Assembly (NCBI GenBank): GCA_043809245.1
Contig: JAZDDZ010000048.1
Span: 1-51,356 of the forward strand
Direction of reading: 5' to 3'
DNA from: Candidatus Iainarchaeum sp.
GTDB lineage: Archaea > Iainarchaeota > Iainarchaeia > Iainarchaeales > JAZDDZ01
Length of the DNA stretch: 51,356 nucleotides
The notes beneath the pieces were generated by a model. That model was not told the origin of the DNA. It worked only from the letters and a program-made list of their open reading frames with translations, and ran no database searches. Within the stretch, counting starts at the first letter, position 1. Each line of letters starts with the position of its first letter. Of the stretch, positions 1 through 51,356 are shown in pieces. Position numbers and translations under genes: made by a program.

Positions 1-1
1 C

Positions 2-97
2 CTAGACCGAAAAGTAACACCCTTTGGCAACTCAGCCAAAGCAGACGTGCCAATAAGATACGTAGGAAAACGCGCTTACGTGGTCATTTTGGGCTAA
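2..97 (+). CDS. 3' end of DUF2080-like (transposon-associated, AbrB-like) small protein; truncated by window edge
   Basis: Manual translation of frame 2 gives LDRKVTPFGNSAKADVPIRYVGKRAYVVILG*, matching the recalled family signature VTPFGNSAKxDVPxxYxGKRxYV; not in the ORF track. Confidence 0.7.
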   Translation, partial: LDRKVTPFGNSAKADVPIRYVGKRAYVVILG

Positions 98-185
98 AAA
101 CACCCAAAAAACCAAAATCACCTAATTTTGTCCCAAAGTCATAGTCAAGGGAAGAATTTTAAAGGCAAATAGCATTATTTATACA

Positions 186-3100
186 ATGAAAAGCGTAATC
201 ACCTTGTTTTTTTTTATCTTACTGTTTAGCTTTGCTTTTGCAGGCACACCGACTGCAACAATTGGCTCTGGCGGCACAAAAGGCCAGGCTCCGTTCACAG
301 TGCAGCTTTTAGGCGTAGGCATCGATGTCGGGGAGGACGGCACCTCAATGACAATGCAGTGGAATTTCGGGGATGGAAGCACTTCAACCGAATGGAACCC
401 AAAACACACTTACACTTCAGCGGGAACCTATGCCGCAACATTCACTGTGACGGACAGCGGCGGCAACAGTGATTCAGAGCAGATAACAATCACTGTTTCG
501 CCTGCAGGAACCCCTCCTCAAATCTCATACAAATATGTTACACCCACAGCAACAGGCTCGGGAAACGGAACGCAAGGCAGCCCCTGGACAGTGGCACAGG
601 CATACACCTTGGCGCAGCCGGGAGACATTGTGTTGTTTGCAGACGGCTATTATGATGTAAGCGGCAACACCCGCATAACAGTTTCAGGAACCCCAAGCGC
701 TCCAATCACTTACAAGGCACAGAACCCAAGGGGCGCGGTTTTGGACGGAAAATTCCTAAATATGCCGATTTCAGGAATGAATGTAAGCAATATAATAATC
801 GACGGGTTCGAAGCAAAGAATGCAATCTCAACATATAGCGGTGGCGGCAACCTTTCCGGCGGCGCAATCATGTTCTACTTTGGCTCGAATATTGTAATTA
901 AAAATTGCCTCATCCATGATGCGCATCATCAAGAGAATGCTGGCGGCATTAAAGTTAACAGTGTCAACAATGTGTTGATTGAGAATTGCGAAATTTATGA
1001 CGTTTACTATCCTGTTACCGCAGGGTCATACCTGCAGGATACCGCGGGCACATTCCAAGCCGGCATTTTCACCATGTCAGGCGGCGGTTACGGAAACCCG
1101 GGGAACGGACTTAACATAATCATTCGAAATAACCTGATATACAACGTCAATGACGGCATTTGGTTCAAGAACGGCGATTATGGGCCTGCATGGGTTTACA
1201 ATAATAAAATTACAAGTGTGCTTATTGGGGTCTGGGCGAGGCTGCAAAACACAAGAGTATTCCAGAACATAATTATAGGTGATCCTGCAAAAAATCAGTC
1301 CAACGGGCTAGGCATCGGAAACAGTAATTGGCCTTTGGAAAATTCATTCTTTTATAATAATACGTTAATCAACCCCCCCTACGGCATAAATATCGACTAC
1401 GCAATAAGTCCACAAATCTATAACAACATAGTTTATACGCCAACTGTTATAACCGGGCTGGGTGAGGCCCAGTGGGGCGCAATTAGATATAATAATGTAA
1501 CAACACTCATATCAAATTACAACGACTTATTCCAAAACCCTGTTGGAACAATCGGGTACGCAGATTATTCAACCCTTGCACAATGGCGTACTGCAACAGG
1601 CCAGGACATGCAGTCAATCAGCGCAGACCCATTGTTCGTGAATGCTGCCGCAGGGGACTATCGCCTGCAACCAACCTCCCCTGCAAGGGGAACAGGCCAG
1701 GGGGGAGTGAACATGGGAGCATACATTATCGGGAATGAGGTCATCGGATTGCTTGACGGCAGCACGCCTCCGGCATGCACTAACAACCAACAACAAAGCT
1801 GTTCCACTGGCTTGCCTGGAATATGTTCTGCTGGAACAAGAACCTGCACCAACCAAACATGGGGTGCTTGTGAACAGAACCAGCAGGCAACTGCCGAGGT
1901 GTGCGATGATTCCGGGAGCCTGGACGAGGACTGCGATGGCGAAAGCAACTGCAACGATTCGGACTGCTTCTCCGCACCAAACTGCCAGCAGGGAACTGGT
2001 TTTGCGAAAATCGATTTCGGAACAGGCAGCTCTCCAGTTATGGCGGAGTGGACGAATTATTCAGCGAGTGCATACTCTTCTTCAATTGGTTTTGGTTGGG
2101 AAAACACTTCAAGCATTTTCACAAGGGACAGGGGAACAGGAAACAACATGGAACGCGATTTACACCAAACAACTGTCACAAAAAACTTTTTGGTTGATGT
2201 TCCAAACGGAGCATACACTGTAACGCTTTACTTTTATGACTCTGCTTTCAGCCACAATGGAATGAATTTATCCCTCGAAGGAACGCAAGTGATAAACAAC
2301 TTGCAATTATCAGCCGGAACAAAATCAACGCAAACATTCAATGCAAGCGTTAATGACGGCCAGCTGACAATTGGTTTTTCCGGCTGCGAAACAGGGGGAT
2401 GCATAATAAACGGATTAGAGGTAATAGGCTCAGGAAGCAGCTGCACAGAAAACTGGTCATGCACGCAATGGAGTTCCTGCTCCAACGGAACGCAGACAAG
2501 AACCTGCACTGATTCAGCTGGCTGCGGAACAACAACGAACAAACCAGCGGAAACGCAAAGCTGTTCTTTGCCTGGCGCAGGAGTGATTTTCGAGGATGAT
2601 TTTGAGGGATGGCACGACCAAACCGGTTCCGGGGATGATGTTATCTGCAATCCAAGCAACAGCATAACCGCATGCAGGCCCGAGGGAAGCGAGTGGTGTA
2701 GACTTACTAACTGGCCTAATTACGGCCTGCCTGACACGCAAATACTTAATTACGGGGGGCGGCTTAACAGCAATTCTATGGCATTTAACACCGAATCCCG
2801 TGTTGCGCCAGCAGGAGGGATTACTGGCTGGCTGCCTGAAAAAAACCACGACGAACTATACTTCCGCTGGTACATGAAATATGATGAAACATGGAGCTGG
2901 TGGCCGAACCAGAACGGGCAAAAACTGGCAAGAATCGGATGGAATTCTGACACAAGCGTTGCCTGCCCTAGCCTTGAAGAGCATATTATTCCTGGTTGGG
3001 TATGGGGACGGATGGCTTATAGGATTGCACCAGGAACTGGAAGTATATATTCTAGCCCGGAAGTATGCCTGACTGATCTGGAAACATGCACAAAAAATTA

Positions 3101-3794
3101 TGGTTTCGGAAACTGGATTTCACTGGAGACATATGTCAAACTTAACACCGTTGGCCAGAGTGATGGAATCTTAACCAGTTGGATGAACGGCAGGAAAGTC
3201 CTCAATAGTAACGAAGTAATATTAAGGACAAGTGATGTGCACATAAACCGCATCAATTTCCCTGACAACATCATTTACACCAACCAGCCAGGCTCTTCAG
3301 CCGTTCCCTGGCTTCCGCCCGAGGAAAAGCCAATGTGGCTGGACGATTTTGTAATAAGCACCAATTACATCGGCCCGGAAGAATGCCCCAATGGCACAGA
3401 GATAACAATGGAAAACGTAGGCACATGCTACTGCGGAACAAGCACGCCAAACCCCGCTTGCTCTGCAACAAACACAGCAGCATGCACAGGAATAGTTGAA
3501 TCCGGCTACTGCTGCAGTGGCTCCTGGCAAACAACAAGCTGCACTCCCGCAATACAATGCACAGTAAACATAGCAACGCCCTGCACGATTTCAATTGCGG
3601 GAGGAACAATCAACTCCTGCTCACAGCAAAACCTAATCTACCAGTATAACACGACAAGCCCGGTAAACCATGCAGTGAACGGCTTGCAGGCAAGCAAAGC
3701 ATACGACATCAAAATAGAGAACACGACAACTGGAACAACGCAAAACAAAACCGCTAATTCAAATGATTCGGGGGTTTTGCAGTTCGGTTCCTGA
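186..3794 (+). CDS. Large secreted multidomain protein: signal peptide, PKD, right-handed beta-helix, Cys-rich linkers, galactose-binding-like module, polysaccharide-lyase-like jelly-roll
   Basis: Hydrophobic N-terminus; WNFGDG PKD motif; repeated IIRNNLIY/FYNNT beta-helix rungs; KIDFG...FLVDVPNGAYTV module; ELYFRWYMKY...VKLNTVGQSDGIL..WMNG lyase-like motif. Confidence 0.75.
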   Translation: MKSVITLFFFILLFSFAFAGTPTATIGSGGTKGQAPFTVQLLGVGIDVGEDGTSMTMQWNFGDGSTSTEWNPKHTYTSAGTYAATFTVTDSGGNSDSEQITITVSPAGTPPQISYKYVTPTATGSGNGTQGSPWTVAQAYTLAQPGDIVLFADGYYDVSGNTRITVSGTPSAPITYKAQNPRGAVLDGKFLNMPISGMNVSNIIIDGFEAKNAISTYSGGGNLSGGAIMFYFGSNIVIKNCLIHDAHHQENAGGIKVNSVNNVLIENCEIYDVYYPVTAGSYLQDTAGTFQAGIFTMSGGGYGNPGNGLNIIIRNNLIYNVNDGIWFKNGDYGPAWVYNNKITSVLIGVWARLQNTRVFQNIIIGDPAKNQSNGLGIGNSNWPLENSFFYNNTLINPPYGINIDYAISPQIYNNIVYTPTVITGLGEAQWGAIRYNNVTTLISNYNDLFQNPVGTIGYADYSTLAQWRTATGQDMQSISADPLFVNAAAGDYRLQPTSPARGTGQGGVNMGAYIIGNEVIGLLDGSTPPACTNNQQQSCSTGLPGICSAGTRTCTNQTWGACEQNQQATAEVCDDSGSLDEDCDGESNCNDSDCFSAPNCQQGTGFAKIDFGTGSSPVMAEWTNYSASAYSSSIGFGWENTSSIFTRDRGTGNNMERDLHQTTVTKNFLVDVPNGAYTVTLYFYDSAFSHNGMNLSLEGTQVINNLQLSAGTKSTQTFNASVNDGQLTIGFSGCETGGCIINGLEVIGSGSSCTENWSCTQWSSCSNGTQTRTCTDSAGCGTTTNKPAETQSCSLPGAGVIFEDDFEGWHDQTGSGDDVICNPSNSITACRPEGSEWCRLTNWPNYGLPDTQILNYGGRLNSNSMAFNTESRVAPAGGITGWLPEKNHDELYFRWYMKYDETWSWWPNQNGQKLARIGWNSDTSVACPSLEEHIIPGWVWGRMAYRIAPGTGSIYSSPEVCLTDLETCTKNYGFGNWISLETYVKLNTVGQSDGILTSWMNGRKVLNSNEVILRTSDVHINRINFPDNIIYTNQPGSSAVPWLPPEEKPMWLDDFVISTNYIGPEECPNGTEITMENVGTCYCGTSTPNPACSATNTAACTGIVESGYCCSGSWQTTSCTPAIQCTVNIATPCTISIAGGTINSCSQQNLIYQYNTTSPVNHAVNGLQASKAYDIKIENTTTGTTQNKTANSNDSGVLQFGS

Positions 3795-3800
3795 CTTGTT

Positions 3801-4577
3801 TTAATCAGATTCAATCCTTGGCGCCAAAAAATAGGTAATGGTTGCTTCGCCGATTTTGTAGGAAATTCTTACAGGCGCATTTGCCTTCAGGTTAAGGTCT
3901 ATTTCCGTTCCAGAATCAGCTGCCTTTAACATGTCAGCAAGGTAATCCAATGGAAACATTGCCTTTGCCTCCTTTTTAACTTTTAGTTCGCTTAATGTTT
4001 TCTCCTTTTTCGTTGTCTCATGGTTTAAGGTGCCTTTGCTTGAATGCGCTTTCATGAAAAACTTTTCAGCGTCAACCCCCAGTGAAATGTGCGTGCCGAT
4101 AAGCGAAGCGTCCTTTAACCCGTCCTGAATGACTGATGCGTTGATTTTTATTTCCGCGTCAAAGTCAATTTTCGGGCTCGGCAAATCAACGCTGCTCACG
4201 TCAATCAATGGGAGGGAAAAGCTTCTCTTGGCTTTTCCGCTGAATTCAAGCAAAAGGTTTGTTGCCTTTTCATCAACCGAAATTCGCAGTTCCTCTCCGG
4301 CTTTAGCGCGGGACATTATCTGCGAAAGATAGTCTAAGTCCACGCCTATTTTTGACTGCCTTTCAACCTTGAATTTTTTGAAAGCCTTTTCCCCCAATTC
4401 AAAGTCAACCATTGAAATCTGCGATGGATCAGTTGCCTTCAAAGTCAAGCCGTTTGCGCCAATCAAAAATTCGGCTTCATCCACAAGCACTGCAATAGAG
4501 TCAATGCAGCGCTTGAAAAGAGTCGCATCAGCCAATTCGAGTTCAATCATTTTTCTCACTTTTCTTTCTCTAGCCAT
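3801..4577 (-). CDS. pcn: DNA polymerase sliding clamp PCNA
   Basis: LKATDPSQISMVD and C-terminal YFLAPRIE motifs; 258 aa. Confidence 0.97.
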   Translation of the reverse strand: MARERKVRKMIELELADATLFKRCIDSIAVLVDEAEFLIGANGLTLKATDPSQISMVDFELGEKAFKKFKVERQSKIGVDLDYLSQIMSRAKAGEELRISVDEKATNLLLEFSGKAKRSFSLPLIDVSSVDLPSPKIDFDAEIKINASVIQDGLKDASLIGTHISLGVDAEKFFMKAHSSKGTLNHETTKKEKTLSELKVKKEAKAMFPLDYLADMLKAADSGTEIDLNLKANAPVRISYKIGEATITYFLAPRIESD

Positions 4578-4606
4578 TTGTGGTGGGCAAGAAATTTAAA
4601 CCCCAT

Positions 4607-5356
4607 TCACGGAAACTGGCAGCCGTATGGGTTCCTGCAGCCGAACAAAAGCGTTGGCAAATCGTCAAAGAAAATGAGCTTGACGTAGCCAACCAATGGA
4701 ATCTTCAGAACCGCCCTTCCCTGTATTTTATCTGCTTTAACAGGGTAGAGGTTAATGCATTGCTTTGAAACAATCACGCTTGAACCGTTCACGGAAACCG
4801 TTCCGCAGTCCTCGTCAACGCCTGTATTGTGGTCGCCCTTGGTTAAAAGATAGACGCCGTCCTTTGCCAATAGCTTTGCAATAGCGCGGTGGATTATGGG
4901 TTCCGCGCGGATGTCGGAGTTGTAAACCACGGTATCTCCTGTACCAATCTGCTGGAATGCAAGCGACTGGCCGTCCTTGAACAGGATAACGCGTTGAATG
5001 GAATCCAATTCAGCAATCGTTGAAAGCGGAACTTTTTCAAGGGAAGGCAAACCCGTGTCAATTTCAGGCGCGTTTATTTGTTCCGGGGCAACTCCCTGCA
5101 AAACAATCACGTCGCCCCTGTACATTGTTGGCTCCATTGAACCGCTAACAACAATAACCATTGGAGAGCCAGTGCCGAGAATAAAGCCGAGAATTGAGTA
5201 AATCGCAAAGGCGAAAACAAATGCGCTTACAAGATAGACTGCCCATGAAATAACTTCATTGTTTTTCGGGTTAATTTTTGGCATCAAGAAAAGGTCAACG
5301 TAAGTAAAGGGGTCAAGCCACTTGAGCTTTTCCCTGAATTCCTTCCAAGCGGGCAT
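4607..5356 (-). CDS. sec11: Signal peptidase I (archaeal Sec11/S26B type)
   Basis: TM helix followed by VVSGSMEP, IIHR and TKGDHN motifs. Confidence 0.93.
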   Translation of the reverse strand: MPAWKEFREKLKWLDPFTYVDLFLMPKINPKNNEVISWAVYLVSAFVFAFAIYSILGFILGTGSPMVIVVSGSMEPTMYRGDVIVLQGVAPEQINAPEIDTGLPSLEKVPLSTIAELDSIQRVILFKDGQSLAFQQIGTGDTVVYNSDIRAEPIIHRAIAKLLAKDGVYLLTKGDHNTGVDEDCGTVSVNGSSVIVSKQCINLYPVKADKIQGRAVLKIPLVGYVKLIFFDDLPTLLFGCRNPYGCQFP

Positions 5357-5402
5357 ACAAAAAAAAGCATTGGAAACGGTTTAAAAAACCCGCGCAGAAA
5401 TC

Positions 5403-5430
5403 CGCACCGGAAATCCACTCTGTTCCGAAA
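5403..5430 (+). promoter_or_regulatory. Shared upstream motif, copy A (CGCACCGGAAATCCACTCTGTTCCGAAA), followed by TATA-like TTTAATTA
   Basis: Near-identical copies at 16503-16532(-), 29424-29449(+) and 30393-30420(+), each about 30-45 nt upstream of a start codon. Confidence 0.75.
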
Positions 5431-5474
5431 CCATTTAATTAAAAGAAAAAGCAATTGTTTCAGGAGGTGGGCAA

Positions 5475-5723
5475 ATGAATTCTCCGTTAAAGAAATTCAG
5501 CGCCGGCGCAATCCAGGTTGCGGTGTGGGAAAACAACGGCTCAGAGGGAAAGGTATTCCAATCAGTTTCAATTGACAGGCGATACAAGGACAAGAAAGGC
5601 GAATGGAAAAGCACTCACTCGTTAAAGCCAAGCGATGTCCCGAAAGCAATTGTTGCACTGCAGAAGGCATACGAGTTCGTTGTATTGAAGGAAACCGGCG
5701 CAGAAGTACAGATTGCAGAGTGA
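5475..5723 (+). CDS. Small PC4/Sub1-like putative ssDNA-binding protein
   Basis: IQVAVWEN...SVSIDRRYKDKKGEWKST..L pattern; strong SD GGAGGTG upstream. Confidence 0.65.
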   Translation: MNSPLKKFSAGAIQVAVWENNGSEGKVFQSVSIDRRYKDKKGEWKSTHSLKPSDVPKAIVALQKAYEFVVLKETGAEVQIAE

Positions 5724-5770
5724 AAAATGCAGCAGGCCGAAGAGGCAGCAAAAAAGGGTTAGGCGGCGCC

Positions 5771-6196
5771 ATGCAGAAAAGATTCTACGTTGACACCTCG
5801 GCGTGGAGGGACTTCCTGGAGAACAGGAGCGACGGCTTAAGGCCTTTGGGCGAGTTCGCCTTCAGGTTTTTGAATAAATGCAGGGAAAATCAATGCATAA
5901 TCTTTGTCTCAGATGTGGTCAAAGTAGAACTTGAGAAAGATATCTCTAAGGAAAGAATAATGGCAATGTTTTCTCCCTTCGAAGAAATCATAAGGCACAT
6001 ATCTGCCACAACCAGGGAGTTTTCAAATGCAAAGAACGAATGGATTAAAAGAGGGAAAAATTTGCCGTTCAACGACATTTTTCATGCAGTTATTGCCAAA
6101 AGCCACGGCGCCACATTGGTTTCAAGGGACAGGCACTTTGATTTGCTTGACCATGTTGTGGAAGTGAAAAAACCAGAGGAACTCATTTTTTGTTAA
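5771..6196 (+). CDS. PIN-domain (VapC-like) ribonuclease
   Basis: FYVDTSAW, ND..HA and LVSRDRHF motifs; start moved from the track's 5603 to ATG 5771. Confidence 0.9.
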   Translation: MQKRFYVDTSAWRDFLENRSDGLRPLGEFAFRFLNKCRENQCIIFVSDVVKVELEKDISKERIMAMFSPFEEIIRHISATTREFSNAKNEWIKRGKNLPFNDIFHAVIAKSHGATLVSRDRHFDLLDHVVEVKKPEELIFC

Positions 6197-6485
6197 GCCC
6201 GAATTTTTTTTCAAAGTGTTCCCTCAATTCTTTGCTTCCCTCGTTGCTTCTCCAGTTATGCCATTCCTCGTAGGTTTTGAACCTCATTTTTCCCTTGAAT
6301 GCGCCTTTCAGTGAAAGCAGCTTGTCCCAAGCCTCATCCGTCCGCCTTTTCTCTTCCAGCTCTTTCAGCTTGCTTCTGATTGCGTCGCGGATGAATTCTG
6401 TTTTCGTGGAGTAATTGAATTCGCGCATAACTTCGCTTATCTGCTTTGCTATTCCGCCTTCCAGCTTTAAGCTTACATTCTCCAT
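6183..6485 (-). CDS. Ribbon-helix-helix (CopG/NikR-like) regulator, putative antitoxin
   Basis: VSLKLE...YSTKTEFIRDAIR RHH pattern. Confidence 0.85.
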   Translation of the reverse strand: MENVSLKLEGGIAKQISEVMREFNYSTKTEFIRDAIRSKLKELEEKRRTDEAWDKLLSLKGAFKGKMRFKTYEEWHNWRSNEGSKELREHFEKKFGLNKK

Positions 6486-6487
6486 AC

Positions 6488-6506
6488 TACTTAGTAGTAC
6501 TAAGTA
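6488..6506. promoter_or_regulatory. Perfect inverted repeat TACTTAGTA-G-TACTAAGTA, probable RHH autoregulatory operator
   Basis: 9-bp arms with 1-nt spacer, 2 nt upstream of the RHH start codon. Confidence 0.65.
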
Positions 6507-6536
6507 ATCCTTAAAAAATATGCAGTTTATGGCGCT

Positions 6537-7103
6537 TCAAGGAGGCGTGCTTTCCCCGAGCGTCACGCCCGAGGCAATCAGGTGTGCAAGGCGCACGGGC
6601 TCGGGAAGGTTTGAGTGCAGCAGGAGCTTTTTTATTACAAGCTTTGCTGCCTGGGTTTCGCAGCCAATGCACTGGAAGTGCATTTGCCTGAACTCGTGTA
6701 TTGGCCCGGCTTTTTTTATCAGTTCAAGCCTTTTCTCCGAATCAGGGAGCCTGCTCAACGCTGCCTCGATTTTTTTCATGCGCGGCTTTTTCCTGAAAAC
6801 AACTATAACTGGCTTGGAAAATTTTTTGAACAGCTTTTGCGCGTCAGCAACGTTGAAGCCCGCAAAGTTTATGCCGCTTAAAAGAATGAATGAAACCTGC
6901 GGCAAAAATTTGCTTTCGGAAACAAGGCGAATTAGTTTTTGCGTTGCATCAAGGCCGTCAACTGTTATGTGAGTTGAAACAATGCCTTCAATGCGCGCGT
7001 CATTTCGGTAAACCACGCCAACAAGCGTTGAGTGCCTGCTTTTCCTCGGCTCAAAATAGCCGTCATCGAACGCGATTACGCGGATGAATTTTTTCAGGTT
7101 CAT
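6537..7103 (-). CDS. DUF99 family (endonuclease V-like) protein
   Basis: VIAFDD, VDGLDAT, GINFAGFNV and PEPVRLAHLIASG motifs. Confidence 0.9.
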   Translation of the reverse strand: MNLKKFIRVIAFDDGYFEPRKSRHSTLVGVVYRNDARIEGIVSTHITVDGLDATQKLIRLVSESKFLPQVSFILLSGINFAGFNVADAQKLFKKFSKPVIVVFRKKPRMKKIEAALSRLPDSEKRLELIKKAGPIHEFRQMHFQCIGCETQAAKLVIKKLLLHSNLPEPVRLAHLIASGVTLGESTPP

Positions 7104-7375
7104 TTCATCGCTTTCTTGAATCCTTTCTCGAAGTCATCCAAATCCTTTTCTATTTCGCCGCATGCCTCTGCCAAAGCCTTTGAAGGGGTTTTGCTTGAGG
7201 TCCTTAAAACAAAATGCGACCTGTTGTCAGTTGGGTGGTCGAGAAGGAATGAAACAAACTCCACGTTTTTGTCGCCCAACAGCTTTGTTTTCAAAAGGTT
7301 GGGAAACGTATAGCGCTCTCCCTCTACATAGAATTCAATCAGGTTTTTTTCGTTTTTCACTACGCTTAATTTCAT
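7100..7375 (-). CDS. rpoL: DNA-directed RNA polymerase subunit L (Rpo11)
   Basis: GERYTFPNLL...DHP motif; conserved csl4-rpoL-DUF99 gene order. Confidence 0.92.
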   Translation of the reverse strand: MKLSVVKNEKNLIEFYVEGERYTFPNLLKTKLLGDKNVEFVSFLLDHPTDNRSHFVLRTSSKTPSKALAEACGEIEKDLDDFEKGFKKAMK

Positions 7376-7401
7376 TAAAACACCTCTTTATCCGAAAAAA
7401 T

Positions 7402-7971
7402 TCACTTAAGCATGTAATCGCTTGAAATTTTCCTCGGCTCTGTCCTGCCGCAACAAGGGCATTTCAATTGCTCGCCTATCATGTGCAGCGGCTTCCTGCA
7501 TTTAACGCAGAATGCCTTTACAACGCCGAAGCTTTTGTCCTTTGTGTTCAGGTCGATTCCGTAATTGGTTACAGTAACAACGCCGGCCTTCACGATGTCC
7601 CCAACCCTGAACATGTCGCTCAGGAATTTCACATAACCCTGGCTAACATTGAATACCGGGAGAGATGCAAAAGTGTTAAGGATTGTGCGCGGCTCGTTGT
7701 TTTTTTCAGCCTTGAATAATTCAATTAAAACGCTTTGCTCTTTGACCAACGCAACTTTTCCGTAGGCAATGCTGCCTGGTTCAAGCGGCTTGACTTCCTT
7801 GGAAATTTTTTTCACTTTAACTTCCCTGCGCTTGTGGTCAAATTCCGGCACGCCGATGCATTCGCTTAACACATTCCCGTTCCCGTCCTCGAACGTGTTC
7901 TTGCCGCCCACAAACTCTTCTTCAATTCCAAGGAATTCCCCTGGAACAACCAATTGCTTTTTTTCCATCAT
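7402..7971 (-). CDS. csl4: Exosome complex RNA-binding protein Csl4
   Basis: VVPGEFLGIEEEF, S1 domain (FRVGDIVKA), C-terminal zinc ribbon C..C...CP.C and RKIS; start placed at ATG 7971. Confidence 0.95.
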   Translation of the reverse strand: MMEKKQLVVPGEFLGIEEEFVGGKNTFEDGNGNVLSECIGVPEFDHKRREVKVKKISKEVKPLEPGSIAYGKVALVKEQSVLIELFKAEKNNEPRTILNTFASLPVFNVSQGYVKFLSDMFRVGDIVKAGVVTVTNYGIDLNTKDKSFGVVKAFCVKCRKPLHMIGEQLKCPCCGRTEPRKISSDYMLK

Positions 7972-8079
7972 GCGAATTCTTTCCAGTAAAAGCCAAAAAT
8001 CAGCCTTAATGTATAAATAATTCTTCCTCAAGGAAATTTATTTAAAATAGGGTGTTTGCAGTCTTATACCGGGGAGAGA

Positions 8080-8985
8080 ATGGTTTTAGAGCTCATTTTA
8101 AGCGTTGTGGCATTAAGGCGCCATCCTTTCAACATGCTGTTCCTTTCCTTCCTGCTTTCAAGCATTGCATTGTTTGTAAGCTATTACACTTTCCCTGAAA
8201 GCTCAAGCATTTTAGCGCTTGCATTCGTTACAATTGCCTTGATGCCGATAATTGAAAGGATGCTTGTGGAAGAAGAGGAAGAAGAGGCAGTTAAGCCAGG
8301 TTCTCCAGGCAGTTTTCTCGCAAGGCACTTTGACCTTGTAGAGGTTTACGCCTGGTTCTTCATTGGCCTGGTGCTTAGCTATGGCTTCTGGTATGCCGTG
8401 CTTCCCGCAACAGCGCCGGCTTCATGCATTACTGATGCGTCCTTCCAGTGGGACTGCATTTTGCCCGCAAAAGACAAGGTTTTCGCTGAACAGGAAAAAA
8501 CCTGGAGCGTGATAAGCGGCTGGCAGAGCATGACTGGAAAAATCACTGGCTTTGTAGGGATAGGACCGGAAAGCTGTTTGGGGCAACAAAAGGAATTGCT
8601 TGCATGCACTGAATTCATTTACTTGAACAATTCCTTTGTGCTGGTGCTCGCAATATTTTTCTCCATTCTCTGGGGCGCGGGAGCGGTCTTTTTGCTTGGA
8701 TGGAACGCCTCGGTCATTGGATTGTTCATTGGCAAAGAGGCATTAAGCGGAATCGGGCCAGGGGTGCAGAGGGCAATAAGCTATCTGCCGCATGGAATTC
8801 CCGAAGTCTCAGGCTACTTCATTGGCGCAATTGCGGGGGGAATAATTTCCGCGCTTGTGACAAAAAGAAGATACAAACGCCACGAACTCTCAACAATCGC
8901 AATGGACGCATTCGTGCTAATATGCCTTGCATTCATCATTCTCTTTATCGGCGCGCTTATTGAAGCGTGGCTGATTGTGGGATGA
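8080..8985 (+). CDS. SpoIIM/DUF95 family integral membrane protein
   Basis: Multiple TM helices; IYLNN, WNASVIG and LPHGIPE motifs. Confidence 0.85.
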   Translation: MVLELILSVVALRRHPFNMLFLSFLLSSIALFVSYYTFPESSSILALAFVTIALMPIIERMLVEEEEEEAVKPGSPGSFLARHFDLVEVYAWFFIGLVLSYGFWYAVLPATAPASCITDASFQWDCILPAKDKVFAEQEKTWSVISGWQSMTGKITGFVGIGPESCLGQQKELLACTEFIYLNNSFVLVLAIFFSILWGAGAVFLLGWNASVIGLFIGKEALSGIGPGVQRAISYLPHGIPEVSGYFIGAIAGGIISALVTKRRYKRHELSTIAMDAFVLICLAFIILFIGALIEAWLIVG

Positions 8986-9002
8986 CCAGTTAAAAAAAAG
9001 TT

Positions 9003-9959
9003 TCACTTTTTCTTTTTCCCGTTTTTTTCCACTATTGCCTGTAGCGCGGGAGCGTATTTTCTGAATAGCTCTTCTAGTTCCCCTGATTGTTTTCCGCCAA
9101 TCCTTCCGCCAACTGCTTCGGCTAACCTGCTTATCTCCATGGGAAAAATGAATTTAGTGGATTTGCCTTCGCCTAATTTCTCAAGCGCGCGGATGTAATA
9201 GTATGCGAGCGCCTTGTCGCTTAACTGTTCCGCGGCTTCCCTTACCGCGTCGATTTCCGCCTGATGGGCCTTTGCTTCCTCCATTCGCCCAAGCTTTCTC
9301 TGCACTGCTGCCTTTTCCTCATGCATTGCGTCCATGACTGTCTTTGGAATTTGGACGTCCTTTATTTCAACTGACGTGCATTCAACTCCCCAGTCCTTGG
9401 AGATGGCTGTAAGGCCTTCCTTGAGTTTGGTGTTAAGGGTCTCAATGTTTGAAATCACTTCATTCAATGGCATTGAGCCGACAATGTCACGAATTGAAGC
9501 AAGGACATAAAGCACCAAAGCCCGCTTGTAGTCCTCTACTTCAATCACTGCCCTGTAAACTGATTCCGCGTCCTTTTTCACCCTCACGTAAAGAATTGCG
9601 TCAATGTTCAGCTCTATGCCATCCGCGGTTATCACGTCCTGTTTTGGAATGTCAACTGTCTGAATGCGCGTGTCAATTTTCACGTACTCGTCAATCGGCT
9701 GAAAAATAACCACCCAGCCGGGCCCCACAACCCTGTGGAATTTGTCAAAGCGGAAAATTACAGCGCGCTCGTATTCCTTTAACTGGAGAACGTAATCGTA
9801 ACGCCATAAAAGGAAGAGAATTGCAGCAGCAATCGCAACCAAGACAAGGTTCTGCACTATTATTTCCTGGAACTGCAGCAAAAGGAATAAAAGAAAGAAA
9901 ACCAGTGCAACCATTAAAAGGAAAAAAACCTGCTTTATCTGCCTTGCCTGCATCTCCAC
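9003..9959 (-). CDS. SPFH/band-7 (stomatin-like) protein
   Basis: EYERAVIFR, QDVITAD and WGVECTSVEIKDV motifs; N-terminal TM helices. Confidence 0.92.
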   Translation of the reverse strand: MEMQARQIKQVFFLLMVALVFFLLFLLLQFQEIIVQNLVLVAIAAAILFLLWRYDYVLQLKEYERAVIFRFDKFHRVVGPGWVVIFQPIDEYVKIDTRIQTVDIPKQDVITADGIELNIDAILYVRVKKDAESVYRAVIEVEDYKRALVLYVLASIRDIVGSMPLNEVISNIETLNTKLKEGLTAISKDWGVECTSVEIKDVQIPKTVMDAMHEEKAAVQRKLGRMEEAKAHQAEIDAVREAAEQLSDKALAYYYIRALEKLGEGKSTKFIFPMEISRLAEAVGGRIGGKQSGELEELFRKYAPALQAIVEKNGKKKK

Positions 9960-10035
9960 ACCCCAATTGCCTTATATCCGTTTCACAGATAATATTAAAT
10001 ATGAACTTAATTTAATATATAATAGTTAGCCTGCT

Positions 10036-11322
10036 TTGATTGGGGGCTTTTTTTTGGCAAAAGAGACGAAAAGCGTTTTGGTGCTGTCAGTTGACAGGGA
10101 CAATGACTTGGGCAGAAAAACAGGCATTGAAGGCCCTGTTATCGGAAGAAAAGCGGTTTTGAATGCCGCTGCAAAGCTTGCAGTATCAGACCCAACAGAA
10201 TCAGACGCCAACTGCATGTTTGCGGCTGTCAAAAAATTCGATGAAGCAAAAGGCGAGTTCGCAAACGTTGAAGTAGCGGCTTTAACAGGCGTTGACAAAA
10301 GCGGTTTCAAGTCGGACAAGCGCATAAACGAGCAATTGGACCATTTGCTTGACTCTTTTCCCGCAGACGGCTTTGTTTTGGTGACCGACGGCGCGGAAGA
10401 CGACCAGGTTATTCCAATACTCCAGTCAAGGGCGAAAATAATTTCAAAGGAAACAATCATCATAAAGCAGGCAAAGGAAATTGAAAGCACTTATTTCACT
10501 ATAAAGTCCGCGTTAAAGGACCCCCTGCTTTCAACCATGTTTTTCGTCATTCCCGGAATAATCATGCTTCTTGTTGCAGTGCTTCCAAACCTTGGCTTCC
10601 AGATTGTTTTGGGGGGAATAGGCATTTTCTTCCTTGTTTACGGCCTCGGAATTTACGACAGGCTCATTGACTTGGCGCAGACTTTTGCAAGGCCGATTTC
10701 ACTTCAAAGGACTTCATTCATTTTTTACGTTGCCACGCTTATATTATTGGTGTTCGGCGCAATACAGGCCTACTCAACCTATGGGAGCGTTCTGGCAGAG
10801 GAATCAGACCAATTGATTGCCGCGGGAGAAGCCTTTGCGCAGCTTGTCGCGTTCTTTGCGTTAAGCGGAATCTCCTTCCTGTTGGGAAGGGCAATTGACT
10901 CGATTCATTTGAAGAAAGCGTTCAGGTTAAGGCGCTATCTTCTTTCAAGCGTTTTCGCTGTTCTCATATGGTTCATTGTGGAGGCGGCAAAATACGTTAT
11001 CATTGGCGTTCCAAAGGCAGGGGCAATTGAACGTGAGAAAGGCGACCTCTTCTTTTTCCTTATTTCAATCGGCTTCAGCTTTGCGGTCGCAATGCTGGCC
11101 TACTGGGTTTCAAATTTGCTGGATGTAAGGAAAAAAGTCACAAAGCTCTTGATTGGATTGCCTGTTTACAGCAAAGAAGGCAGATGGATCGGAAAAGTGG
11201 AGAACGTTAAAACAAAAGAAGAAGTAATTGAATTCAAGGAAAACAAAACCAAGCAGGTAAAGCCATTAAAGAAAAAACAATTCGTGTTGCACGATGAAAG
11301 GATAACGCTTGTGAGCGGTTAA
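10036..11322 (+). CDS. DUF373 family membrane protein with C-terminal PRC-barrel-like domain
   Basis: VLSVDRDNDLG, DPTESDAN and VTDGAEDD motifs; tail LIGLPVYSKEGRWIGKVENV. Confidence 0.88.
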   Translation: MIGGFFLAKETKSVLVLSVDRDNDLGRKTGIEGPVIGRKAVLNAAAKLAVSDPTESDANCMFAAVKKFDEAKGEFANVEVAALTGVDKSGFKSDKRINEQLDHLLDSFPADGFVLVTDGAEDDQVIPILQSRAKIISKETIIIKQAKEIESTYFTIKSALKDPLLSTMFFVIPGIIMLLVAVLPNLGFQIVLGGIGIFFLVYGLGIYDRLIDLAQTFARPISLQRTSFIFYVATLILLVFGAIQAYSTYGSVLAEESDQLIAAGEAFAQLVAFFALSGISFLLGRAIDSIHLKKAFRLRRYLLSSVFAVLIWFIVEAAKYVIIGVPKAGAIEREKGDLFFFLISIGFSFAVAMLAYWVSNLLDVRKKVTKLLIGLPVYSKEGRWIGKVENVKTKEEVIEFKENKTKQVKPLKKKQFVLHDERITLVSG

Positions 11323-11325
11323 AGT

Positions 11326-12261
11326 TTAACCGCGGTACTTTTTCCTCGGCAGCCTGCCTGTTGGCTCGTCATTCCCATATTCAACTTCGCCTGTAACCGT
11401 GTTAAAAGGAAGCTGACGCTTATGCTTATTGTAGGCATTCAATAAGCCCCTTGCATAACCAACATCCCAGCCGCGCTCTGCAGCTACCGCCTCAACCCGT
11501 TGATTTTTTTTTCCGTACCTGCTTAATATTGTTATAAGGTTTCCAGCATCCTCATAACTACTGAACCCCAGAGTTTCCTTTAGCTCTTTTCTAAAGGCAC
11601 CCAAAATATACCCGTTAAGACTTTTATACACAAAGCTTCTGAGCTTCCTCATGTCTACTTCTTGGTTTCCTGTGGGCTCAAACCGGGATGCAAGAAAATA
11701 AGATTCCAATTGAATCGTAGACCAAAGGTCTTCAAGATAGTCCCCCTTTAGGCTATATATACTTTTGAACTTCCCAAACAAATATTTTTTCAGCAAAGGC
11801 AGTATTTGTTTTTCCCTCAGCATTTCTTGTTCAGGTGAAAGTACTGGCATTTCCCTGTACACCCGCCCTGATTTCACTTTTGCTGCAATTTCCGGAAGAA
11901 ATAATCTGAGTTCATTAAGGGCAGCGTTAATAGTTGTGTGGCTCTTGCCTGTTTTTTCTTCAAGCTGATGAAGGGTTAAGCTATTCCCCTTAAGCAAATC
12001 AATAATCTGGTTCATTAAGTTTGCCCGCTTCTCCAAGTGCACATTAAGTGAAGGAAGTGGTTTAACGCCTTTCAGTTTCTCTAAAAGTTCAGGGCTCGCA
12101 TTTTTAATTATTTTTTCACGAAGAATTGAGGTTCGCTGATGACTAAGCCTAACCTTTTTAGCTATTTCACCTACTCGGACTCCATGAAGCATCAAATCAG
12201 TTATTTGCTTATCCCTTTCCGCAACAGCTTTTCTTGACCACGTAGGGTACTTTGGAGGCAT
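11326..12261 (-). CDS. Multi-HTH protein with sigma-70 region 2/3-like segment
   Basis: Two HTH-like segments, then EDLW..IQLE...ASRFEP...LRSFVYKSLNGYILGAFRK and VEAVAAERGWDVGYARGLL; similarity judged by eye. Confidence 0.5.
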   Translation of the reverse strand: MPPKYPTWSRKAVAERDKQITDLMLHGVRVGEIAKKVRLSHQRTSILREKIIKNASPELLEKLKGVKPLPSLNVHLEKRANLMNQIIDLLKGNSLTLHQLEEKTGKSHTTINAALNELRLFLPEIAAKVKSGRVYREMPVLSPEQEMLREKQILPLLKKYLFGKFKSIYSLKGDYLEDLWSTIQLESYFLASRFEPTGNQEVDMRKLRSFVYKSLNGYILGAFRKELKETLGFSSYEDAGNLITILSRYGKKNQRVEAVAAERGWDVGYARGLLNAYNKHKRQLPFNTVTGEVEYGNDEPTGRLPRKKYRG

Positions 12262-12295
12262 GAAAAAAATAGGTGCGGAATCTTATTTAAAATGA

Positions 12296-13513
12296 TTAAG
12301 CCTTAACCGCGGCTTTCTTTATTTCCCCGTTTAAAACTTCGCCTGCGCCGCCGAGGTTAATGAGTTTCTTTAGGCTCTGCAAGAGCTTTGCCTTTTTTGC
12401 GGATTTTTCAAAAGAGTTTTCAAGGACTTCTGAAAGCGTTGAAACGGGAATAACCTTGATTTTCTTCAGTTCTTCTTTTGCAATCACTATGTCCTGCAAG
12501 TTGGCTTTTGGAATAATCACTTCCCTGAAACCAGCCTTGATTGCGGAGCTTACCTTTGCAGTAATGCCGCCGACAGGCATTACTTCGCCTCTCACGCTCA
12601 AGGAACCAGTCATTGCAAGCGATTGTTTCACGGGAATTCCTTCCAACGCGGAAATAACTGCGGTTGCAACTGAAACGCTTGCACTGTCCCCTTCAACCCC
12701 TGAATAGGTTTGCAGGAACTGGATGTGCAAATCAAAAGTGGAAATGTCTTTTCCGCTCAGTTTTTTCACCAAAGCCGAAACATTCTGCACTGCTTCTTTT
12801 GCAATTTCCCCAAGTTTTCCTGTTGCAATGATTTTTCCCTCAGCCCTTGAAGCTGCAGGCGCAACCTCTGCCTCAATCGGCAGAACCAACCCCGCGTCTC
12901 CATCGCCTGAAACCGCCAAGCCGTTAACCCTTCCAACAGCTGTTCCCTCAAAGAGGTAAACCTGGTAATCCCTTTTCTCTTCCAAAATTTTGTTCATCAT
13001 CTGCTGTTCAAGCGTTCTGGCACTCATTTTTGCTTCAAGAACATCCTGCGCTGAAACGGATTTGTGGCCTTTTTCCTTTGCAATGTCTCCCGCGGCCCTC
13101 ACAAGGCCCCCCAAATCACGGAGCTTTAAAGTCAGTTTGTTTTTCCTTCCCGCTCTTCTCCTTGCCTCGAAAACAATTGATTCAACCGCTTCCCTTGAAA
13201 AAGCAGGAATCTTTGCGTCCTTTGCAACTTCCTGTGCAACGAATTGCACTATTTTATCCCTGTTCTCAGGATTATCATCCATGTCCAGGTTCATGTAAAT
13301 CTCGTAACCATAACCCCTGATTCTTGAACGCAAAGCAGGATGCACTTTTCTCAGGTCCTCGTAATTGCCTGCTGCAACCAAAACAAAATCGCAATTATGA
13401 ACAGCAACCCCATTCGCAAGATATGTGCCGGCGCTGGTTTTAAGATTGTAAACCATTCCAGCATAGTCAACCTCTTCAATTGAAACAATTTTTTTGGTGG
13501 AAAAATTAAACAT
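12296..13513 (-). CDS. lonB: LonB protease piece 3: IntC2 (40 aa) plus C-terminal AAA+ part and Ser-Lys protease domain
   Basis: ...VAVHN|[30 protein letters not shown] and PVGGITAK. Confidence 0.95.
13394..13513 (-). mobile_element. Split intein 2, C-terminal half (IntC2)
   Basis: Blocks F/G VYNLKT...[10 protein letters not shown] followed by +1 Cys. Confidence 0.93.
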
Positions 13514-15362
13514 TTAAATCACCTGCCTTTTTCCAGTAAAGCAGGGTAGTGTAAGGCATTTCAAGTTCGCGCGCCGCTCTTTTAAGAGTCAACCCGGCAT
13601 TAAGCAGGTCTGATGCGGTTCTTTTATGCATGGAAGAATAATGCCTATATGTAGGCCCGACTGTTTTCATAATCGTGTTTTTAGAAAGCATGATTCGCCT
13701 GCCAATTTCGTTTATTGTTAAACCGCTTGCCCGAAGCTCCAATGCCTTGGCTTTGTTTGATCCAAGCTCAACGCAATCTTCAGAGTATGCAACAGCTTTT
13801 CCAAACCGTTTTTTCATGTACTGTGCTTTACGGCTTGCATAATGAATTTGAACTGCCTTTTCAAATTGCATCACATTCTTATAATTATTGAAAATAGTAA
13901 AAGAATAACGCGCTGCTTTTTCAGCAGCACCCCCCTTGGATCTCGTATATTCTGTTGCCGTGATTTTACTGGTTTCCACGCCGTTTTCAGACAAAAAAGC
14001 CCTTATCTCATTTAAAAAAGCTAAATGTTGCTTTTCAAACCTTTTAACCTTGGCCATCACAAAAGAAATTTTATCGCTAGCGTTTTTTATTTTACCGCAC
14101 ATTTCACAGGATAACAATGCTGAAAAGAACTCCTTTTTTGTTTCGGCAGAAAAATTAATCCACAATGGAACAGCAATTGGCTTGGGTACCTTGCTGCCCA
14201 CTGGGACTCCGAGCGCTGAGAAAAAACGTGAAATGAAAGCATTATGCGCTGAAACTTCTAATCCGCTTCCTTTTAGGGAAGTCGTTTTTCTAAAAACAAA
14301 ATTTGAACTCAAATCTGTTCCAAAAACCTGGAGCAAATCGCGCTTAAACATCTCCAAGTCCGCCAAACTATTTGAATCTGTTGAAAAAAAAACGCCTGTT
14401 CTTGTTAAACCCCCATCACCGAACAGTGCTCCGCTAATCCTTGCAATCAACGGTAATCTGGGATCCGAATAAAGCAAAGGAAATAACCCTCTTTCCCCCA
14501 ACCAATCAATGCAACGGGAAGCCCTTGGAACAGTTCCTTTTTTCCAAGCAGCAATTGTTTTGCAATCTACCCCCAGACCTCTGGCCTTCAATAAGGGGTT
14601 TGCCTTCCAAGCAGCATATGCTTTTGCAATGCGCTGATTTTCTTTACTGTAGGTTTCCATAATTTTCACATCAGAAATTATTGCCTGAATTGCTTCCACT
14701 TCCTGCCAAAGGCTAAGGTCTTTTGCCTGAACAAAATCAGCCGGTGTTTTAATCGGATGCTCTTTGGTCGCCAATAATTCAGTGCCATCGTCAAAAATAA
14801 TTTTCATCAGTTTACCAGAAAATGGCCTCCTGTAAACCCGTTCAAGCATATCCAAAAAAATTCCATTATCTTTTGGAACCCAAATTTTAATAGAATCATT
14901 TAAGTCCAAAAACTCAGCATAGCCCTCTCTGTTAACTTGCCCTGCTCTGCTTTCAAACAACCTGTTTACAAACTCGTCAATCGCGGTTAATCCGTTTTCA
15001 GTGGCAATTAATGTTCCGCTTGGAAAACACGGCACTGCCTCAGTCCTAGTCATTGCCCCGCTTGACATCTCGCTCTGGCCTGTAATGGAATACTTTTTTT
15101 CCTGCATTGCGGTCAAAAGCTCCTGCTGTGCCTTGGGTGAAAGCGTTGCAATTTCATCCAAAAACAATACTCCCCCAGAAGAGCGGTGAATCATGCCGGG
15201 TTCAATGCGCAAATGAGGGGGGGTGCCCAAGCCACCGGAATTGTGCACTAAAATATCTTCAACGAACAAGTTGCCGGTTTCAGTCGTAACGTTGTAAACG
15301 TGGCCTTTGAATGGGTGCTTTTTCACGGAAGAAACATTTCCCTGCGTGGTTTTGTAATTCAT
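13506..15362 (-). CDS. lonB: LonB piece 2: IntC1 (41 aa), 70-aa Walker B extein, IntN2 with LAGLIDADG and HTH domains (507 aa)
   Basis: ...ILVHN|SGGLGTP...VLFLDE...TEAVP|CFPSGT; block B ATKEH; GALFGDGG. Confidence 0.93.
13509..15029 (-). mobile_element. Split intein 2, N-terminal half (IntN2) with fused homing endonuclease
   Basis: Cys1 CFPSGTLI, TxxH block B, LAGLIDADG-like [10 protein letters not shown], two C-terminal HTH-like segments; ends in a stop codon without blocks F/G. Confidence 0.9.
13518..13524 (-). promoter_or_regulatory. Shine-Dalgarno AGGTGAT for Lon piece 3
   Basis: Minus strand reads GCAGGTGATTTAAATGTTTAA: SD 4 nt before the ATG, with an 8-nt overlap of the upstream ORF. 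Confidence 0.8.
15240..15362 (-). mobile_element. Split intein 1, C-terminal half (IntC1)
   Basis: [20 protein letters not shown] followed by +1 Ser. Confidence 0.93.
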
Positions 15363-15384
15363 AAATAGTTCCTCTTACAAAAAC

Positions 15385-15393
15385 ATTAAATAG
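15385..15393 (-). promoter_or_regulatory. TATA-like box (CTATTTAAT) of a putative internal promoter for Lon piece 2
   Basis: Lies 22 nt upstream of ATG 15362; start context CTATTTATG is identical to that of Lon piece 1 (17556) and gene 18443. Confidence 0.55.
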
Positions 15394-15496
15394 GTTGCTC
15401 TGGGAACAGCAAGATTCCAACATGCAATAACTGCCACAACCCGCGGCATTCAAATTAAACCGCTACATGACAATAGCGCACCACCTTGTCTGGCAT

Positions 15497-16471
15497 TCAA
15501 AGGGTCTTTTCAACAGTTGCTCTCTTTATAACTTCATTAAATCTTTCCTTTTTATCCTGTGCATAACGCAATGAAAATTTCTCATTGCAAGAAATCACGT
15601 GATGAAATGTTGTCCTCAAGAATATTCTGTAGTTTGCAGTAAATGCCCCGTCTTTCCTGTGCCTACCGCCAGAATAGTTTTTGTAAATATTGCCGGTTGT
15701 TTGTACGCCTACGGACTTTAAAAGCGCCTCAACGCCTCTGAGGAAGCCCCTGTGCTCATCTTCAAGAAACTCAATCTTTGAAACTCCAATTGAAAGATCC
15801 GTGAAGCGATTATTGCCTCGGGAATCAGGCCGCCACCTTACAACTGAAACTTCTGATGCGAGGTAACCGTCAAGGAATGCAATGCTTGATTTTTCTGAAG
15901 CTTTGGAAATCCATTGCGGTAACAAGTAAGCAGCGGTTACCTTGTTTCCAACTGGCGCGCCCAAGGCTGCAAAAAATCTAACAACAGCCCTGTCATAGCA
16001 GCGAATATTGAAAGAGTGCCCGTATTCGCCTCCTTCGACAATCTGAGTTTTTCCCTCTGCAAAAGGGAAGACCCTTAGCAAATCCAAATGCCATAAGTCA
16101 ACATCCTTTTTATCTGAAGAAATGAATGCGACTGTGTTGAGCCTTACGTCTATTCCTCCATCGCCAAAAAGCACGCCAAGCATGTTTAAAACAATCTTGC
16201 AGTCCTTATGGCTTTCATAAAAAGGAAGCATGCCAGCAGAATTTAGCTTTTGAACTGCCTTCAACGGCAACGGAATGGCTTTCTTATCGCCCTTTGTATG
16301 CCACCATCTCGCCATTCCTTGTTTTACACCGAGAAGCTTGGCTGCCTTCTTATAGCCCATTGAAGGATTTTCTTCAATGAGTTTCAGATACTCAGAATAT
16401 TTCTTACAGGAAAACTGTTCTCTGGCAGAATACGTGTTGATTATGTCCTGTTCAGTTAGAATCGGCTCCAT
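15497..16471 (-). CDS. Free-standing LAGLIDADG homing endonuclease derived from Lon intein 1
   Basis: MLGVLFGDGG and FLDGYLASE; similar to the endonuclease part of IntN2 (FF.ALG.PVG.KV shared); lies between IntN1 and IntC1 in a different frame. Confidence 0.88.
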   Translation of the reverse strand: MEPILTEQDIINTYSAREQFSCKKYSEYLKLIEENPSMGYKKAAKLLGVKQGMARWWHTKGDKKAIPLPLKAVQKLNSAGMLPFYESHKDCKIVLNMLGVLFGDGGIDVRLNTVAFISSDKKDVDLWHLDLLRVFPFAEGKTQIVEGGEYGHSFNIRCYDRAVVRFFAALGAPVGNKVTAAYLLPQWISKASEKSSIAFLDGYLASEVSVVRWRPDSRGNNRFTDLSIGVSKIEFLEDEHRGFLRGVEALLKSVGVQTTGNIYKNYSGGRHRKDGAFTANYRIFLRTTFHHVISCNEKFSLRYAQDKKERFNEVIKRATVEKTL

Positions 16472-16502
16472 TAAAGAATTCCTTTTTCCGGCAATATCTT
16501 TG

Positions 16503-16532
16503 TTTCGGGACAGGGAGTGGATTTCCGCTGCG
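16503..16532 (-). promoter_or_regulatory. Shared upstream motif, copy B (CGCAGCGGAAATCCACTCCCTGTCCCGAAA)
   Basis: Inside the 92-nt spacer between the IntN1 stop and the endonuclease ATG; matches copies A, C and D. Confidence 0.75.
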
Positions 16533-16563
16533 ATATTAAATAGCCCGGCAATGAACTATTGCA

Positions 16564-17556
16564 TTATGCTTTCGCCAGCGTTATCAGCTTGTCTGCAGGA
16601 GAAATTTTTTCCGCAGCCTTGTCCTTGCCCGAAGTGATGACCTTGTGTTCAGGCGTAACTGTTACCTTATTTTTGCCTGACTGGATGTCGACTAATTCGC
16701 CGTCAAAAGGCTTTCTGTTGAGTGAAAGTATTCTGGAAAAAATAACTTCACCATTTTTATAGCCAAGGGTGAAAATTTTTTCTTTTTCAGGAAGCATTAT
16801 TGCTTCGTATCCTTTTTCTGCTTTGATTATCTCCGCAAAATATTTTTGGCTCATTTCATCCCAAAGTTTTTCAAATGAAATTTTTTTCACAATTCCATTT
16901 GAGATTAGTATTAACTCGTTAACGTTAACAAAACATTGAAGTGGATCGTGACGAACATCGCCAAGCAGTGCGCCTGCCCTTGCACCGGTAGCTTCAACGA
17001 ATGGCGCGATTTTTTTGCCTGAATTGTCAACCAAGAGCTTCGGCGTTTGAGCAGAGGAACGCGAACGCATCTGCGAGCCAACCGCAAAGCCAATCAATAA
17101 AAAGCCGCCTAAAATAAGTGTCGCGGCATAAACAATATCTGAAATGAATCCAAGCTGCCAGATGACGCTTGAAAGAATGAAGAACCCAAGCGGAAGCAGG
17201 AAACCCATTAACCGCATGTTGTCTTCCTCTCCTTTTGAGTCAGCCCTTGCCCGCTGGACAAGCTTTTTTCCCTCTCCCGCTTTCACAAGCCTTACCTTTG
17301 GGTTATTGGGGTCGGCTTTGTTGGGGTAAATAAGTATGTCGCTTAATTGCTGGACTGGCATCAATTCAGCCATTGCCTGAGCCAACATCGACTTGCCGGT
17401 GCCAGGGAGTCCAACCAACAAAACATTCCTTTTCTGGGCAGCGGCTTTCTTGATTAATTCAACGCTGCTGTCCTGGCCTAAAACCTGGTCAACCAGGCGC
17501 TTTGGAACCGGAATTTCTTTGGTGGACTCAAACTTCTTTGAAACCAAATCAGGCAT
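16564..17556 (-). CDS. lonB: LonB piece 1: N-terminal extein (207 aa; Walker A and two TM helices) plus IntN1 (123 aa)
   Basis: LVDQVLGQ, GLPGTGKS, hydrophobic insert, GALLGDVRHDPLQ|CFVNV; start moved to ATG 17556. Confidence 0.95.
   Translation of the reverse strand: MPDLVSKKFESTKEIPVPKRLVDQVLGQDSSVELIKKAAAQKRNVLLVGLPGTGKSMLAQAMAELMPVQQLSDILIYPNKADPNNPKVRLVKAGEGKKLVQRARADSKGEEDNMRLMGFLLPLGFFILSSVIWQLGFISDIVYAATLILGGFLLIGFAVGSQMRSRSSAQTPKLLVDNSGKKIAPFVEATGARAGALLGDVRHDPLQCFVNVNELILISNGIVKKISFEKLWDEMSQKYFAEIIKAEKGYEAIMLPEKEKIFTLGYKNGEVIFSRILSLNRKPFDGELVDIQSGKNKVTVTPEHKVITSGKDKAAEKISPADKLITLAKA
16567..16935 (-). mobile_element. Split intein 1, N-terminal half (IntN1)
   Basis: Cys1 and block B VTVTPEHKV, then TAA about 22 codons later. 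Confidence 0.92.
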
Positions 17557-17798
17557 AAATAGGCTAAGAAGACAAGAATTTAAAAAAAGAAGCATTAATT
17601 GGGGCAACGCTGTTTATGCCGTGCATTTATCTTAAGTGTTTGGCAACCGGCCCTGTATTTTAAGGCATTCGTCAATCGGAATGCCTGAAAGCCAGATGCT
17701 CAGCTTATTTAGGTTTGGATGGTTAAGTATTGAAAAAATATTTGAAACAGAAGCATAACTGTTTTGGGTTAAATGCTTTGGCGAAAATGCCTGCACGC

Positions 17799-18443
17799 TC
17801 ACTTCATCGCCAGCATTATTATTTCTTCCTTGTTGACGCGTATAAGTTTCGGTTTGGCTGGCCCTTCCTTAAATGAATTTTTTTTCAATTGTTGCAGCAT
17901 GGCAAGCGCTTGCTTTTTTTCGGTTCCCGCACGCATTGAGTTCCTTATCCGTATTTCCAATCTTGGCAGATTAATTTTTTTTATGGCAAAAAATGCAATT
18001 CCTTTACCGTCTGCGCGGCACCCAACATTAAATGCCCTTTTGTCAACCTCTATCCCGCTTTCATCCATTATTTCTTTCGCCCTTTTTTCTGCGGCTTCCT
18101 TTATGGCTTCAGCGTGCATTCCGAATTTACCGCCTATATCCATAAATGAATACTGTGCTTCAATTCCCTTTTGGCTTAAGTTATCCAAATAAACCCTTTT
18201 GGAATAAGTCGTGTGCTTATCCAAGCCGCTTGCAATTATTTTCGGGAATTCTTTTGGATAAAGCAGGTTTGCAAGGCAGAAAGCAGAAGTGTACACAGAG
18301 GAAAGCTTTTCATCGGAAACACGCCTGACAATCTCAAAACCCCTTTTGAATCTTTTTCTTTCCAGCCATCCAAGTGATTCAACCATTGAATGCCCTGCGG
18401 AAATCCTTATTTTTCTCCTTTTACTGTTTTTTGCCCGAAACAT
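17799..18443 (-). CDS. Hypothetical basic protein
   Basis: 214-aa ORF with ATG in CTATTTATG context; no recognised domain. Confidence 0.6.
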   Translation of the reverse strand: MFRAKNSKRRKIRISAGHSMVESLGWLERKRFKRGFEIVRRVSDEKLSSVYTSAFCLANLLYPKEFPKIIASGLDKHTTYSKRVYLDNLSQKGIEAQYSFMDIGGKFGMHAEAIKEAAEKRAKEIMDESGIEVDKRAFNVGCRADGKGIAFFAIKKINLPRLEIRIRNSMRAGTEKKQALAMLQQLKKNSFKEGPAKPKLIRVNKEEIIMLAMK

Positions 18444-18558
18444 AAATAGAACAAAGCAAAACCAGTATTTATTACTTCGTTTTTATCCAGGGATTTTAAA
18501 GCAAGTGAAAGCCATTGTTTTAATATTCTTTTAATTACTTTATATTAAAGGTGTTCTT

Positions 18559-19470
18559 GTGAAAATGTCTTTGGTGTTTTTGGGTACAAGCGGCGCGACG
18601 CCCACGGTTGAGCGGAACCTTTCAAGCACTGCGCTGAAAGCCAATGGTTCTGTTTATTTGTTTGACTGCCCTGAGGGAACGCAGAGGCAGATGATGAAAG
18701 CAAAGATTAGTTACATGAAGATTGACTCAATTTTTTTAACGCATTTTCACGGCGACCATATTCTCGGGTTGCCGGGTTTGATTGCCACTATGAGCATGCA
18801 TGAACGGATGACCCAGTTAAAAATTTTCGGGCCAAAGGGAGTTGGGGAGAGGGTGAAGAAGTCATTGGAGTTAAGCTTATTGCAGGTCAAGTTTGAGGTG
18901 AAATGCGTTGAAGTGAAAAAAGCAGGAGAGATTCTCAAAGGCGAGAATTTTTCCGTTACCGCTTTTCCCGTAAAGCATGACGTGCCCTGCTTTGCCTATG
19001 TGTTCAGGGAAAAAGACAAAGAGGGAGAATTTGACAAAAAAAAAGCGCATTCTCTGGGGATTCCCGAAGGGCCTTTGTACAGCAGGCTGCAGAAAGGCTA
19101 TTCAGTAAAGTTCGGGGGAAAAACATTCAAGCCAGAGCAGGTAATGGATTACTCCAAGGGAAGAAAGGGAAAAAAAGTTTCAATTGTAATGGACTCCTTG
19201 CCGAGCAAAAGCTATTATCCGTGGATAAGGGAATCAGATGTTTTGGTGCATGAAAGCACTTTCGGTGAAAAGCACGCTGAAAGGGCAAAGGAGACAATGC
19301 ATTCAACCGCAAAGCAGGCTGGAAAAGTTGCGGGGGAAACGAAAAGCAAAAAATTGGTGCTGACGCATTTTTCCCCGCGCTATAAAGAGCTGAATGACTT
19401 GGAGAATGAAGCGCGGACAGAGTTCGGCGAAGTGGTTGTCGCGGAAGACCTATTGGAGTTAGAGGTGTAG
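18559..19470 (+). CDS. rnz: Ribonuclease Z
   Basis: FLGTSG, FDCPEGTQRQ, THFHGDH, exosite GIPEGP, HEST and HFSPRY. Confidence 0.97.
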   Translation: MKMSLVFLGTSGATPTVERNLSSTALKANGSVYLFDCPEGTQRQMMKAKISYMKIDSIFLTHFHGDHILGLPGLIATMSMHERMTQLKIFGPKGVGERVKKSLELSLLQVKFEVKCVEVKKAGEILKGENFSVTAFPVKHDVPCFAYVFREKDKEGEFDKKKAHSLGIPEGPLYSRLQKGYSVKFGGKTFKPEQVMDYSKGRKGKKVSIVMDSLPSKSYYPWIRESDVLVHESTFGEKHAERAKETMHSTAKQAGKVAGETKSKKLVLTHFSPRYKELNDLENEARTEFGEVVVAEDLLELEV

Positions 19471-19473
19471 CGG

Positions 19474-20196
19474 GTGAAAGCCGTTGTTTTATGCGCGGGA
19501 AAAGGCGTCAGGCTCAGGCCATTGACTGACAAAGTTCCAAAGGTAATGGTTAAGCTTTCTGGAAAGCCCTTGCTTGAAAGGGTTTTGGAAAAACTGGATG
19601 AAGCCGGAATAACAGAGGCCTGCCTTATAGTGGGATACAAAAGGGAGGCAGTTGAAAAGCATTTCGGAAAAGAATTCAAGGGAATCAAATTGGAGTACGC
19701 CTTACAGGAAGAGCAGATGGGCACAGCGCACGCAATTGCATTGGCTGAAAAATTTGTTTCAGGGGAAAAGGATTTTTTGGTTTTAAACGGAGACGTGCTT
19801 GCATTAGGCGGATTAATCAAGCAGATTGCGGAAAAAGACGAATTCGATGACTCTGATGCTTTAATGGTTGCAAGAAAAGTTCCAGACCCATGGCGTTACG
19901 GAGTATTAGTGGTGCAGTTGAATGAAGTGAAAGACATTGTGGAAAAACCCTTGTTCGGGGAAGAGCCAAGCGATTTGGTTAACGCGGGAATTTACCGCTT
20001 CAATGAATCAATTTTTGAAGCGATAAGGCAGACTGCGCGCAGCATGAGGGGCGAATTTGAAATCACGGACTCCATCAAGAATTTGATTTCGCTTGAAAAA
20101 AAAGTGGTTTTCGTTGTAAGCGATTCCCCAATCATTGACATTGGAAGCAAAGAGGATTTGGAGAAAGCGGGAAAAGTGCTGGAAGAAAACGAGTGA
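19474..20196 (+). CDS. Sugar-phosphate nucleotidyltransferase
   Basis: LCAGKGVRLRPLT..PK, GTAHAI, NGD, VEKP and RGEFEITD. Confidence 0.92.
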   Translation: MKAVVLCAGKGVRLRPLTDKVPKVMVKLSGKPLLERVLEKLDEAGITEACLIVGYKREAVEKHFGKEFKGIKLEYALQEEQMGTAHAIALAEKFVSGEKDFLVLNGDVLALGGLIKQIAEKDEFDDSDALMVARKVPDPWRYGVLVVQLNEVKDIVEKPLFGEEPSDLVNAGIYRFNESIFEAIRQTARSMRGEFEITDSIKNLISLEKKVVFVVSDSPIIDIGSKEDLEKAGKVLEENE

Positions 20197-20197
20197 A

Positions 20198-20902
20198 TTA
20201 CGCGGGTTCATTCAACAATTTTTGCACTTCGTCTTTTAATTGTGTTAGCGATAATTGGGCAGAGCGTGAAGCGTTTCCCAAAAAATCCCCTGTTGAAAGC
20301 CGTATGTCTTCCTCCAAAGACCTGCGGCCCCCATCAATCCTTACTATACTATATCTTCTTGTAATTTTGCCTCGCATTTCAGGGCTTATTTCCACTTTTG
20401 ATTCAGAAAAGTTTTTCACAGCGATATAGGCGGCAGATAGGTCTTCTTTGGCACGTTTAATTTGCTCAAGAATTTCATTCAGTTTTTCTTTCCCCAGGGG
20501 GCCTTTTCCAGAAATTTTTTTCAGTTTTTTTCTGATACCGCCACCAGAACTCAGCTTAGCGTAGTTTATGCCTGCCTTAGAATAAACCCCTAGAATAAAC
20601 TGTCTGAATAATTTGTTTGTCTGCGGTTTGCAGTAGTTTTCCAAAAAGAAACTAACAATCCTTTCTTGGTTAGCAGCCCTGTTTCCGGTAGCACGATAAA
20701 GAGACAACAATTTAATGTGAACTGAAACCAAATCCATTGCAGCGGCTTCTTCTTTGGCAACTGGTTGCAAACACGCTTTTCTTTTCCTGAAGGCACCCAA
20801 CAAACAGGCATATTGTGCGCGCTGCTCTTTTGTCGCCCCGCCCCAAAGTGATTTTGGCGTTTTTCCTTGAAAAAGCTTGGCTACGCTTGGCGGTTTAGCC
20901 AT
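20198..20902 (-). CDS. Hypothetical basic protein
   Basis: 234-aa ORF filling the gap between two known genes; no recognised domain. Confidence 0.6.
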   Translation of the reverse strand: MAKPPSVAKLFQGKTPKSLWGGATKEQRAQYACLLGAFRKRKACLQPVAKEEAAAMDLVSVHIKLLSLYRATGNRAANQERIVSFFLENYCKPQTNKLFRQFILGVYSKAGINYAKLSSGGGIRKKLKKISGKGPLGKEKLNEILEQIKRAKEDLSAAYIAVKNFSESKVEISPEMRGKITRRYSIVRIDGGRRSLEEDIRLSTGDFLGNASRSAQLSLTQLKDEVQKLLNEPA

Positions 20903-20909
20903 AAAAGAT

Positions 20910-21599
20910 TCACAGCCTGTACTTTTGCCCTGGCTTCAGGATTACTGCTTTTGTTTTCAAATTGCTTTTCTCTATTCTTGCCTTGAATTCTTGGGGATCG
21001 GCTTTAATGCAGTCAAAGGTGTTGTAGTGCATTGGAATTGCGACTCTTGGTTTCATGACCTTTGTTGCCTTGACCGCGTCAACGCAGTCCATTGTTGTTC
21101 CGCCTCCGATTGGAAGCAAGGCAATGTCAGGCTTTAACTGCTCGAATTCATCCATTAACGCCGTGTCCCCTGCGTGGAAAACAGTGCAGCCCTTTCCTTT
21201 AACCAAATAGCCTACAGGGTAAAATGAACTGGGGTGGTGTGCGGGAAAAACTTCAACTGAAACGCTTCGTGAATTGACTGTAGAGCCGATTTTTGCGGGA
21301 ACAAGCTGGCCGCGGGAAAGGTTTAACTCGTTTAAAATGCCTTCGTGGGCTATAACACATGCATTGTTTTTTGAAGCAAGTTCCTCAACCGATGCCTTGT
21401 CAAAGTGGTCAAAGTGCTCATGGGTTAAAAGGATTAGGTTAATGTTTTTCAGCTGTTCCTTGGCCACACGGCAGTCAATGAGTTTTTCCATTCCGTGCTT
21501 TGCCATGGAGTCAGTTGTAATGAACGGGTCGATTAGTATGTTTGCGGAGCCAAGCGACAGTTTGAAAAAAGAATGCCCAAAAAAACACAGTTCCGCCAA
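20910..21599 (-). CDS. Metallo-beta-lactamase-fold hydrolase (UPF0173-like)
   Basis: GHS.F, IDPF, THEHFDH, FHAGDT and PMHYNTF; TTG start after GAGGGG. Confidence 0.92.
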   Translation of the reverse strand: MAELCFFGHSFFKLSLGSANILIDPFITTDSMAKHGMEKLIDCRVAKEQLKNINLILLTHEHFDHFDKASVEELASKNNACVIAHEGILNELNLSRGQLVPAKIGSTVNSRSVSVEVFPAHHPSSFYPVGYLVKGKGCTVFHAGDTALMDEFEQLKPDIALLPIGGGTTMDCVDAVKATKVMKPRVAIPMHYNTFDCIKADPQEFKARIEKSNLKTKAVILKPGQKYRL

Positions 21600-21705
21600 A
21601 ATAGCCCCTCTTAACAGATATTGCTGCATTGAGTTTAAATACCCCTTTTTGTTATGTGAAAAAAAGAACAATAAATTTTTAAGCAATTAATCACATTACT
21701 TAGGA

Positions 21706-22512
21706 ATGAAGCAGGGCTTTCTTCTTGTTTTGGCTGTTTTTTTTGTTTTGCTTAGCGCAGGCGTTTCCGCAATAAAGGTATCAAACCACCTCATAGAAAT
21801 CAACGTGGACAGGGATGGCTTTGCGCATGTAATAGAAAACTACGAGCTTGTGTTCAATGCATTGGAAGCCGATGAATTCATGCAGGCGGCACAGGAAAAC
21901 AGCTCCAGCCTTCTCGCATGGCAGGCTGACTACAACTGGTTTTTTCCGCGCTTGGGGGAAACAAACGGCCTAAACGTTGTTAAGGCGTCATATGTTACCT
22001 TTGATGAAAAAAACAATACCTTGACACTTGATTACTTTATCCAGGACCAAATTGCAAGGATTCAGAAGGATGCGCCGCGTGCAACAATGTGGTTTATAGC
22101 GGATGAACAGCTTTCGGCTTTTGAAAACCAGGGTGTTATCTCCATTCCCGAGGCCACGCGCATTGTATTCAACCTTCCCTCGGGCGCGGAGGTTGCAAAG
22201 GAAAGCCTGACCCCAAAGGCAACTGTTTTCGGAAACAGCATTGTCTTAAGCGGCGTGACCACAAATTACATTAACATCACTTATTCCATTGCAAAGCCGA
22301 TTGCGCCAACTGTTAACGCTTTCGCCTTGTTGAAGGATTTTTTCTCGGAACCGCAGAACATTATTTTGCCCGCGCTCATAGTAATCATAGTTGTGGCGCT
22401 TGTTTTCTGGAAAAGGGAAAAGTTAAGGGAAAAAATCGAAGGCTATGTAATAGAGCACTCTGATTTGGAGGCAACAGAGCCATCGGAAGAAACAGAAGTG
22501 GAACTGGAGTGA
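21706..22512 (+). CDS. Secreted/membrane-anchored hypothetical protein
   Basis: Signal peptide and a single C-terminal TM helix. Confidence 0.75.
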   Translation: MKQGFLLVLAVFFVLLSAGVSAIKVSNHLIEINVDRDGFAHVIENYELVFNALEADEFMQAAQENSSSLLAWQADYNWFFPRLGETNGLNVVKASYVTFDEKNNTLTLDYFIQDQIARIQKDAPRATMWFIADEQLSAFENQGVISIPEATRIVFNLPSGAEVAKESLTPKATVFGNSIVLSGVTTNYINITYSIAKPIAPTVNAFALLKDFFSEPQNIILPALIVIIVVALVFWKREKLREKIEGYVIEHSDLEATEPSEETEVELE

Positions 22513-22515
22513 AAA

Positions 22516-22950
22516 TCAATTCGTTTTTTTCTTGAACCGCTTTACTTTTTTTATTTCACCGCGCATTACGCCCTTGAAATTTATTTTCTGCTTTTTTAAC
22601 AGGTTCTGGAGGCTGAAGTCATCGGACAGCACGGAAAAATTCTCTTTTCTCTGCTTTAACTCCAAGGCAAGCGCGAAAACAGATTCATCGGCTTCACTAA
22701 CTGAACAATTGATTTCCCTGCATTTATGCAAAGCCTTTTGAACAGACAAAGGGCAGGGGTCAATTATTTCCAAGGCACCGGAATGAAGCGCGTTCTCCGC
22801 GAGGTTTTTGGAACGCACGTCCTTTAACTCGTTAAAGCACTTGGAAGTAATCAGATAACGGGTTCCCTTTTCAAAGGAAAAACCGAAATCATTCAGGATA
22901 GCCGAGGAATCCATGAGGATTATTTTTTGAGTTTTAGCCTTTTTGTCCAT
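22516..22950 (-). CDS. nob1: Nob1-like PIN endonuclease (no zinc ribbon)
   Basis: MDSSA, SEAD..V.ALALE and SDDFSLQN motifs. Confidence 0.8.
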   Translation of the reverse strand: MDKKAKTQKIILMDSSAILNDFGFSFEKGTRYLITSKCFNELKDVRSKNLAENALHSGALEIIDPCPLSVQKALHKCREINCSVSEADESVFALALELKQRKENFSVLSDDFSLQNLLKKQKINFKGVMRGEIKKVKRFKKKTN

Positions 22951-23369
22951 ATTAAAATCAACCGGTCTAAATCCATGCGCTCAAGGGATATTTCACTTGG
23001 CAGCTTGGATTCATTTTTTTTCAAAAAATCTTGAATCAATGCATTAACTTCGCTCCTGTCCAGTTGTCCCCTTAATTTTTTCATTGCCCCAAGAAGAGTA
23101 TTAACTTCTGAAGCCGCTAAGCCGTTTGAAATATGCCTAGGGTATCCAATTCTATCATTGGCTATGCGCTCAGGCTCAGGTATTCCCTCTTTTTTTAATT
23201 TATTGAATAGTCTTTGCCTTACTTCAAACAAGGTAAAAACATGCACTGCCTTTGAAAGTCCCAAATTTTTTGCAATAATTGAAGGTTTAGGGTCGTAATA
23301 AACATCTCCAATATGTAAGCCATATCTTCCCCGCCCATCTCTCTTTGGCGGTGCTGTTTTTCTAAGCAT
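22920..23369 (-). CDS. Hypothetical basic protein
   Basis: 149-aa ORF with TATA-like sequence upstream; no recognised domain. Confidence 0.55.
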   Translation of the reverse strand: MLRKTAPPKRDGRGRYGLHIGDVYYDPKPSIIAKNLGLSKAVHVFTLFEVRQRLFNKLKKEGIPEPERIANDRIGYPRHISNGLAASEVNTLLGAMKKLRGQLDRSEVNALIQDFLKKNESKLPSEISLERMDLDRLILIWTKRLKLKK

Positions 23370-23451
23370 TTCTTTAACCTTTAAATAAAAAAGGAAATCG
23401 TTTATTTAAAGGTTTACTCTATAATTAATTGTTATTCAAGCGGGTGGAGTA

Positions 23452-24930
23452 ATGGCTGATTTGGGTGCATTGGCGCAGTCTTTAAGCGAAATAGAGAGGG
23501 CGGCTTTGAAGGCGTTAAGCGCAGGTGAAGCATTTTCCGTTAAGGAATTAGCGGGGAAAAGCGGCTTGAACCCTGATTCTGTCAGGAGAGCGCTTGGCTG
23601 GCTTTTGGAGAAAAAGCTTGTTGATGGAGAGGAAAAAAAGGAAAAGCAATGGAGTTTAACGGAGAAAGGGGTTATTGCGGTTGAAAAAGGCCTGCCGGAG
23701 AAAAGAATGCTTTCCACGCTAATGAAAGGCAATGACAGTTCGTTTAACGGAGTAATGAAAAGCGCGGGGCTGACACAAGAGGAATTCTCCGCTGCATTGG
23801 GGCAAAACAAGGCAAAGGCATTCGTGCTAGTTTCAAAGAAAGGGAATGCGCCGTCACTTGAATTAACGGAAGTTGGAAAGGAATTTGCAGGCAAAGAAAA
23901 TCCCGAGGAAGGCGCATTGAAAAAAATTTCCGAAAAGGATTTTTCATTCAGTGAAGAGGAAAGCAAAGCGCTTGAATTGCTGAAGAAAAGGAATTTCGCA
24001 TTAGAAAAAGAACTGGTTGAAAGAAAGGCAAAAATCAATGCAGAAGGATTAAAGGCATTGGAGTTATTGCCTGAAAAGAAAACAGCAAGGGCTTACAACA
24101 TCTTTGGGCCGGTTCCGAAAAAACCAATCGGGAAAAGGCAGCCGTACATTCAGTTCCTTTCACTCATCAGGCGCAAACTAGTCGAGTTAGGCTTTCAGGA
24201 AATGCCAGCACCGCTAATAGTGCACGAGTTTTACAACTTTGATGTTTTGTTTCAGCCGCAAAACCATCCCGCGCGCTCCTGGAGCGACACCTATCAGTTA
24301 AAGCAGCCGCAGCGCGCAAAATTGCTGGACCGCGGGAAAGTTAAAGCGGTTAAGGCAGCGCATGAAACAGGCGGGGTTTCCGCTTCAAGCGGATGGCAGT
24401 ACGACTGGTTAGAAGAAGTAGCTGAAAGGCTAATGCCTGCAGCGCATGGAACAGCGCACAGCGCGCGCACTTTAACGCAAAAAATTGAGGTGCCGGGAAA
24501 ATACTTTGCGATTGCAAGGTGTTTCAGGCCTGATGTGTTGGATGCAACGCATTTGATTGAATTCAACCAGACAGAGGGATTCATCATCGGCGAGGACCTT
24601 AACTTTCGGCATTTGCTTGGAATGCTGGAACAGTTTGCAAAAGAAATCGCTGGAGCGGATAAAGTCAAGTTTTTGCCTGACTACTATCCTTTCACGGAAC
24701 CTAGCTGCCAGATTTCAGCAAAGCATCCCGAGCTCGGCTGGATGGAGTTAGGCGGTTCCGGAATCTTTCGCCCGGAAATGATGGAAAACTTGGGCTACAA
24801 AAAAGAAAAAGCAATTGCATGGGGAATCGGAATAGACAGATTGGCAATGTTCAAATTAGGCATTAAGGACATTAGGCAGTTGTTCAGCGACGACTTGAAT
24901 TGGCTGAGGGCAGCGAGGATGGTGGAGTGA
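23452..24930 (+). CDS. pheS: Phenylalanine--tRNA ligase alpha subunit
   Basis: NFDVLFQPQNHPAR, DATHLIEFNQ, YPFTEPS and AWGIGIDRLAM. Confidence 0.98.
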   Translation: MADLGALAQSLSEIERAALKALSAGEAFSVKELAGKSGLNPDSVRRALGWLLEKKLVDGEEKKEKQWSLTEKGVIAVEKGLPEKRMLSTLMKGNDSSFNGVMKSAGLTQEEFSAALGQNKAKAFVLVSKKGNAPSLELTEVGKEFAGKENPEEGALKKISEKDFSFSEEESKALELLKKRNFALEKELVERKAKINAEGLKALELLPEKKTARAYNIFGPVPKKPIGKRQPYIQFLSLIRRKLVELGFQEMPAPLIVHEFYNFDVLFQPQNHPARSWSDTYQLKQPQRAKLLDRGKVKAVKAAHETGGVSASSGWQYDWLEEVAERLMPAAHGTAHSARTLTQKIEVPGKYFAIARCFRPDVLDATHLIEFNQTEGFIIGEDLNFRHLLGMLEQFAKEIAGADKVKFLPDYYPFTEPSCQISAKHPELGWMELGGSGIFRPEMMENLGYKKEKAIAWGIGIDRLAMFKLGIKDIRQLFSDDLNWLRAARMVE

Positions 24931-24933
24931 AAT

Positions 24934-25596
24934 ATGGCGCAAAACCAAATTGACCCAATCGGCATAATAAAACGTAATTATGCTGCCTTTTTGGAAAAAA
25001 ACAAACGCGGAGCCAATGCATTTGACCGGAAACTGATGGACGGCATTATTGATAATTTAAGTGTTTTGCTTGACCCTAAAGCTTCAAAAGAAAAGCTTGA
25101 AAGGGTAGCTGAAAGGTTTGCTTCAAACATCACAAAATACTCGGATAACTCAACTGAAATGCGTGACGTATCATATCCCTCCAAGTTTTTGGAAATAGCG
25201 AAATTAGTACCTGAAATGCTGGAACGCCTTCCGCAAAAAAAAGCAATCTTATCTGCGCTTGAAAAAAATGGATTTACTTTCAGCAGCACTGCTGCAGGAA
25301 AACAAAGAAAAATTGGCAGAGGCATAGAGCCAAGTAGACTAAGCGATGCCGAAAAACGAATGGCGCTTGAGAACGCAAAGAGAATATTGCGTGGAGAAAA
25401 TGAAAAACCGCAACCGCCCGCAAAACAGGCAAAACCCGATGGGCCTCCCAAAGCGGTTGTTCCAGCAAGGCAAATGAGAAAACATGGAGCCCAAAAATAT
25501 CCCAAACCGCAGCCTCCAAGGCAGTCGCCTGTTCCATGGTATGCGAGAGGCAGGTTTAATCCGCTAAAGTTTTTGCGGAGAAGGGGGCCACGCTGA
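24934..25596 (+). CDS. Hypothetical protein with Pro/Arg-rich tail, between pheS and pheT
   Basis: 220-aa ORF starting 3 nt after the pheS stop; TGATG overlap with pheT. Confidence 0.7.
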   Translation: MAQNQIDPIGIIKRNYAAFLEKNKRGANAFDRKLMDGIIDNLSVLLDPKASKEKLERVAERFASNITKYSDNSTEMRDVSYPSKFLEIAKLVPEMLERLPQKKAILSALEKNGFTFSSTAAGKQRKIGRGIEPSRLSDAEKRMALENAKRILRGENEKPQPPAKQAKPDGPPKAVVPARQMRKHGAQKYPKPQPPRQSPVPWYARGRFNPLKFLRRRGPR

Positions 25597-27236
25597 TGCC
25601 GACAGTTGATGCGAGTTTGAATGACCTTTGCGGTTTGATTGGAAAAAAATTGTCAAAAGAAGAGTTAGGCGAGGCGCTTCTTTTCGCGAAAGCAGAAATT
25701 GATTCCAGTGAAGGGGATGCGTTAAAGATTGACGTGAAGGACTCAAACAGGCCTGACCTCTGGAGTGCGGAGGGAATTGCAAGGGAGTTAAGGTTCAGGT
25801 TGGGGCTGAAAAAAGGATTGCCAAAGTATAGCGCTGCAAAGCCAAAGGTTTCCGTTTTCGTGGAGAAAAGCGTTGAAAAAGTCAGGCCAAAAATAGCAGT
25901 AGCAATCGCGAAAAACGTGAATGTAACAGAGGATTTCCTGATTCAGCTGATTCAGTTGCAGGAAAAGGTTGCGGGAACCTTCGGGAGAAAAAGAAAGGAA
26001 GCCGCGATTGGAATATTTGATTTTGACAAAATCACCTGGCCAATTTATTACAGGGCTGTAAAGGACAATGAAGTGGAATTCGTTCCATTGGAGTTCAATG
26101 TGAAAATGCGCCCTTCAGAGATACTGAAAGAGCACCCAAAAGGAAAAGAGTATGCGCATTTGCTTGACGAGAAAAACTTTCCCATATTCATTGATGCCGC
26201 AAAGGAAGTGCTTTCAATGCCCCCAATAATCAATTCGGATTGGACTGGAAAGGTAACTGAGAAAACAAAAAACATTTACTTGGAGGTAAGCGGTTACAGG
26301 CAGGAAACCGTGAATACTGCGTTAAATGTGCTTGCAATGGCTTTGGCTGACCGCGGAGCAAAACTGGAGGCGGTGAACGTTGTTTACGGTCAGAGCAAAA
26401 AAATCGTAACGCCGCAGTTCGGCGTGAAGAAAAAATTGCTGGACCCAAAATTCGCGGAAAAGCTTGCAGGAATTGAATTGAGTGAAAGGCAAATCATTGA
26501 ATGCCTTTCACGCGCGGGAATGGATGCGAAAAAGAAAGGCAGTAAATTGGAGGTAACTTATCCTGATTACAGGCAGGACGTATTGCACGAGGTTGACCTG
26601 ATTGAGGATGTTTTGATCAGTTATGGGTACAGGAATTTCAAGCCGCAGAAAATTGAATTGGCTGTCACGGGAAAAGAACTGCCTCAAACAAGGTATTTGG
26701 ATGTTGTGAGAGAGGCGTGCATTGGAATGGGTTTGCAGGAAGTTCTCACATTTAACCTTACAAGCAGGGAAAAACAGGAAGCGAAAATCGGCTTGAAAGA
26801 AGAGAAATTTGTGGAGATAGCGAACCCTGTTTCATTGAATTACTCTTTGTTCAGGAAAAGGCTTTTGCCTGAACTGCTTGAATTCCTCGGGAAAAACAAG
26901 GACAAGGAGTTCCCGCAGATGATTTTCGAAGTCGGAAGGGCCTTGGAGCTTGACGCGAAAAGCGAGACAAGCGTGAAGGAAAAAAATTCGCTGTGCATTG
27001 TTTCAAGCCACAAGGAAGCCGGCTTCACAGAGGCGAAAAGCCTGTTGGAAACGGTTTGCAGCGCTTTGGGTTTAAAGTACGAGTTAAGCGAAACCAAGCT
27101 GCCTTTCCTTAAAGCGGGAAGGGGCGCGGAATTGAAAGTGAACGGAAAAAAAGGATTCATCGGCGAATTAAACGAAAAAACCCTCAAAGAATTCGGATTG
27201 GAGATGCCGGTTAGCGCAGTGGAATTAGAGCTTTGA
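25596..27236 (+). CDS. pheT: Phenylalanine--tRNA ligase beta subunit
   Basis: NRPDLWSAEGIAR, LSMPPIINS and YRQDVLHEVDLIED. Confidence 0.98.
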   Translation: MPTVDASLNDLCGLIGKKLSKEELGEALLFAKAEIDSSEGDALKIDVKDSNRPDLWSAEGIARELRFRLGLKKGLPKYSAAKPKVSVFVEKSVEKVRPKIAVAIAKNVNVTEDFLIQLIQLQEKVAGTFGRKRKEAAIGIFDFDKITWPIYYRAVKDNEVEFVPLEFNVKMRPSEILKEHPKGKEYAHLLDEKNFPIFIDAAKEVLSMPPIINSDWTGKVTEKTKNIYLEVSGYRQETVNTALNVLAMALADRGAKLEAVNVVYGQSKKIVTPQFGVKKKLLDPKFAEKLAGIELSERQIIECLSRAGMDAKKKGSKLEVTYPDYRQDVLHEVDLIEDVLISYGYRNFKPQKIELAVTGKELPQTRYLDVVREACIGMGLQEVLTFNLTSREKQEAKIGLKEEKFVEIANPVSLNYSLFRKRLLPELLEFLGKNKDKEFPQMIFEVGRALELDAKSETSVKEKNSLCIVSSHKEAGFTEAKSLLETVCSALGLKYELSETKLPFLKAGRGAELKVNGKKGFIGELNEKTLKEFGLEMPVSAVELEL

Positions 27237-28622
27237 TTAAAACAGCCTTGTCTGGTTTTGGTCTTCTTGTTGGATGCTTACTTTTTGTTCCGGGTCTTCT
27301 TCTGCTTGCTCAAATGCTTTGTGAAAGATGCCTCTTTTTTCCGCGATTATTTTCTTTTTGAGTTCCGTTGCCTGCGCTAAAATGTTCTGCACTTTTTTAG
27401 TGGAAGAAGTTGTCTCCATGAGGAATGCGAGCTCGTCTTCATCCAAGTCAAATGCTGCCGCGAATGAAACCGCTTTCGCTTTGTCCTTGAAAATAAGCTG
27501 CAAAAAGGGAAGGTCCTTTGACATCACTTCACGCGAAGAAGAATGCGTTTTCGCGCCAATCTTTTTGCCCAGCTCTTTTTTTAACGCGCGCAGGGAACGG
27601 CTTTTGCTTAGTTTCTGCAAAAGCGTTGGAAATTGAAATGGCGTAAAGGAATGGTATTCGTTGCTTCGGCTTAAAGCAACGCCTGAAGTCATCAGCTCCG
27701 AGCTGTAGCGCAAAAAGCCATAGTACTGGCGGCTGAAAATCCTGCCGTTAAAGACATCTGCCTTTGAAAGCATGTTGAATGCATTCGCAGTGTCAACCGG
27801 ATCAGAGTACTGCCTTGGAATGTTTTCTTCAATCCAGCGGAAAAGCAAGTCATTGTCAACGTCACTTGAAAACCTGGCGGAACGGATTTCCTTGAAGTCT
27901 TTTCCCTTGAAGATTTTTGAAAGAACTGAAAAAATTTTCTGCCCCCTTTCCCTGAAGCCAAGGGATTTAACCGCCTCTGAGTCAATTTTTCCGAAAGTCG
28001 CTGAAAGCGTCTGCAAATCAAGCAAAGCCGAGCGAAAATCGCCCTCCGAGTTTTTCGCGAATTCTTTGACTGCTTCCTCTTCAAAGGGAATTTTTTCAAA
28101 TGCCAAAAGCTCCTTAAGCCGTTTAGCAATTGAAAGGTAATTTATTTTTTTGAACTCCAATGGCTTTGCAGCAGAACGGAGCGCGGCTAATTTTTTGTCC
28201 GCATAAATGTCGTTAGCCGTGAGAATCACGGGGTTCATGCTTTCCTTCAGCACCTGAATTATTGCCCCTGCGCCTCCGCGGTCCTGTGCCTGCAAGCCAT
28301 CCACTTCGTCAATTAGCACCAATCGCCTTGAGGAGAAAAAAGATGCATTCAAAGCCGCGGCTCCTGCAAGCCTTTCAATTGCGTCCTTTGAACGGAAATC
28401 AGAGGCATTTAACTCAAAGACCTCCCAGTTGTTCACTCTGGCTATAAGATAGGCAAGCGAGGTTTTGCCTGCGCCGGCCTGACCGAAAAAAAGCAAGGGT
28501 TGTTGCTTTATGCCGTCAGCCCACTTCTTTGCCCAGTTTGATGCTTCCACAGCTATCTCGGAGTTGCCGATGAATTCCTCCAAAGACTTGGGGAAAAATT
28601 TCTCGGTCCAGAGTTGGGGCAT
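27237..28622 (-). CDS. rfcL: Replication factor C large subunit
   Basis: WTEKFFP, GAGKT, ELNASD, DEVD and C-terminal PIP box QTRLF; start moved to ATG 28622. Confidence 0.96.
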   Translation of the reverse strand: MPQLWTEKFFPKSLEEFIGNSEIAVEASNWAKKWADGIKQQPLLFFGQAGAGKTSLAYLIARVNNWEVFELNASDFRSKDAIERLAGAAALNASFFSSRRLVLIDEVDGLQAQDRGGAGAIIQVLKESMNPVILTANDIYADKKLAALRSAAKPLEFKKINYLSIAKRLKELLAFEKIPFEEEAVKEFAKNSEGDFRSALLDLQTLSATFGKIDSEAVKSLGFRERGQKIFSVLSKIFKGKDFKEIRSARFSSDVDNDLLFRWIEENIPRQYSDPVDTANAFNMLSKADVFNGRIFSRQYYGFLRYSSELMTSGVALSRSNEYHSFTPFQFPTLLQKLSKSRSLRALKKELGKKIGAKTHSSSREVMSKDLPFLQLIFKDKAKAVSFAAAFDLDEDELAFLMETTSSTKKVQNILAQATELKKKIIAEKRGIFHKAFEQAEEDPEQKVSIQQEDQNQTRLF

Positions 28623-28674
28623 AATATTTACTTGCAGGGAAACGCATAAATAGTTTATATAAGCCATTATCTTA

Positions 28675-29409
28675 ATGCCGCAGAAAAGCCCTGATGAAAG
28701 GCTGCTCCTGCTTATCACTTCCAGATGTTCTGGGAAGTGCCCTGAATGCCTTTACAGGGAAAATCTTGGAAGGCAAGCAGACCTTTCTTTGAATGCCCTT
28801 GAAGAAAAAATTCTTCCTTTTATAGGCAGCCGCCATGAAATTCACATTGCTGGCGGAGAGCCCACCGAGCACCCGCAATTTTTTAAGATAATTGAATTGA
28901 TTGCGGGCAAAAACCCTGCTTTCATCCAGATAATTTCAAACGGCTTGCCTTTCAGCGGTTCAAAAAGGGATGCTTCGGCATTTGCTTTAAGGCTTCAATC
29001 AATAGCTGACAAATCGCCCACTAGGATTTTTGCGCGCTTCTCAATTGATGACATTCACGCAGAAGGCATAAAAGGGGGCAAGGGCGAACTCGCAAGGCGC
29101 GCAAAAATAATAAATGAAGTTTTCTCCAAAACGCGCGGAAAACTAGGATTCGGTTTTTACTCGCTTAAGGACAAAGGACAGAAGGAATCTGAAATTCTCA
29201 GGGCTTATGGCTTGCCCAGGAAGAGAACAATGTTTAGCCTGGGTGAAAGGGGCTTCAAACTTGGGGGGAATGAGCCAACCACTTTTATTTCAGCCGAAGG
29301 AAATGTTTACAGGCATGAACGCGAATTCCTAAGAAGGCAGGCGCCAATGGGAAACATAACCAGCCTGCCCTTGCAGGAAATACTGAAAAGGCGCTATACG
29401 CACAGGTAA
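28675..29409 (+). CDS. Radical SAM protein
   Basis: CSGKCPEC (CxxxCxxC), GGEP and SNG. Confidence 0.85.
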   Translation: MPQKSPDERLLLLITSRCSGKCPECLYRENLGRQADLSLNALEEKILPFIGSRHEIHIAGGEPTEHPQFFKIIELIAGKNPAFIQIISNGLPFSGSKRDASAFALRLQSIADKSPTRIFARFSIDDIHAEGIKGGKGELARRAKIINEVFSKTRGKLGFGFYSLKDKGQKESEILRAYGLPRKRTMFSLGERGFKLGGNEPTTFISAEGNVYRHEREFLRRQAPMGNITSLPLQEILKRRYTHR

Positions 29410-29423
29410 TGCAGCCATACAAC

Positions 29424-29449
29424 CGCAGCGGAAACGCACTGTCCCGAAA
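29424..29449 (+). promoter_or_regulatory. Shared upstream motif, copy C (CGCAGCGGAAACGCACTGTCCCGAAA), followed by CTTAATAT
   Basis: Matches copies A, B and D; upstream of the Bro-N gene. Confidence 0.72.
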
Positions 29450-29490
29450 CCTTAATATGCCTGAATAAGGCAAATCAATATGGTGGCGGA

Positions 29491-30333
29491 ATGGATTCGC
29501 ATAATGCGCTGGTTGTTTTTGAAGGGAAAAAAATCAGGAGAGTCTGGCATAACGAAGAATGGTTTTTCTCGGTTGTTGACATAATTGAGGCATTGACCGA
29601 TAGCCCTACGCCTCGCCAATATTGGGGCAAGATGAAGGGCAGGGATTTTTCACAACTTGAACTGTCCCCAATTTGGGTACAGTTGAAATTGCCTGCAGAT
29701 GATGGAAAACTCAGGTTTACAGACTGTGTGAACACCAAGAGCGCTTTCAGGATAATCCAGTCAATCCCTTCAAAAAAGGCAGAGCCATTCAAGCAATGGC
29801 TTGCAAAGGTAGGATATGAACGCGTGCAAGAGATTGAGAACCCCGAACTGGCACAGGAACGGATGAAGCGATTGTACGAGCAAAAAGGCTATTCCAAGGA
29901 ATGGATTGAGAAAAGGATTAGAGGCATTGCGGTAAGGCAGGAATTGACAGGCGAATGGAAAAACAGGGGCGCAAACCATAACGCGGAATTTGCCATCCTG
30001 ACTGACGAGATTTCGAAAGCAACGTTTGACAAGACAGTTGAAGAATACAAGCGGCATAAAAATCTTTCAAAAGAGAATCTCCGCGACCACATGGATGACT
30101 TGGAATTGATACTCACAATGTTGGGCGAGGCCACGACAACAAGGCTTACGCGTGAAAGGGATTCGCAAAAATTTCCCAGGCTGAAAAATGACGCAAAGGA
30201 CGGCGGGGAAGTTGCCGGGAGCACCAGGAAAAACATCGAGCAAAAGCTCGGAAAAAGCGTTGTTTCCGGCGACAACTATTTGGAAACTCCTGAGAAAAAG
30301 AAACGGCTGGAAAACCAAAAACAGATAAAATAA
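29491..30333 (+). CDS. Bro-N domain (phage antirepressor/DinD-like) DNA-binding protein
   Basis: FEGKKIRRVW...WFFSVVD, RIIQSIPSKKAEPFKQWLA and NLRDHM. Confidence 0.9.
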   Translation: MDSHNALVVFEGKKIRRVWHNEEWFFSVVDIIEALTDSPTPRQYWGKMKGRDFSQLELSPIWVQLKLPADDGKLRFTDCVNTKSAFRIIQSIPSKKAEPFKQWLAKVGYERVQEIENPELAQERMKRLYEQKGYSKEWIEKRIRGIAVRQELTGEWKNRGANHNAEFAILTDEISKATFDKTVEEYKRHKNLSKENLRDHMDDLELILTMLGEATTTRLTRERDSQKFPRLKNDAKDGGEVAGSTRKNIEQKLGKSVVSGDNYLETPEKKKRLENQKQIK

Positions 30334-30367
30334 AGAATTAACTGCGCATAAATGTATTCGTGGTTTA

Positions 30368-30424
30368 ATGCTAATCGGTGTCGTGGGAAAGCCGCAGCGG
30401 AAGTCTACTCTGTTCCGAAAGTGA
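30368..30424 (+). pseudogene. Relic 5' end of ychF (MLIGVVGKPQRKSTLFRK*)
   Basis: Manual translation aligns with the ILIGIVGRTNTGKTTFF start of downstream ychF, including similar upstream context GTGGTTT. Confidence 0.65.
30393..30420 (+). promoter_or_regulatory. Shared upstream motif, copy D (CGCAGCGGAAGTCTACTCTGTTCCGAAA), followed by GATATAT
   Basis: 25/28 identical to copy A; 32 nt upstream of the LAGLIDADG gene. Confidence 0.75.
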
Positions 30425-30452
30425 TATATCTGCAAAATTGCCAAAATGATTA

Positions 30453-31841
30453 ATGAACGAAGATTCGGTCCATATTTGGCAGTTCCCAAAAAATACTTCG
30501 ATATCGATAAGCCCTCTTTTTCTGGATTTCATTAATTCAAAAATCATTGAATCACAATTGAGCTTGAACCAAGTATATTCGGAAATGCGGCTTGATATGC
30601 CATTTAGCTCATTCAAGAGCTGTCTGAAAAAGTCGTACCCTAATTACAGGCCGCTTGACTTGATTTTGAACTTATGTAAAAAATTCGAAATAAGTTTTTA
30701 TGAATTGGAAAAAAATGTTTTGGCCTACAGGACCACAAAAAGCAGGATAATCGTGAGCCGCCCCGAGCTGCCCGTAACTGTTAGCCCGATTTTCAATATG
30801 CTAATGGCGCATCTGCTGGGGGATGGCGGATTGATAAGGTTTAAGCACAAGAAATCAATCTATTGCGCCTACACCCAATACGATAGCCAGTTCAGGAAAA
30901 ACTTCATATTTAAAGCAGAAAGAGTATTTGGCAAATTTGACTTCAAAATAGATTATGAGAAAAATAGGATAAAAGTATTTTTACCAGAAGTTGTGACAAA
31001 AATACTACTGTGCAGATATGGGTTAAAAGAGGAAGACCTGCTTTCGGACAGGGGCTTAATCCCATTGGATTTGGAAAATACTGAAAAGGACTCGCTGCTG
31101 GCCATTTTGGTTGCATTTATTATTGACGAGGGCCATGTAGATTCTGGGCAAATAGTAATTGGGTTAAAAAATCACGGATTAATTAAACAACTGGAAAAAA
31201 TATCAAATCTACTCGCCTATAAGAATTCAGTCACGCTCAGGAACGACAAGTACGGATTTGTTTATATTTTAAAAGAGGGGGTGAAAAAATTTTGGCAAGA
31301 CTACCTTGCTTTATGCAAAAGATATCCAGAAATTGGTTTAGGCTATAAAGGTCTCAAAATTCAGAAGTTTATTAATCGGACGGAAAAAATTTGGAAAAGC
31401 CAAGGTCAGAATGTAACAAGAAATAAGATAGTGGCATTACTAGACAAAAAAAATATGGCAATAAACGAAATAGCCGATGAACTTTTGATTTCAAGGCAAG
31501 GCATAAAATGGCAGCTAAAATGGCTGAAAGATGAAAATATAGTTTCAGTAAAAAAAGGCGCAAAAAACATGGATATTTATTGCCTTGAAAAGGCAGTAAA
31601 ATTTAAGGAATCTCCAAAAGGTAGAAGCAAACAAATTGGAGGAACAAAACGAAAAATACTCGAAATGCTGGCCAAAGGAAATTTTTCAACTACAAAATTA
31701 TCTGAATTAATCGAATTGCAAAGGGCCTCAACAATGAATCTCTTGAAAACAATGGAAGCTGACCGACAAATAAAGCGAATCGGCAGGGAATATAGCGGTG
31801 CACGACCCGCCATCATTTGGGCAATCCAAGCAAACCGTTAA
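30453..31841 (+). CDS. Free-standing LAGLIDADG homing endonuclease with two C-terminal winged-helix domains
   Basis: MAHLLGDGG and LVAFIIDEG motifs; ArsR-like INEIADELLISRQGIKWQL; visibly more AT-rich than neighbours. Confidence 0.8.
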   Translation: MNEDSVHIWQFPKNTSISISPLFLDFINSKIIESQLSLNQVYSEMRLDMPFSSFKSCLKKSYPNYRPLDLILNLCKKFEISFYELEKNVLAYRTTKSRIIVSRPELPVTVSPIFNMLMAHLLGDGGLIRFKHKKSIYCAYTQYDSQFRKNFIFKAERVFGKFDFKIDYEKNRIKVFLPEVVTKILLCRYGLKEEDLLSDRGLIPLDLENTEKDSLLAILVAFIIDEGHVDSGQIVIGLKNHGLIKQLEKISNLLAYKNSVTLRNDKYGFVYILKEGVKKFWQDYLALCKRYPEIGLGYKGLKIQKFINRTEKIWKSQGQNVTRNKIVALLDKKNMAINEIADELLISRQGIKWQLKWLKDENIVSVKKGAKNMDIYCLEKAVKFKESPKGRSKQIGGTKRKILEMLAKGNFSTTKLSELIELQRASTMNLLKTMEADRQIKRIGREYSGARPAIIWAIQANR

Positions 31842-31875
31842 TAACACTTTCAAAGAAAAAGTATTTGGTGGTTTT

Positions 31876-33060
31876 ATTCTCATTGGAATTGTTGGACGCA
31901 CTAACACCGGAAAAACTACCTTTTTCTCCGCAGCCACTCTGGTTGACGCGGAGATAGCCAACAGGCCGTTTGTCACAATTAAGCCTAACCAGGGAACTGC
32001 TTTTGTCACGGCAAAATGCCCGCATCTGGATTTGGGAAAGGAATGCAACCCTGTTAACAGCAAGTGCGTGAACGGCACAAGGCTTATCCCGATAACTTTG
32101 CTTGATGTTGCGGGATTGGTGCCGGATGCATGGAAAGGAAAAGGTTTGGGAAACCAGTTTTTGAATGACTTAATGCAGGCAAAGGCATTGATTCACGTTG
32201 TTGACGCAAGCGGAAGGACTGATGCGGAAGGAAACGCTACAAGCGGCTATGACCCCTGCAATGATGTAAGGTTTTTGGAGAAAGAGATAGCGGAGTGGAT
32301 TCGCGGAATACTGCAGAAAAACTGGCATGTGATAAGCAAAAAGGCTTCAATGGATGTGAAGGGGCCGGCGGAGGCACTGGCGCAGCAGTTAAGCGGTTTG
32401 GGTGTTTCAGTTGATGACGTGAAGGAGGTTTTGAAGAAAGGATTTGACTTGAAGCCAGAACATTGGGGGGAAGAGGAATTGCTTAAGTTCAGCGATGAAA
32501 TCAGGAGGAAAAGCAAGCCAATGCTTATAGTGGCAAACAAAATGGATGTGAACGGAGCAAAGGAAAACTTTGAAAAAATGAAGCGAGAGTTTCCCGAATA
32601 CAAAATCGTTGCGTGCTGCAGTGAAGCGGAACTGGCGTTAAGGAAGGCAGCAAAAAACGGGTTGTTAGAGTATTTGCCTGGTGAAAAGGATTTCAAGGTG
32701 TTGAAGGAATTGCCTGAAGTGCAGGCAAAGGCACTGGAGTTTTTGAAAAAAAACGTGCTGGAACAGTTTGAAAATACAGGAGTGCAGCAGGCAATCAATG
32801 CGGCTGCATTTGACTTGCTTGAATTGATTGCAGTTTATCCTGTACAGGACCAGCACAAGTGGATGAGCGGGCAGGGAAACATTTTGCCTGACACATTTCT
32901 TCTCAAAAAGGGAAGCAGCGCGCTTGAATTGGCTGGCGCGGTTCACACGGATTTCATTGAAAAATTCGTTTCCGCGGTTGACTGCCGCTCAGGGCAGAGA
33001 ATCGGAAAAGAGCATGCGCTGAAAAACGGCGATGTCGTGAAGATACAGCTGGGCCATTAA
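31876..33060 (+). CDS. ychF: YchF/Obg-like ATPase with TGS domain
   Basis: G1 GRTNTGKTT, PFVTIKPN, DVAGLV, GLGNQFL and NKMD; start probably ATT 31876 (track start GTG 31798 overlaps the endonuclease gene). Confidence 0.93.
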   Translation: MLIGIVGRTNTGKTTFFSAATLVDAEIANRPFVTIKPNQGTAFVTAKCPHLDLGKECNPVNSKCVNGTRLIPITLLDVAGLVPDAWKGKGLGNQFLNDLMQAKALIHVVDASGRTDAEGNATSGYDPCNDVRFLEKEIAEWIRGILQKNWHVISKKASMDVKGPAEALAQQLSGLGVSVDDVKEVLKKGFDLKPEHWGEEELLKFSDEIRRKSKPMLIVANKMDVNGAKENFEKMKREFPEYKIVACCSEAELALRKAAKNGLLEYLPGEKDFKVLKELPEVQAKALEFLKKNVLEQFENTGVQQAINAAAFDLLELIAVYPVQDQHKWMSGQGNILPDTFLLKKGSSALELAGAVHTDFIEKFVSAVDCRSGQRIGKEHALKNGDVVKIQLGH

Positions 33061-33076
33061 AAAATAATTCACTTTT

Positions 33077-33322
33077 TCATTGCGGGAACATTTCTTCTTT
33101 TGTTTCCGTGCTAAGCTTTTCCTCTTCTTTTTTGACCATTTGAACGATTTCCTGCAATTGCTGGTCTTTTGTTTTCAGGCGGTTTAAAGTGTAAAGGTAT
33201 GCGTTCACTATTGCGTCTAAGTCAAGCGAGCGCTTGAAGCCGTGGCGTGCGACTTCTTCAAAGTAAATTTCCACAAGCATTGCCGCAATCTCTTCGTCAG
33301 CCAGTTTGTTTTTTTCAGACAT
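33077..33322 (-). CDS. Small protein paralogous to the C-terminal domain of the upstream basic protein
   Basis: YFEEVARHGFKRSLDLDAIVNAYLYTLNRL versus YFRDIARLGFKRNLELDAIINAYLYALSRL. Confidence 0.85.
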   Translation of the reverse strand: MSEKNKLADEEIAAMLVEIYFEEVARHGFKRSLDLDAIVNAYLYTLNRLKTKDQQLQEIVQMVKKEEEKLSTETKEEMFPQ

Positions 33323-33333
33323 GAACTTTCCCC

Positions 33334-34236
33334 CTAAAAATGCGTTGAAGTGATTTTGTCTTTTTTCAGCGCTTCAAGGATTTCCCTTGACTCTATGCCT
33401 TTTCTTTTAAGCCTTGAAAGAGCGTAAAGGTAAGCGTTGATTATCGCGTCTAACTCCAGGTTTCTTTTGAAGCCAAGGCGCGCTATGTCCCTGAAGTAAA
33501 GCCTTGTGAGCTTTAATGCGGATTCCTCATCTGAATGCCCTGGAAAATCAATCGGCGCGTCAAATGAAACGGGAACAGAAACCTGTGTGGAAGAAATCTC
33601 TGACTTGATTGTGTTCTGAATCATGCTCCTCAAAGAGCTGAAGTCAACCGCTGGCGCGGCAGCTTTCCTCACAATTCGCCTGACGGCTTTCTTGATTGCG
33701 CGCTTTCTGCGCCTGCTTGTTCTTTTTTTCACGCGCTTTCTTTTAGTGGGCTTTTTAATTTTCCTTTTTTTAGGGTTCTTCTTTTTCCTTTTTACAACAA
33801 TTTTTTTGACAATCTTTGGCCTGACAATTCTCCTGATGACTTTTTTAACAACAACCCTTCTTCGCAGTTTTCCGCCGCTTTTCATAAAGCGCTGCTGCAT
33901 TTTCCAGAGCTTTACCGCCTGCTTGAATGTCTTGCCTGCCTGAAGCTGCCTTCTCATGAACAGATTGTATTCGCTTAACTGCTTTTTTTTCGTGCCCTTT
34001 TTCCTTAAAGTTGAAAGGTTTTCCTTCAAAGCGGCGAATTCCTTTGAAAGCGTTTTCGCCTTTGACTCGATTCTGGCAGACCTGCGTTTCTCTTTTCGAA
34101 TGCTCTTCTTTACCCCTTTAATCTCTTTTTTCTCCTTTGATTCAATTCGCGCAGACCTCTTTTTTTCCTTGCGCAGGCTTTTCTTCACGCCCTTCAGTTC
34201 CCTTTTCATGGTTTTCGAAATTTTTGCCTTTGCCAT
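33334..34236 (-). CDS. Extremely Lys/Arg-rich protein with HMG/YABBY-like motif
   Basis: Basic low-complexity tracts; LSEYNLFMRRQL..GKTFKQAVKLWK. Confidence 0.75.
   Translation of the reverse strand: MAKAKISKTMKRELKGVKKSLRKEKKRSARIESKEKKEIKGVKKSIRKEKRRSARIESKAKTLSKEFAALKENLSTLRKKGTKKKQLSEYNLFMRRQLQAGKTFKQAVKLWKMQQRFMKSGGKLRRRVVVKKVIRRIVRPKIVKKIVVKRKKKNPKKRKIKKPTKRKRVKKRTSRRRKRAIKKAVRRIVRKAAAPAVDFSSLRSMIQNTIKSEISSTQVSVPVSFDAPIDFPGHSDEESALKLTRLYFRDIARLGFKRNLELDAIINAYLYALSRLKRKGIESREILEALKKDKITSTHF
34060..34200 (-). repeat. Intragenic tandem repeat, 25-aa (75-nt) period, two copies
   Basis: ELKGVKKSLRKEKKRSARIESK versus EIKGVKKSIRKEKRRSARIESK. Confidence 0.9.
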
Positions 34237-34333
34237 AAAAAACCTGTTAGAAATTGTGGGTTAAAGGGTTTTTAATTGTTTGTGGTTAACGGATAAAGAA
34301 AACTATAAATACATTGGCCTGCAGAATGTCTTA

Positions 34334-36139
34334 ATGGAAAAGATTATCGGGCTGCCGAAAGAAGGGCTGGCTAAAAAGTTATGGAAAGAGGATCCGCGGA
34401 TTAAAAAAATGCTGGCCGGCTCGAAAAACCTTAATATGGCCAGGGACAGGCTTTTCGAGTACCTTAACGGCCTGGAGAGGGATTACTTCAACGTGCACGC
34501 CGAAAGAAAATTAAGAAAATTGCCGCCAACTGAAAAAAACAATGCAAAGGAATGCATCAGGGTTTTCAAGAACTTCATCAGGACTGAAAACGAAAAACTG
34601 GCTGGTTTTTCCGCATTGAACGCATTATTCCGCCTCGCCAAAGGGAAAAAAAACGCGCTTTCAGGAATAAGCGAGGGCTTCCTGTGCGAATTCATTTTTT
34701 TGTTCAAAGGCATTAACGGAAAAACAAGGGCTGCGCCAAAAGCATTCAGGCTGCCTGAAAACGACGAAAAAGCGGCTTTGGCAAGGTCACGCAAGCTGGA
34801 CGAATACTCTGCATTCATCCAAAAGTATTTCAAAAGATATGCGGATGGGCTTGCGCCTGAAACAGTCGAAAAGAGGCGCAGAATGAAAAGCAAAATATTG
34901 AAGCATTTTAAAGCGGGAAACAAGGAATGGGAAAACTACCGCTGGCACTTAAAGCACGTAATCAAGGATTCAAAAACATTGTCCTCGCTTGTGAAACTTA
35001 GCGCGGAAGAAATCGCGGGCGTGAAATTGGCTGAAAAACACGGAATCCCATTCCATATAACGCCTTACTATCTTTCACTTTTCAACGAAAAAGGCAGGGC
35101 AATGCTTGACAATGCAATCCGCGCCCAGGTGCTGCCAACCCCAACATATTGCATGAATCTTGTGAAAAACCGGCAGCAGAAAACCAGCATGGATTTCATG
35201 GGTGAACGGTCAACTAGCCCGGTCAAATGCGTTACAAGAAGATACCCGCAAATCGTGATACTTAAGCCATTCGATTCCTGCCCGCAGATATGCGTTTACT
35301 GCCAGAGAAACTGGGAAATAAAAGACATCAATGAAGCGGGAATAACCCCCAAAAACATTGCGAAAGCACTCAGCTGGATTAAAAAAAACCAGAACATAAC
35401 CGAGGTACTGGTTACGGGCGGCGACCCCTTAACCCTTGATAACAGTTTCATTGATTCACTGCTGGAAAATCTTTCCAAAATCAAGCACGTTGAAAGGATA
35501 AGGCTTGGCACAAGGGTATTGGTTACGCTTCCGTTCAGGATAGGCAAAAAACTGGTAAGCATTCTTGAAAAATACCACGAGTTAGGGAAAAGGGAGTTAT
35601 GCATTGTAACGCATTTCGAGCACGCCTCGGAAATAACCCCTGAGGCAATTGAAGCCGTGAAGAGGATAAGGCGCGCGGGAATAAGCGTTTACAACCAGCA
35701 GGTTTTCACTTATTTTAACAGCAGGAAATACGAAACCGCTCTTTTGAGGAAAAAACTGAAACTCGCGGGAATAGACCCTTACTACACTTTTAACGCAAAA
35801 GGAAAAGAAGAGACAATTGATTTCCGCGTTCCGCTTGCAAGACTAGAGCAGGAGAGAAAAGAGGAGGCAAGATTTTTGCCGGGAATAGTGCGAACAGACG
35901 AGCCGGTATTCAATGTTCCAAAACTCGGAAAATCGCATTTGAGGGCATGGCAGGACCACGAACCGATAATGGTTTTGGCTAACGGCCAGAGAACATATCT
36001 TTTTTACCCATGGGAATCAAAAGTCACAATGGCGGGCAATTACATTTACACTGACGTCTCAATTTATGAGTATATTAAACGGCTGGCCAAAGACAGGGAA
36101 AAGATCTCTGACTACAAGTCAATCTGGTATTATTTTTAA
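34334..36139 (+). CDS. KamA family radical SAM protein (lysine 2,3-aminomutase-like, long form)
   Basis: ITPYY, TRRYP, CPQICVYCQR, VTGGDPL, RLGTR and THFEH; start at ATG 34334. Confidence 0.92.
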   Translation: MEKIIGLPKEGLAKKLWKEDPRIKKMLAGSKNLNMARDRLFEYLNGLERDYFNVHAERKLRKLPPTEKNNAKECIRVFKNFIRTENEKLAGFSALNALFRLAKGKKNALSGISEGFLCEFIFLFKGINGKTRAAPKAFRLPENDEKAALARSRKLDEYSAFIQKYFKRYADGLAPETVEKRRRMKSKILKHFKAGNKEWENYRWHLKHVIKDSKTLSSLVKLSAEEIAGVKLAEKHGIPFHITPYYLSLFNEKGRAMLDNAIRAQVLPTPTYCMNLVKNRQQKTSMDFMGERSTSPVKCVTRRYPQIVILKPFDSCPQICVYCQRNWEIKDINEAGITPKNIAKALSWIKKNQNITEVLVTGGDPLTLDNSFIDSLLENLSKIKHVERIRLGTRVLVTLPFRIGKKLVSILEKYHELGKRELCIVTHFEHASEITPEAIEAVKRIRRAGISVYNQQVFTYFNSRKYETALLRKKLKLAGIDPYYTFNAKGKEETIDFRVPLARLEQERKEEARFLPGIVRTDEPVFNVPKLGKSHLRAWQDHEPIMVLANGQRTYLFYPWESKVTMAGNYIYTDVSIYEYIKRLAKDREKISDYKSIWYYF

Positions 36140-36152
36140 AAAAAAATCAGTG

Positions 36153-37274
36153 TTAAACGCTTGCATCTATCTGCGCTTTTTCCACGCAGCAGCTGAAGCG
36201 CTTTGTTTTGCCCTTATTCCCCAAATCAAGCAACTCGGATTTCACCAAGCGCTTCTGCTCAATGCCGTTCATCAAATCCCGGAGCCTTCTCTCGCTTAAA
36301 GGCGATTTGGCTTTCTTTTTGTAAAGCGAATAAATTTCCCCAGAATCAATCGAATGCTTTGAGGCAACAATTGAAAGCAAAAGCTTTTCCTCTTCCGACA
36401 AAAACTTCAAGGATTTAAGCGAGGAAGCCGAGTCAACTGATTCGAATGCCTTGTGAAGGTGCTTTAATTGCACGGTTTGGGAATTTTCCTTTTCTGCCTC
36501 GCGGCCGGCGCGCAAAAGCGATTCAATTGCAATCCGCGCATCTCCCCCAAGTTTTGCGGAATGCGCAGCGGCAACAGAAACAACGTCGGCTGCCAAAGCG
36601 TTTTTCTGGAAAGCAAACTCACAGCGCTCAGCCAAAATCTGCTTTAACTGCTGTGGAGAGTAAGAGGAAAAAGAGATTGTCTCAGGGGAAAGCGAGCTTT
36701 TGACACGCGCATCAAGCTTTGCCGTGAAAGCCTCGTCATTGGATACAAGGACAACGCCAATGCGGTTTTTCTGCTGCTCCGTGACGCGGAGAAGGTCGTA
36801 AAGCAAGGAGGAAAGCTCTTCGCGCGGCAGCTGGTCAGCCTCGTCAAGGACAGCAATTGGCGTGAACGATGATTTTTTCAGCAATTCAACCATTTTCGTG
36901 TAAATTTCATCCGTGGCAATGCCCCTGCGCGGAACCGCGGCACCCAAAAGATTCGCTATTCCTGAAAGAATTGAATGACGGGAGTTGAATTCAAAGCAGT
37001 TAAAGTAAGAGGCCTTTGCGCGGTCACTGAATTCCTCCAATTGCTTTAAGACAAATTTAACAGCAACAGTTTTGCCAACTCCTGTCGGGCCGCATACAAA
37101 AACATTCTGCGGCTTCCCGCCTTTCGTTACAGGGTTTAACGCGAAAACAAGCGAATCAATCTCCGAGTCACGGAAAGGCAGGCGCTCGGGAACGAATTCA
37201 GGGTAAAGGAACCTCTCATCCCTGAAAACAAGTTTATCTTTTTTTCCCGCGCGCGCGAAAAGGTTTTGTGGCAT
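36153..37274 (-). CDS. cdc6: Orc1/Cdc6 replication initiation protein
   Basis: FVPERLPFRD, GPTGVGKT, LDEAD, GDARIAI and C-terminal winged helix; start at ATG 37274. Confidence 0.95.
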   Translation of the reverse strand: MPQNLFARAGKKDKLVFRDERFLYPEFVPERLPFRDSEIDSLVFALNPVTKGGKPQNVFVCGPTGVGKTVAVKFVLKQLEEFSDRAKASYFNCFEFNSRHSILSGIANLLGAAVPRRGIATDEIYTKMVELLKKSSFTPIAVLDEADQLPREELSSLLYDLLRVTEQQKNRIGVVLVSNDEAFTAKLDARVKSSLSPETISFSSYSPQQLKQILAERCEFAFQKNALAADVVSVAAAHSAKLGGDARIAIESLLRAGREAEKENSQTVQLKHLHKAFESVDSASSLKSLKFLSEEEKLLLSIVASKHSIDSGEIYSLYKKKAKSPLSERRLRDLMNGIEQKRLVKSELLDLGNKGKTKRFSCCVEKAQIDASV

Positions 37275-37326
37275 AATAACAGCTTGGGGCGTAAGAAATA
37301 ATATAGTAATGCTGCAACCATAAGTT

Positions 37327-38163
37327 ATGGAAATGCTGATTTTCGGCACAGCAGGGGTTCCGCATTCCTCTGCTTCAGGGGATTCGGTTGCGGGAATTGA
37401 ACGCGTCAGGAAATTAGGCCTGGACGCAATGGAACTCGAGTTTGTTAGGGGAGTGCACATGAAGGAAGACACCGCAAAAAAAGTAAAGGCGGCAGCGGAA
37501 AAAAACAATGTTTTGCTGAGGGTGCACGCGCCTTACTTCATTAACCTCAACAGCGCAGAGAAAAGCAAGCTGCACGCTTCAATTGAGCGCATATGGCAGA
37601 GCGCGAAAATAGGCGATGCCGCGGGAGCAAGGATTGTCACATTTCACCCCGCTTACTTTCAGGGAACAGAGCCAAAAAAAGTCATGGAAAACGTTGAAAC
37701 TGCGCTGGATGGATTGCTTGAACGCATAAAGGAGAAAAAGCTGAAAATCGTTCTCGCGCCAGAGACAACTGGAAAGCCCTCGCAGTTCGGCTCGCTGAGT
37801 GAAACGCTTGAATTATGCAAAAGAATGAAGGGAAAAATAATGACAATGGTGGATTTCTCGCATTTGCATGCAAGGGAAAACGGACGGTTCAAGGAAAAAA
37901 AGGACTTTGAGAAAGCGCTTGAAGAAATAAAGTCTGCAAACCGCGCTCACTTGAAGGAACTGCACATGCATGTCTCCGGCATAAGGTTCTCGGAGAAAGG
38001 CGAAAGAAACCATTTGAATTTGCAGGACAAGGAAAACACGTTCAATTACAAGTGGCTGCTTGAAACACTGAAGGAATTCGGGGTTAAAGGCGTTGTAATA
38101 TGCGAAAGCCCAAACCTTGAAGGCGATGCCTTGCTGATGCAGAAATACTATGAAAAACTGTGA
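37327..38163 (+). CDS. nfo: Endonuclease IV / AP endonuclease 2 family TIM-barrel protein
   Basis: HAPYFINL, FHP, PETTGK, DFSHLHAR, HMHVSG and ESP. Confidence 0.9.
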   Translation: MEMLIFGTAGVPHSSASGDSVAGIERVRKLGLDAMELEFVRGVHMKEDTAKKVKAAAEKNNVLLRVHAPYFINLNSAEKSKLHASIERIWQSAKIGDAAGARIVTFHPAYFQGTEPKKVMENVETALDGLLERIKEKKLKIVLAPETTGKPSQFGSLSETLELCKRMKGKIMTMVDFSHLHARENGRFKEKKDFEKALEEIKSANRAHLKELHMHVSGIRFSEKGERNHLNLQDKENTFNYKWLLETLKEFGVKGVVICESPNLEGDALLMQKYYEKL

Positions 38164-38171
38164 AAAAGGCG

Positions 38172-38193
38172 TTGTTAGGCGTTTGCCTAACAA
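38172..38193. promoter_or_regulatory. Inverted repeat TTGTTAGGC-GTTT-GCCTAACAA (operator or terminator hairpin)
   Basis: Perfect 9-bp arms, just upstream of TATTTAAA (38202-38209). Confidence 0.55.
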
Positions 38194-38232
38194 AAATTAA
38201 GTATTTAAATTTAGCGCAAACAAGTATATTTT

Positions 38233-38508
38233 ATGGCTGAAGAGAAAAAAAGCAGCGGAAGCAGAACAGACAGCTGGTTTGACAAGTTAAGCGATTACGT
38301 GACTGGAACAATCAGCGGCTTTGTTGCGTTTTTATTTTTCCTTTTTGCTGCGGGGGCTGTTTACGGAGCATTGATTGTTGCAAAGGGAAGCCCTTTTGGA
38401 GGATACCTAATAGTATTGCCTGCTGTTCTTGGCCTGATAACTTATTACAGCAGGGACATTGCACTTGTTGTTTTTGTGTTTTTTCTTTTGTTTTTGCTGC
38501 TTGTTTGA
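38233..38508 (+). CDS. Small membrane protein
   Basis: 91 aa with about three hydrophobic segments. Confidence 0.75.
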   Translation: MAEEKKSSGSRTDSWFDKLSDYVTGTISGFVAFLFFLFAAGAVYGALIVAKGSPFGGYLIVLPAVLGLITYYSRDIALVVFVFFLLFLLLV

Positions 38509-38533
38509 GTGCAAAAATCTTTGAGGCAAGTTT

Positions 38534-39196
38534 ATGAGCCAGATAACCCTTTCAAAAAACGAGTTTAAGGTTTTAAGTTCCGACACAAGGGTAAACATAC
38601 TCAAGCTGTTAAAGGAAAGGAACCATACCTTAAGCGAGTTAGCGCAAAAGCTGTCAATGGCTTCGCCGAGCATAAAGCAGCACCTTGACTTGCTTGTAAC
38701 ATCACAGCTAATAGAGCAGCTGGATGAGGGAAGGAAATGGAAGTATTACAGGCTAAGCAGAAAAGGAAAAGAATTAGTGGTTGAAGAACACCAGCCTGCG
38801 CTTGTAATGCTTGCATTGGGCGCCTCCTCAATCGTATTGATTGGCTTGCTTGTGATTGCATTCCTGAGCATCACCGCGCTGCAGTCAATGGGCTCAACAT
38901 CAAGCAATCTGCTTAACGCGCCTGCAAGCGAAGCAGTAATAGCAGATTCAGCCGAGAAAAGCTTCGGACAGGCTACACCTCCCTTGCCTGAAATAGCAAC
39001 TGGCAGCGGAAGCGAAGAGGAAGGAAATGCCACGCAGGCAGGCGCAGGGGACGCCGCAACCGAAGCAAGCAGGGCCACTGCACAGGCAGGCGAACAGGGC
39101 ATAATACCCTACATGCTGCTTTTCTTCAGCACAATCGCGGCTTTGGCGGTTGGGTTCTTTGCAGCGAAAGCCGCTAAGGGAAGAAGGCAAAATTAG
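38534..39196 (+). CDS. ArsR-family winged-helix regulator with two TM helices
   Basis: FKVLSSDTRVNILKLL...LSELA...HL..L...RKWKYYRLS, followed by TM-loop-TM. Confidence 0.88.
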   Translation: MSQITLSKNEFKVLSSDTRVNILKLLKERNHTLSELAQKLSMASPSIKQHLDLLVTSQLIEQLDEGRKWKYYRLSRKGKELVVEEHQPALVMLALGASSIVLIGLLVIAFLSITALQSMGSTSSNLLNAPASEAVIADSAEKSFGQATPPLPEIATGSGSEEEGNATQAGAGDAATEASRATAQAGEQGIIPYMLLFFSTIAALAVGFFAAKAAKGRRQN

Positions 39197-39231
39197 GCTA
39201 TTACCCCAAAACGATTTGTGCTTGCTTGATT

Positions 39232-39621
39232 CTATAAAAAGACTGTGTTTTGGATATTTTTGAAGTGCTCATCTCCAGTTACAACTTTTGCCGCGCATTT
39301 TCTTGCAGTTTGAAGTATTATTGCGTCAGCCAATCCAAAATTTGTTTTATATTTTTCCCTTACAATGTTCTTGACCTTTCCCGCCAGCACTGCAATGTCT
39401 GCAGTCAAATCTATTACTGCTGTTTTTGCTGTTATGAATGAAAGGTCTTTTTCCAAAAAAGAATGATTTTCCCTTCCATAAGAGTCAGAGATTTCCGCCA
39501 AAACAATTGTCGGCGTGGCAATGCGGCTTTCTTCCAAAAGGCGCCTGACTGTTTCGCCTTTTTCGCTTCCCCTGAAATATTCAATCCAGGCATAGCTGTC
39601 AAAAACATAATCAAATTTCAT
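39232..39621 (-). CDS. vapC: VapC PIN-domain toxin
   Basis: VFDSYAWIEYF, LAE, GLADAII and VVTGDEHF. Confidence 0.92.
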   Translation of the reverse strand: MKFDYVFDSYAWIEYFRGSEKGETVRRLLEESRIATPTIVLAEISDSYGRENHSFLEKDLSFITAKTAVIDLTADIAVLAGKVKNIVREKYKTNFGLADAIILQTARKCAAKVVTGDEHFKNIQNTVFL

Positions 39622-39808
39622 GGAAATCTTCTTCCAGCCTTTTGAAAGGTTTTAATTCAGGGTGCGCTCCAAACAAGCTTTTCGGAACATTCTCCTCTTT
39701 TTGGATTATTTTCTGTATAACCTTGTCATATGATTTTACGCCGTATTTTTCCTTTAGCTTATTCAAAACCTGAACAGTAGCTTTGCCAACCTGAATAGTC
39801 GTATTCAA
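39611..39808 (-). CDS. VapB-type antitoxin
   Basis: TTIQV...LKEKYGVKSYDKVI...SLFG; overlaps vapC by 11 nt; TTG start. Confidence 0.82.
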   Translation of the reverse strand: MNTTIQVGKATVQVLNKLKEKYGVKSYDKVIQKIIQKEENVPKSLFGAHPELKPFKRLEEDFHEI

Positions 39809-39826
39809 AATAAAACCCCAAATATT

Positions 39827-39840
39827 GTTATAGCTATAAC
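39827..39840. promoter_or_regulatory. 14-bp palindrome GTTATAGCTATAAC, probable toxin-antitoxin operator
   Basis: Lies between the minus-strand TATA (TTTATATA, 39841-39848) and the antitoxin start. Confidence 0.65.
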
Positions 39841-39879
39841 TATATAAAGACTTTTTCATAAAAGACCTCACCAAATATA

Positions 39880-39898
39880 TTCGTCAATCAACGAAATA
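39880..39898 (+). promoter_or_regulatory. Pilin-operon motif TTCGTCAATCAACGAAATA
   Basis: 18/19 identical to the minus-strand copy at 42304-42322. Confidence 0.72.
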
Positions 39899-39928
39899 AT
39901 TAAAAACTGTTTTGTGCCTATTTTTTGA

Positions 39929-40111
39929 ATGCTTTCAGAAGAAAAAGCGCAGATTTCCGTGGAACTGATAATCGTGCTGGCAGCGGTTGTGGCAGTTGTT
40001 TTGGTGCTTGTCGGGCAGATGAACAAAACCGTTCAGAACGGCGTGGGAAAATTCTCCAAGAGCTCGGATGATGTTTTTGCACAGATTGACAAGATGGCTA
40101 AAATTGACTGA
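39929..40111 (+). CDS. Class III signal peptide protein (small pilin)
   Basis: KAQISVELIIVLAAVV. Confidence 0.85.
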   Translation: MLSEEKAQISVELIIVLAAVVAVVLVLVGQMNKTVQNGVGKFSKSSDDVFAQIDKMAKID

Positions 40112-40120
40112 CTGAATTCC

Positions 40121-40537
40121 ATGGCTAAAGCGCAGGCAAGCATTGAATTCCTCCTGCTAATAACCGCATTTGTTGCCGCGCTTGGGCTTCTGCTTCCCGC
40201 AATCACTTTGGCGGAAAAAGCCTCTCTCCTCGGAAGCGAGGCTAGGAATGCGGAAAGCTTCCTTGCATCAGTAAAAGGCGCGGCTGACGAGCTGAGGGTT
40301 TTCAGCGAGGGAACGGAAAGGATTGTGGCTGCAAAAAATCTCCTGCCGTGGCGCGTTCATGCTGAAGGGAAAACTGTTTTTGTTTCCGTTAAAGAAAATG
40401 AAAGTGGAAAAGGATTCACGCTTTCAAAAAACATCGGCGCGGAAATTAATTTTACGGAAAAAGAGTTCAGGGAAAAAATTTCACTCAGGCTGTGGAGGGA
40501 GGGAAGCAGGCTGCTAGTGGAAGACAGTCAGCCTTAA
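40121..40537 (+). CDS. Class III signal peptide protein (pilin-like)
   Basis: KAQASIEFLLL. Confidence 0.82.
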   Translation: MAKAQASIEFLLLITAFVAALGLLLPAITLAEKASLLGSEARNAESFLASVKGAADELRVFSEGTERIVAAKNLLPWRVHAEGKTVFVSVKENESGKGFTLSKNIGAEINFTEKEFREKISLRLWREGSRLLVEDSQP

Positions 40538-40864
40538 TTCCCCTGGTTCAAGCGAATCCGAGAGAAGCATAACGGACGCGGTTGTTTTCACGGAATACTC
40601 TTTTTTGGGGCCAATGCTTATTTTTTTGCCATTGAAATAAATTTCACCTGAAAGCGCGGGAAAAACAAGCGCGAAATCCGCAAGCATCTGCTCTTCGCCT
40701 GTGCGCTCTTTCTGCCATACAAGAAGCAAATCATGCTGTTTTTGGAGCAAGTGCAGTTCACTCAAATCAGGCTGCTGCAGGGGAAAAGGCGCGAGTATAA
40801 TTAAGGTTAAGGCAATCAGGCTGACCGCCGCCTCAATTGAAAGAAAAAACGCTTTATGGTTCAC
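40514..40864 (-). CDS. Pilin-like protein
   Basis: KAFFLSIEAAVSL, class III-like N-terminus. Confidence 0.7.
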   Translation of the reverse strand: MNHKAFFLSIEAAVSLIALTLIILAPFPLQQPDLSELHLLQKQHDLLLVWQKERTGEEQMLADFALVFPALSGEIYFNGKKISIGPKKEYSVKTTASVMLLSDSLEPGELRLTVFH

Positions 40865-41336
40865 TGCAGACCACTCCCCTCAAAAGCGCTTTTTCTTCCG
40901 GAATTTTTTTCAATAAAACAAAGCGTTCAACTGAAACGCATTCGCGTGAAGGCGAAAAATTTTGGATAATTGTTTCGGTTGCGCCTGACGCGGAAACAAT
41001 TGAAAGCTCTTTGAGGAAAGTTTTTTCACCCAAATAAATATCCTGTGTTTCTGCCTTTTTCAGGAGCCCATAATCAACTGTGTTTGCTTCAATGCTTTTG
41101 GCGGAAGAGTCAAAATATGCTGAGCCGAGCAGGGGCTTTTCCACATTCCTGTTTTTCACAAGCGAATCCATCAGCGTTAAGCCTTTCCTTTGAAGCGAGA
41201 AATGCTGTAATGCATCTGTTTCCGCTTTTGCCCTGGAGCTTAGCGCGGAAAACATCAGCAAAAGCATTACCGCCAGCAAAAAAAAGGCGCAAAAAAAATC
41301 AAAGCTGAAAAGCGAGCCTTTTTTGTTAAGGCGCAT
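40854..41336 (-). CDS. Pilin-like protein
   Basis: KKGSLFSFDFF, class III-like N-terminus. Confidence 0.75.
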   Translation of the reverse strand: MRLNKKGSLFSFDFFCAFFLLAVMLLLMFSALSSRAKAETDALQHFSLQRKGLTLMDSLVKNRNVEKPLLGSAYFDSSAKSIEANTVDYGLLKKAETQDIYLGEKTFLKELSIVSASGATETIIQNFSPSRECVSVERFVLLKKIPEEKALLRGVVCSEP

Positions 41337-41688
41337 AATGGCTGCCTCCAACCGCTATTGTGATTCCACCCGGCGCCTGCACGATTTGCGTTTCATTGTT
41401 GAGGATTGCGGAGTTTGCAGTGCTGTTTCCGTCTGTTGAGGAAACAACTGAAGGCGAGCTGAGAAAACAGTTTGCCTGAAAGCCAGTTAACTCGCCGCTG
41501 CCCGATGCAAAAAGCAAATCAATTACCAAAGAGCATTTTTCCGCTTCCGCTTTCGCGGAAACCGCATCGCCTGCTTTAATTATGTTTTCGTTCGCGTTAA
41601 GCAGCGCATTTCCGAAAAGCGCGAGAACCGCGCAAAAAAAAGCCAGCATCATTACCGCGTCAAGCGTCAGCTGCCCTTTTCCTTTCAT
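41326..41688 (-). CDS. Pilin-like protein
   Basis: KGQLTLDAVMML. Confidence 0.78.
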   Translation of the reverse strand: MKGKGQLTLDAVMMLAFFCAVLALFGNALLNANENIIKAGDAVSAKAEAEKCSLVIDLLFASGSGELTGFQANCFLSSPSVVSSTDGNSTANSAILNNETQIVQAPGGITIAVGGSHYAP

Positions 41689-42266
41689 GGGGAAACCACT
41701 GTAAAAGTTTTTGAATAGTTAACCGGAATCACATAAAACTGCGTGAAGTTGCCTGAGCCGATTTCCCCGGCAACAAGCCTGTTTTTCAGCAGGCCGCCGG
41801 TGAATGAAACTTCAACTGTTTTCTCGTGTTGTGTTATTGGCAGTACGCTTACCGCAAGCTGTTCTGCAAGGTCTTCCCCTGCGAGTTTTTTCCTGTTTTT
41901 GCTTTTCATAACCTCCATTGGCCTGCCGCTTGCTGTTTCAACAAGCCGGAAGGAGACAAGCAAATCATTTCGGCTTGATTCCTCCACCGAGGCGAAAAAA
42001 GAAGCAATGTTGGCAGCGAGCTTTTCTTTCAGCTTTGAGGCGGAAAAAGAAGGTTTCATTGACTCCATTTCAACAGTGCGTTCGATTAGGAAGCCAAGGT
42101 TTTGCTCTAATTCAGAGCGCCGAAAGGAATCGTTCTCTATCTCCAGCGCGATTTGCTTTGCATATGAAAGCCCTGTGCCCAAATGGTTTGACTGGCCGTT
42201 AAGCGTGAAAAGGATTGCTGCAAACAATAGCACCAATGCAAAGGAAAAAAGCCCCTGAAAATTCAT
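41685..42266 (-). CDS. Pilin-like/membrane-anchored protein
   Basis: QGLFSFALVLL N-terminus; first of four overlapping genes. Confidence 0.65.
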   Translation of the reverse strand: MNFQGLFSFALVLLFAAILFTLNGQSNHLGTGLSYAKQIALEIENDSFRRSELEQNLGFLIERTVEMESMKPSFSASKLKEKLAANIASFFASVEESSRNDLLVSFRLVETASGRPMEVMKSKNRKKLAGEDLAEQLAVSVLPITQHEKTVEVSFTGGLLKNRLVAGEIGSGNFTQFYVIPVNYSKTFTVVSP

Positions 42267-42303
42267 TTAAACCGCTAAAATTAGGCTAAAAAGGAATTAA
42301 GAA

Positions 42304-42322
42304 TATTTCGTTTATTGACGAA
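42304..42322 (-). promoter_or_regulatory. Pilin-operon motif TTCGTCAATAAACGAAATA
   Basis: Second copy, 37 nt upstream of ATG 42266; dyad ATTTCGT-N6-ACGAAAT. Confidence 0.72.
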
Positions 42323-42414
42323 ATTAATCTTTATGCCTAACGGCAAAATAACGTTGGATTCTTTTCAGGGCAATTTCAGGATATTATTTAAACCTTAAAT
42401 CGCATAATTTTTGC

Positions 42415-42873
42415 GTGAAAAACAAAATCAGTTATTCCGAGTTACCGGCTAACATACAGTCTGCAATTGATATAATCCTAATGCACAGGCGGCAGCTTTG
42501 GGATGCTTCCAAAATTGCTTTGCCTACGGTGACCATCCTTGCATTGCAGGGCTATTATAACAAAAGCATTCTGGCTGCCTCAACTGCAACAGTTGGCGGT
42601 GCCTTTTTGTTGCGGGCTTTGAGAAAACACGACAAGCAGTTTAAAAAAGAGGGTGCTGACCTCATAAAAGGACTCAGAAATTGCAAGGAAACACCTATCA
42701 AAGAGCTTGTCGCCAATTATCCCTTCATCACGGTTAACATCTTGGGTGATATCGTCGGAAAAAAACACGCGCCAAAAATCTGGTTTATTCCAGCGGGTAG
42801 AAGAAGGTTTCCAACAAGTTATAAACTAAAAACCGGGAAAATGCCTTCAGCTAAACCAAGGGTGCGGCGCTAA
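42415..42873 (+). CDS. Hypothetical protein with basic C-terminus
   Basis: 152-aa ORF with GTG start about 20 nt after a TATA-like TATTTAAA. Confidence 0.6.
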   Translation: MKNKISYSELPANIQSAIDIILMHRRQLWDASKIALPTVTILALQGYYNKSILAASTATVGGAFLLRALRKHDKQFKKEGADLIKGLRNCKETPIKELVANYPFITVNILGDIVGKKHAPKIWFIPAGRRRFPTSYKLKTGKMPSAKPRVRR

Positions 42874-42926
42874 GCAGAGGGCGGCTTTTTATTTTTTCCC
42901 TTTTCTAATTATTTTGGTGTGTTTTT

Positions 42927-43526
42927 TTGAATAACAGGGAAAGGAATGATTTGTTAATTTCCTGGCTGACCATAAGCCTTGCTTTTGCTTGGGTTTTCAG
43001 CAGCTTTAATTTGCTTGGCGCGCTTGCAGGCACTGACCTTGCATCTTTGGGTTTTATTTCGCTTCTCCCTATCGCTTTAATCGTTACTGGCACTGGCTTT
43101 GTTTTTCACGAAATGGCGCACAGGGCAATAGCGAAAAGGTTTGGCTGCCACGCGGAATTCAGGATGTGGCCTTACTCGCTTTTGCTGATGCTTGCGCTTG
43201 CATTGGGCTTGGGTGTTGTCTTTGCTGCACCTGGCGCGGTTTACATTTACGGCGAAAACATTTCCCGCAGGCAGAATGGATTGATTTCAGTGAGCGGGCC
43301 CGCGACAAATATCGCAGTTGGAATTGCTTTCCTTTTGCTTTTGCTTGTTTCAGGCAACGGCTTCATTGCATTGGCTTCAATGATTGGCTTTCAGATAAAC
43401 CTCTGGCTTGCGTTCTTCAATTTGCTGCCAGTCGCGCCACTTGACGGCTCAAAGGTTTTCGCTTGGAACACCGCGGTCTGGGCGCTGATGTTCATACCGC
43501 TGGCGCTGGTTTTATTCGTGCTGTAA
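42927..43526 (+). CDS. Site-2 protease (peptidase M50)
   Basis: HEMAH, SGPATN and FNLLP..PLDG. Confidence 0.93.
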   Translation: MNNRERNDLLISWLTISLAFAWVFSSFNLLGALAGTDLASLGFISLLPIALIVTGTGFVFHEMAHRAIAKRFGCHAEFRMWPYSLLLMLALALGLGVVFAAPGAVYIYGENISRRQNGLISVSGPATNIAVGIAFLLLLLVSGNGFIALASMIGFQINLWLAFFNLLPVAPLDGSKVFAWNTAVWALMFIPLALVLFVL

Positions 43527-43543
43527 AAAAACAGGTTTCAGTT

Positions 43544-46500
43544 TCAGCGCACATAGCTTGGCTTGAACGGCTGCTGGTGCGCCGAGGAATGGAACTGCTC
43601 GTAAGCATCTGTAACGTCCTTTGAAATTGACGGAAGCACTTTTTTCATGGCTTCATCAAAATGTTCCTTGGAAACCTTTGTAGGCTTGAGCTTGTTTTCA
43701 GCAAGCGCAATAAGAACGGCTTCGCGCACCAATCCCTCGATGTCCGCGCCGCTGTAGCCCTCTGTTTTTCGCGCCAATTCCTTTAACGAAACAGATGCAT
43801 CAAGGGGAACATTTTTAGTGTGGACTTTGAAAATGGATTCCCTCGCATCCTCATCTGGCGGCGGCACCTGAATGAGCTTGTCAATTCTTCCGGGCCTTAA
43901 AAGCGCGGAGTCAATCAAGTCAGGCCTATTGGTTGCGGCAATGAACACAACGTCCTTTAATGCCTCGACTCCGTCAAGCTCTGTCAAAAGCTGGTTGACG
44001 ACCCTGTCTCCAACCCCTGAATCAAGTGTGTTTCCCCTGGATGACGCAATGGAATCAATCTCGTCAAAAAAAACAACAACAGGGCTGACCTGTTTTGCCC
44101 TTTTGAATACTTTCCTTATTCCCCTTTCACTGTTGTGGGCAAAAATTCCTCCAAATCCCCCGACAAAATTCTGGCATGGCTCAACCGATACATCGTAAAC
44201 AAAACCGTCATACGGGATTTCTTTTATTGCCACAACCTTGTCCCAGTAAATGTCGGCCTCCGCGACTGCCCATAACTCCCCCCTGTTTCTCGATGAATCA
44301 ACAACCTGAAGCGCCCTTGCCAGCGTACCTAACTCCACGGCCTTGTTTTGAGGGTAAGAGCCGAAAGCGGCATTAAGAAGCTCTCTAACCTTAGGGGTAA
44401 TTGGAACTGAGTTAGTCCTGTAAAATTTTTTTTCTGAAATATATTTTTCAATGCAGGAATTCCTTTTAACATCAATGAAGCCCGCGCCTTTGAATCTTTT
44501 AAAATTCTGGACGCCGTGAATTACGATTCTGTGGCTAACGCTTCCAGTCCATTCTTTTTTTAGCCTGTGCCTTGCAACAATTCCAAGTTTAAGTAAAAGC
44601 AATAGCAAGTCATCGGCAAGCTTTTCACTCACGGTCGAAGCTTCAATTAGATAAGTTCTTCCGTTGCTGCTTATCGTGCCATCGCCACTGAAATAACCGC
44701 GAAGGAAAGCGTGTGCCTTTTGAGTTGACGCGCCTAAAAGCATTTTGGGAATTCTTTTTTTGAACGCACCACTTTCCAGGCCCAAAACATCCCTGAATAC
44801 GCTGCCAAAGATTGACGAATTCACATAGGTACTGCTTTCAAAAATCGAAAAAGGAAGTTTTAGCCCTGACAGAAGCGCTCTAACCCTTGCCTTAATCTCT
44901 TCATTTACTATTGTAAACCTAATAAATCCCCTATTATAATCCCCTTCCGCAACCCAAAGCCCTAAAAGTTCCATTAGCCCTTCATTCAATTCAAGCGCCG
45001 CGGGCATATAATGCCTTGCCCCCTTGATGCCTATTTTCATTGCATTTAAATCCGGCGTTAGTTTTGACTCATCAATTAAGCGCAGGAATTTTTTTGCCTC
45101 GACAGACACGTTTTTGCCCCACACATCATAAAGGTATTTTTCGCTTACCCCAATAATTTCTGCAACATTTTCATGACCAATTAATTTAACAGCCCCCCTT
45201 AATTCTTTTGAAACATTTTTAACCATGAAGCCCTCTTTTTGGCTGAAAAAATCGAACAAATTAATCCTTTCAACCTTTAAATCAATGTTTGGGATTCTTG
45301 CTGGAATCGCTATGACGCTTTCTCCTGCCACTAGCATAGAAGTAGGCACGGAAATAATGCCGTCATAATAGGAAAAAAGAGAGTGCTTTTCCGTAACCCT
45401 AATCTTTCTCCCTGTTTTGGTTAAAACCTCAAGCATTTTTCCGTCAAGGCTGTGCTTTATGTGGTCATTAATTCTTGAAAAAAGGACTTTTCCGTCAGAA
45501 TCAAATGTTATCACAAGCAAATCCTTTTTGTTTTCAACAATTTCCCCAATTTTTTCCTTGAAAATCATTTTGCCGTCAAAAACAAGCAATTCTTCATCAA
45601 AAGGCAGTGACTCCCCCGCCCACATGCTTATCAGCTCGGGGCCTTTGACTGAAATAAAGTTCGCCTCGCTTTCAGTTGCAACCGCCTTAGCCAAAAGCGT
45701 TTTTCCTGTTCCGCTCGGGCCGAACAAAAGAATTCCCTTCGGGGGCTTTATTCCCATTTTCTTGAAAGAATCAGGGTTCTTTAAAGGCCATTCAACTGCC
45801 TGCTTTAATTCATCCTTGACTTTTTTCAGGCCGCCAATATCACTCCACTTGACGTTCGGAACCTCAATTGCAACCTCCCTTAATCCGCTTGGCTGTATTT
45901 CCTTCAAAGCACTCAGGAAATCGTTCTTGTTAACCTCAAGCGCTTCAAGGACTTCCTGCGGAATCGTTTCCTCCTCCAAATCAATTTTAGGAAGATAGCG
46001 CCTCAAAGCCTTCATTGCCGCTTCCTTTGCAAGCGCAGCCAAGTCCGCCCCCACAAAGCCGTGGGTTATTGATGCAAAGAAATCAAGCTCAACATCCTTT
46101 GCCAAGGGCATTCCGCGCGTGTGAATCTGCATAATATCTTTCCTTCCCTTCTTGTCAGGCACGCCAATCTCTATTTCCCTGTCAAACCTTCCCGGCCTGC
46201 GCAATGCTTCGTCAAGAGAATTCACGCGGTTAGTTGCGGCAATAACGACAACGTTTCCCCTTGACTCCATTCCATCCATTGCAGCCAAAAGCTGCGCAAC
46301 AACACGCCTCTCAACCTCGCCAATGACCTCATCCCTTTTCGGCGCAATCGCATCAATCTCGTCAAAGAAAATAATTGACGGCGCGTTTTTCTCAGCGTCC
46401 TTGAAAACCTTTCTAATTCTTTCCTCTGCTTCTCCAACGAATTTTGAGTTATGCAAAACCATTAAACTGTGCCCTGCAAGGAAATTATTGAAAGGCTGAA

Positions 46501-48667
46501 CAGTGAAATCAAATAATTCCTTTTCGCCCCCGGATTTTATTGAATCTATTCGAACCCATGCGATATCCGAATCCGCTAATTTTGTCAATTCATTTGGGTT
46601 TCCCATCAACTCGCTGATTTCCAAGAGCTTTCTGCGGGTCAGGGGATCCCTTCCGGAAATGTATCTTTCAGCCGGCCCTTCCGGCAAGTCTTTCCCGTAT
46701 GTCAGGTTTTTTTCGTTTTTTATTTTTTTCAGCAGCGGGCTGATGTTTGGCCAATGCAGGTCATCGCCTTTTTTGATTCTTTTTTCAAACCAGTTCCGGA
46801 TAACCTGAAATTTTGCTGCTTTTGAATTTAATTTCACCGCAAATATTTCGCGCGATTCATTGCCGGCCAAAACCAGCGCATGCATCAGGCCATAAGGGGT
46901 ATTCCAGGGAGTAATTCTTGAAATCAAACCAATCTTTTTTCCTAAAACCGACAAATCAAACAATATTCTCTTGTGCTTTGCATAAATGCGGATTGTCGGA
47001 TAGCCGCTAACCCCTTTTCCTGATGTTCCATCACCCTCCCAAAAGCCCTGCAAAAACCTCAAAGTTTGCTCCTTCGAGAGCCTGAAATACCATGACGGCA
47101 AACCATAATCCCCTTTCCTGCCTTTTGGGAATCCAAGCACTTTTTCAAAAAAATTTCTTGCAGTCGCCGAGTAAAAAACCGCTTTTGTTTTTTTGACCAC
47201 CGCTGGCGCGCCAAAAACATGCTGGCAAAGGCGGTCAAATTCCTGTAAAAGGGCCTTTTCATGGTTTGCAAAAATCAAGCCATCATTTGACAAACAGCCC
47301 TCTGAATACATCAAACCCAGCAAATGCATCAGTTCCTGGGAAGGCCTGTTTGGAATTTTAACAAAAGAACGGTTATTGCACCGCTCCCAAGAATCTTTCA
47401 TACAGACAGGCAACTGCCCATTAACCGCCTTTTCAAGGGGCATTTTACCTTTGGGCGTCATCACTTGCTCGCTTAAATCAACCCACTTGGATAAATCAAA
47501 TTGTTCGGGGCCTGATTCTGGCAAAACCCTTGCAATGGCAACAAAATCCCCTTCCTTTAACTCGCCGGCGGTTCTCCAGGACAAGTTTCCGAACGCGTCA
47601 AGCACTGCAAATGGCTGATTTGCCGAAACCGTGACCTCATCACCCAATTGCGTTTTTATGTGAAGCGTCTTTGCCTTCAATTTGGTTATGTGCGTGATTT
47701 CCCCTTTTTGAATTTTCAAATTCTCATTCAAGCCAAATACTTTTACGGGGTTTGACAACTCCAGAATTTTTAAATTTCCGTCATTGATTACTTTTCCGCT
47801 TTGCAGGCATTCGTCAAATAATATTTCAGCGGTTTTATCTCCGCCAGGGTTAGTCAGAATCCTGGTTTCCCCTCCGACACACATCAGCTCCGGGGCATTC
47901 ACAGGAATAAAATAGGCCTGAGTTTCATTTGCAACGGCTTTAGCCAAAAGGGTTTTGCCTGTTCCGGGAGGCCCATGCAATAAAACGCCCTTGGGTGGCG
48001 CTATGCCGAGGCGCCTGAAAATTTCAGGGTGGCGCATTGGAAGCTCAATGATTTCCCTGACTTTTTTCACCTGTTCCTCTAAACCACCTATATCTTCATA
48101 GGCAACCCTGGAAATTCCTTCCGCAGAGTCCTTTACAGGGGTTTCCTTTAAAATGAATTTAGTTGAGTCAACTATCTTCACTGTGCCTAAAGGGGCGGTT
48201 TCAACAACAGTGTAAACAAAGCCTGAGCCGAAAACACTTATCCAGACATTGTCTCCCTTGACCAATGGCCTGCCAATAAAGTTTTTCTTTAAAATAATTT
48301 CATAGCCCGAAGCAACAATCCTAACCTCTTGCGTGGGCGCCAGAACAATTCTTTTTGCCTCAGTGTACTCGGCTTTTCTTACGGTCACTTTTTCCCCTAA
48401 ATTTGTTCCGCAGTTATGCCTTGTGAGGTTATCCATACGGATAATGCCCCTGCCCTCGTCTTCCTGGCGCGCGGGCCAGATGACTGCAGCGGTTTTTTTA
48501 GAGCCCTCTATTTCAACAATGTCCCCAGAGGTAACGTCAAGCAATTCCTTTGTCTGGCGGTCAAGCGTGACAATGTTCCTGCCGACATGGCTTGGATCAG
48601 GGTCCTGCACCCTTAAAACCGATTCCTTGCGCGAAAACGCGCTTGTCGCCTGCTTCAAAAAAATCAA
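43544..48667 (-). CDS. cdc48: CDC48/VCP AAA ATPase precursor with two cis-inteins (mature about 736 aa)
   Basis: N-domain, [28 protein letters not shown] and two SRH motifs; 1707-478-493=736. Confidence 0.97.
44132..45610 (-). mobile_element. CDC48 intein 2 (D2 domain, 493 aa) with LAGLIDADG endonuclease
   Basis: WAGE|SLPFDE...VTEKH...LGLWVAEG...[10 protein letters not shown]...IFAHN|SERGIR. Confidence 0.95.
46448..47881 (-). mobile_element. CDC48 intein 1 (D1 domain, 478 aa) with LAGLIDADG endonuclease
   Basis: PELM|CVGGET...LGLMYSEG...[10 protein letters not shown]...MVLHN|SKFVGE. Confidence 0.95.
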
Positions 48668-48801
48668 CTCTCAAAATAGCTATACTGTGAAAAGGAATAA
48701 AAAGTTGACAGCGAAAAGGCAAAAAATGGCATTAAGGAAAAAAACCCGTGAAAACGCTAAGTTTATATATATTAAAAGCGAATAAGTAGACGGGTGGTTT
48801 A

Positions 48802-51356
48802 ATGAATTCACGTCTTTCAATTGCTTTACTGTTAACTCTTTCAATTTTCGTTCTGGCTTTTGCCGCGAACGCTTTAGCCGACACAAATTTGTGCTACACT
48901 AATTGCACTGGAAAACTGGGGGATGTGTCAGGCAATGGATACATCGATTCACAGGACGCAGAGATCATACTCAACATGTCCGCAGGAATAACCACCCCAA
49001 CCGCATGCGCTGACCTAAGCAAAGACTGCTTGGTTAACAGCGGAGACGCAATACTGGCGCAGCAGGCAATAGCGCCATACACCACTGCAACATGCACCAG
49101 CACGTCAATTAAAGGAGATGTAAGCGGAGACGGGCAGGTAACAGAAAGGGACGCTGCAACAATTCTGGCGATTTCAGTCGGAACACTTGCAAAGCCATCA
49201 AACATATGCTGCGCAGATATAAGCGGAGACGGAACAATAAATTCCGGGGACGGCATTCTGGCGCTGCAGATAGTGGCTGGAACAAGAATTGCGGAGCGAT
49301 GCAACCAGGATTACTGCAAGGATTCAGACAGCGGACTGAGTTATTACATAAAAGGAACCACGACATGGGGGGCTTCAAGCGGTGCTGAAGGCAGTTCAAC
49401 GGATTACTGTTCAGGCCCTGATTATTTAGTGGAATCATACTGCAGTGTAAATAACTTTAAGCAAGCTGAATACAAGTGCGCCAATGGGTGCAAGGACGGG
49501 GCATGCGTATGCCCTAAACCTTACCATGGAATTTCGCCTGACGGAAGATGCGTTTGGTCTTGCAGTGAAGGCACAACCCCTGACACTGCAAGCAATGAAT
49601 GCATCTGCAAGGAAGGATATGTTGAAACTGGAACAGACCAGTTTGGAAGGAGGGTCTGCACTTTACAGGGTAACGCTCCATGCACTGAAACAGACGGCGG
49701 AAGAAATGAATTTGTTAAAGGAACGCTTACAGGCGGCAGTTATGGCACAGTAGGCTATAACCACGGCCCATTCACGGATTACTGCAACACCAACTATGCG
49801 CCAAAACAATTGATAGAATATTTTTGCGCAAACACGGTTACAGTGCAATTCAACTTAATAGAATGCGCTAACGGCTGCACAGACGGAGCATGCATTGCCG
49901 ATACAAACACAAGCAAATGCACAGATTCAGATAATGGAAAAAATTATTACACTAAAGGAAAAACAACAGGAACAGAATGGGCAACAACGAACTATGTGGA
50001 AAAAAACGATTACTGCATAACCGAAGGGGAAAAAGCAGGCTTATTGGCAGAATACTTCTGCCACGAATTAAACAACCAAGTAGCCTCAGAAAGCTACAAG
50101 TGCCCGAACGGATGCAAAGACGGGGCATGCATTGCTGACACAAACATTGCCTGCAGGCAAAACAGCGACTGCGGAACTCCCGCTACGAAAACATATTGTT
50201 CAGTTGGGACACCGTGCTCCAAAGAAACCTACAACGAAGGCCAGACAATAAGCGGATTAAAGGGAACAGGCTCCATGGCTGGAAAAGAGCTTACTGCTAA
50301 ATTAGTGCAAATAACCCTTGCAAGTAGCGGAGCGATTTACAATGCAACACTATCGCTTTACGACGGGCAGACAAAAATCGGCACGGAAACCTCAACTGCG
50401 GGAACAGACTTGTCAAAAATATTCCTGGATTCAGGCGGCGACTATGTTCTCTCAACCAGCCTGAAAATCAACACGATTGCAATTGCGGCAACAACATCAA
50501 TAGGATACATTGAAGTAACCAAAGGCACTTGCACAGCAGGGTCTGCATGCAAGGAGACAACAACACCAATATGCAGCAATCCTGGAACAACACAGTCATC
50601 GTGCACAAGCACTAGCTCGGGCGCATGCCAAAGCTGCCCTTACGGCTGCAATAACGGCGCGTGCATTGATTCAAAGCCAGTGTGCGGCAACGGGGTGTGC
50701 GAAAGCGGAGAAACACAAAACAACTGCCCACAGGACTGCGGAGCAGTTGCATGCAAGCAGGACAGCGACTGCGGAACAGCGACAACAAAAAAATATTGTT
50801 CCGGAAATGCGGCGTGCGTTGAATCAAGCAAGCCACTGTGCTATTATGCTGGAACCACAAAAGCCTACTGCACAAGCATTGGCTCAGGGGGATGCGCTAT
50901 CTGCCAGAACGGCTGTGACAACGGTGAATGCCTGCCGGGCGCCTGCACCACGCAATGGGATCCGGTTTGCTGCGTTGACGGAAAAACCTATTCAAACGAA
51001 TGCACTGCAAAAACCAGCGGCTGCAAAGGAATAGCCTATGAAGGAGAATGCAAGCAAGCGTGCATTTGCACTGCACAGTACGCGCCAGTGTGCGGAGTTG
51101 ACGGAAAAACATACCCTAATTCCTGTGAAGCAAGGTGCGCAAACACGCCTGTTTCATATGAAGGTGAATGCAGGGAAACGCCCATAGTTGAATGCAAGAA
51201 AAGCGTTTACTCACTGGGGGCTAAGTGCGAGGAAGCGAACAGTGAAAAATGCACAGGATACCCTGAAAGAAAATGCGTTAAGATAAGCTGCACTGACGGC
51301 TACACCTATGATTCCTGCACGCAGAATTACTGCCCAATAATTGAATGCAAAACATA
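48802..51356 (+). CDS. Large Cys-rich secreted protein (3'-truncated by window): two dockerin-like domains, CxDSDxG repeats, two Kazal domains
   Basis: Manual translation from ATG 48802 is open to the window end: MNSRLSIALLL signal, GDVSGNGYIDSQDA, GDVSGDGQVTERDA, CKDSDSG/CTETDGG/CTDSDNG, CTTQWDPVCCVDGKTYSNEC, CTAQYAPVCGVDGKTYPNSC. Missing from the ORF track because it has no stop codon. Confidence 0.88.
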   Translation, partial: MNSRLSIALLLTLSIFVLAFAANALADTNLCYTNCTGKLGDVSGNGYIDSQDAEIILNMSAGITTPTACADLSKDCLVNSGDAILAQQAIAPYTTATCTSTSIKGDVSGDGQVTERDAATILAISVGTLAKPSNICCADISGDGTINSGDGILALQIVAGTRIAERCNQDYCKDSDSGLSYYIKGTTTWGASSGAEGSSTDYCSGPDYLVESYCSVNNFKQAEYKCANGCKDGACVCPKPYHGISPDGRCVWSCSEGTTPDTASNECICKEGYVETGTDQFGRRVCTLQGNAPCTETDGGRNEFVKGTLTGGSYGTVGYNHGPFTDYCNTNYAPKQLIEYFCANTVTVQFNLIECANGCTDGACIADTNTSKCTDSDNGKNYYTKGKTTGTEWATTNYVEKNDYCITEGEKAGLLAEYFCHELNNQVASESYKCPNGCKDGACIADTNIACRQNSDCGTPATKTYCSVGTPCSKETYNEGQTISGLKGTGSMAGKELTAKLVQITLASSGAIYNATLSLYDGQTKIGTETSTAGTDLSKIFLDSGGDYVLSTSLKINTIAIAATTSIGYIEVTKGTCTAGSACKETTTPICSNPGTTQSSCTSTSSGACQSCPYGCNNGACIDSKPVCGNGVCESGETQNNCPQDCGAVACKQDSDCGTATTKKYCSGNAACVESSKPLCYYAGTTKAYCTSIGSGGCAICQNGCDNGECLPGACTTQWDPVCCVDGKTYSNECTAKTSGCKGIAYEGECKQACICTAQYAPVCGVDGKTYPNSCEARCANTPVSYEGECRETPIVECKKSVYSLGAKCEEANSEKCTGYPERKCVKISCTDGYTYDSCTQNYCPIIECKT

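Follow-up and report, generated by a model that had tools for sequence, protein, structure and literature searches.

The locus raises the question of whether a sequence that recurs in front of several genes is a shared promoter signal and, if so, which genes it governs and through which factor. The stretch of DNA analyzed here (the window, 51,356 nt) belongs to Candidatus Iainarchaeum sp., and its preliminary description had reported a four-copy motif, each copy followed by a TATA-like stretch and by a gene start 30–45 nt further on. Four exact matches of CGCASCGGAA-N6-12-TGTYCCGAAA are present in the window, as opposed to none in 100 dinucleotide-preserving shuffles, and they are the sole matches of the full pattern in the whole 1.48-Mb genome. 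The copies, through the 5′ half of the pattern, are instances of a genome-wide element, TTCCGCA[C/G]CGG[A/C]AA[T/C]NCACTC, of approximately 21–24 bp. In this member of the DPANN phylum Iainarchaeota, the element very probably defines a regulon devoted to DNA recombination, repair, and replication. The scores below refer to a PWM built from the genome matches, with cut-offs of 24.8 bits for strong sites and 19 bits for a wider set.

5403-5430, plus strand: copy 1 of the pattern, exact match
5400..5423, plus strand: motif site 1, 24-nt PWM window, 33.4 bits, exact pattern match
5433..5444, plus strand: TATA-like box of site 1, A/T run 12 nt past ACTC
16503-16532, minus strand: copy 2 of the pattern, exact match
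16512..16535, minus strand: motif site 2, 32.7 bits, exact pattern match
16493..16501, minus strand: A/T-rich box of site 2, AAAGATATT, read from the sequence
29424-29449, plus strand: copy 3 of the pattern, exact match
29421..29444, plus strand: motif site 3, 29.8 bits, exact pattern match
29452..29458, plus strand: TATA-like box of site 3, TTAATAT, A/T run 10 nt past ACTG
30393-30420, plus strand: copy 4 of the pattern, exact match
30390..30413, plus strand: motif site 4, 26.1 bits, exact pattern match
30424..30429, plus strand: TATA-like box of site 4, ATATAT, A/T run 13 nt past ACTC

As described, boxes accompany all four copies, and the distances from pattern end to start codon are 44, 31, 41, and 32 nt for copies 1, 2, 3, and 4, respectively; the box of site 2 is the weakest TATA among the four and fails the criterion of a pure A/T run of 6 nt. 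At site 1, CCGAAA (5425-5430) lies directly 5′ of the TATA-like box. The suggestion that the CCGAAA end may be a BRE agrees with its position. The BRE-like 3′ half TGTYCCGAAA is not a general feature: among the 27 strong sites of the genome, it accompanies five, of which four are those of the window and the fifth is on contig C17. The genes behind the four copies are the following.

5475..5723, plus strand: ORF of an 82-aa conserved small protein, first gene after site 1
15497..16471, minus strand: 324-aa LAGLIDADG-related ORF (BLASTP to a LAGLIDADG_3 protein, E 2e-07)
29491..30333, plus strand: Bro-N domain protein of 280 aa (Pfam Bro-N, E 1.4e-08)
30453..31841, plus strand: 462-aa protein with an ArsR-type wHTH (HTH_5, E 6.7e-09)

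These genes had been regarded as coding for DNA-binding or DNA-cutting proteins. The wHTH-bearing 462-aa protein is weakly related to LAGLIDADG proteins, its match (BLASTP E 4e-06) being confined to the N-terminal part of a LAGLIDADG_3 protein. The label "ssDNA-binding" for the 82-aa protein is unsupported because the protein has no family match (Pfam to E 1, NCBIfam) and its fold model, a four-strand sheet with one helix (pLDDT 86), is only weakly similar to YbaB, Pur-alpha, and PC4 (Foldseek E values no better than 0.07; VIA Z scores not above 6.3). A PDB sequence search with this protein gave no usable match, and its 78 relatives include named records from Diapherotrites, unclassified archaea, and one Planctomycetota only. 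The gene that follows it (ORF 5603-6196) encodes a PIN domain at residues 62–183 (Pfam E 3.3e-07). The 324-aa ORF has no Pfam match and sits between pieces of a LonB protease gene, its promoter being located within the stretch that splits LonB. Orthologues of the Bro-N protein occur in 13 of 41 genomes (42–73% identity), and in genomes G003 and G025, four Bro-N genes are located downstream of the motif. A search for sequencing runs covering 28600-32000 listed none.

Genome-wide, the PWM scan detected 38 sites of at least 19 bits, as opposed to 0.7 for column-permuted PWMs, and the strong sites (at least 24.8 bits) number 27, across 15 contigs; a strict 16-nt pattern gave 21 matches and its reversed control none. 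An iteration at a fixed threshold was not used, as its PWM drifted to 551 sites of low information. The geometry of the element is fixed: an A/T run of at least 6 nt starts 7–17 nt (mode, 10) past ACTC at 25 of the 27 strong sites, compared with 13% of 5000 random positions, and at 23 of them a long ORF on the same strand starts 34–57 nt past the site. In the core promoters behind the element, the box reads TTTAAA or TTTATA and is accompanied by BRE-like sequence rich in purines. Each motif column holds 1.22 bit of information on average, as opposed to approximately 0.1 in the flanks (27 sites). When lower-scoring sites were admitted on condition of the correct geometry, only 21 candidates emerged, few of them convincing. 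Eleven exact motif matches in viral sequences all lie on contigs of 51–70% G+C and none is followed by an A/T box, and they are therefore considered chance matches.

The genes downstream of the strong sites include those for an intein-bearing RadA, an SSB-like OB protein, MCM, NurA, archaeal RecJ (514 bits vs. a cut-off of 360), a Cas4-like/PD-(D/E)XK nuclease, an N4/N6 DNA methylase, and a radical-SAM+HhH repair protein (TIGR03916-like), in line with the earlier expectation that radA, ssb, and similar genes would be found by scanning the genome and its relatives. A 508-aa target protein is a probable diverged PolB-like protein, as its structure model matches family-B DNA polymerases; a PDB sequence search with this family gave no usable match. 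The other targets comprise seven LAGLIDADG, four PIN, two Bro-N, and one TnpB genes, the 82-aa/PIN operon, and three genes of unknown function, the last without a match in Pfam (E up to 1) or NCBIfam. Mobile or selfish genes are downstream at more than half of the 27 sites, and the proposal that homing endonucleases have joined the regulon is consistent with the element's presence before 8 of the 11 LAGLIDADG genes that are free-standing. Genes of the PIN and HicB types do not belong to DNA repair. Neither dprA nor DNA-uptake genes were found among the targets, which leaves the proposal of a DNA-uptake regulon unsupported, and many core replication genes lack a strong site. The enrichment of DNA metabolism behind the motif is a judgement and not a computed test against an annotated genome-wide background.

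The association extends across the phylum. Of 30 relatives, 26 have the element before radA, compared with 25 of 150 control windows, and no Rfam family was found in the radA leader. Six other genomes contain 40 strict-pattern sites of identical architecture. Among these, 14 precede DNA-metabolism genes (three PolB-like, two SSB, two rSAM-HhH, and one each for MCM, NurA, Hef, NreA, a PD-(D/E)XK nuclease, an RNase-H-like exonuclease, and a methylase) and 16 precede LAGLIDADG, Bro-N, TnpB, or HicB genes. For the PolB-like gene, 64 loci across the phylum carry the core in 30 cases and one of two clade variants in most others, and the same variants precede radA within the same genomes. A phylum scan with the strict pattern gave 131 matches in 42 of 215 genomes, as opposed to 12 for the reversed control (table summed). 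The preliminary description had considered random placement of the hits as an outcome against a regulon; the targets are instead non-random, and the element is kept before orthologues across the phylum. A literature search outside supplementary files found no published report of the motif or regulon.

The element ends approximately 10 bp before the TATA box and is therefore directly upstream of the BRE. We infer that a putative sequence-specific DNA-binding protein would read it, with DNA damage or replication phase as the probable signal, and that the bound protein would most likely aid the loading of TFB and TBP onto the promoter, i.e., act as an activator. The preference for an activator over a repressor follows from the position of the element alone, in accordance with a rule from archaeal transcription: archaeal repressors usually cover the start site, the TATA box, or the BRE. 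Selfish genes, namely, those for free LAGLIDADG endonucleases, TnpB, and Bro-N proteins and the PIN or HicB modules, carry the element together with their own TATA box and would therefore be co-expressed with the recombination machinery of the cell.

The direction of regulation could also be the reverse, and we entertain as a tentative alternative that the element is a repressor operator with LexA-like logic, the genes being off until a damage or cell-cycle signal removes the protein. The core promoters, with their TTTAAA/TTTATA boxes and BRE-like purines, appear self-sufficient, the target list resembles bacterial SOS regulons down to the TIGR03916-like radical-SAM protein, and an inverted copy in genome G016 nearly touches the TATA box. 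However, a site that ends approximately 10 nt before TATA leaves the BRE, TATA box, and start site uncovered, the essential genes mcm, ssb, and radA bear the element, and a search of the genome for LexA-type DNA-binding domains gave nothing above cut-off (best LexA_DNA_bind match, 15.4 bits vs. 23.7). A separate regulator would be dispensable if the element were an extended core-promoter signal for a specialised TFB or TBP paralogue. TFB reads 6–7 nt upstream of TATA, and the conserved bases, at 10–31 nt upstream of the TATA box, are past its reach; this reading is improbable, despite the fixed TATA distance, the strict orientation, and the precedent of a TFB paralogue that drives cyclic transcription in Sulfolobus, as stated in the available part of the report (bioRxiv 10.64898/2026.09.06.749720). 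Finally, that the copies are mobile-element remnants (a MITE end or promoter cassette) spread by homing endonucleases and have no regulatory role at host genes is very improbable and close to refuted: the predominance of mobile or selfish targets, the extra TGTYCCGAAA common to five sites, and the promoter of the 324-aa ORF inside the LonB-interrupting stretch would suit it, but there is no conservation beyond 24 nt and the TATA zone, which excludes the MITE end foreseen in the preliminary description, the element holds orthologous positions at single-copy core genes in many families (radA and the PolB-like gene), the clade variants shift jointly at different genes, and the viral-contig matches are due to chance.

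Under the activator reading, the reader of the motif may be one of two Orc1/Cdc6 paralogues, which, like Orc1-2 of Sulfolobales, would serve as a transcription factor at an ORB-like site; this refinement is possible rather than probable, and Cdc6-2, encoded in the window, would be the likelier of the two, the second paralogue (Cdc6-1) being encoded on another contig.

36153..37274, minus strand: Orc1/Cdc6 paralogue "Cdc6-2", with Cdc6_lid, AAA, and Cdc6_C domains

The likeness to mini-ORB noted earlier was upheld for block order, the series TTCC..GGAAAT..ACTC being common to the motif and the Pyrococcus furiosus ORB1 oligonucleotide in the available part of PMC1904270, but not for block spacing, which differs by 1–2 nt. 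The radA sites of some relatives read CAGTGGAAAT or TAGTGGAAAT. Upstream of cdc6-1 lies a conserved TAGTGGAAGTG-type dyad (GTGGAAG) which has the GGAA core in common with the motif, although it is distinct from it. In G016, an inverted motif copy is located 5 nt from the cdc6-2 TATA box, whereas the motif is absent from the cdc6-2 promoter of G000, and a search for ORB repeats next to either G000 cdc6 gene found no motif copy. The wH recognition helix and wing are nearly invariant in Cdc6-1 across the motif-variant clades and vary by clade in Cdc6-2, like the motif, but this co-variation tracks phylogeny and is expected of any fast-evolving factor; in family f3, the Cdc6-2 wH alignment seemed to be lost, but this was not upheld in other variant-C genomes. 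Two Orc1/Cdc6 matches are present in 38 of 41 genomes, and since both paralogues are near-universal, their presence or absence is uninformative. Binding of damage-response gene promoters by Orc1-2 provides a precedent, as described in the available part of PMC6061795. However, both paralogues are much closer to Sso Cdc6-1 (2qby_A; E 3e-52 and 2e-72), and likewise to Ape ORC1, than to Ape ORC2 (1w5s; E 3e-14 and 1.5e-23), so that by this best-hit test neither is an Orc1-2 orthologue, and the window Cdc6 is closest to the Orc1-1 type. Furthermore, the motif sites are single and scattered over promoters, without origin clustering. Two other candidate regulators were set aside: the Bro-N protein has a patchy distribution (13 of 41 genomes), with no match in motif-bearing G027 and G016, and the 82-aa protein (22 of 41 genomes) was not found in motif-bearing G003, G013, and G039.

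A broader scenario, which we consider rather unlikely in its entirety, is an SOS/E2F-like programme in which an Orc1/Cdc6 paralogue specific to the lineage, itself derived by duplication of the replication initiator, would read an ORB-derived element and turn on a joint set consisting of SSB, MCM, the recombinase, the nucleases of end resection, and diverged PolB. Factor and motif would have co-evolved into the clade variants seen across the phylum, and homing endonucleases, TnpB transposons, and Bro-N would have copied the element so as to cut or move only when the host recombination machinery is up.

Together, the data point to an SOS-like control circuit not previously described for Iainarchaeota. 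The Sulfolobus damage-response targets named in the available part of PMC6061795 (upsA, upsE, tfb3, and cedA1) are not repair genes and do not include radA, ssb, or mcm. An open question thereby becomes testable, namely, whether an archaeal transcriptional programme co-regulates actual recombination and repair genes. One cis element, conserved across a DPANN phylum, joins radA, ssb, mcm, nurA, recJ, and nucleases, which provides a definite prediction for organisms not amenable to growth in isolation, and a host regulatory signal on free homing endonucleases, TnpB, and Bro-N would be a simple means by which their activity is timed to recombination. Furthermore, regulon membership suggests that proteins of unknown function are likely to act in DNA metabolism, including the 508-aa target, whose predicted PolB-likeness was revealed by the structure model alone.

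Among known systems, a close archaeal parallel is the Sulfolobales damage element, 5′-ANTTTC-3′ within AATAGTTTCRGWDTACTCWS, bound by Orc1-2 (PMC6061795, available part). Both are promoter-proximal, tied to a DNA-damage gene set, and located tens of nt before the starts of mostly leaderless genes, and both contain a TTTC/GAAA block and an ACTC block, but the Iainarchaeota motif differs in sequence, orientation, and block spacing. Its reverse strand reads GATTTCC or CGTTTCC against the ANTTTC hexamer, and the 20-nt consensus in the available part of PMC6061795 does not align; judged by best PDB match, the two Orc1/Cdc6 paralogues of this genome are not of the ORC2/Orc1-2 type, and the motif is a predicted site. 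In common with ORB/mini-ORB as presented in the available part of PMC1904270, the motif has a TTCC...GGAA dyad followed by an ACTC block, and its core, CAG[C/T]GGAAA[T/C], is similar to CCAGTGGAAAT; compared with ORB, the two halves of the dyad are 2 nt further apart and GGAAAT and ACTC are 1 nt closer together, and the sites are single, oriented, promoter-bound, and scattered rather than clustered round an unwinding element. Similar to the bacterial SOS box, one short motif precedes a recA-type recombinase gene, ssb, nuclease genes, and a TIGR03916-like radical-SAM gene, and mobile elements are plugged into the circuit as in the SOS/LexA regulon; the differences are the archaeal TATA/BRE promoter, the site upstream of and not over the core promoter, and the inclusion of the replicative helicase MCM. 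The joining of MCM, an RPA/SSB-type protein, and a Rad51-type recombinase by one cis element also resembles the E2F and fungal MBF/SBF G1/S regulons, and the palindromic TTCCGC-N-GCGGAA is reminiscent of the E2F site. This likeness is one of logic only, and a search of the 91.8%-complete genome for the E2F/DP winged-helix domain (E2F_TDP, E up to 1) found no match. Ptr2 and TFB-RF1, which regulate one or few operons, exemplify archaeal activators that bind immediately before the BRE. The present element shares the fixed distance of their sites immediately upstream of BRE/TATA, whereas it serves approximately 27 promoters and is conserved phylum-wide.

A weight matrix spanning 24 nt, which a script derived from the genome hits, finds 38 sites scoring at least 19 bits in the source genome (G000) versus approximately 0.7 with column-permuted matrices, and 27 of these reach at least 24.8 bits, the class referred to here as strong sites. 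The consensus of the element is TTCCGCA[C/G]CGG[A/C]AA[T/C]NCACT[C/G]. The site is asymmetric; conservation of its left half, TTCC, is no more than moderate, and column counts show no co-variation between this half and the presence of A or C in GG[A/C]AA. At 25 of the 27 strong sites, an uninterrupted stretch of six or more A/T bases begins 7–17 nt (mode 10) past ACTC, versus 13% of 5000 random positions, and in 23/27 a long same-strand ORF begins 34–57 nt past the site, a spacing compatible with mRNAs that are leaderless or have short leaders. Across the 27 sites, the motif carries 1.22 bit of information per column and the TATA zone 0.47, versus approximately 0.1 bit per column in the flanks (45 nt upstream and 55 nt downstream), so the element does not form the end of some larger repeat. 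Most likely, a sequence-specific factor binds the element, immediately upstream of BRE/TATA. In archaea, sites upstream of the core promoter usually serve activation, and those covering the TATA box or the start site usually serve repression. Because the element sits upstream of BRE/TATA, it would act in activation; it may alternatively be a repressor site, the same rule placing such sites further downstream. The signal may be either DNA damage or the replication phase. At a weaker site (23.9 bits, G000 contig C50:440-480), the half-motif GCACCTAAAGT occurs twice in tandem, followed by a TATA box, and the gene for a trypsin-like peptidase lies 130 nt downstream of the site.

The preliminary description had reported a four-copy pattern upstream of A/T boxes and genes in the window, and a pattern search bears this out, with four exact matches of CGCASCGGAA-N6-12-TGTYCCGAAA versus none of the full pattern in 100 shuffles of the window. 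Each copy has an A/T-rich box on its 3′ side:

5403-5430 (+), start codon 44 nt beyond the pattern
16503-16532 (-), start codon 31 nt beyond
29424-29449 (+), start codon 41 nt beyond
30393-30420 (+), start codon 32 nt beyond

The full pattern has no further match elsewhere in the 1.48-Mb, 55-contig genome, of which the window is contig C48. Its 5′ half is found on many contigs, always ahead of an A/T box, and its 3′ half, TGTYCCGAAA, is found at just five strong sites, namely the four window copies and one on contig C17 before a Bro-N fragment. The 3′ half occupies the position where a BRE would be, and the other strong sites have CAAAGCG, GAAAGC and similar sequences there. Motif site 1 (5400-5423) lies within a divergent intergenic region (5357-5474), and a second TATA-like box (5379-5390) stands approximately 10 nt from its other side. 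This box could serve the minus-strand operon at 4607-5356 and PCNA (3801-4577), and the one partly palindromic site may control both directions.

DNA-metabolism genes stand behind 9 of the 27 strong sites in G000:

RadA with an intein
SSB-like OB protein
MCM
NurA
archaeal RecJ (514 bits, cut-off 360)
Cas4/PD-(D/E)XK nuclease
N4/N6 DNA methylase
radical-SAM+HhH protein, TIGR03916-like (292 bits, below the 343.5 cut-off)
508-aa PolB-like protein, with an AlphaFold model (contig C10:20612-22138(-), extracted as locus L001:1131-2657(-))

Selfish or mobile-type genes follow 14 of the 27 sites (seven LAGLIDADG-type, four PIN, two Bro-N, and one TnpB), and the remaining four precede the window's 82-aa/PIN operon and three genes without assigned function (132, 274, and 388 aa). 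The element is ahead of 8 of 11 free-standing LAGLIDADG ORFs, including one extra site at 19.5 bits, and is absent from the intein-borne LAGLIDADG copies of G000. Each of the five close PIN paralogues also follows the element, one of them with the 82-aa gene in between and the other four immediately. The SSB-like gene (L002:376-847, C23:6589-7060) is read in two frames, 34 aa and then 109 aa, and its orthologue in the relative G013 is a single ORF of 144 aa; the G000 gene has a frameshift, either real or from assembly.

The 508-aa family has no match in Pfam, NCBIfam or PDB sequences. In a Foldseek search, the AlphaFold model (pLDDT 92) matches family-B DNA polymerases of archaea (E 5e-10, TM 0.48 normalised to the query, approximately 10% identity), and alignment A2 of the family contains four invariant cysteines and no aspartate in invariant or nearly invariant columns. 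The protein resembles a shortened, probably inactive PolB-like protein. The family is present across Iainarchaeota, behind the core motif or, at most of the other loci, a clade variant of it.

Conservation of the element was assessed with a strict 16-nt pattern, which has 21 matches in G000 versus none for the reversed control and, in totals summed from the per-genome table covering the phylum (215 genomes), 131 matches, spread over 42 genomes, versus 12 control matches. The same motif-TATA-ATG layout recurs at 40 strict-pattern sites in six relatives. Fourteen of these precede DNA-metabolism genes (three PolB-like, two SSB, two rSAM-HhH, and one each of MCM, NurA, Hef, NreA, PD-(D/E)XK nuclease, RNase-H-like exonuclease, and methylase) and 16 precede LAGLIDADG, Bro-N, TnpB or HicB genes; the others precede an 82-aa orthologue, a flavodoxin gene, and eight unassigned or doubtful genes. 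When the element is allowed a looser form but the A/T box must stand at the right distance, it is found upstream of radA in 26/30 relatives, versus 25/150 control windows. Among 64 public-genome loci of the PolB-like gene, the core is present in 30, and most of the others carry one of two variants, of the ACGGCGG[T/A]3 type or the GCACTGGACAGCTACCCCCC type, which also precede radA in their own genomes. The element and its putative reader would therefore have changed in step within entire clades, behaviour that a regulon predicts and gene-specific signals do not. Most likely, the element marks out a regulon for recombination, repair and replication, of which selfish genes have also become members; the regulon proposed in the preliminary description is supported by the scan of the genome and its relatives that it had itself called for.

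The radA gene has a 5′ leader of 75–90 nt with a conserved hairpin (GGGAA...loop YYCCCAAA...UUCCC) followed by a Shine-Dalgarno sequence (L006:355-436, G000 C23, and 14 relatives; alignment A4). In A4, 79% of cells pair versus 61% in shuffles, and two-sided changes occur in 22 cells versus 8.6, a value reached in 0/500 shuffles. The leader has no Rfam match, and the hairpin may be a new cis-regulatory RNA.

The LonB protease gene of the window is in pieces (12296-17607(-)):

16564-17607 (-), LonB piece with the Walker A part
15497-16471 (-), LAGLIDADG-related ORF of 324 aa, free-standing and with a motif promoter of its own, between LonB pieces
13506-15362 (-), LonB AAA middle part with an intein
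12296-13513 (-), LonB LID and Lon_C domains

The endonuclease gene appears to split its host LonB gene. A Cdc48-type AAA ATPase of 1707 aa (43544-48667(-)) contains two intein-splicing stretches and a LAGLIDADG domain, and LAGLIDADG inteins are also present in several other long ORFs; inteins and free endonuclease genes are unusually abundant in G000.

An Orc1/Cdc6 paralogue is a possible, if rather doubtful, reader of the element. G000 encodes two paralogues, Cdc6-2 (window 36153-37274) and Cdc6-1 (contig C44), and two matches are present in 38/41 relatives. The block order TTCC, GGAAAT, ACTC is common to the motif and a Pyrococcus ORB (PMC1904270), although the block spacings are unlike those of ORB and the element sites are not origin-like. 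A conserved TAGTGGAAGTG-type dyad at the cdc6-1 gene shares the GGAA core, and in G016 an inverted motif copy adjoins the cdc6-2 TATA box. Across three motif-variant clades, the winged-helix recognition helix and wing are clade-specific in Cdc6-2 and almost invariant in Cdc6-1, but this co-variation with the motif tracks phylogeny. Sulfolobus Orc1-2, a proven promoter-binding damage regulator (PMC6061795), offers a precedent; however, both paralogues are far closer to Orc1-1-type than to ORC2-type proteins. Bro-N (13/41 genomes) and the 82-aa protein (22/41) are patchy and missing from motif-bearing genomes, and are poor candidates. In G000, E2F/DP-type domains were not found, and LexA-type domains were not found above cut-off.

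Just upstream of cdc6-1 (L038:~525-560, G000 C44), the ORB-like dyad TAGTGGAAG-N-CTTCCAC is followed by ACTC and a TATA box, and the dyad recurs at loci L172, L173, L174, L171, L219, and L221, from genomes of different motif-variant clades. The inverted motif of G016 (C1, L080:1790-1850) stops 5 nt short of the TATA-like box ahead of the cdc6-2 orthologue, and there is no real gene on the strand to which it points. The 82-aa gene has the motif core upstream in 9/22 genomes and lies approximately 0.3–5 kb from cdc6-1 in at least seven relatives (G005, G016, G019, G025, G027, G036, G037, G040), and is not near cdc6-1 in G000.

Literature searches listed no paper describing the element. It resembles the SOS box and the E2F site in logic, and shares its domain of life and promoter context with the Sulfolobales Orc1-2 element, but differs from each of them in sequence, gene content, and lineage; the gene content that sets it apart from these systems consists of true recombination and replication genes.

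What the first reader, a model, noticed from the sequence alone, without database searches (positions are those of the whole stretch)
15363..16563. Intein homing endonuclease released as a separately expressed gene
Seen: the free ORF starts MEPILTEQDIINTYS, matching the point where the still-fused endonuclease of intein 2 begins ([14 protein letters not shown]). The two share further blocks (G.LFGDGG, DLL.VF, RFF.ALG.PVG.KV). Intein 1 is broken on both sides of its endonuclease, while intein 2 is broken only after it. Inference: one gene preserves two successive stages of intein fission, and here the free endonuclease is the intein's own domain rather than an unrelated invader.
Basis: partly seen in the sequence, partly recalled or inferred. 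Interest (0 to 1): 0.7.

Follow-up and report, generated by a model that had tools for sequence, protein, structure and literature searches.

The report
Split Lon inteins with freed endonuclease
An archaeal Lon protease gene is cut into three genes by two split inteins, and one intein's own homing endonuclease has become a separate, conserved gene, so one locus shows step by step how split inteins can arise.

Summary
Confirmed. The only LonB gene of this small DPANN (Iainarchaeum-like) genome lies on the minus strand as three extein-bearing ORFs joined by two split inteins. Intein 1 (site DPLQ|S) is spread over three genes: LonN-IntN1, a free 324-aa ORF and IntC1-Lon. The free ORF is a double-motif LAGLIDADG endonuclease (pLDDT 94, I-DmoI/PI-SceI fold). 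It is 26% identical (E 7e-26) to the endonuclease still fused to IntN2 of intein 2, which is broken only after that domain. A free ortholog occurs in 34 of 196 genomes of the order. It is under purifying selection (dN/dS 0.06-0.16), and its catalytic residues and the intein's splicing residues are invariant or conservatively substituted. In a tree the free endonucleases form one clade. That clade is nested among endonuclease domains of contiguous LonB inteins at the same site (three genomes of the order, Archaeoglobaceae). A Heimdallarchaeum genome shows the 'broken only after' stage at that site. Polarity, trans-splicing, DNA cleavage and separate transcription remain inferred. This is a new variant of 'fractured genes' (Dassa 2009). 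Five literature searches found no report of it. This scan has noted the same family before on other genomes.

The parts
16936..17607 (-). LonB N-extein (Walker A GLPGTGKS, membrane segment), ending in DPLQ. The listed start is TTG at 17607, but relatives align from about residue 20, so ATG at 17556 is the likelier start.
16564..16935 (-). IntN1: N-half of split intein 1, 123 aa (Cys1, block B TPEH) plus stop codon
   Evidence: T94, E96 and H97 are invariant in 39 rows.
16472..16563 (-). Spacer 1 (92 nt) between the IntN1 stop and the endonuclease ATG. Holds CTATTTAAT at 16535-16543.
15497..16471 (-). Free-standing LAGLIDADG homing endonuclease gene, 324 aa. It has an N-terminal helical/HTH accessory part and two LAGLIDADG motifs with D104 and E207.
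15363..15496 (-). Spacer 2 (134 nt). Holds CTATTTAAT at 15385-15393, a TATA-like box about 30 nt before the ATG of the next gene.
15240..15362 (-). IntC1: C-half of split intein 1, 41 aa ending in VHN, followed by Ser+1
15027..15239 (-). LonB middle extein, 71 aa (SGGLGTPPH...TEAVP), with the Walker B region VLFLDE
14691..15026 (-). IntN2: N-half of split intein 2 (Cys1, block B TKEH)
13791..14690 (-). Endonuclease domain of intein 2, still fused in frame to IntN2. Paralog of the free endonuclease.
13506..13790 (-). C-terminal tail of ORF3 with two weak HTH-like matches. Its stop TAA overlaps the next ATG.
13394..13513 (-). IntC2: C-half of split intein 2, 40 aa ending in VHN, followed by Cys+1
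12296..13393 (-). LonB C-extein: rest of the AAA+ module, LID domain and S16 protease domain

Best explanation
The single LonB gene of this Iainarchaeum-like DPANN archaeon is a three-piece 'fractured' gene. Two class-1 split inteins, at DPLQ|S (site b, my label) and AVP|C (site c), divide it into LonN-IntN1, IntC1-LonM-IntN2-endonuclease and IntC2-LonC. After translation, IntN1 pairs with IntC1 and IntN2 with IntC2. Two trans-splicing reactions then rebuild one LonB chain (inferred). The 324-aa gene between the halves of intein 1 is that intein's own LAGLIDADG homing endonuclease, with its accessory DNA-binding part. It was released by a break on each side at the Hint/endonuclease domain borders (inferred from phylogeny and anatomy). 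It is kept as a working gene. It most likely still cuts intein-less LonB alleles, so that repair copies the whole IntN-endonuclease-IntC cassette into them (inferred). Intein 2 shows the earlier stage, with one break after the endonuclease. In relatives, later stages are seen: the endonuclease decayed or lost, and other genes settled in the gap.
For: SHOWN. The anatomy and the full coverage of the LonB model are given. This is the only LonB in the genome: the one other hit is 28% identical over 155 aa.

The free ORF is homologous to the fused one (E 7e-26). It matches the endonuclease part of NCBIfam intein models. The AlphaFold2 model has pLDDT 94.2 and pTM 0.91. The best Foldseek matches are I-Tsp061I, E-DreI, I-DmoI, the TliVMA intein, PI-SceI and PI-TkoII. 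G99, G103, D104, G105, F199 and E207 are invariant in 38 free and fused sequences.

Free orthologs (46-75% identical, open frames 241-422 aa) occur in 34 of 196 genomes of the order. Fused versions in frames of 1124-1158 aa occur in 3, and a 73-aa remnant in 1. In 24 of the 57 stretches scored (56 fetched loci plus the window), IntN1, endonuclease and IntC1 lie in that order on one strand. In 10 more the contig or fetched stretch ends first.

dN/dS is 0.058-0.16 in the 7 of 12 pairs that are not saturated. Among 41 split loci the first IntN1 residue is Cys in 20 and Ser in 21. TPEH, the final Asn and Ser+1 are invariant.

The tree is: free clade 92/96, sister to contiguous Archaeoglobaceae-type site-b inteins at 96/93. 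Heimdallarchaeum (complete genome record) has site b broken only after the endonuclease, as ORFs of 705 and 463 aa with an overlapping ATG.

A TATA-like box lies 20-40 nt before the ATG of the IntC1 gene in 29 of 32 loci, against 1-3 of 32 in four control windows. It lies before the endonuclease ATG in 16 of 28, against 0-1 of 28.

Predicted IntN1-IntC1 complex: score 0.90, best of 3 controls 0.07. This mark was reached by 116 of 157 solved complexes and 2 of 215 mismatched pairs. These counts hold only roughly, because my own alignments were used. The runs share at least 93% of contacts and the partner pLDDT is at least 82. Split-intein complexes have been solved, so this pass may only reflect likeness to them.
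Against: - No RNA or protein data exist. Trans-splicing, cleavage and separate transcription are all inferred.
- In this window the endonuclease has no TATA-like box at -40 to -20; the nearest is at -71. It could be co-transcribed with the upstream gene.
- The node uniting all site-b endonucleases is weak (82/28). The outgroup includes free-standing relatives at unrelated loci. The polarity is therefore likely but not proven.
- Pfam finds no family in the window's endonuclease and only weak LAGLIDADG_3 matches in 10 of 38 relatives.
- Sequence search of solved structures found nothing.
- Several relatives have a broken or lost endonuclease (G041 with TAG and a frameshift, G149 with TGA, remnants in G009 and G152). 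The host therefore does not need the endonuclease.
- No contiguous form of intein 2 was found, so its 'stage' has no direct ancestor in hand.
Confidence: 0.78

Rival explanations
1. Invasion instead of fission. A free-standing LAGLIDADG gene invaded an endonuclease-less mini-intein in LonB and fractured it (the Dassa 2009 model). The contiguous forms in other archaea arose later, when the flanks of that free gene were lost (their step IIIa).
For: This is the published model for fractured genes (PMC2677866, section 16 read). A 2025 preprint on phage inteins favours it too (passages read). Free-standing relatives of this endonuclease family exist at unrelated loci in the same order (L040 and L042). 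The deepest site-b node of the tree is weak (82/28).
Against: The free clade is nested. Its sister and the next branches are all in-frame intein domains at the same site, found in distant archaea. The free protein's first residues align with the first residues after the Hint N-part of the contiguous inteins (…PILTKENIINTFS…). IntN1 ends 0-14 residues, in one locus 30, after the aligned end of the Hint N-part. The breaks therefore lie at the domain borders of an existing intein. The one-break stage exists at site c and, in Heimdallarchaeum, at site b.
Confidence: 0.12
2. The 324-aa protein no longer works as a homing nuclease. It has been tamed as a DNA-binding regulator, or as a helper for assembly of the split intein. 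That new role would explain its conservation.
For: Purifying selection shows a function but does not say which. WhiA, a tamed LAGLIDADG regulator, is among the fold matches at rank 38. The protein has an N-terminal HTH-like part.
Against: The two acidic residues of the LAGLIDADG motifs (D104, E207) are invariant and K232 nearly so, in free and fused forms alike. The gene decays or vanishes in several lineages while the split LonB persists. That pattern is typical of a selfish endonuclease and unexpected for a host factor. The cassette is patchy within genera, next to many empty sites.
Confidence: 0.1
3. The locus is a decaying LonB pseudogene, or an assembly or frameshift artefact of a contiguous two-intein gene.
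For: The four ORFs lie in different frames of one strand, as frameshifts would also give.
Against: The same breaks recur in dozens of independently assembled genomes of many families. Each piece has its own ATG, and the IntC1 gene has a conserved promoter-like box. Splicing residues are invariant or conservatively substituted. This is the genome's only LonB.
Confidence: 0.02

Closest known systems
'Fractured genes' of Dassa, London, Stoddard, Schueler-Furman and Pietrokovski 2009 (PMC2677866; abstract, section 16 and passages read)
   Same: A conserved enzyme gene is broken at one locus into same-strand ORFs. One ends with a split-intein N-half and the next begins with the C-half. A free-standing endonuclease gene lies between them. 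Loci where the endonuclease has been lost are also seen.
   Different: In that study the endonucleases are GIY-YIG or Vsr-like ('LAGLIDADG' occurs 0 times in the text). The hosts are DNA synthesis and repair enzymes, mostly of phage origin. The proposed origin is invasion of an intein by a foreign free-standing gene. Here the endonuclease is a LAGLIDADG enzyme homologous to the in-frame domain of contiguous inteins at the same site. The host gene is a cellular protease of an archaeon. A second split intein makes three pieces. The hairpins reported upstream of those endonuclease genes are not supported here.
Contiguous LonB inteins of Euryarchaeota (10 LonB inteins are listed in a table of Novikova et al. 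2016, PMC4760082; passages read)
   Same: Same host protein. For the Archaeoglobaceae-type records fetched here (L110-L112), the insertion site and the endonuclease family are also the same.
   Different: Those are single in-frame inteins that splice in cis. Here the same element is spread over three genes. I did not see which sites the 10 published inteins occupy.
Naturally split inteins without an endonuclease: cyanobacterial DnaE and Nanoarchaeum equitans PolB (as cited in PMC2677866; otherwise recalled)
   Same: The split point lies at the endonuclease insertion loop, giving an N-half of about 100-125 aa and a C-half of about 35-45 aa. Trans-splicing restores an essential enzyme.
   Different: Those halves lie at distant loci with no endonuclease. 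Here the halves are still neighbours and the endonuclease is still present, free or N-fused.
Monomeric double-motif LAGLIDADG endonucleases (I-DmoI, I-Tsp061I) and intein endonucleases (PI-SceI, PI-TkoII, TliVMA intein)
   Same: Same fold (Foldseek probability 1.00, E 1e-8 to 1e-4). Two LAGLIDADG helices, each with an acidic residue.
   Different: Sequence identity to these is only 12-18%. About 90 N-terminal residues form an extra helical/HTH part. The protein is neither intron-encoded nor in frame with a Hint domain.

Membership tests
Fractured gene (split intein plus free-standing endonuclease at one locus) | The host gene is broken into adjacent ORFs that keep the original order and strand | tested here: met
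   LonB model positions 3-217, 181-268 and 266-607 lie on three consecutive minus-strand ORFs.
Fractured gene (split intein plus free-standing endonuclease at one locus) | The upstream ORF ends with an intein N-half and the downstream ORF begins with an intein C-half | tested here: met
   Cys1, TPEH, and then VHN|S at residues 39-42 of ORF3.
Fractured gene (split intein plus free-standing endonuclease at one locus) | A separate endonuclease ORF lies between the halves | tested here: met
   324-aa ORF with its own ATG and stop, and a LAGLIDADG fold.
Fractured gene (split intein plus free-standing endonuclease at one locus) | The endonuclease belongs to a family described for such loci (GIY-YIG or Vsr-like) | tested here: not met
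   it is a LAGLIDADG enzyme. I treat this as a variant and not an exclusion, because the arrangement defines the class.
Fractured gene (split intein plus free-standing endonuclease at one locus) | The halves ligate the exteins by protein trans-splicing | not testable with these tools
   There is only a predicted IntN1-IntC1 complex (0.90 against a best control of 0.07), which may reflect likeness to solved split inteins.
Class 1 intein (Hint domain) | A Cys/Ser/Thr nucleophile at position 1, block B TxxH, and a terminal Asn followed by Cys/Ser/Thr | tested here: met
   Intein 1: C1, TPEH, HN|S. Intein 2: C1, TKEH, HN|C.
LAGLIDADG homing endonuclease, double-motif monomer | Two LAGLIDADG helices, each ending in an acidic residue | tested here: met
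   LGVLFGDGG (D104) and AFLDGYLASE (E207). Both acids are invariant in 38 sequences.
LAGLIDADG homing endonuclease, double-motif monomer | The alpha-beta-beta-alpha-beta-beta-alpha fold, repeated twice | tested here: met
   The model has pLDDT 94.2. The top fold matches are all LAGLIDADG enzymes.
LAGLIDADG homing endonuclease, double-motif monomer | A match to a curated sequence family (Pfam LAGLIDADG_1/2/3) | tested here: inconclusive
   The window protein has no Pfam hit. 10 of 38 relatives hit LAGLIDADG_3 weakly, best E 4.3e-5.
LAGLIDADG homing endonuclease, double-motif monomer | Site-specific double-strand cleavage of the empty allele | not testable with these tools
   A bench assay is needed.
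Archaeal LonB protease (TIGR00764) | Full-length match to the equivalog model | tested here: inconclusive
   The three exteins together cover positions 3-607 of 608. Each piece alone scores below the cut-off of 516.6 bits (214.6, 119.1 and 512.7 bits). The joined extein sequence was not scored.

The most novel reading that the evidence does not exclude
The fractured intein is still a mobile element and has gained cargo capacity. Once the endonuclease is a free gene and the halves no longer need one reading frame, anything that lands in the gap would be copied along when the endonuclease cuts an empty LonB allele. The split intein would then act as a site-specific vehicle that carries passenger genes into an essential gene and cannot easily be lost. 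The passengers seen in relatives are a Zn-phospholipase-C-like gene, AAA_14 ATPases and a reverse transcriptase.
Probability: 0.25. Interest if true: 0.8.

Novelty: new variant of a known kind. Interest (0 to 1): 0.62.

Why it matters
How split inteins arise is usually told as a model: either a free endonuclease invades a mini-intein, or a stop codon appears in a decaying endonuclease domain. This family offers the whole series for one insertion site of one cellular gene:
- contiguous intein;
- broken after the endonuclease;
- broken on both sides, with the endonuclease as a selected free gene;
- endonuclease decayed or lost;
- other genes settling in the gap.

That makes the fission route testable by phylogeny and at the bench. 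It also shows that a LAGLIDADG intein domain can live on as a free-standing gene. The family supplies dozens of natural, mutually diverged split-intein pairs. Two presumably orthogonal pairs act on one protein here, and such pairs are of practical interest for protein ligation. Finally, it shows that an essential AAA+ protease in a reduced DPANN genome depends on two trans-splicing events.

Tried and rejected
- RNA evidence: no RNA holder was listed for window 12296-17607.
- RNA hairpins in the two spacers, as reported upstream of the endonuclease genes of Dassa's loci: folding gives z -0.43 and +0.71 against shuffles, so there is no support.
- Sequence search of the free ORF against solved structures: 0 matches at E up to 1. 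Pfam on the free ORF: 0 families.
- The 9-mer CTATTTAAT occurs only twice in the window, once in each spacer. However, 5 of 100 shuffles also give two or more matches, so the count alone is weak. The positional test across loci carries the argument.
- A contiguous form of intein 2 was sought in 196 genomes of the order and not found with this query.
- Horizontal transfer, judged from genome-family labels on the endonuclease tree: 17 changes for 14 families (minimum 13), against a shuffled mean of 19.7. The labels are mostly clustered, so this is only weak evidence of transfer.
- Trees: the first tree (43 rows) and the unfinished quick tree were superseded by the careful 51-row tree. Rows left out of the trees: G041 (broken gene), G056 (cut by the contig end), and short fragments from G009, G056 (second contig) and the window genome's contig C10.
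- The pseudogene or assembly-artefact reading was rejected (see rivals).
- The Zn-phospholipase-C-like passenger is not confined to the Lon gap: 21 of its 32 places lie elsewhere. A strict 'cassette-only cargo' idea is therefore rejected.
Full report
THE OBSERVATION

Four ORFs follow one another on the minus strand: 16564-17607 (347 aa), 15497-16471 (324 aa), 13506-15362 (618 aa) and 12296-13513 (405 aa). The finding's span, 15363-16563, is the stretch between the first and third ORF. It holds the 324-aa ORF flanked by spacers of 92 and 134 nt.

NCBIfam's LonB equivalog (608 positions) is matched at 3-217 by ORF1, 181-268 by ORF3 and 266-607 by ORF4. Intein N-terminal models hit the end of ORF1 and the middle of ORF3, and the intein C-terminal model hits the start of ORF4.

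Reading the sequences gives two inteins:
- Intein 1 sits at DPLQ|S (I call this site b). It consists of IntN1 (123 aa, CFVNV…TPEH…), the free ORF, and IntC1 (41 aa, …ILVHN followed by S).
- Intein 2 sits at EAVP|C (site c). It consists of IntN2 fused to an endonuclease and an HTH-like tail in ORF3, and IntC2 (40 aa, …VAVHN followed by C) at the start of ORF4. ORF4's ATG overlaps the stop of ORF3 in ATGTTTAA.

WHAT THE FREE ORF IS

Pfam finds nothing in it, and a sequence search of solved structures finds nothing. NCBIfam matches it to the endonuclease part of an intein-containing RtcB model (E 2.4e-15).

I aligned 38 sequences: 29 free orthologs including the window's own, 3 fused site-b domains and 6 site-c domains. 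AlphaFold2 with this alignment gives a model with mean pLDDT 94.2 and pTM 0.91. The best Foldseek matches in the PDB are all LAGLIDADG enzymes: I-Tsp061I (E 1.4e-8), E-DreI, I-DmoI, the TliVMA intein, PI-SceI and PI-TkoII.

The two motifs are LGVLFGDGG and AFLDGYLASE. G99, G103, D104, G105, F199 and E207 are invariant in all 38 sequences, and K232 is nearly so. About 90 N-terminal residues form a helical, HTH-like part that the fused relatives also have. It is therefore a double-motif LAGLIDADG endonuclease whose catalytic residues are intact. Cleavage itself is not shown.

IS THE ARRANGEMENT REAL AND SELECTED?

The window's genome (1.48 Mb, 55 contigs, 91.8% complete) has no other LonB. The only other hit to ORF4 is 28% identical over 155 aa.

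Census of the endonuclease in 196 genomes of the same order:
- 34 genomes, the window's included, hold an ortholog 46-75% identical in open frames of 241-422 aa. Two of these are broken (G041 with TAG plus a frameshift, G149 with TGA), and one is cut by a contig end.
- 3 genomes hold a homolog 34-37% identical inside frames of 1124-1158 aa.
- 1 genome holds a 73-aa remnant.

Census with ORF1 in the same 196 genomes (186 have a LonB N-part, and 45 further match rows were not listed):
- At least 43 genomes have a frame that stops just after IntN1.
- 6 places have site b occupied by a contiguous intein.
- Most of the remaining listed rows end at residue 225-249 of the query in frames of about 633-750 aa. 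These sites are empty.

I scored 57 stretches by tblastn (56 fetched loci plus the window). In 24 of them IntN1, endonuclease and IntC1 lie in this order on one strand. In 10 more the contig or the fetched stretch ends before one part.

Conservation of the intein halves:
- IntN1 stops 0-14 residues (30 in one locus) after the aligned end of the Hint N-part.
- The IntC1 gene has its own ATG 35-47 codons before HN|S.
- Among 41 split loci the first intein residue is Cys in 20 and Ser in 21.
- T94, E96 and H97 of block B are invariant in 39 rows. N41, S42 and much of blocks F and G are invariant in 33 rows.

For the endonuclease, dN/dS is 0.058-0.16 in the 7 of 12 pairs whose synonymous sites are not saturated.

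A predicted IntN1-IntC1 complex scores 0.90 against a best control of 0.07. That mark was reached by 116 of 157 solved complexes and 2 of 215 mismatched pairs; the counts hold only roughly because my own alignments were used. The runs share at least 93% of contacts and the partner pLDDT is at least 82. Split-intein complexes are in the PDB, so this pass may only show likeness to them.

Together this rules out a pseudogene or an assembly artefact. It makes trans-splicing the only plausible way these cells obtain LonB, but splicing itself is inferred.

WHERE THE FREE ENDONUCLEASE CAME FROM

A scan of one genome per prokaryote species, using a motif of the alignment, found 40 loci. The record titles of the close ones name Candidatus Iainarchaeum, Forterrea or simply 'archaeon', so the order is Iainarchaeum-like DPANN archaea. 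Two records labelled Micrarchaeota (L105, L106) carry free orthologs 40-43% identical in the same fractured layout.

More distant records carry a homologous endonuclease in frame inside a contiguous LonB intein at the same site. These are an Archaeoglobaceae MAG and two similar records (L110-L112) and one uncultured archaeon (L108).

The complete genome record of Candidatus Heimdallarchaeum aukensis (L109) has site b broken only after the endonuclease. A 705-aa ORF (LonN, IntN and endonuclease) is followed by a 463-aa ORF (IntC and Lon) whose ATG overlaps the preceding stop.

I built a careful IQ-TREE tree of 51 endonuclease sequences, rooted on five more distant relatives:
- The free forms are one clade (32 rows, 92/96).
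- This clade is sister to the contiguous Archaeoglobaceae-type domains (96/93).
- The fused domains of the three genomes of the order, L108 and Heimdallarchaeum form the next group (98/89).
- All site-b forms together have weak support (82/28).
- The six site-c domains are a separate clade (100/100).

The fused proteins begin their endonuclease part with …PILTKENIINTFS…, …PVLTEQDVFNTFS… or …IILDEEDIIQTFS…. These align with the free protein's MEPILTEQDIINTYS. The free gene is thus nested among in-frame domains of Lon inteins at its own site, and its ends coincide with the domain borders.

The direction (fused first, free later) is the parsimonious reading of the rooted tree. It is not proven, because the deepest node is weak and the outgroup includes free-standing relatives at unrelated loci (L040, L042).

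THE STAGES

- Site c: intein 2 is present in 9 of 196 genomes (window included). All have frames of 622-817 aa that end at the end of the query, so all are broken after the endonuclease. One further genome has a partial match. No contiguous form was found.
- Site b: the series runs from contiguous, to one break (Heimdallarchaeum), to two breaks with a selected free gene (this window and 33 other genomes).
- Later stages at site b: the endonuclease gene is broken (G041, G149), or remnants of 57-63 matched residues are left (G009, G152). In G137, G124, G189 and G001 a gap of 0.9-3.3 kb holds no homolog at all.
- The one-break state arose at least twice, at site c in this order and at site b in Heimdallarchaeum. 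The latter does not group with the free clade.

EXPRESSION SIGNALS

- A TATA-like box (often cCTATTTAAT) starts 20-40 nt before the ATG of the IntC1-Lon gene in 29 of 32 loci, against 1-3 of 32 in four control windows. The window's box is at 15385-15393. This spacing fits an archaeal promoter with a leaderless or short-leader mRNA (established knowledge, not tested here).
- For the endonuclease gene the box is found in 16 of 28 loci, against 0-1 of 28 in controls. It is missing at that distance in the window and its nearest relatives. The window has the same 9-mer 71 nt upstream, at 16535-16543.
- ORF4 is probably translationally coupled to ORF3 through the ATGTTTAA overlap.
- No RNA run was listed. 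The spacers show no significant RNA structure.

MOBILITY

- The cassette is patchy: for example 7 of 38 genomes in family f11 and 7 of 23 in f24 carry the endonuclease, next to many empty sites.
- Family labels need 17 changes on the endonuclease tree where 13 is the minimum; the shuffled mean is 19.7.
- This pattern fits a mix of vertical descent and some transfer. It does not show active homing.

COMPARISON WITH WHAT IS KNOWN

The layout is that of the 'fractured genes' of Dassa et al. 2009. I read that paper's abstract, section 16 and passages. [quoted passage not shown] The free-standing endonucleases are GIY-YIG or Vsr-like, and the paper explains them by invasion of an intein. The word LAGLIDADG does not occur in that text.

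A 2025 preprint on actinophage inteins also favours invasion (passages read). Novikova et al. 2016 list 10 LonB inteins in Euryarchaeota (table passage).

Five full-text searches found no paper describing a split LonB intein, or a free-standing LAGLIDADG gene between split-intein halves. Subscription journals are not covered by these searches.

This scan's own earlier notes describe the same LonB family in at least eight other genomes. One of them gives the same three-piece reading. Those are unchecked AI notes, and I looked them up only after my own tests.

VERDICT

The locus is a new variant of a known kind. It is a fractured gene in a cellular archaeon in which the endonuclease is the intein's own LAGLIDADG domain set free, with a second split intein at an earlier stage in the same gene. 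Trans-splicing, cleavage, separate transcription and polarity are inferences that simple experiments can test.

Noticed in passing
L049:3932-4630 (-), L037:3824-4525 (+), L028:4166-4858 (-), L046:1812-2495 (+), L059:5886-6608 (+), L064:4457-5158 and 6412-7095 (-): A gene of about 230 aa recurs on the Lon strand in the gap between the endonuclease and the IntC1 gene. It gives weak Pfam Zn_dep_PLPC matches (E 7e-8 and 4.5e-6). Of its 32 places in 25 of 196 genomes, 11 places in 10 genomes lie in this gap. That is far more than a gap of 1-3 kb would catch by chance. The window itself lacks it.
   Followed up: partly
L031:5400-6710 (-), L069:1340-2725 (-), L070:5544-6725 (-), L067:4027-5325 (-), L055:3679-4968 (+): Other genes sit between the split-intein halves in some relatives. 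These are AAA_14/DUF4143 ATPases on the opposite strand (L031, L069; L070 matches AAA_14 only) and a reverse transcriptase (RVT_1, E 3.7e-19) in L067. A 429-aa ORF in L055 begins with a similar sequence but was not scanned. The endonuclease is broken, reduced or absent in four of these five loci.
   Followed up: partly
L037:1363-3771 (G001) and L025:1882-4338 (G053): The LonN-IntN1 ORF is 802 and 818 aa here instead of about 340 aa. The match to the window's ORF1 is interrupted just after the Walker A region by roughly 1.1-1.3 kb. This suggests a third, contiguous intein at another LonB site.
   Followed up: no
L040:4777-5964 (-) and L042:5148-6311 (-): Free-standing proteins of 387-395 aa belong to the same endonuclease family (FLFGDGH motif, HTH-like tail). 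They lie at loci with unrelated neighbours and are not inside any split gene. They may be free homing genes or tamed copies.
   Followed up: partly
G142:C43 (L075) and G142:C44 (L074): One genome bin holds both a fractured LonB and a LonB with a contiguous site-b intein of another endonuclease type, on different contigs. Either two strains are mixed in one bin (contamination is given as 3%) or there are two alleles.
   Followed up: no
L063:884-5160 (G052): After IntN1 there is only about 300 nt and no endonuclease. Then comes an IntC1-like piece with the first Lon residues. About 1.4 kb further on lies a second IntC-like start with the rest of LonB. This may be a rearranged or replaced cassette.
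   Followed up: no
window 13506-13790 (-), the tail of ORF3 (residues 525-618): After its endonuclease, the IntN2 fusion carries about 95 residues with two weak HTH matches (HTH_23, HTH_Tnp_1). A tail also follows the endonuclease in the Heimdallarchaeum ORF, and an HTH-like tail ends the free-standing relatives L040 and L042. The free site-b endonuclease lacks such a tail.
   Followed up: no
G000:C10:24273-24662 (-), locus L003: A third, more distant copy of the endonuclease family in the window's genome (E 1.3e-9) lies inside an open frame of 1703 aa.
   Followed up: no
window 11326-12261 (-): The gene right after the Lon C-piece encodes a 311-aa protein with only weak MarR_2-type HTH similarity (E 0.0012). 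Its function is unknown.
   Followed up: no

Follow-up and report, generated by a model that had tools for sequence, protein, structure and literature searches.

Organization of the ychF locus

The window analysed here is a stretch of 51,356 nucleotides from Candidatus Iainarchaeum sp., a DPANN archaeon (contig JAZDDZ010000048.1), in which ychF is preceded by a LAGLIDADG endonuclease-like gene and, on the far side of that gene, by what appears to be a second ychF start. The features of the region are as follows.

30334-30367, + strand: presumed native ychF promoter and 5' leader, intergenic, after a Bro-N gene
30368-30394, + strand: stranded ychF start (remnant), ATG plus 8 codons, MLIGVVGKP, identified by sequence and by a YchF N-terminus profile
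30395-30422, + strand: repeated, presumably promoter-proximal motif of the CGGAA-N10-TTCCG type; left end of the putative cassette
30423-30430, + strand: TATA-like box continuing from the repeated motif, with presumed promoter activity
30453-31841, + strand: free-standing LAGLIDADG endonuclease-like gene, 462 aa, identified by fold and conserved acidic residues
31798-31800, + strand: GTG, the sole canonical in-frame start upstream of ychF
31842-31875, + strand: spacer resembling a leader, in which a Shine-Dalgarno sequence, GGTGG (31867-31871), stands 4 nt ahead of the ychF start position
31876-31902, + strand: replacement ychF 5' end, ATT plus 8 codons, ILIGIVGRT; right end of the putative cassette
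31903-33060, + strand: rest of ychF, from NTGKTTFF to the stop, identified by Pfam and by its relatives

The putative cassette (30395-31902) measures 1508 nt, which is also the start-to-start spacing of the two ychF heads. A displaced gene end (30368-30394), an endonuclease gene (30453-31841) and a substitute end continuous with ychF (31876-31902) thus follow one another in the layout of the mORFs of fungal mitochondria. To judge from the same architecture at other loci, the replacement 5' end would have arrived together with the endonuclease.

An earlier note on this DNA had recognized a canonical ychF start upstream of the endonuclease gene, and the codons ATG CTA ATC GGT GTC GTG GGA AAG CCG are indeed found at 30368-30394, in a reading frame that ends after 18 codons at the TGA at 30422-30424. 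When the 2446 six-frame peptides of the window were ranked with a profile of 9 positions, derived from the N-termini of 116 YchF relatives, MLIGVVGKP came first (E 5.6e-5, 20.2 bits; runner-up E 6.7), and a loose YchF N-terminus pattern had one match in the window versus none in 200 shuffles. In the leader that precedes the remnant, CGTGG forms a weakened Shine-Dalgarno sequence 4 nt ahead of the ATG; in an alignment made by eye, roughly 16 of 21 positions agree with the leader of the functional copy. The direct repeat in the DNA itself (30357-30388 and 31865-31896) reaches 72% over 32 nt, a level that many chance repeats nearby equal; the significance of the upstream copy comes from the protein profile and the comparative data.

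Between the remnant and the downstream head, third positions differ in 8 of 9 codons, first positions in 3 and second positions in 1. Such third-position divergence would be expected of any two distant alleles, and a head that is "recoded", as the earlier note had put it, need not have been selected for immunity. The substitute codons have G or C at 2 of their 9 third positions and the remnant codons at 6 of 9. When the substitute is extended to 17 codons the count is 6, which 3% of windows in the body of ychF attain, although codons 10-17 may be resident.

The shared promoter motif described in the earlier note is real. Its 28 nt (30395-30422) recur at 5405-5432 on the + strand and at 16530-16501 on the - strand, a weaker copy lies at 29426-29451 (+), and one further copy is located upstream of the endonuclease homologue in another locus, L025. 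Since these nucleotides recur at the three other window sites and in L025, the remnant is restricted to 8-9 codons, in agreement with the earlier note, and the ninth of these, CCG, may already belong to the motif. A longer remnant reaching codon 16 (QRKSTLF, with a one-codon deletion) was considered and rejected, as its additional 28 nt are the repeated motif. The motif stands at -60 to -31 from the ATG of both the endonuclease gene and the gene at 15497-16471, and is then followed by a TATA-like box. The endonuclease ATG is only 22 nt beyond this box, so its mRNA is likely leaderless or nearly so. The motif folds no better than shuffled sequences (z -0.06 to -1.12), and for this reason a protein-binding inverted repeat is more likely than a hairpin. 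A search with the exact promoter string, allowing up to 3 mismatches, gave 7 matches versus 11.8 expected, and the motif emerged only with a different core. Because the motif is common to three host-side sites of the contig, the left end of the cassette does not look foreign, and this counts against the interpretation preferred below.

On the other side of the endonuclease gene, ychF restarts as had been claimed: ILIGIVGRTNTGKTTFF is encoded at 31876-31926 and continues into a full YchF. The product is an Obg-like ATPase of the YGR210 type with P-loop GTPase, G4-motif and TGS domains (Pfam), its relatives being 67-68% identical across 99-100% of the length. A P-loop near the N-terminus, in the M-x-I-G-x-V-G style, occurs in 116 of the 119 YchF relatives listed. 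The downstream head opens with a non-canonical ATT (31876) behind a good Shine-Dalgarno sequence, and the same geometry of GGTGG, 4 nt and start is found at the gene at 48802. Starting at the GTG at 31798 would add 26 residues and create a 44-nt overlap with the endonuclease ORF; this GTG is the start of a 420-aa prediction (P0001) in the protein collection. Present-day expression of ychF would begin at the ATT or at this GTG, and if ychF were untranslated, the cassette would have damaged the gene rather than rescued it. The endonuclease gene and ychF are separated by 34 nt here; in the tandem loci where ychF has an in-frame start (26 loci), the spacer ranges from -23 to +8 nt.

The endonuclease-like protein

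The ORF at 30453-31841, which the earlier note had called a LAGLIDADG gene, is of this type by its fold and its conserved acidic residues. Pfam assigned the window protein to HTH_5 only, with no LAGLIDADG match even at E<=10; 20 of 37 family members matched LAGLIDADG_3 (PF14528) at E<=0.1 (best 1.2e-5), and a profile of the family retrieved PI-PfuI from the PDB sequences at E 0.005. The protein begins with a separate N-terminal domain (about residues 1-100), which is followed by a core with two LAGLIDADG motifs (about 105-300) and by winged helices at about 320-378 and 397-458; one or two ArsR-like winged helices are recognized. In the AlphaFold2 model (pLDDT 90.1), helices 112-123 and 212-226 are each followed by beta hairpins. 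The two motifs read LLGDGG and IIDEGH. Among 37 sequences, their acidic residues D124 and E226 each show a conservation of 90% or more, and D225 is invariant. Foldseek matched the model to the Tli VMA intein endonuclease (E 1.9e-7), PI-PfuI (3.9e-6) and I-DmoI (about 7e-5), the matches to intein endonucleases and I-DmoI ranging from E 2e-7 to 1e-4 with TM-scores by target of 0.6-0.71. WhiA structures were also among the matches (8dy9_I, 4.3e-5; 3hyi, 8.8e-5), and structures in the Atlas matched at TM 0.76-0.89. As modelled, the protein conforms to the double-motif monomeric LAGLIDADG fold, with two alpha-beta-beta-alpha-beta-beta-alpha halves packed via the motif helices.

The endonuclease ORF has a GC content of 36.8% versus 44.5% for the contig. 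A value as low is found in only 0.6% of windows of equal length, and the minimum of the contig for 1389-nt windows, at 30401, corresponds to this ORF. GC at third positions is 0.40, versus 0.54 in the remainder of ychF. Low GC is usual in endonuclease genes, whatever their age. In a set of 5.8 billion proteins the endonuclease has 38 relatives, as against at least 6726 for YchF. More distant relatives of the enzyme are represented by 1157 cluster representatives matching at E<=1e-3. A vector search by tblastn with the endonuclease gave no match in 50,697 phage and 72,556 plasmid records.

Conservation among DPANN loci

The earlier note had made its interpretation depend, among other things, on the linkage of endonuclease homologues to ychF, and this linkage was found. 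In 39 of 39 public DPANN loci that encode a relative of the endonuclease, belonging to several phyla, ychF is its immediate neighbour (38 by tblastn; the remaining locus, L026, shows the first ychF codons before the contig ends). The two genes are in tandem in 30 loci, often with overlapping stop and start, and divergent in 9, the endonuclease always being at the 5' end of ychF.

Remnants of 8-9 ychF codons ending in GK(P) were detected in 16 other loci, on the far side of the endonuclease gene in 15 of the 30 tandem loci and one of the 9 divergent ones. They were found with a start-plus-7-codon pattern run over 408,556 nt on both strands (0.8 Mb), whose 40 matches consisted of 23 true ychF starts, the 16 remnants and one match elsewhere. 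The remaining 14 assessable tandem and 8 divergent loci have no remnant, or in one case (L031, nhmmer E 8e-4) a partial one. Another conserved upstream motif, CACTGGACA, is present in 8 remnant-less tandem loci. No tRNA gene that might serve as an integration target is adjacent to the conserved upstream motifs in 11 loci or in the window.

Across loci, the remnants end in GK(P) and are followed, after a spacer of fixed length and variable sequence, by a BRE/TATA-like box and then the endonuclease start; upstream of the remnant ATG nothing is conserved but a TATA-like box near -27. The occurrence of remnants in 16 other loci indicates that the insertion point at GK(P)-N and the carried 5' end are properties of the family rather than an accident of the window. 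The remnants are not local duplicates, since a remnant resembles the functional copy of its own locus (63%) no more than it resembles those elsewhere (65%; 24 nt, 14 loci). Among themselves they are 77% alike, versus 60% for the functional 5' ends (with two rows mis-registered), and this higher likeness could reflect a function at the DNA level, such as that of an operator, and not host-derived scars.

Of 703 locus pairs, 78 share more identity in the endonuclease than in YchF, even though YchF is the better conserved of the two proteins. No co-conversion gradient was seen along YchF: with total YchF identity controlled, the first 40 columns gave a partial r of -0.001 with endonuclease identity, the other YchF bins scattered from -0.24 to +0.26, and the comparison as a whole is uninformative. 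Flanking synteny is mildly informative, with at most 8 loci sharing genes downstream of ychF and at most 4 sharing a gene upstream of the cassette. In one clade the carried head has a conserved extra C that requires a +1 shift. A 768-aa endonuclease-YchF fusion call (P0150) falls within the normal length range and the frameshift group, with no intein blocks seen.

Origin of the arrangement

Taken together, these features make it probable that the segment 30395-31902 is a free-standing LAGLIDADG homing cassette, associated with neither an intron nor an intein, which inserted after codon 8-9 of ychF and carries a new 5' end for the gene. The earlier note had proposed such an element at GKP-N. 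Its architecture, the linkage to ychF and the lack of splicing signals stand; cleavage, the cut position, homing by repair and immunity of the new head are parts of the proposal that we infer. The cassette would contain its own promoter, the endonuclease with its winged-helix extensions, a short leader with a ribosome-binding site, and a substitute start with 8 codons. The enzyme would act on ychF alleles that lack the endonuclease, cutting them around codons 8-10 in the conserved sequence that encodes the P-loop, and a cassette-bearing allele would serve as the template for repair of the break. With the cassette copied in, the old start and the first 8-9 codons would be left stranded upstream, and the gene would gain a new head with a DNA sequence altered at almost all silent positions.

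A bolder version, to which we give somewhat less than even confidence, is that these DPANN loci belong to a kind of homing element not described before, a "gene re-heading cassette" that invades the first codons of a conserved gene, and that the stranded start serves both as a short left homology arm in the following round of homing and as an uncleavable target mimic for autorepression. Head variants such as the ATT start and the extra C would then be the price of immunity or the means to it, and the more distant relatives of the enzyme may act likewise on other genes.

The earlier note had also mentioned, as a less likely alternative, an RNA-spliced intron, for which neither Rfam nor a bulge-helix-bulge scan gave support. 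If the nine upstream codons were a first exon joined by RNA or protein splicing to NTGKTTFF, the product would have a canonical YchF N-terminus, and the upstream copy does hold the ATG that is missing downstream. Against this, Rfam applied to 29400-33200 at E<=10 returned four noise matches and no group I or II intron above noise, the best intron match being far from threshold (14.8 bits versus a cut-off of 32) and elsewhere in ychF. The bulge-helix-bulge scan gave 6 relaxed candidates, at chance level (shuffle mean 4.1) and none at the junctions, and the duplex energy between the junction regions is average. The remnant, endonuclease and ychF frames are discontinuous, and the endonuclease ORF has its own start and stop. 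An intein was likewise rejected: the upstream frame stops after its 18 codons, the endonuclease and ychF frames differ so that the insertion is not in frame, and Hint blocks are lacking, no Hint/intein family being matched in Pfam. No longer, intein-type or fused relatives of 810-2310 aa were found, which is weak evidence. Nor is splicing needed, since the downstream ychF is complete with its own start in 26 other tandem loci. The endonuclease gene is free-standing, with no self-splicing intron, bulge-helix-bulge intron or intein detected around it, and a spliced gene is highly improbable. Equally improbable is a local rearrangement or assembly artefact, in which the 5' end of ychF was duplicated in tandem, or the contig is chimeric, around an unrelated gene. 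The window is a single metagenome-type contig and the direct repeat is no better than chance repeats in its DNA, but the identical three-part layout recurs in 16 independently assembled loci, and differences at 8 of 9 third positions are unlike a recent duplication.

The main rival is that the protein is a domesticated, immobile LAGLIDADG and winged-helix regulator or partner of ychF, similar to WhiA, and that the 8-codon element is its operator, mimicking a former target. All 39 loci, drawn from several DPANN phyla, keep the two genes in strict synteny, and the tandem or divergent layout is typical of regulator-target pairs; the tight stop/start coupling with ychF fits a cellular partner or regulator. 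The one or two ArsR-like winged helices, the WhiA structures among the fold matches, the greater conservation of the remnants than of the functional 5' ends and the fixed-length, variable-sequence spacer before the BRE/TATA box point the same way. WhiA is not known to retain the catalytic acidic residues, whereas here both are at least 90% conserved; thus, although a LAGLIDADG scaffold and a helix-turn-helix are present, the retained acidic residues and the patchy distribution do not match a WhiA-like class. The distribution is sporadic (38 relatives versus thousands of YchF), endonuclease identity exceeds YchF identity in part of the locus pairs (78 of 703), no stretch of equal length in the contig has a lower GC content than the gene, and the conservation of the remnants begins exactly at the ATG and tracks codon structure, as that of a former coding sequence would. 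In the cited account, T4 intron endonucleases bind homing-site-like operators overlapping their own promoters (PMC2988022), which is a precedent for the operator. Autorepression and homing are compatible, and part of the regulator explanation may hold alongside the homing cassette; as a replacement for it, we consider the regulator unlikely.

Comparison with known systems

Homing endonucleases have been thought to need an intron or intein inside an essential coding sequence, and otherwise to stay between genes; the exception so far, fungal mitochondrial ORFs with a spare 3' gene end, seemed an organelle curiosity. If the homing cassette proposed here is correct, terminus replacement would be a general third route into genes, with a 5' mirror image on an archaeal chromosome. 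The loci would provide targets, remnants and immune versions as a series occurring in nature, in which LAGLIDADG specificity could be read, and they would explain odd DPANN ychF starts and gene calls, among them N-terminal extensions, fusions and frameshifts. The compact LAGLIDADG and winged-helix scaffold might also be of use in engineering. No description pairing LAGLIDADG with YchF was found in the literature; reports matching YchF and homing endonuclease concern other subjects, by their titles and abstract openings, and those matching homing endonuclease and DPANN contain no such element among the matches listed.

The closest parallel is found in the fungal mORFs of Allomyces macrogynus (atp6) and Glomus (atp6, atp9, cox2 and nad3), where, as far as the cited account goes, a LAGLIDADG or GIY-YIG ORF brings a substitute gene end and leaves the native end as a duplicate, the copies being 64-81% identical in DNA and nearly identical in protein (PMC3630166). 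In both systems a free-standing endonuclease lies inside a coding gene and comes with a substitute for the displaced end (PMC3630166). The mORFs exchange the 3' end of the gene and leave its native C-terminus isolated downstream; at ychF the exchange concerns the 5' end, the former promoter and start remain isolated upstream, and the cassette must therefore supply translation start signals. The ychF element also differs from the mORFs as described there in residing on an archaeal chromosome instead of a mitochondrial one, in its winged-helix extensions and in having one target gene in many lineages.

The Seg and Mob genes of T4-like phages are free-standing endonuclease genes whose spread is attributed to break repair accompanied by co-conversion of flanking markers ("intronless homing"), and like the ychF element they lie outside introns and inteins and beside conserved genes (PMC2988022). 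According to that account they are of the GIY-YIG or HNH type, are intergenic and cleave DNA at a distance of hundreds to thousands of bp from where they are inserted, whereas the ychF enzyme is of the LAGLIDADG type and lies inside a coding sequence, with a remnant marking the insertion point. A free-standing endonuclease within a conserved gene is also described for mobE in nrdA of Aeromonas phage Aeh1 ("genes in pieces") and for "fractured genes" with split inteins (PMC3045599, PMC2677866). There the host protein is made as two polypeptides that assemble or are joined by the split intein; by comparison, a 9-codon ychF fragment is too short for such a role, and the downstream gene is complete alone.

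As a protein, the enzyme shares with I-DmoI, PI-PfuI, Tli VMA and PI-SceI the double-motif LAGLIDADG fold and the acidic residue ending each motif helix. I-DmoI and the intein enzymes sit in archaeal rRNA introns or in inteins, whereas the ychF enzyme has no splicing partner and carries additional parts, about 100 residues forming an N-terminal domain and, at the C-terminus, one or two winged helices. Like WhiA, a bacterial regulator that is vertically inherited, it joins a LAGLIDADG core to a DNA-binding helix-turn-helix domain on the C-terminal side; the ychF-linked family differs in keeping its acidic residues and in being patchily distributed.

Layout of the ychF locus

Going by the names of its closest YchF relatives, the contig belongs to a DPANN archaeon of the Iainarchaeota/Diapherotrites kind. 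The ychF locus carries a short ychF start and a complete ychF gene on opposite sides of an endonuclease gene, as listed below.

Features of the ychF locus
29491-30333, + strand: Bro-N domain gene, 280 aa (Pfam E 1.4e-8)
between the Bro-N gene and 30368, + strand: intergenic stretch, 34 nt (sequence reading)
30368-30394, + strand: upstream ychF start ATG CTA ATC GGT GTC GTG GGA AAG CCG (MLIGVVGKP); its frame stops at 30422-30424
30395-30422, + strand: promoter-proximal motif (28-nt repeat)
30423-30430, + strand: TATA-like box (sequence reading)
30453-31841, + strand: endonuclease ORF, 462 aa (reading-frame map)
between 31841 and 31876, + strand: spacer, 34 nt (sequence reading)
31876-33060, + strand: complete ychF, first codon ATT (ILIGIVGRTNTGKTTFF...; reading frame, Pfam)

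In the protein collection the complete ychF appears as a predicted protein of 420 aa, with GTG 31798 as its start. The 119 listed YchF relatives, the closest being 67-68% identical, are 318-413 residues long, mostly 387-401, and 116 of them have the P-loop near the N-terminus in the form M-x-I-G-x-V-G-K-[PT]-N. The ychF 5' end next to the endonuclease (31876-31902, ILIGIVGRT; hereafter the carried head) has ATT in the canonical position of the start codon; the Shine-Dalgarno sequence in front of it is canonical, as the comparison with gene 48802 (GGTGG-TTTA-ATG) shows. Translation would begin either at this ATT or at GTG 31798, unless ychF is impaired. None of the other tandem loci described below has such a 34-nt spacer with a native-like leader.

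Bro-N domains are frequent in genes of phages and mobile elements; the Bro-N gene at 29491-30333 has a host-like GC content (45.4%). Downstream, ychF is followed by two genes on the minus strand, 33077-33322 (81 aa) and 33334-34236 (300 aa, lysine/arginine-rich), which share a C-terminal segment of about 45 residues (...GFKR-L-LDAI-NAYLY-L-RLK...). Neither has a Pfam match.

The upstream peptide and the promoter motif

Scored against a nine-position N-terminal profile built from the 116 YchF relatives, MLIGVVGKP came out on top of all 2446 six-frame peptides in the window (E 5.6e-5); for lack of M, K and P/T, the functional copy reached only E 6.7. A loose N-terminus pattern had a single match in the window and none in 200 shuffled versions. 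The upstream peptide is thus more than a chance resemblance. At the DNA level the two heads form a direct repeat (72% over 32 nt, spacing 1508) that, taken alone, is no better than chance repeats.

An extension of the homology to codon 16 (QRKSTLF) was rejected, those 28 nt (30395-30422) being the repeated promoter-proximal motif. The earlier note was thus right to describe nine ychF codons that lead directly into a promoter motif shared with other sites; copies of the motif occur elsewhere in the window and in one related locus. The motif is of the type CGGAA-N10-TTCCG, an imperfect inverted repeat ending in CCGAAA, with copies at 30395-30422 (+), 5405-5432 (+) and 16530-16501 (-), a weaker one at 29426-29451 (+) and another in locus L025 (5930-5954), ahead of its endonuclease homologue. 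It directly precedes TATA-like boxes. Genes downstream of the window's copies are a small ORF from 5476, gene 15497-16471 (without Pfam match), the Bro-N gene and the endonuclease; in both the endonuclease gene and gene 15497-16471 the motif lies at -60 to -31 from the ATG and is followed by a TATA-like box. The motif looks like a putative operator of a small regulon. The motif did not fold better than its shuffles. That the promoter motif of the cassette is common to host-side promoters of the same contig is among the points that fit the proposed mechanism less neatly.

The endonuclease

Pfam recognized only ArsR-type winged helices in the window's protein. The family alignment revealed two LAGLIDADG-like motifs, in which D124 and E226 are at least 90% conserved; PF14528 was matched at E<=0.1 by 20 of 37 family members, and the family profile gave a weak match to PI-PfuI among PDB sequences (E 0.005). 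The AlphaFold2 model (pLDDT 90.1) matched the intein endonucleases Tli VMA (1.9e-7), the PI-TkoII-type structure 2cw7 (1.1e-6) and PI-PfuI (3.9e-6), as well as WhiA and I-DmoI (about 7e-5, with a TM by target of up to 0.71); the Atlas structure matches agree with a LAGLIDADG fold. From the N-terminus, the protein consists of a domain of roughly 100 residues, the double LAGLIDADG core and a pair of winged helices.

The family is small, with 38 relatives of the endonuclease in a set of 5.8 billion proteins; a wider family profile collected 126 cluster representatives at 1e-30, 464 at 1e-10 and 1157 at 1e-3. More distant full-length relatives (proteins P0185-P0300; about 370-400 aa, E 1e-28 to 1e-63) share the same domain order; the peptide pattern of the genome scan would miss them.

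Linkage to ychF and remnants in related loci

A genome scan with the family alignment yielded 39 loci, in assemblies labelled Iain-, Woese-, Pace-, Nano-, Aenigm- and Micrarchaeota. The tie between endonuclease homologues and ychF on which the earlier note depended was borne out in all of them: ychF immediately adjoins the endonuclease in 38, and in L026 its first codons are seen at the contig end. Thirty loci are tandem and nine divergent, with the 5' ends of endonuclease and ychF facing. The distance from endonuclease stop to ychF start is -23 to +8 nt in the 26 tandem loci with an in-frame start.

A start-plus-7-codon pattern gave 40 matches in the 39 loci, namely 23 true ychF starts, 16 stranded starts (remnants) and one unrelated site. 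The stranded-start layout of the window is a general feature among its relatives' loci. The remnant lies directly upstream of the endonuclease in 15 tandem loci; in the divergent locus L004 it is found on the ychF strand, just past the 3' end of the endonuclease gene. It is partial in L031, and L001, with an upstream flank of only 68 nt, was left out of this judgement. Remnants read M-L-I-G-[LIV]-V-G-K(-P), followed by a spacer of about 7 nt, a BRE/TATA-like box and, about 25 nt later, the endonuclease start. Ahead of the remnant ATG the only conserved feature is a TATA-like box near -27, as expected of the predicted old, leaderless ychF promoter. One well-supported clade of the endonuclease tree has 17 members, and 15 of them have a remnant (the partial one of L031 included); the carriers outside this clade are L039, L004 and the window.

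Fourteen assessable tandem loci have no full remnant. In eight of these (L009, L012, L017, L021, L023, L026, L027 and L029) another conserved motif, CACTGGACA, is found about 30-90 nt upstream of the endonuclease start, where it precedes the TATA-like box by some 12-25 nt. Many remnants contain its core TGGAC as well (ATT GGA CTT), and the motif may be a decayed remnant retained for DNA binding. Six divergent loci (L003, L004, L006, L007, L008 and L011) have 50-180 nt between the two starts, with a conserved ychF leader; on the ychF strand this consists of a TATA-like box, then AGGTGTTTTCCGA, then ATG, and stands back-to-back with the endonuclease TATA box, so that the cassette seems to supply a predicted ychF promoter too.

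One endonuclease sub-clade (L020 4964-5003, L025 7140-7180, L026 7146-7175 and L034 7155-7194) has a ychF head (M-x-I-G-L-[VL]) out of frame with the rest of the gene. All four read (G/C)TT C GGC AAR CC, with one surplus C ahead of the Gly codon of the P-loop; the zero frame reaches a stop 4-5 codons on, and the downstream ORF of about 390 codons is open wherever the contig is readable. In the protein P0150 the endonuclease frame is continuous into YchF, giving a 768-aa call. The yeast Ty1 sequence CUU AGG C is a +1 frameshift site, and we take the site CUU/GUU CGG C (CGG being an Arg codon) to resemble sites of this kind. These heads would reflect either a programmed +1 shift or fusion, or damaged genes.

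Splicing, composition and mobility

The earlier note regarded the element as intron-less and intein-less and kept, as a less likely alternative, an RNA-spliced intron joining MLIGVVGKP to NTGKTTFF. The latter is disfavoured: no group I or group II intron model came near threshold, bulge-helix-bulge candidates occurred at chance frequency with none at the junctions, and in the other tandem loci the downstream ychF has its own start. Hint blocks are absent and the frames are discontinuous, which likewise upholds an element without intein; a search for a longer intein-type relative found none, which is weak evidence.

Compared with stretches of equal length across the contig, the endonuclease ORF is lowest in GC (36.8%; the mean is 44.4%, SD 2.1, and the minimum lies at 30401). 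At third codon positions GC amounts to 0.40 in the endonuclease, 0.54 in ychF from codon 18 onwards and 0.52 in the Bro-N gene. In 78 of 703 locus pairs the endonucleases share a higher identity than the YchF proteins do (e.g. L020/L037, 68% versus 54%), although YchF is the slower protein, and the difference is above 0.08 in 10 of 666 pairs. A remnant resembles its own functional copy (63%) no more closely than it does the functional copies of other loci (65%); remnants are therefore not recent local duplications. Between the window's two heads, 8 of 9 third codon positions differ, along with 3 first and 1 second. No co-conversion gradient was visible in the YchF proteins.

Proposed mechanism

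The earlier note had read the locus as a homing cassette with a replacement head. The sequences establish the architecture, linkage, fold and composition of the cassette, which support this reading in part; cleavage, cut position, homing and immunity of the carried head we infer. The most likely course is as follows. The cassette would span 30395-31902 (1508 nt, equal to the repeat spacing). It would hold the endonuclease gene behind a promoter, then a leader in which GGTGG stands 4 nt from the start position, and finally a substitute start with 8 codons. Presumably the enzyme would recognize naive ychF alleles by their conserved sequence coding for the P-loop and cut near codons 8-10, and repair templated by a cassette-bearing allele would insert a copy of the cassette. 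The native promoter would stay upstream together with the start and 8-9 codons, and ychF would be re-headed; the remnant may act as a short left homology arm where upstream flanks differ. Also less neatly accommodated are the ATT start, the 34-nt spacer, the tandem loci that have no full remnant and the missing co-conversion gradient.

Across loci, remnants are more conserved than functional heads (77% versus 60%). Possibly only alleles recognizable to the enzyme were invaded; another possible reading is that the enzyme binds the remnant as a putative operator, by analogy with T4 I-TevI, which binds a homing-site mimic over its own promoter according to PMC2988022.

Comparison with known systems

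No earlier description of such a ychF cassette was found in the literature searched. WhiA has the same domain plan as the endonuclease, which differs in retaining the catalytic residues. The 'intronless homing' of T4 likewise proceeds without a splicing vehicle; unlike the window's enzyme, the T4 enzymes lie between genes and cut far from the insertion site, as PMC2988022 has it. The window also differs from the mobE/nrdA 'genes in pieces' and the split-intein 'fractured genes', as outlined in PMC3045599 and PMC2677866, because its downstream ychF is whole.

The closest known design, going by PMC3630166, is the fungal mitochondrial mobile ORF, of which Allomyces atp6 is cited there as the first case. 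In that account an endonuclease ORF that enters atp6, atp9, cox2 or nad3 brings along a foreign C-terminal gene end and leaves the native gene end stranded downstream, the two copies having 64-81% DNA identity and near-identical protein. The window's cassette is the mirror image of this arrangement, at the 5' end of a gene and in an archaeal chromosome, and it has an enzyme family of its own, dedicated to a single gene.
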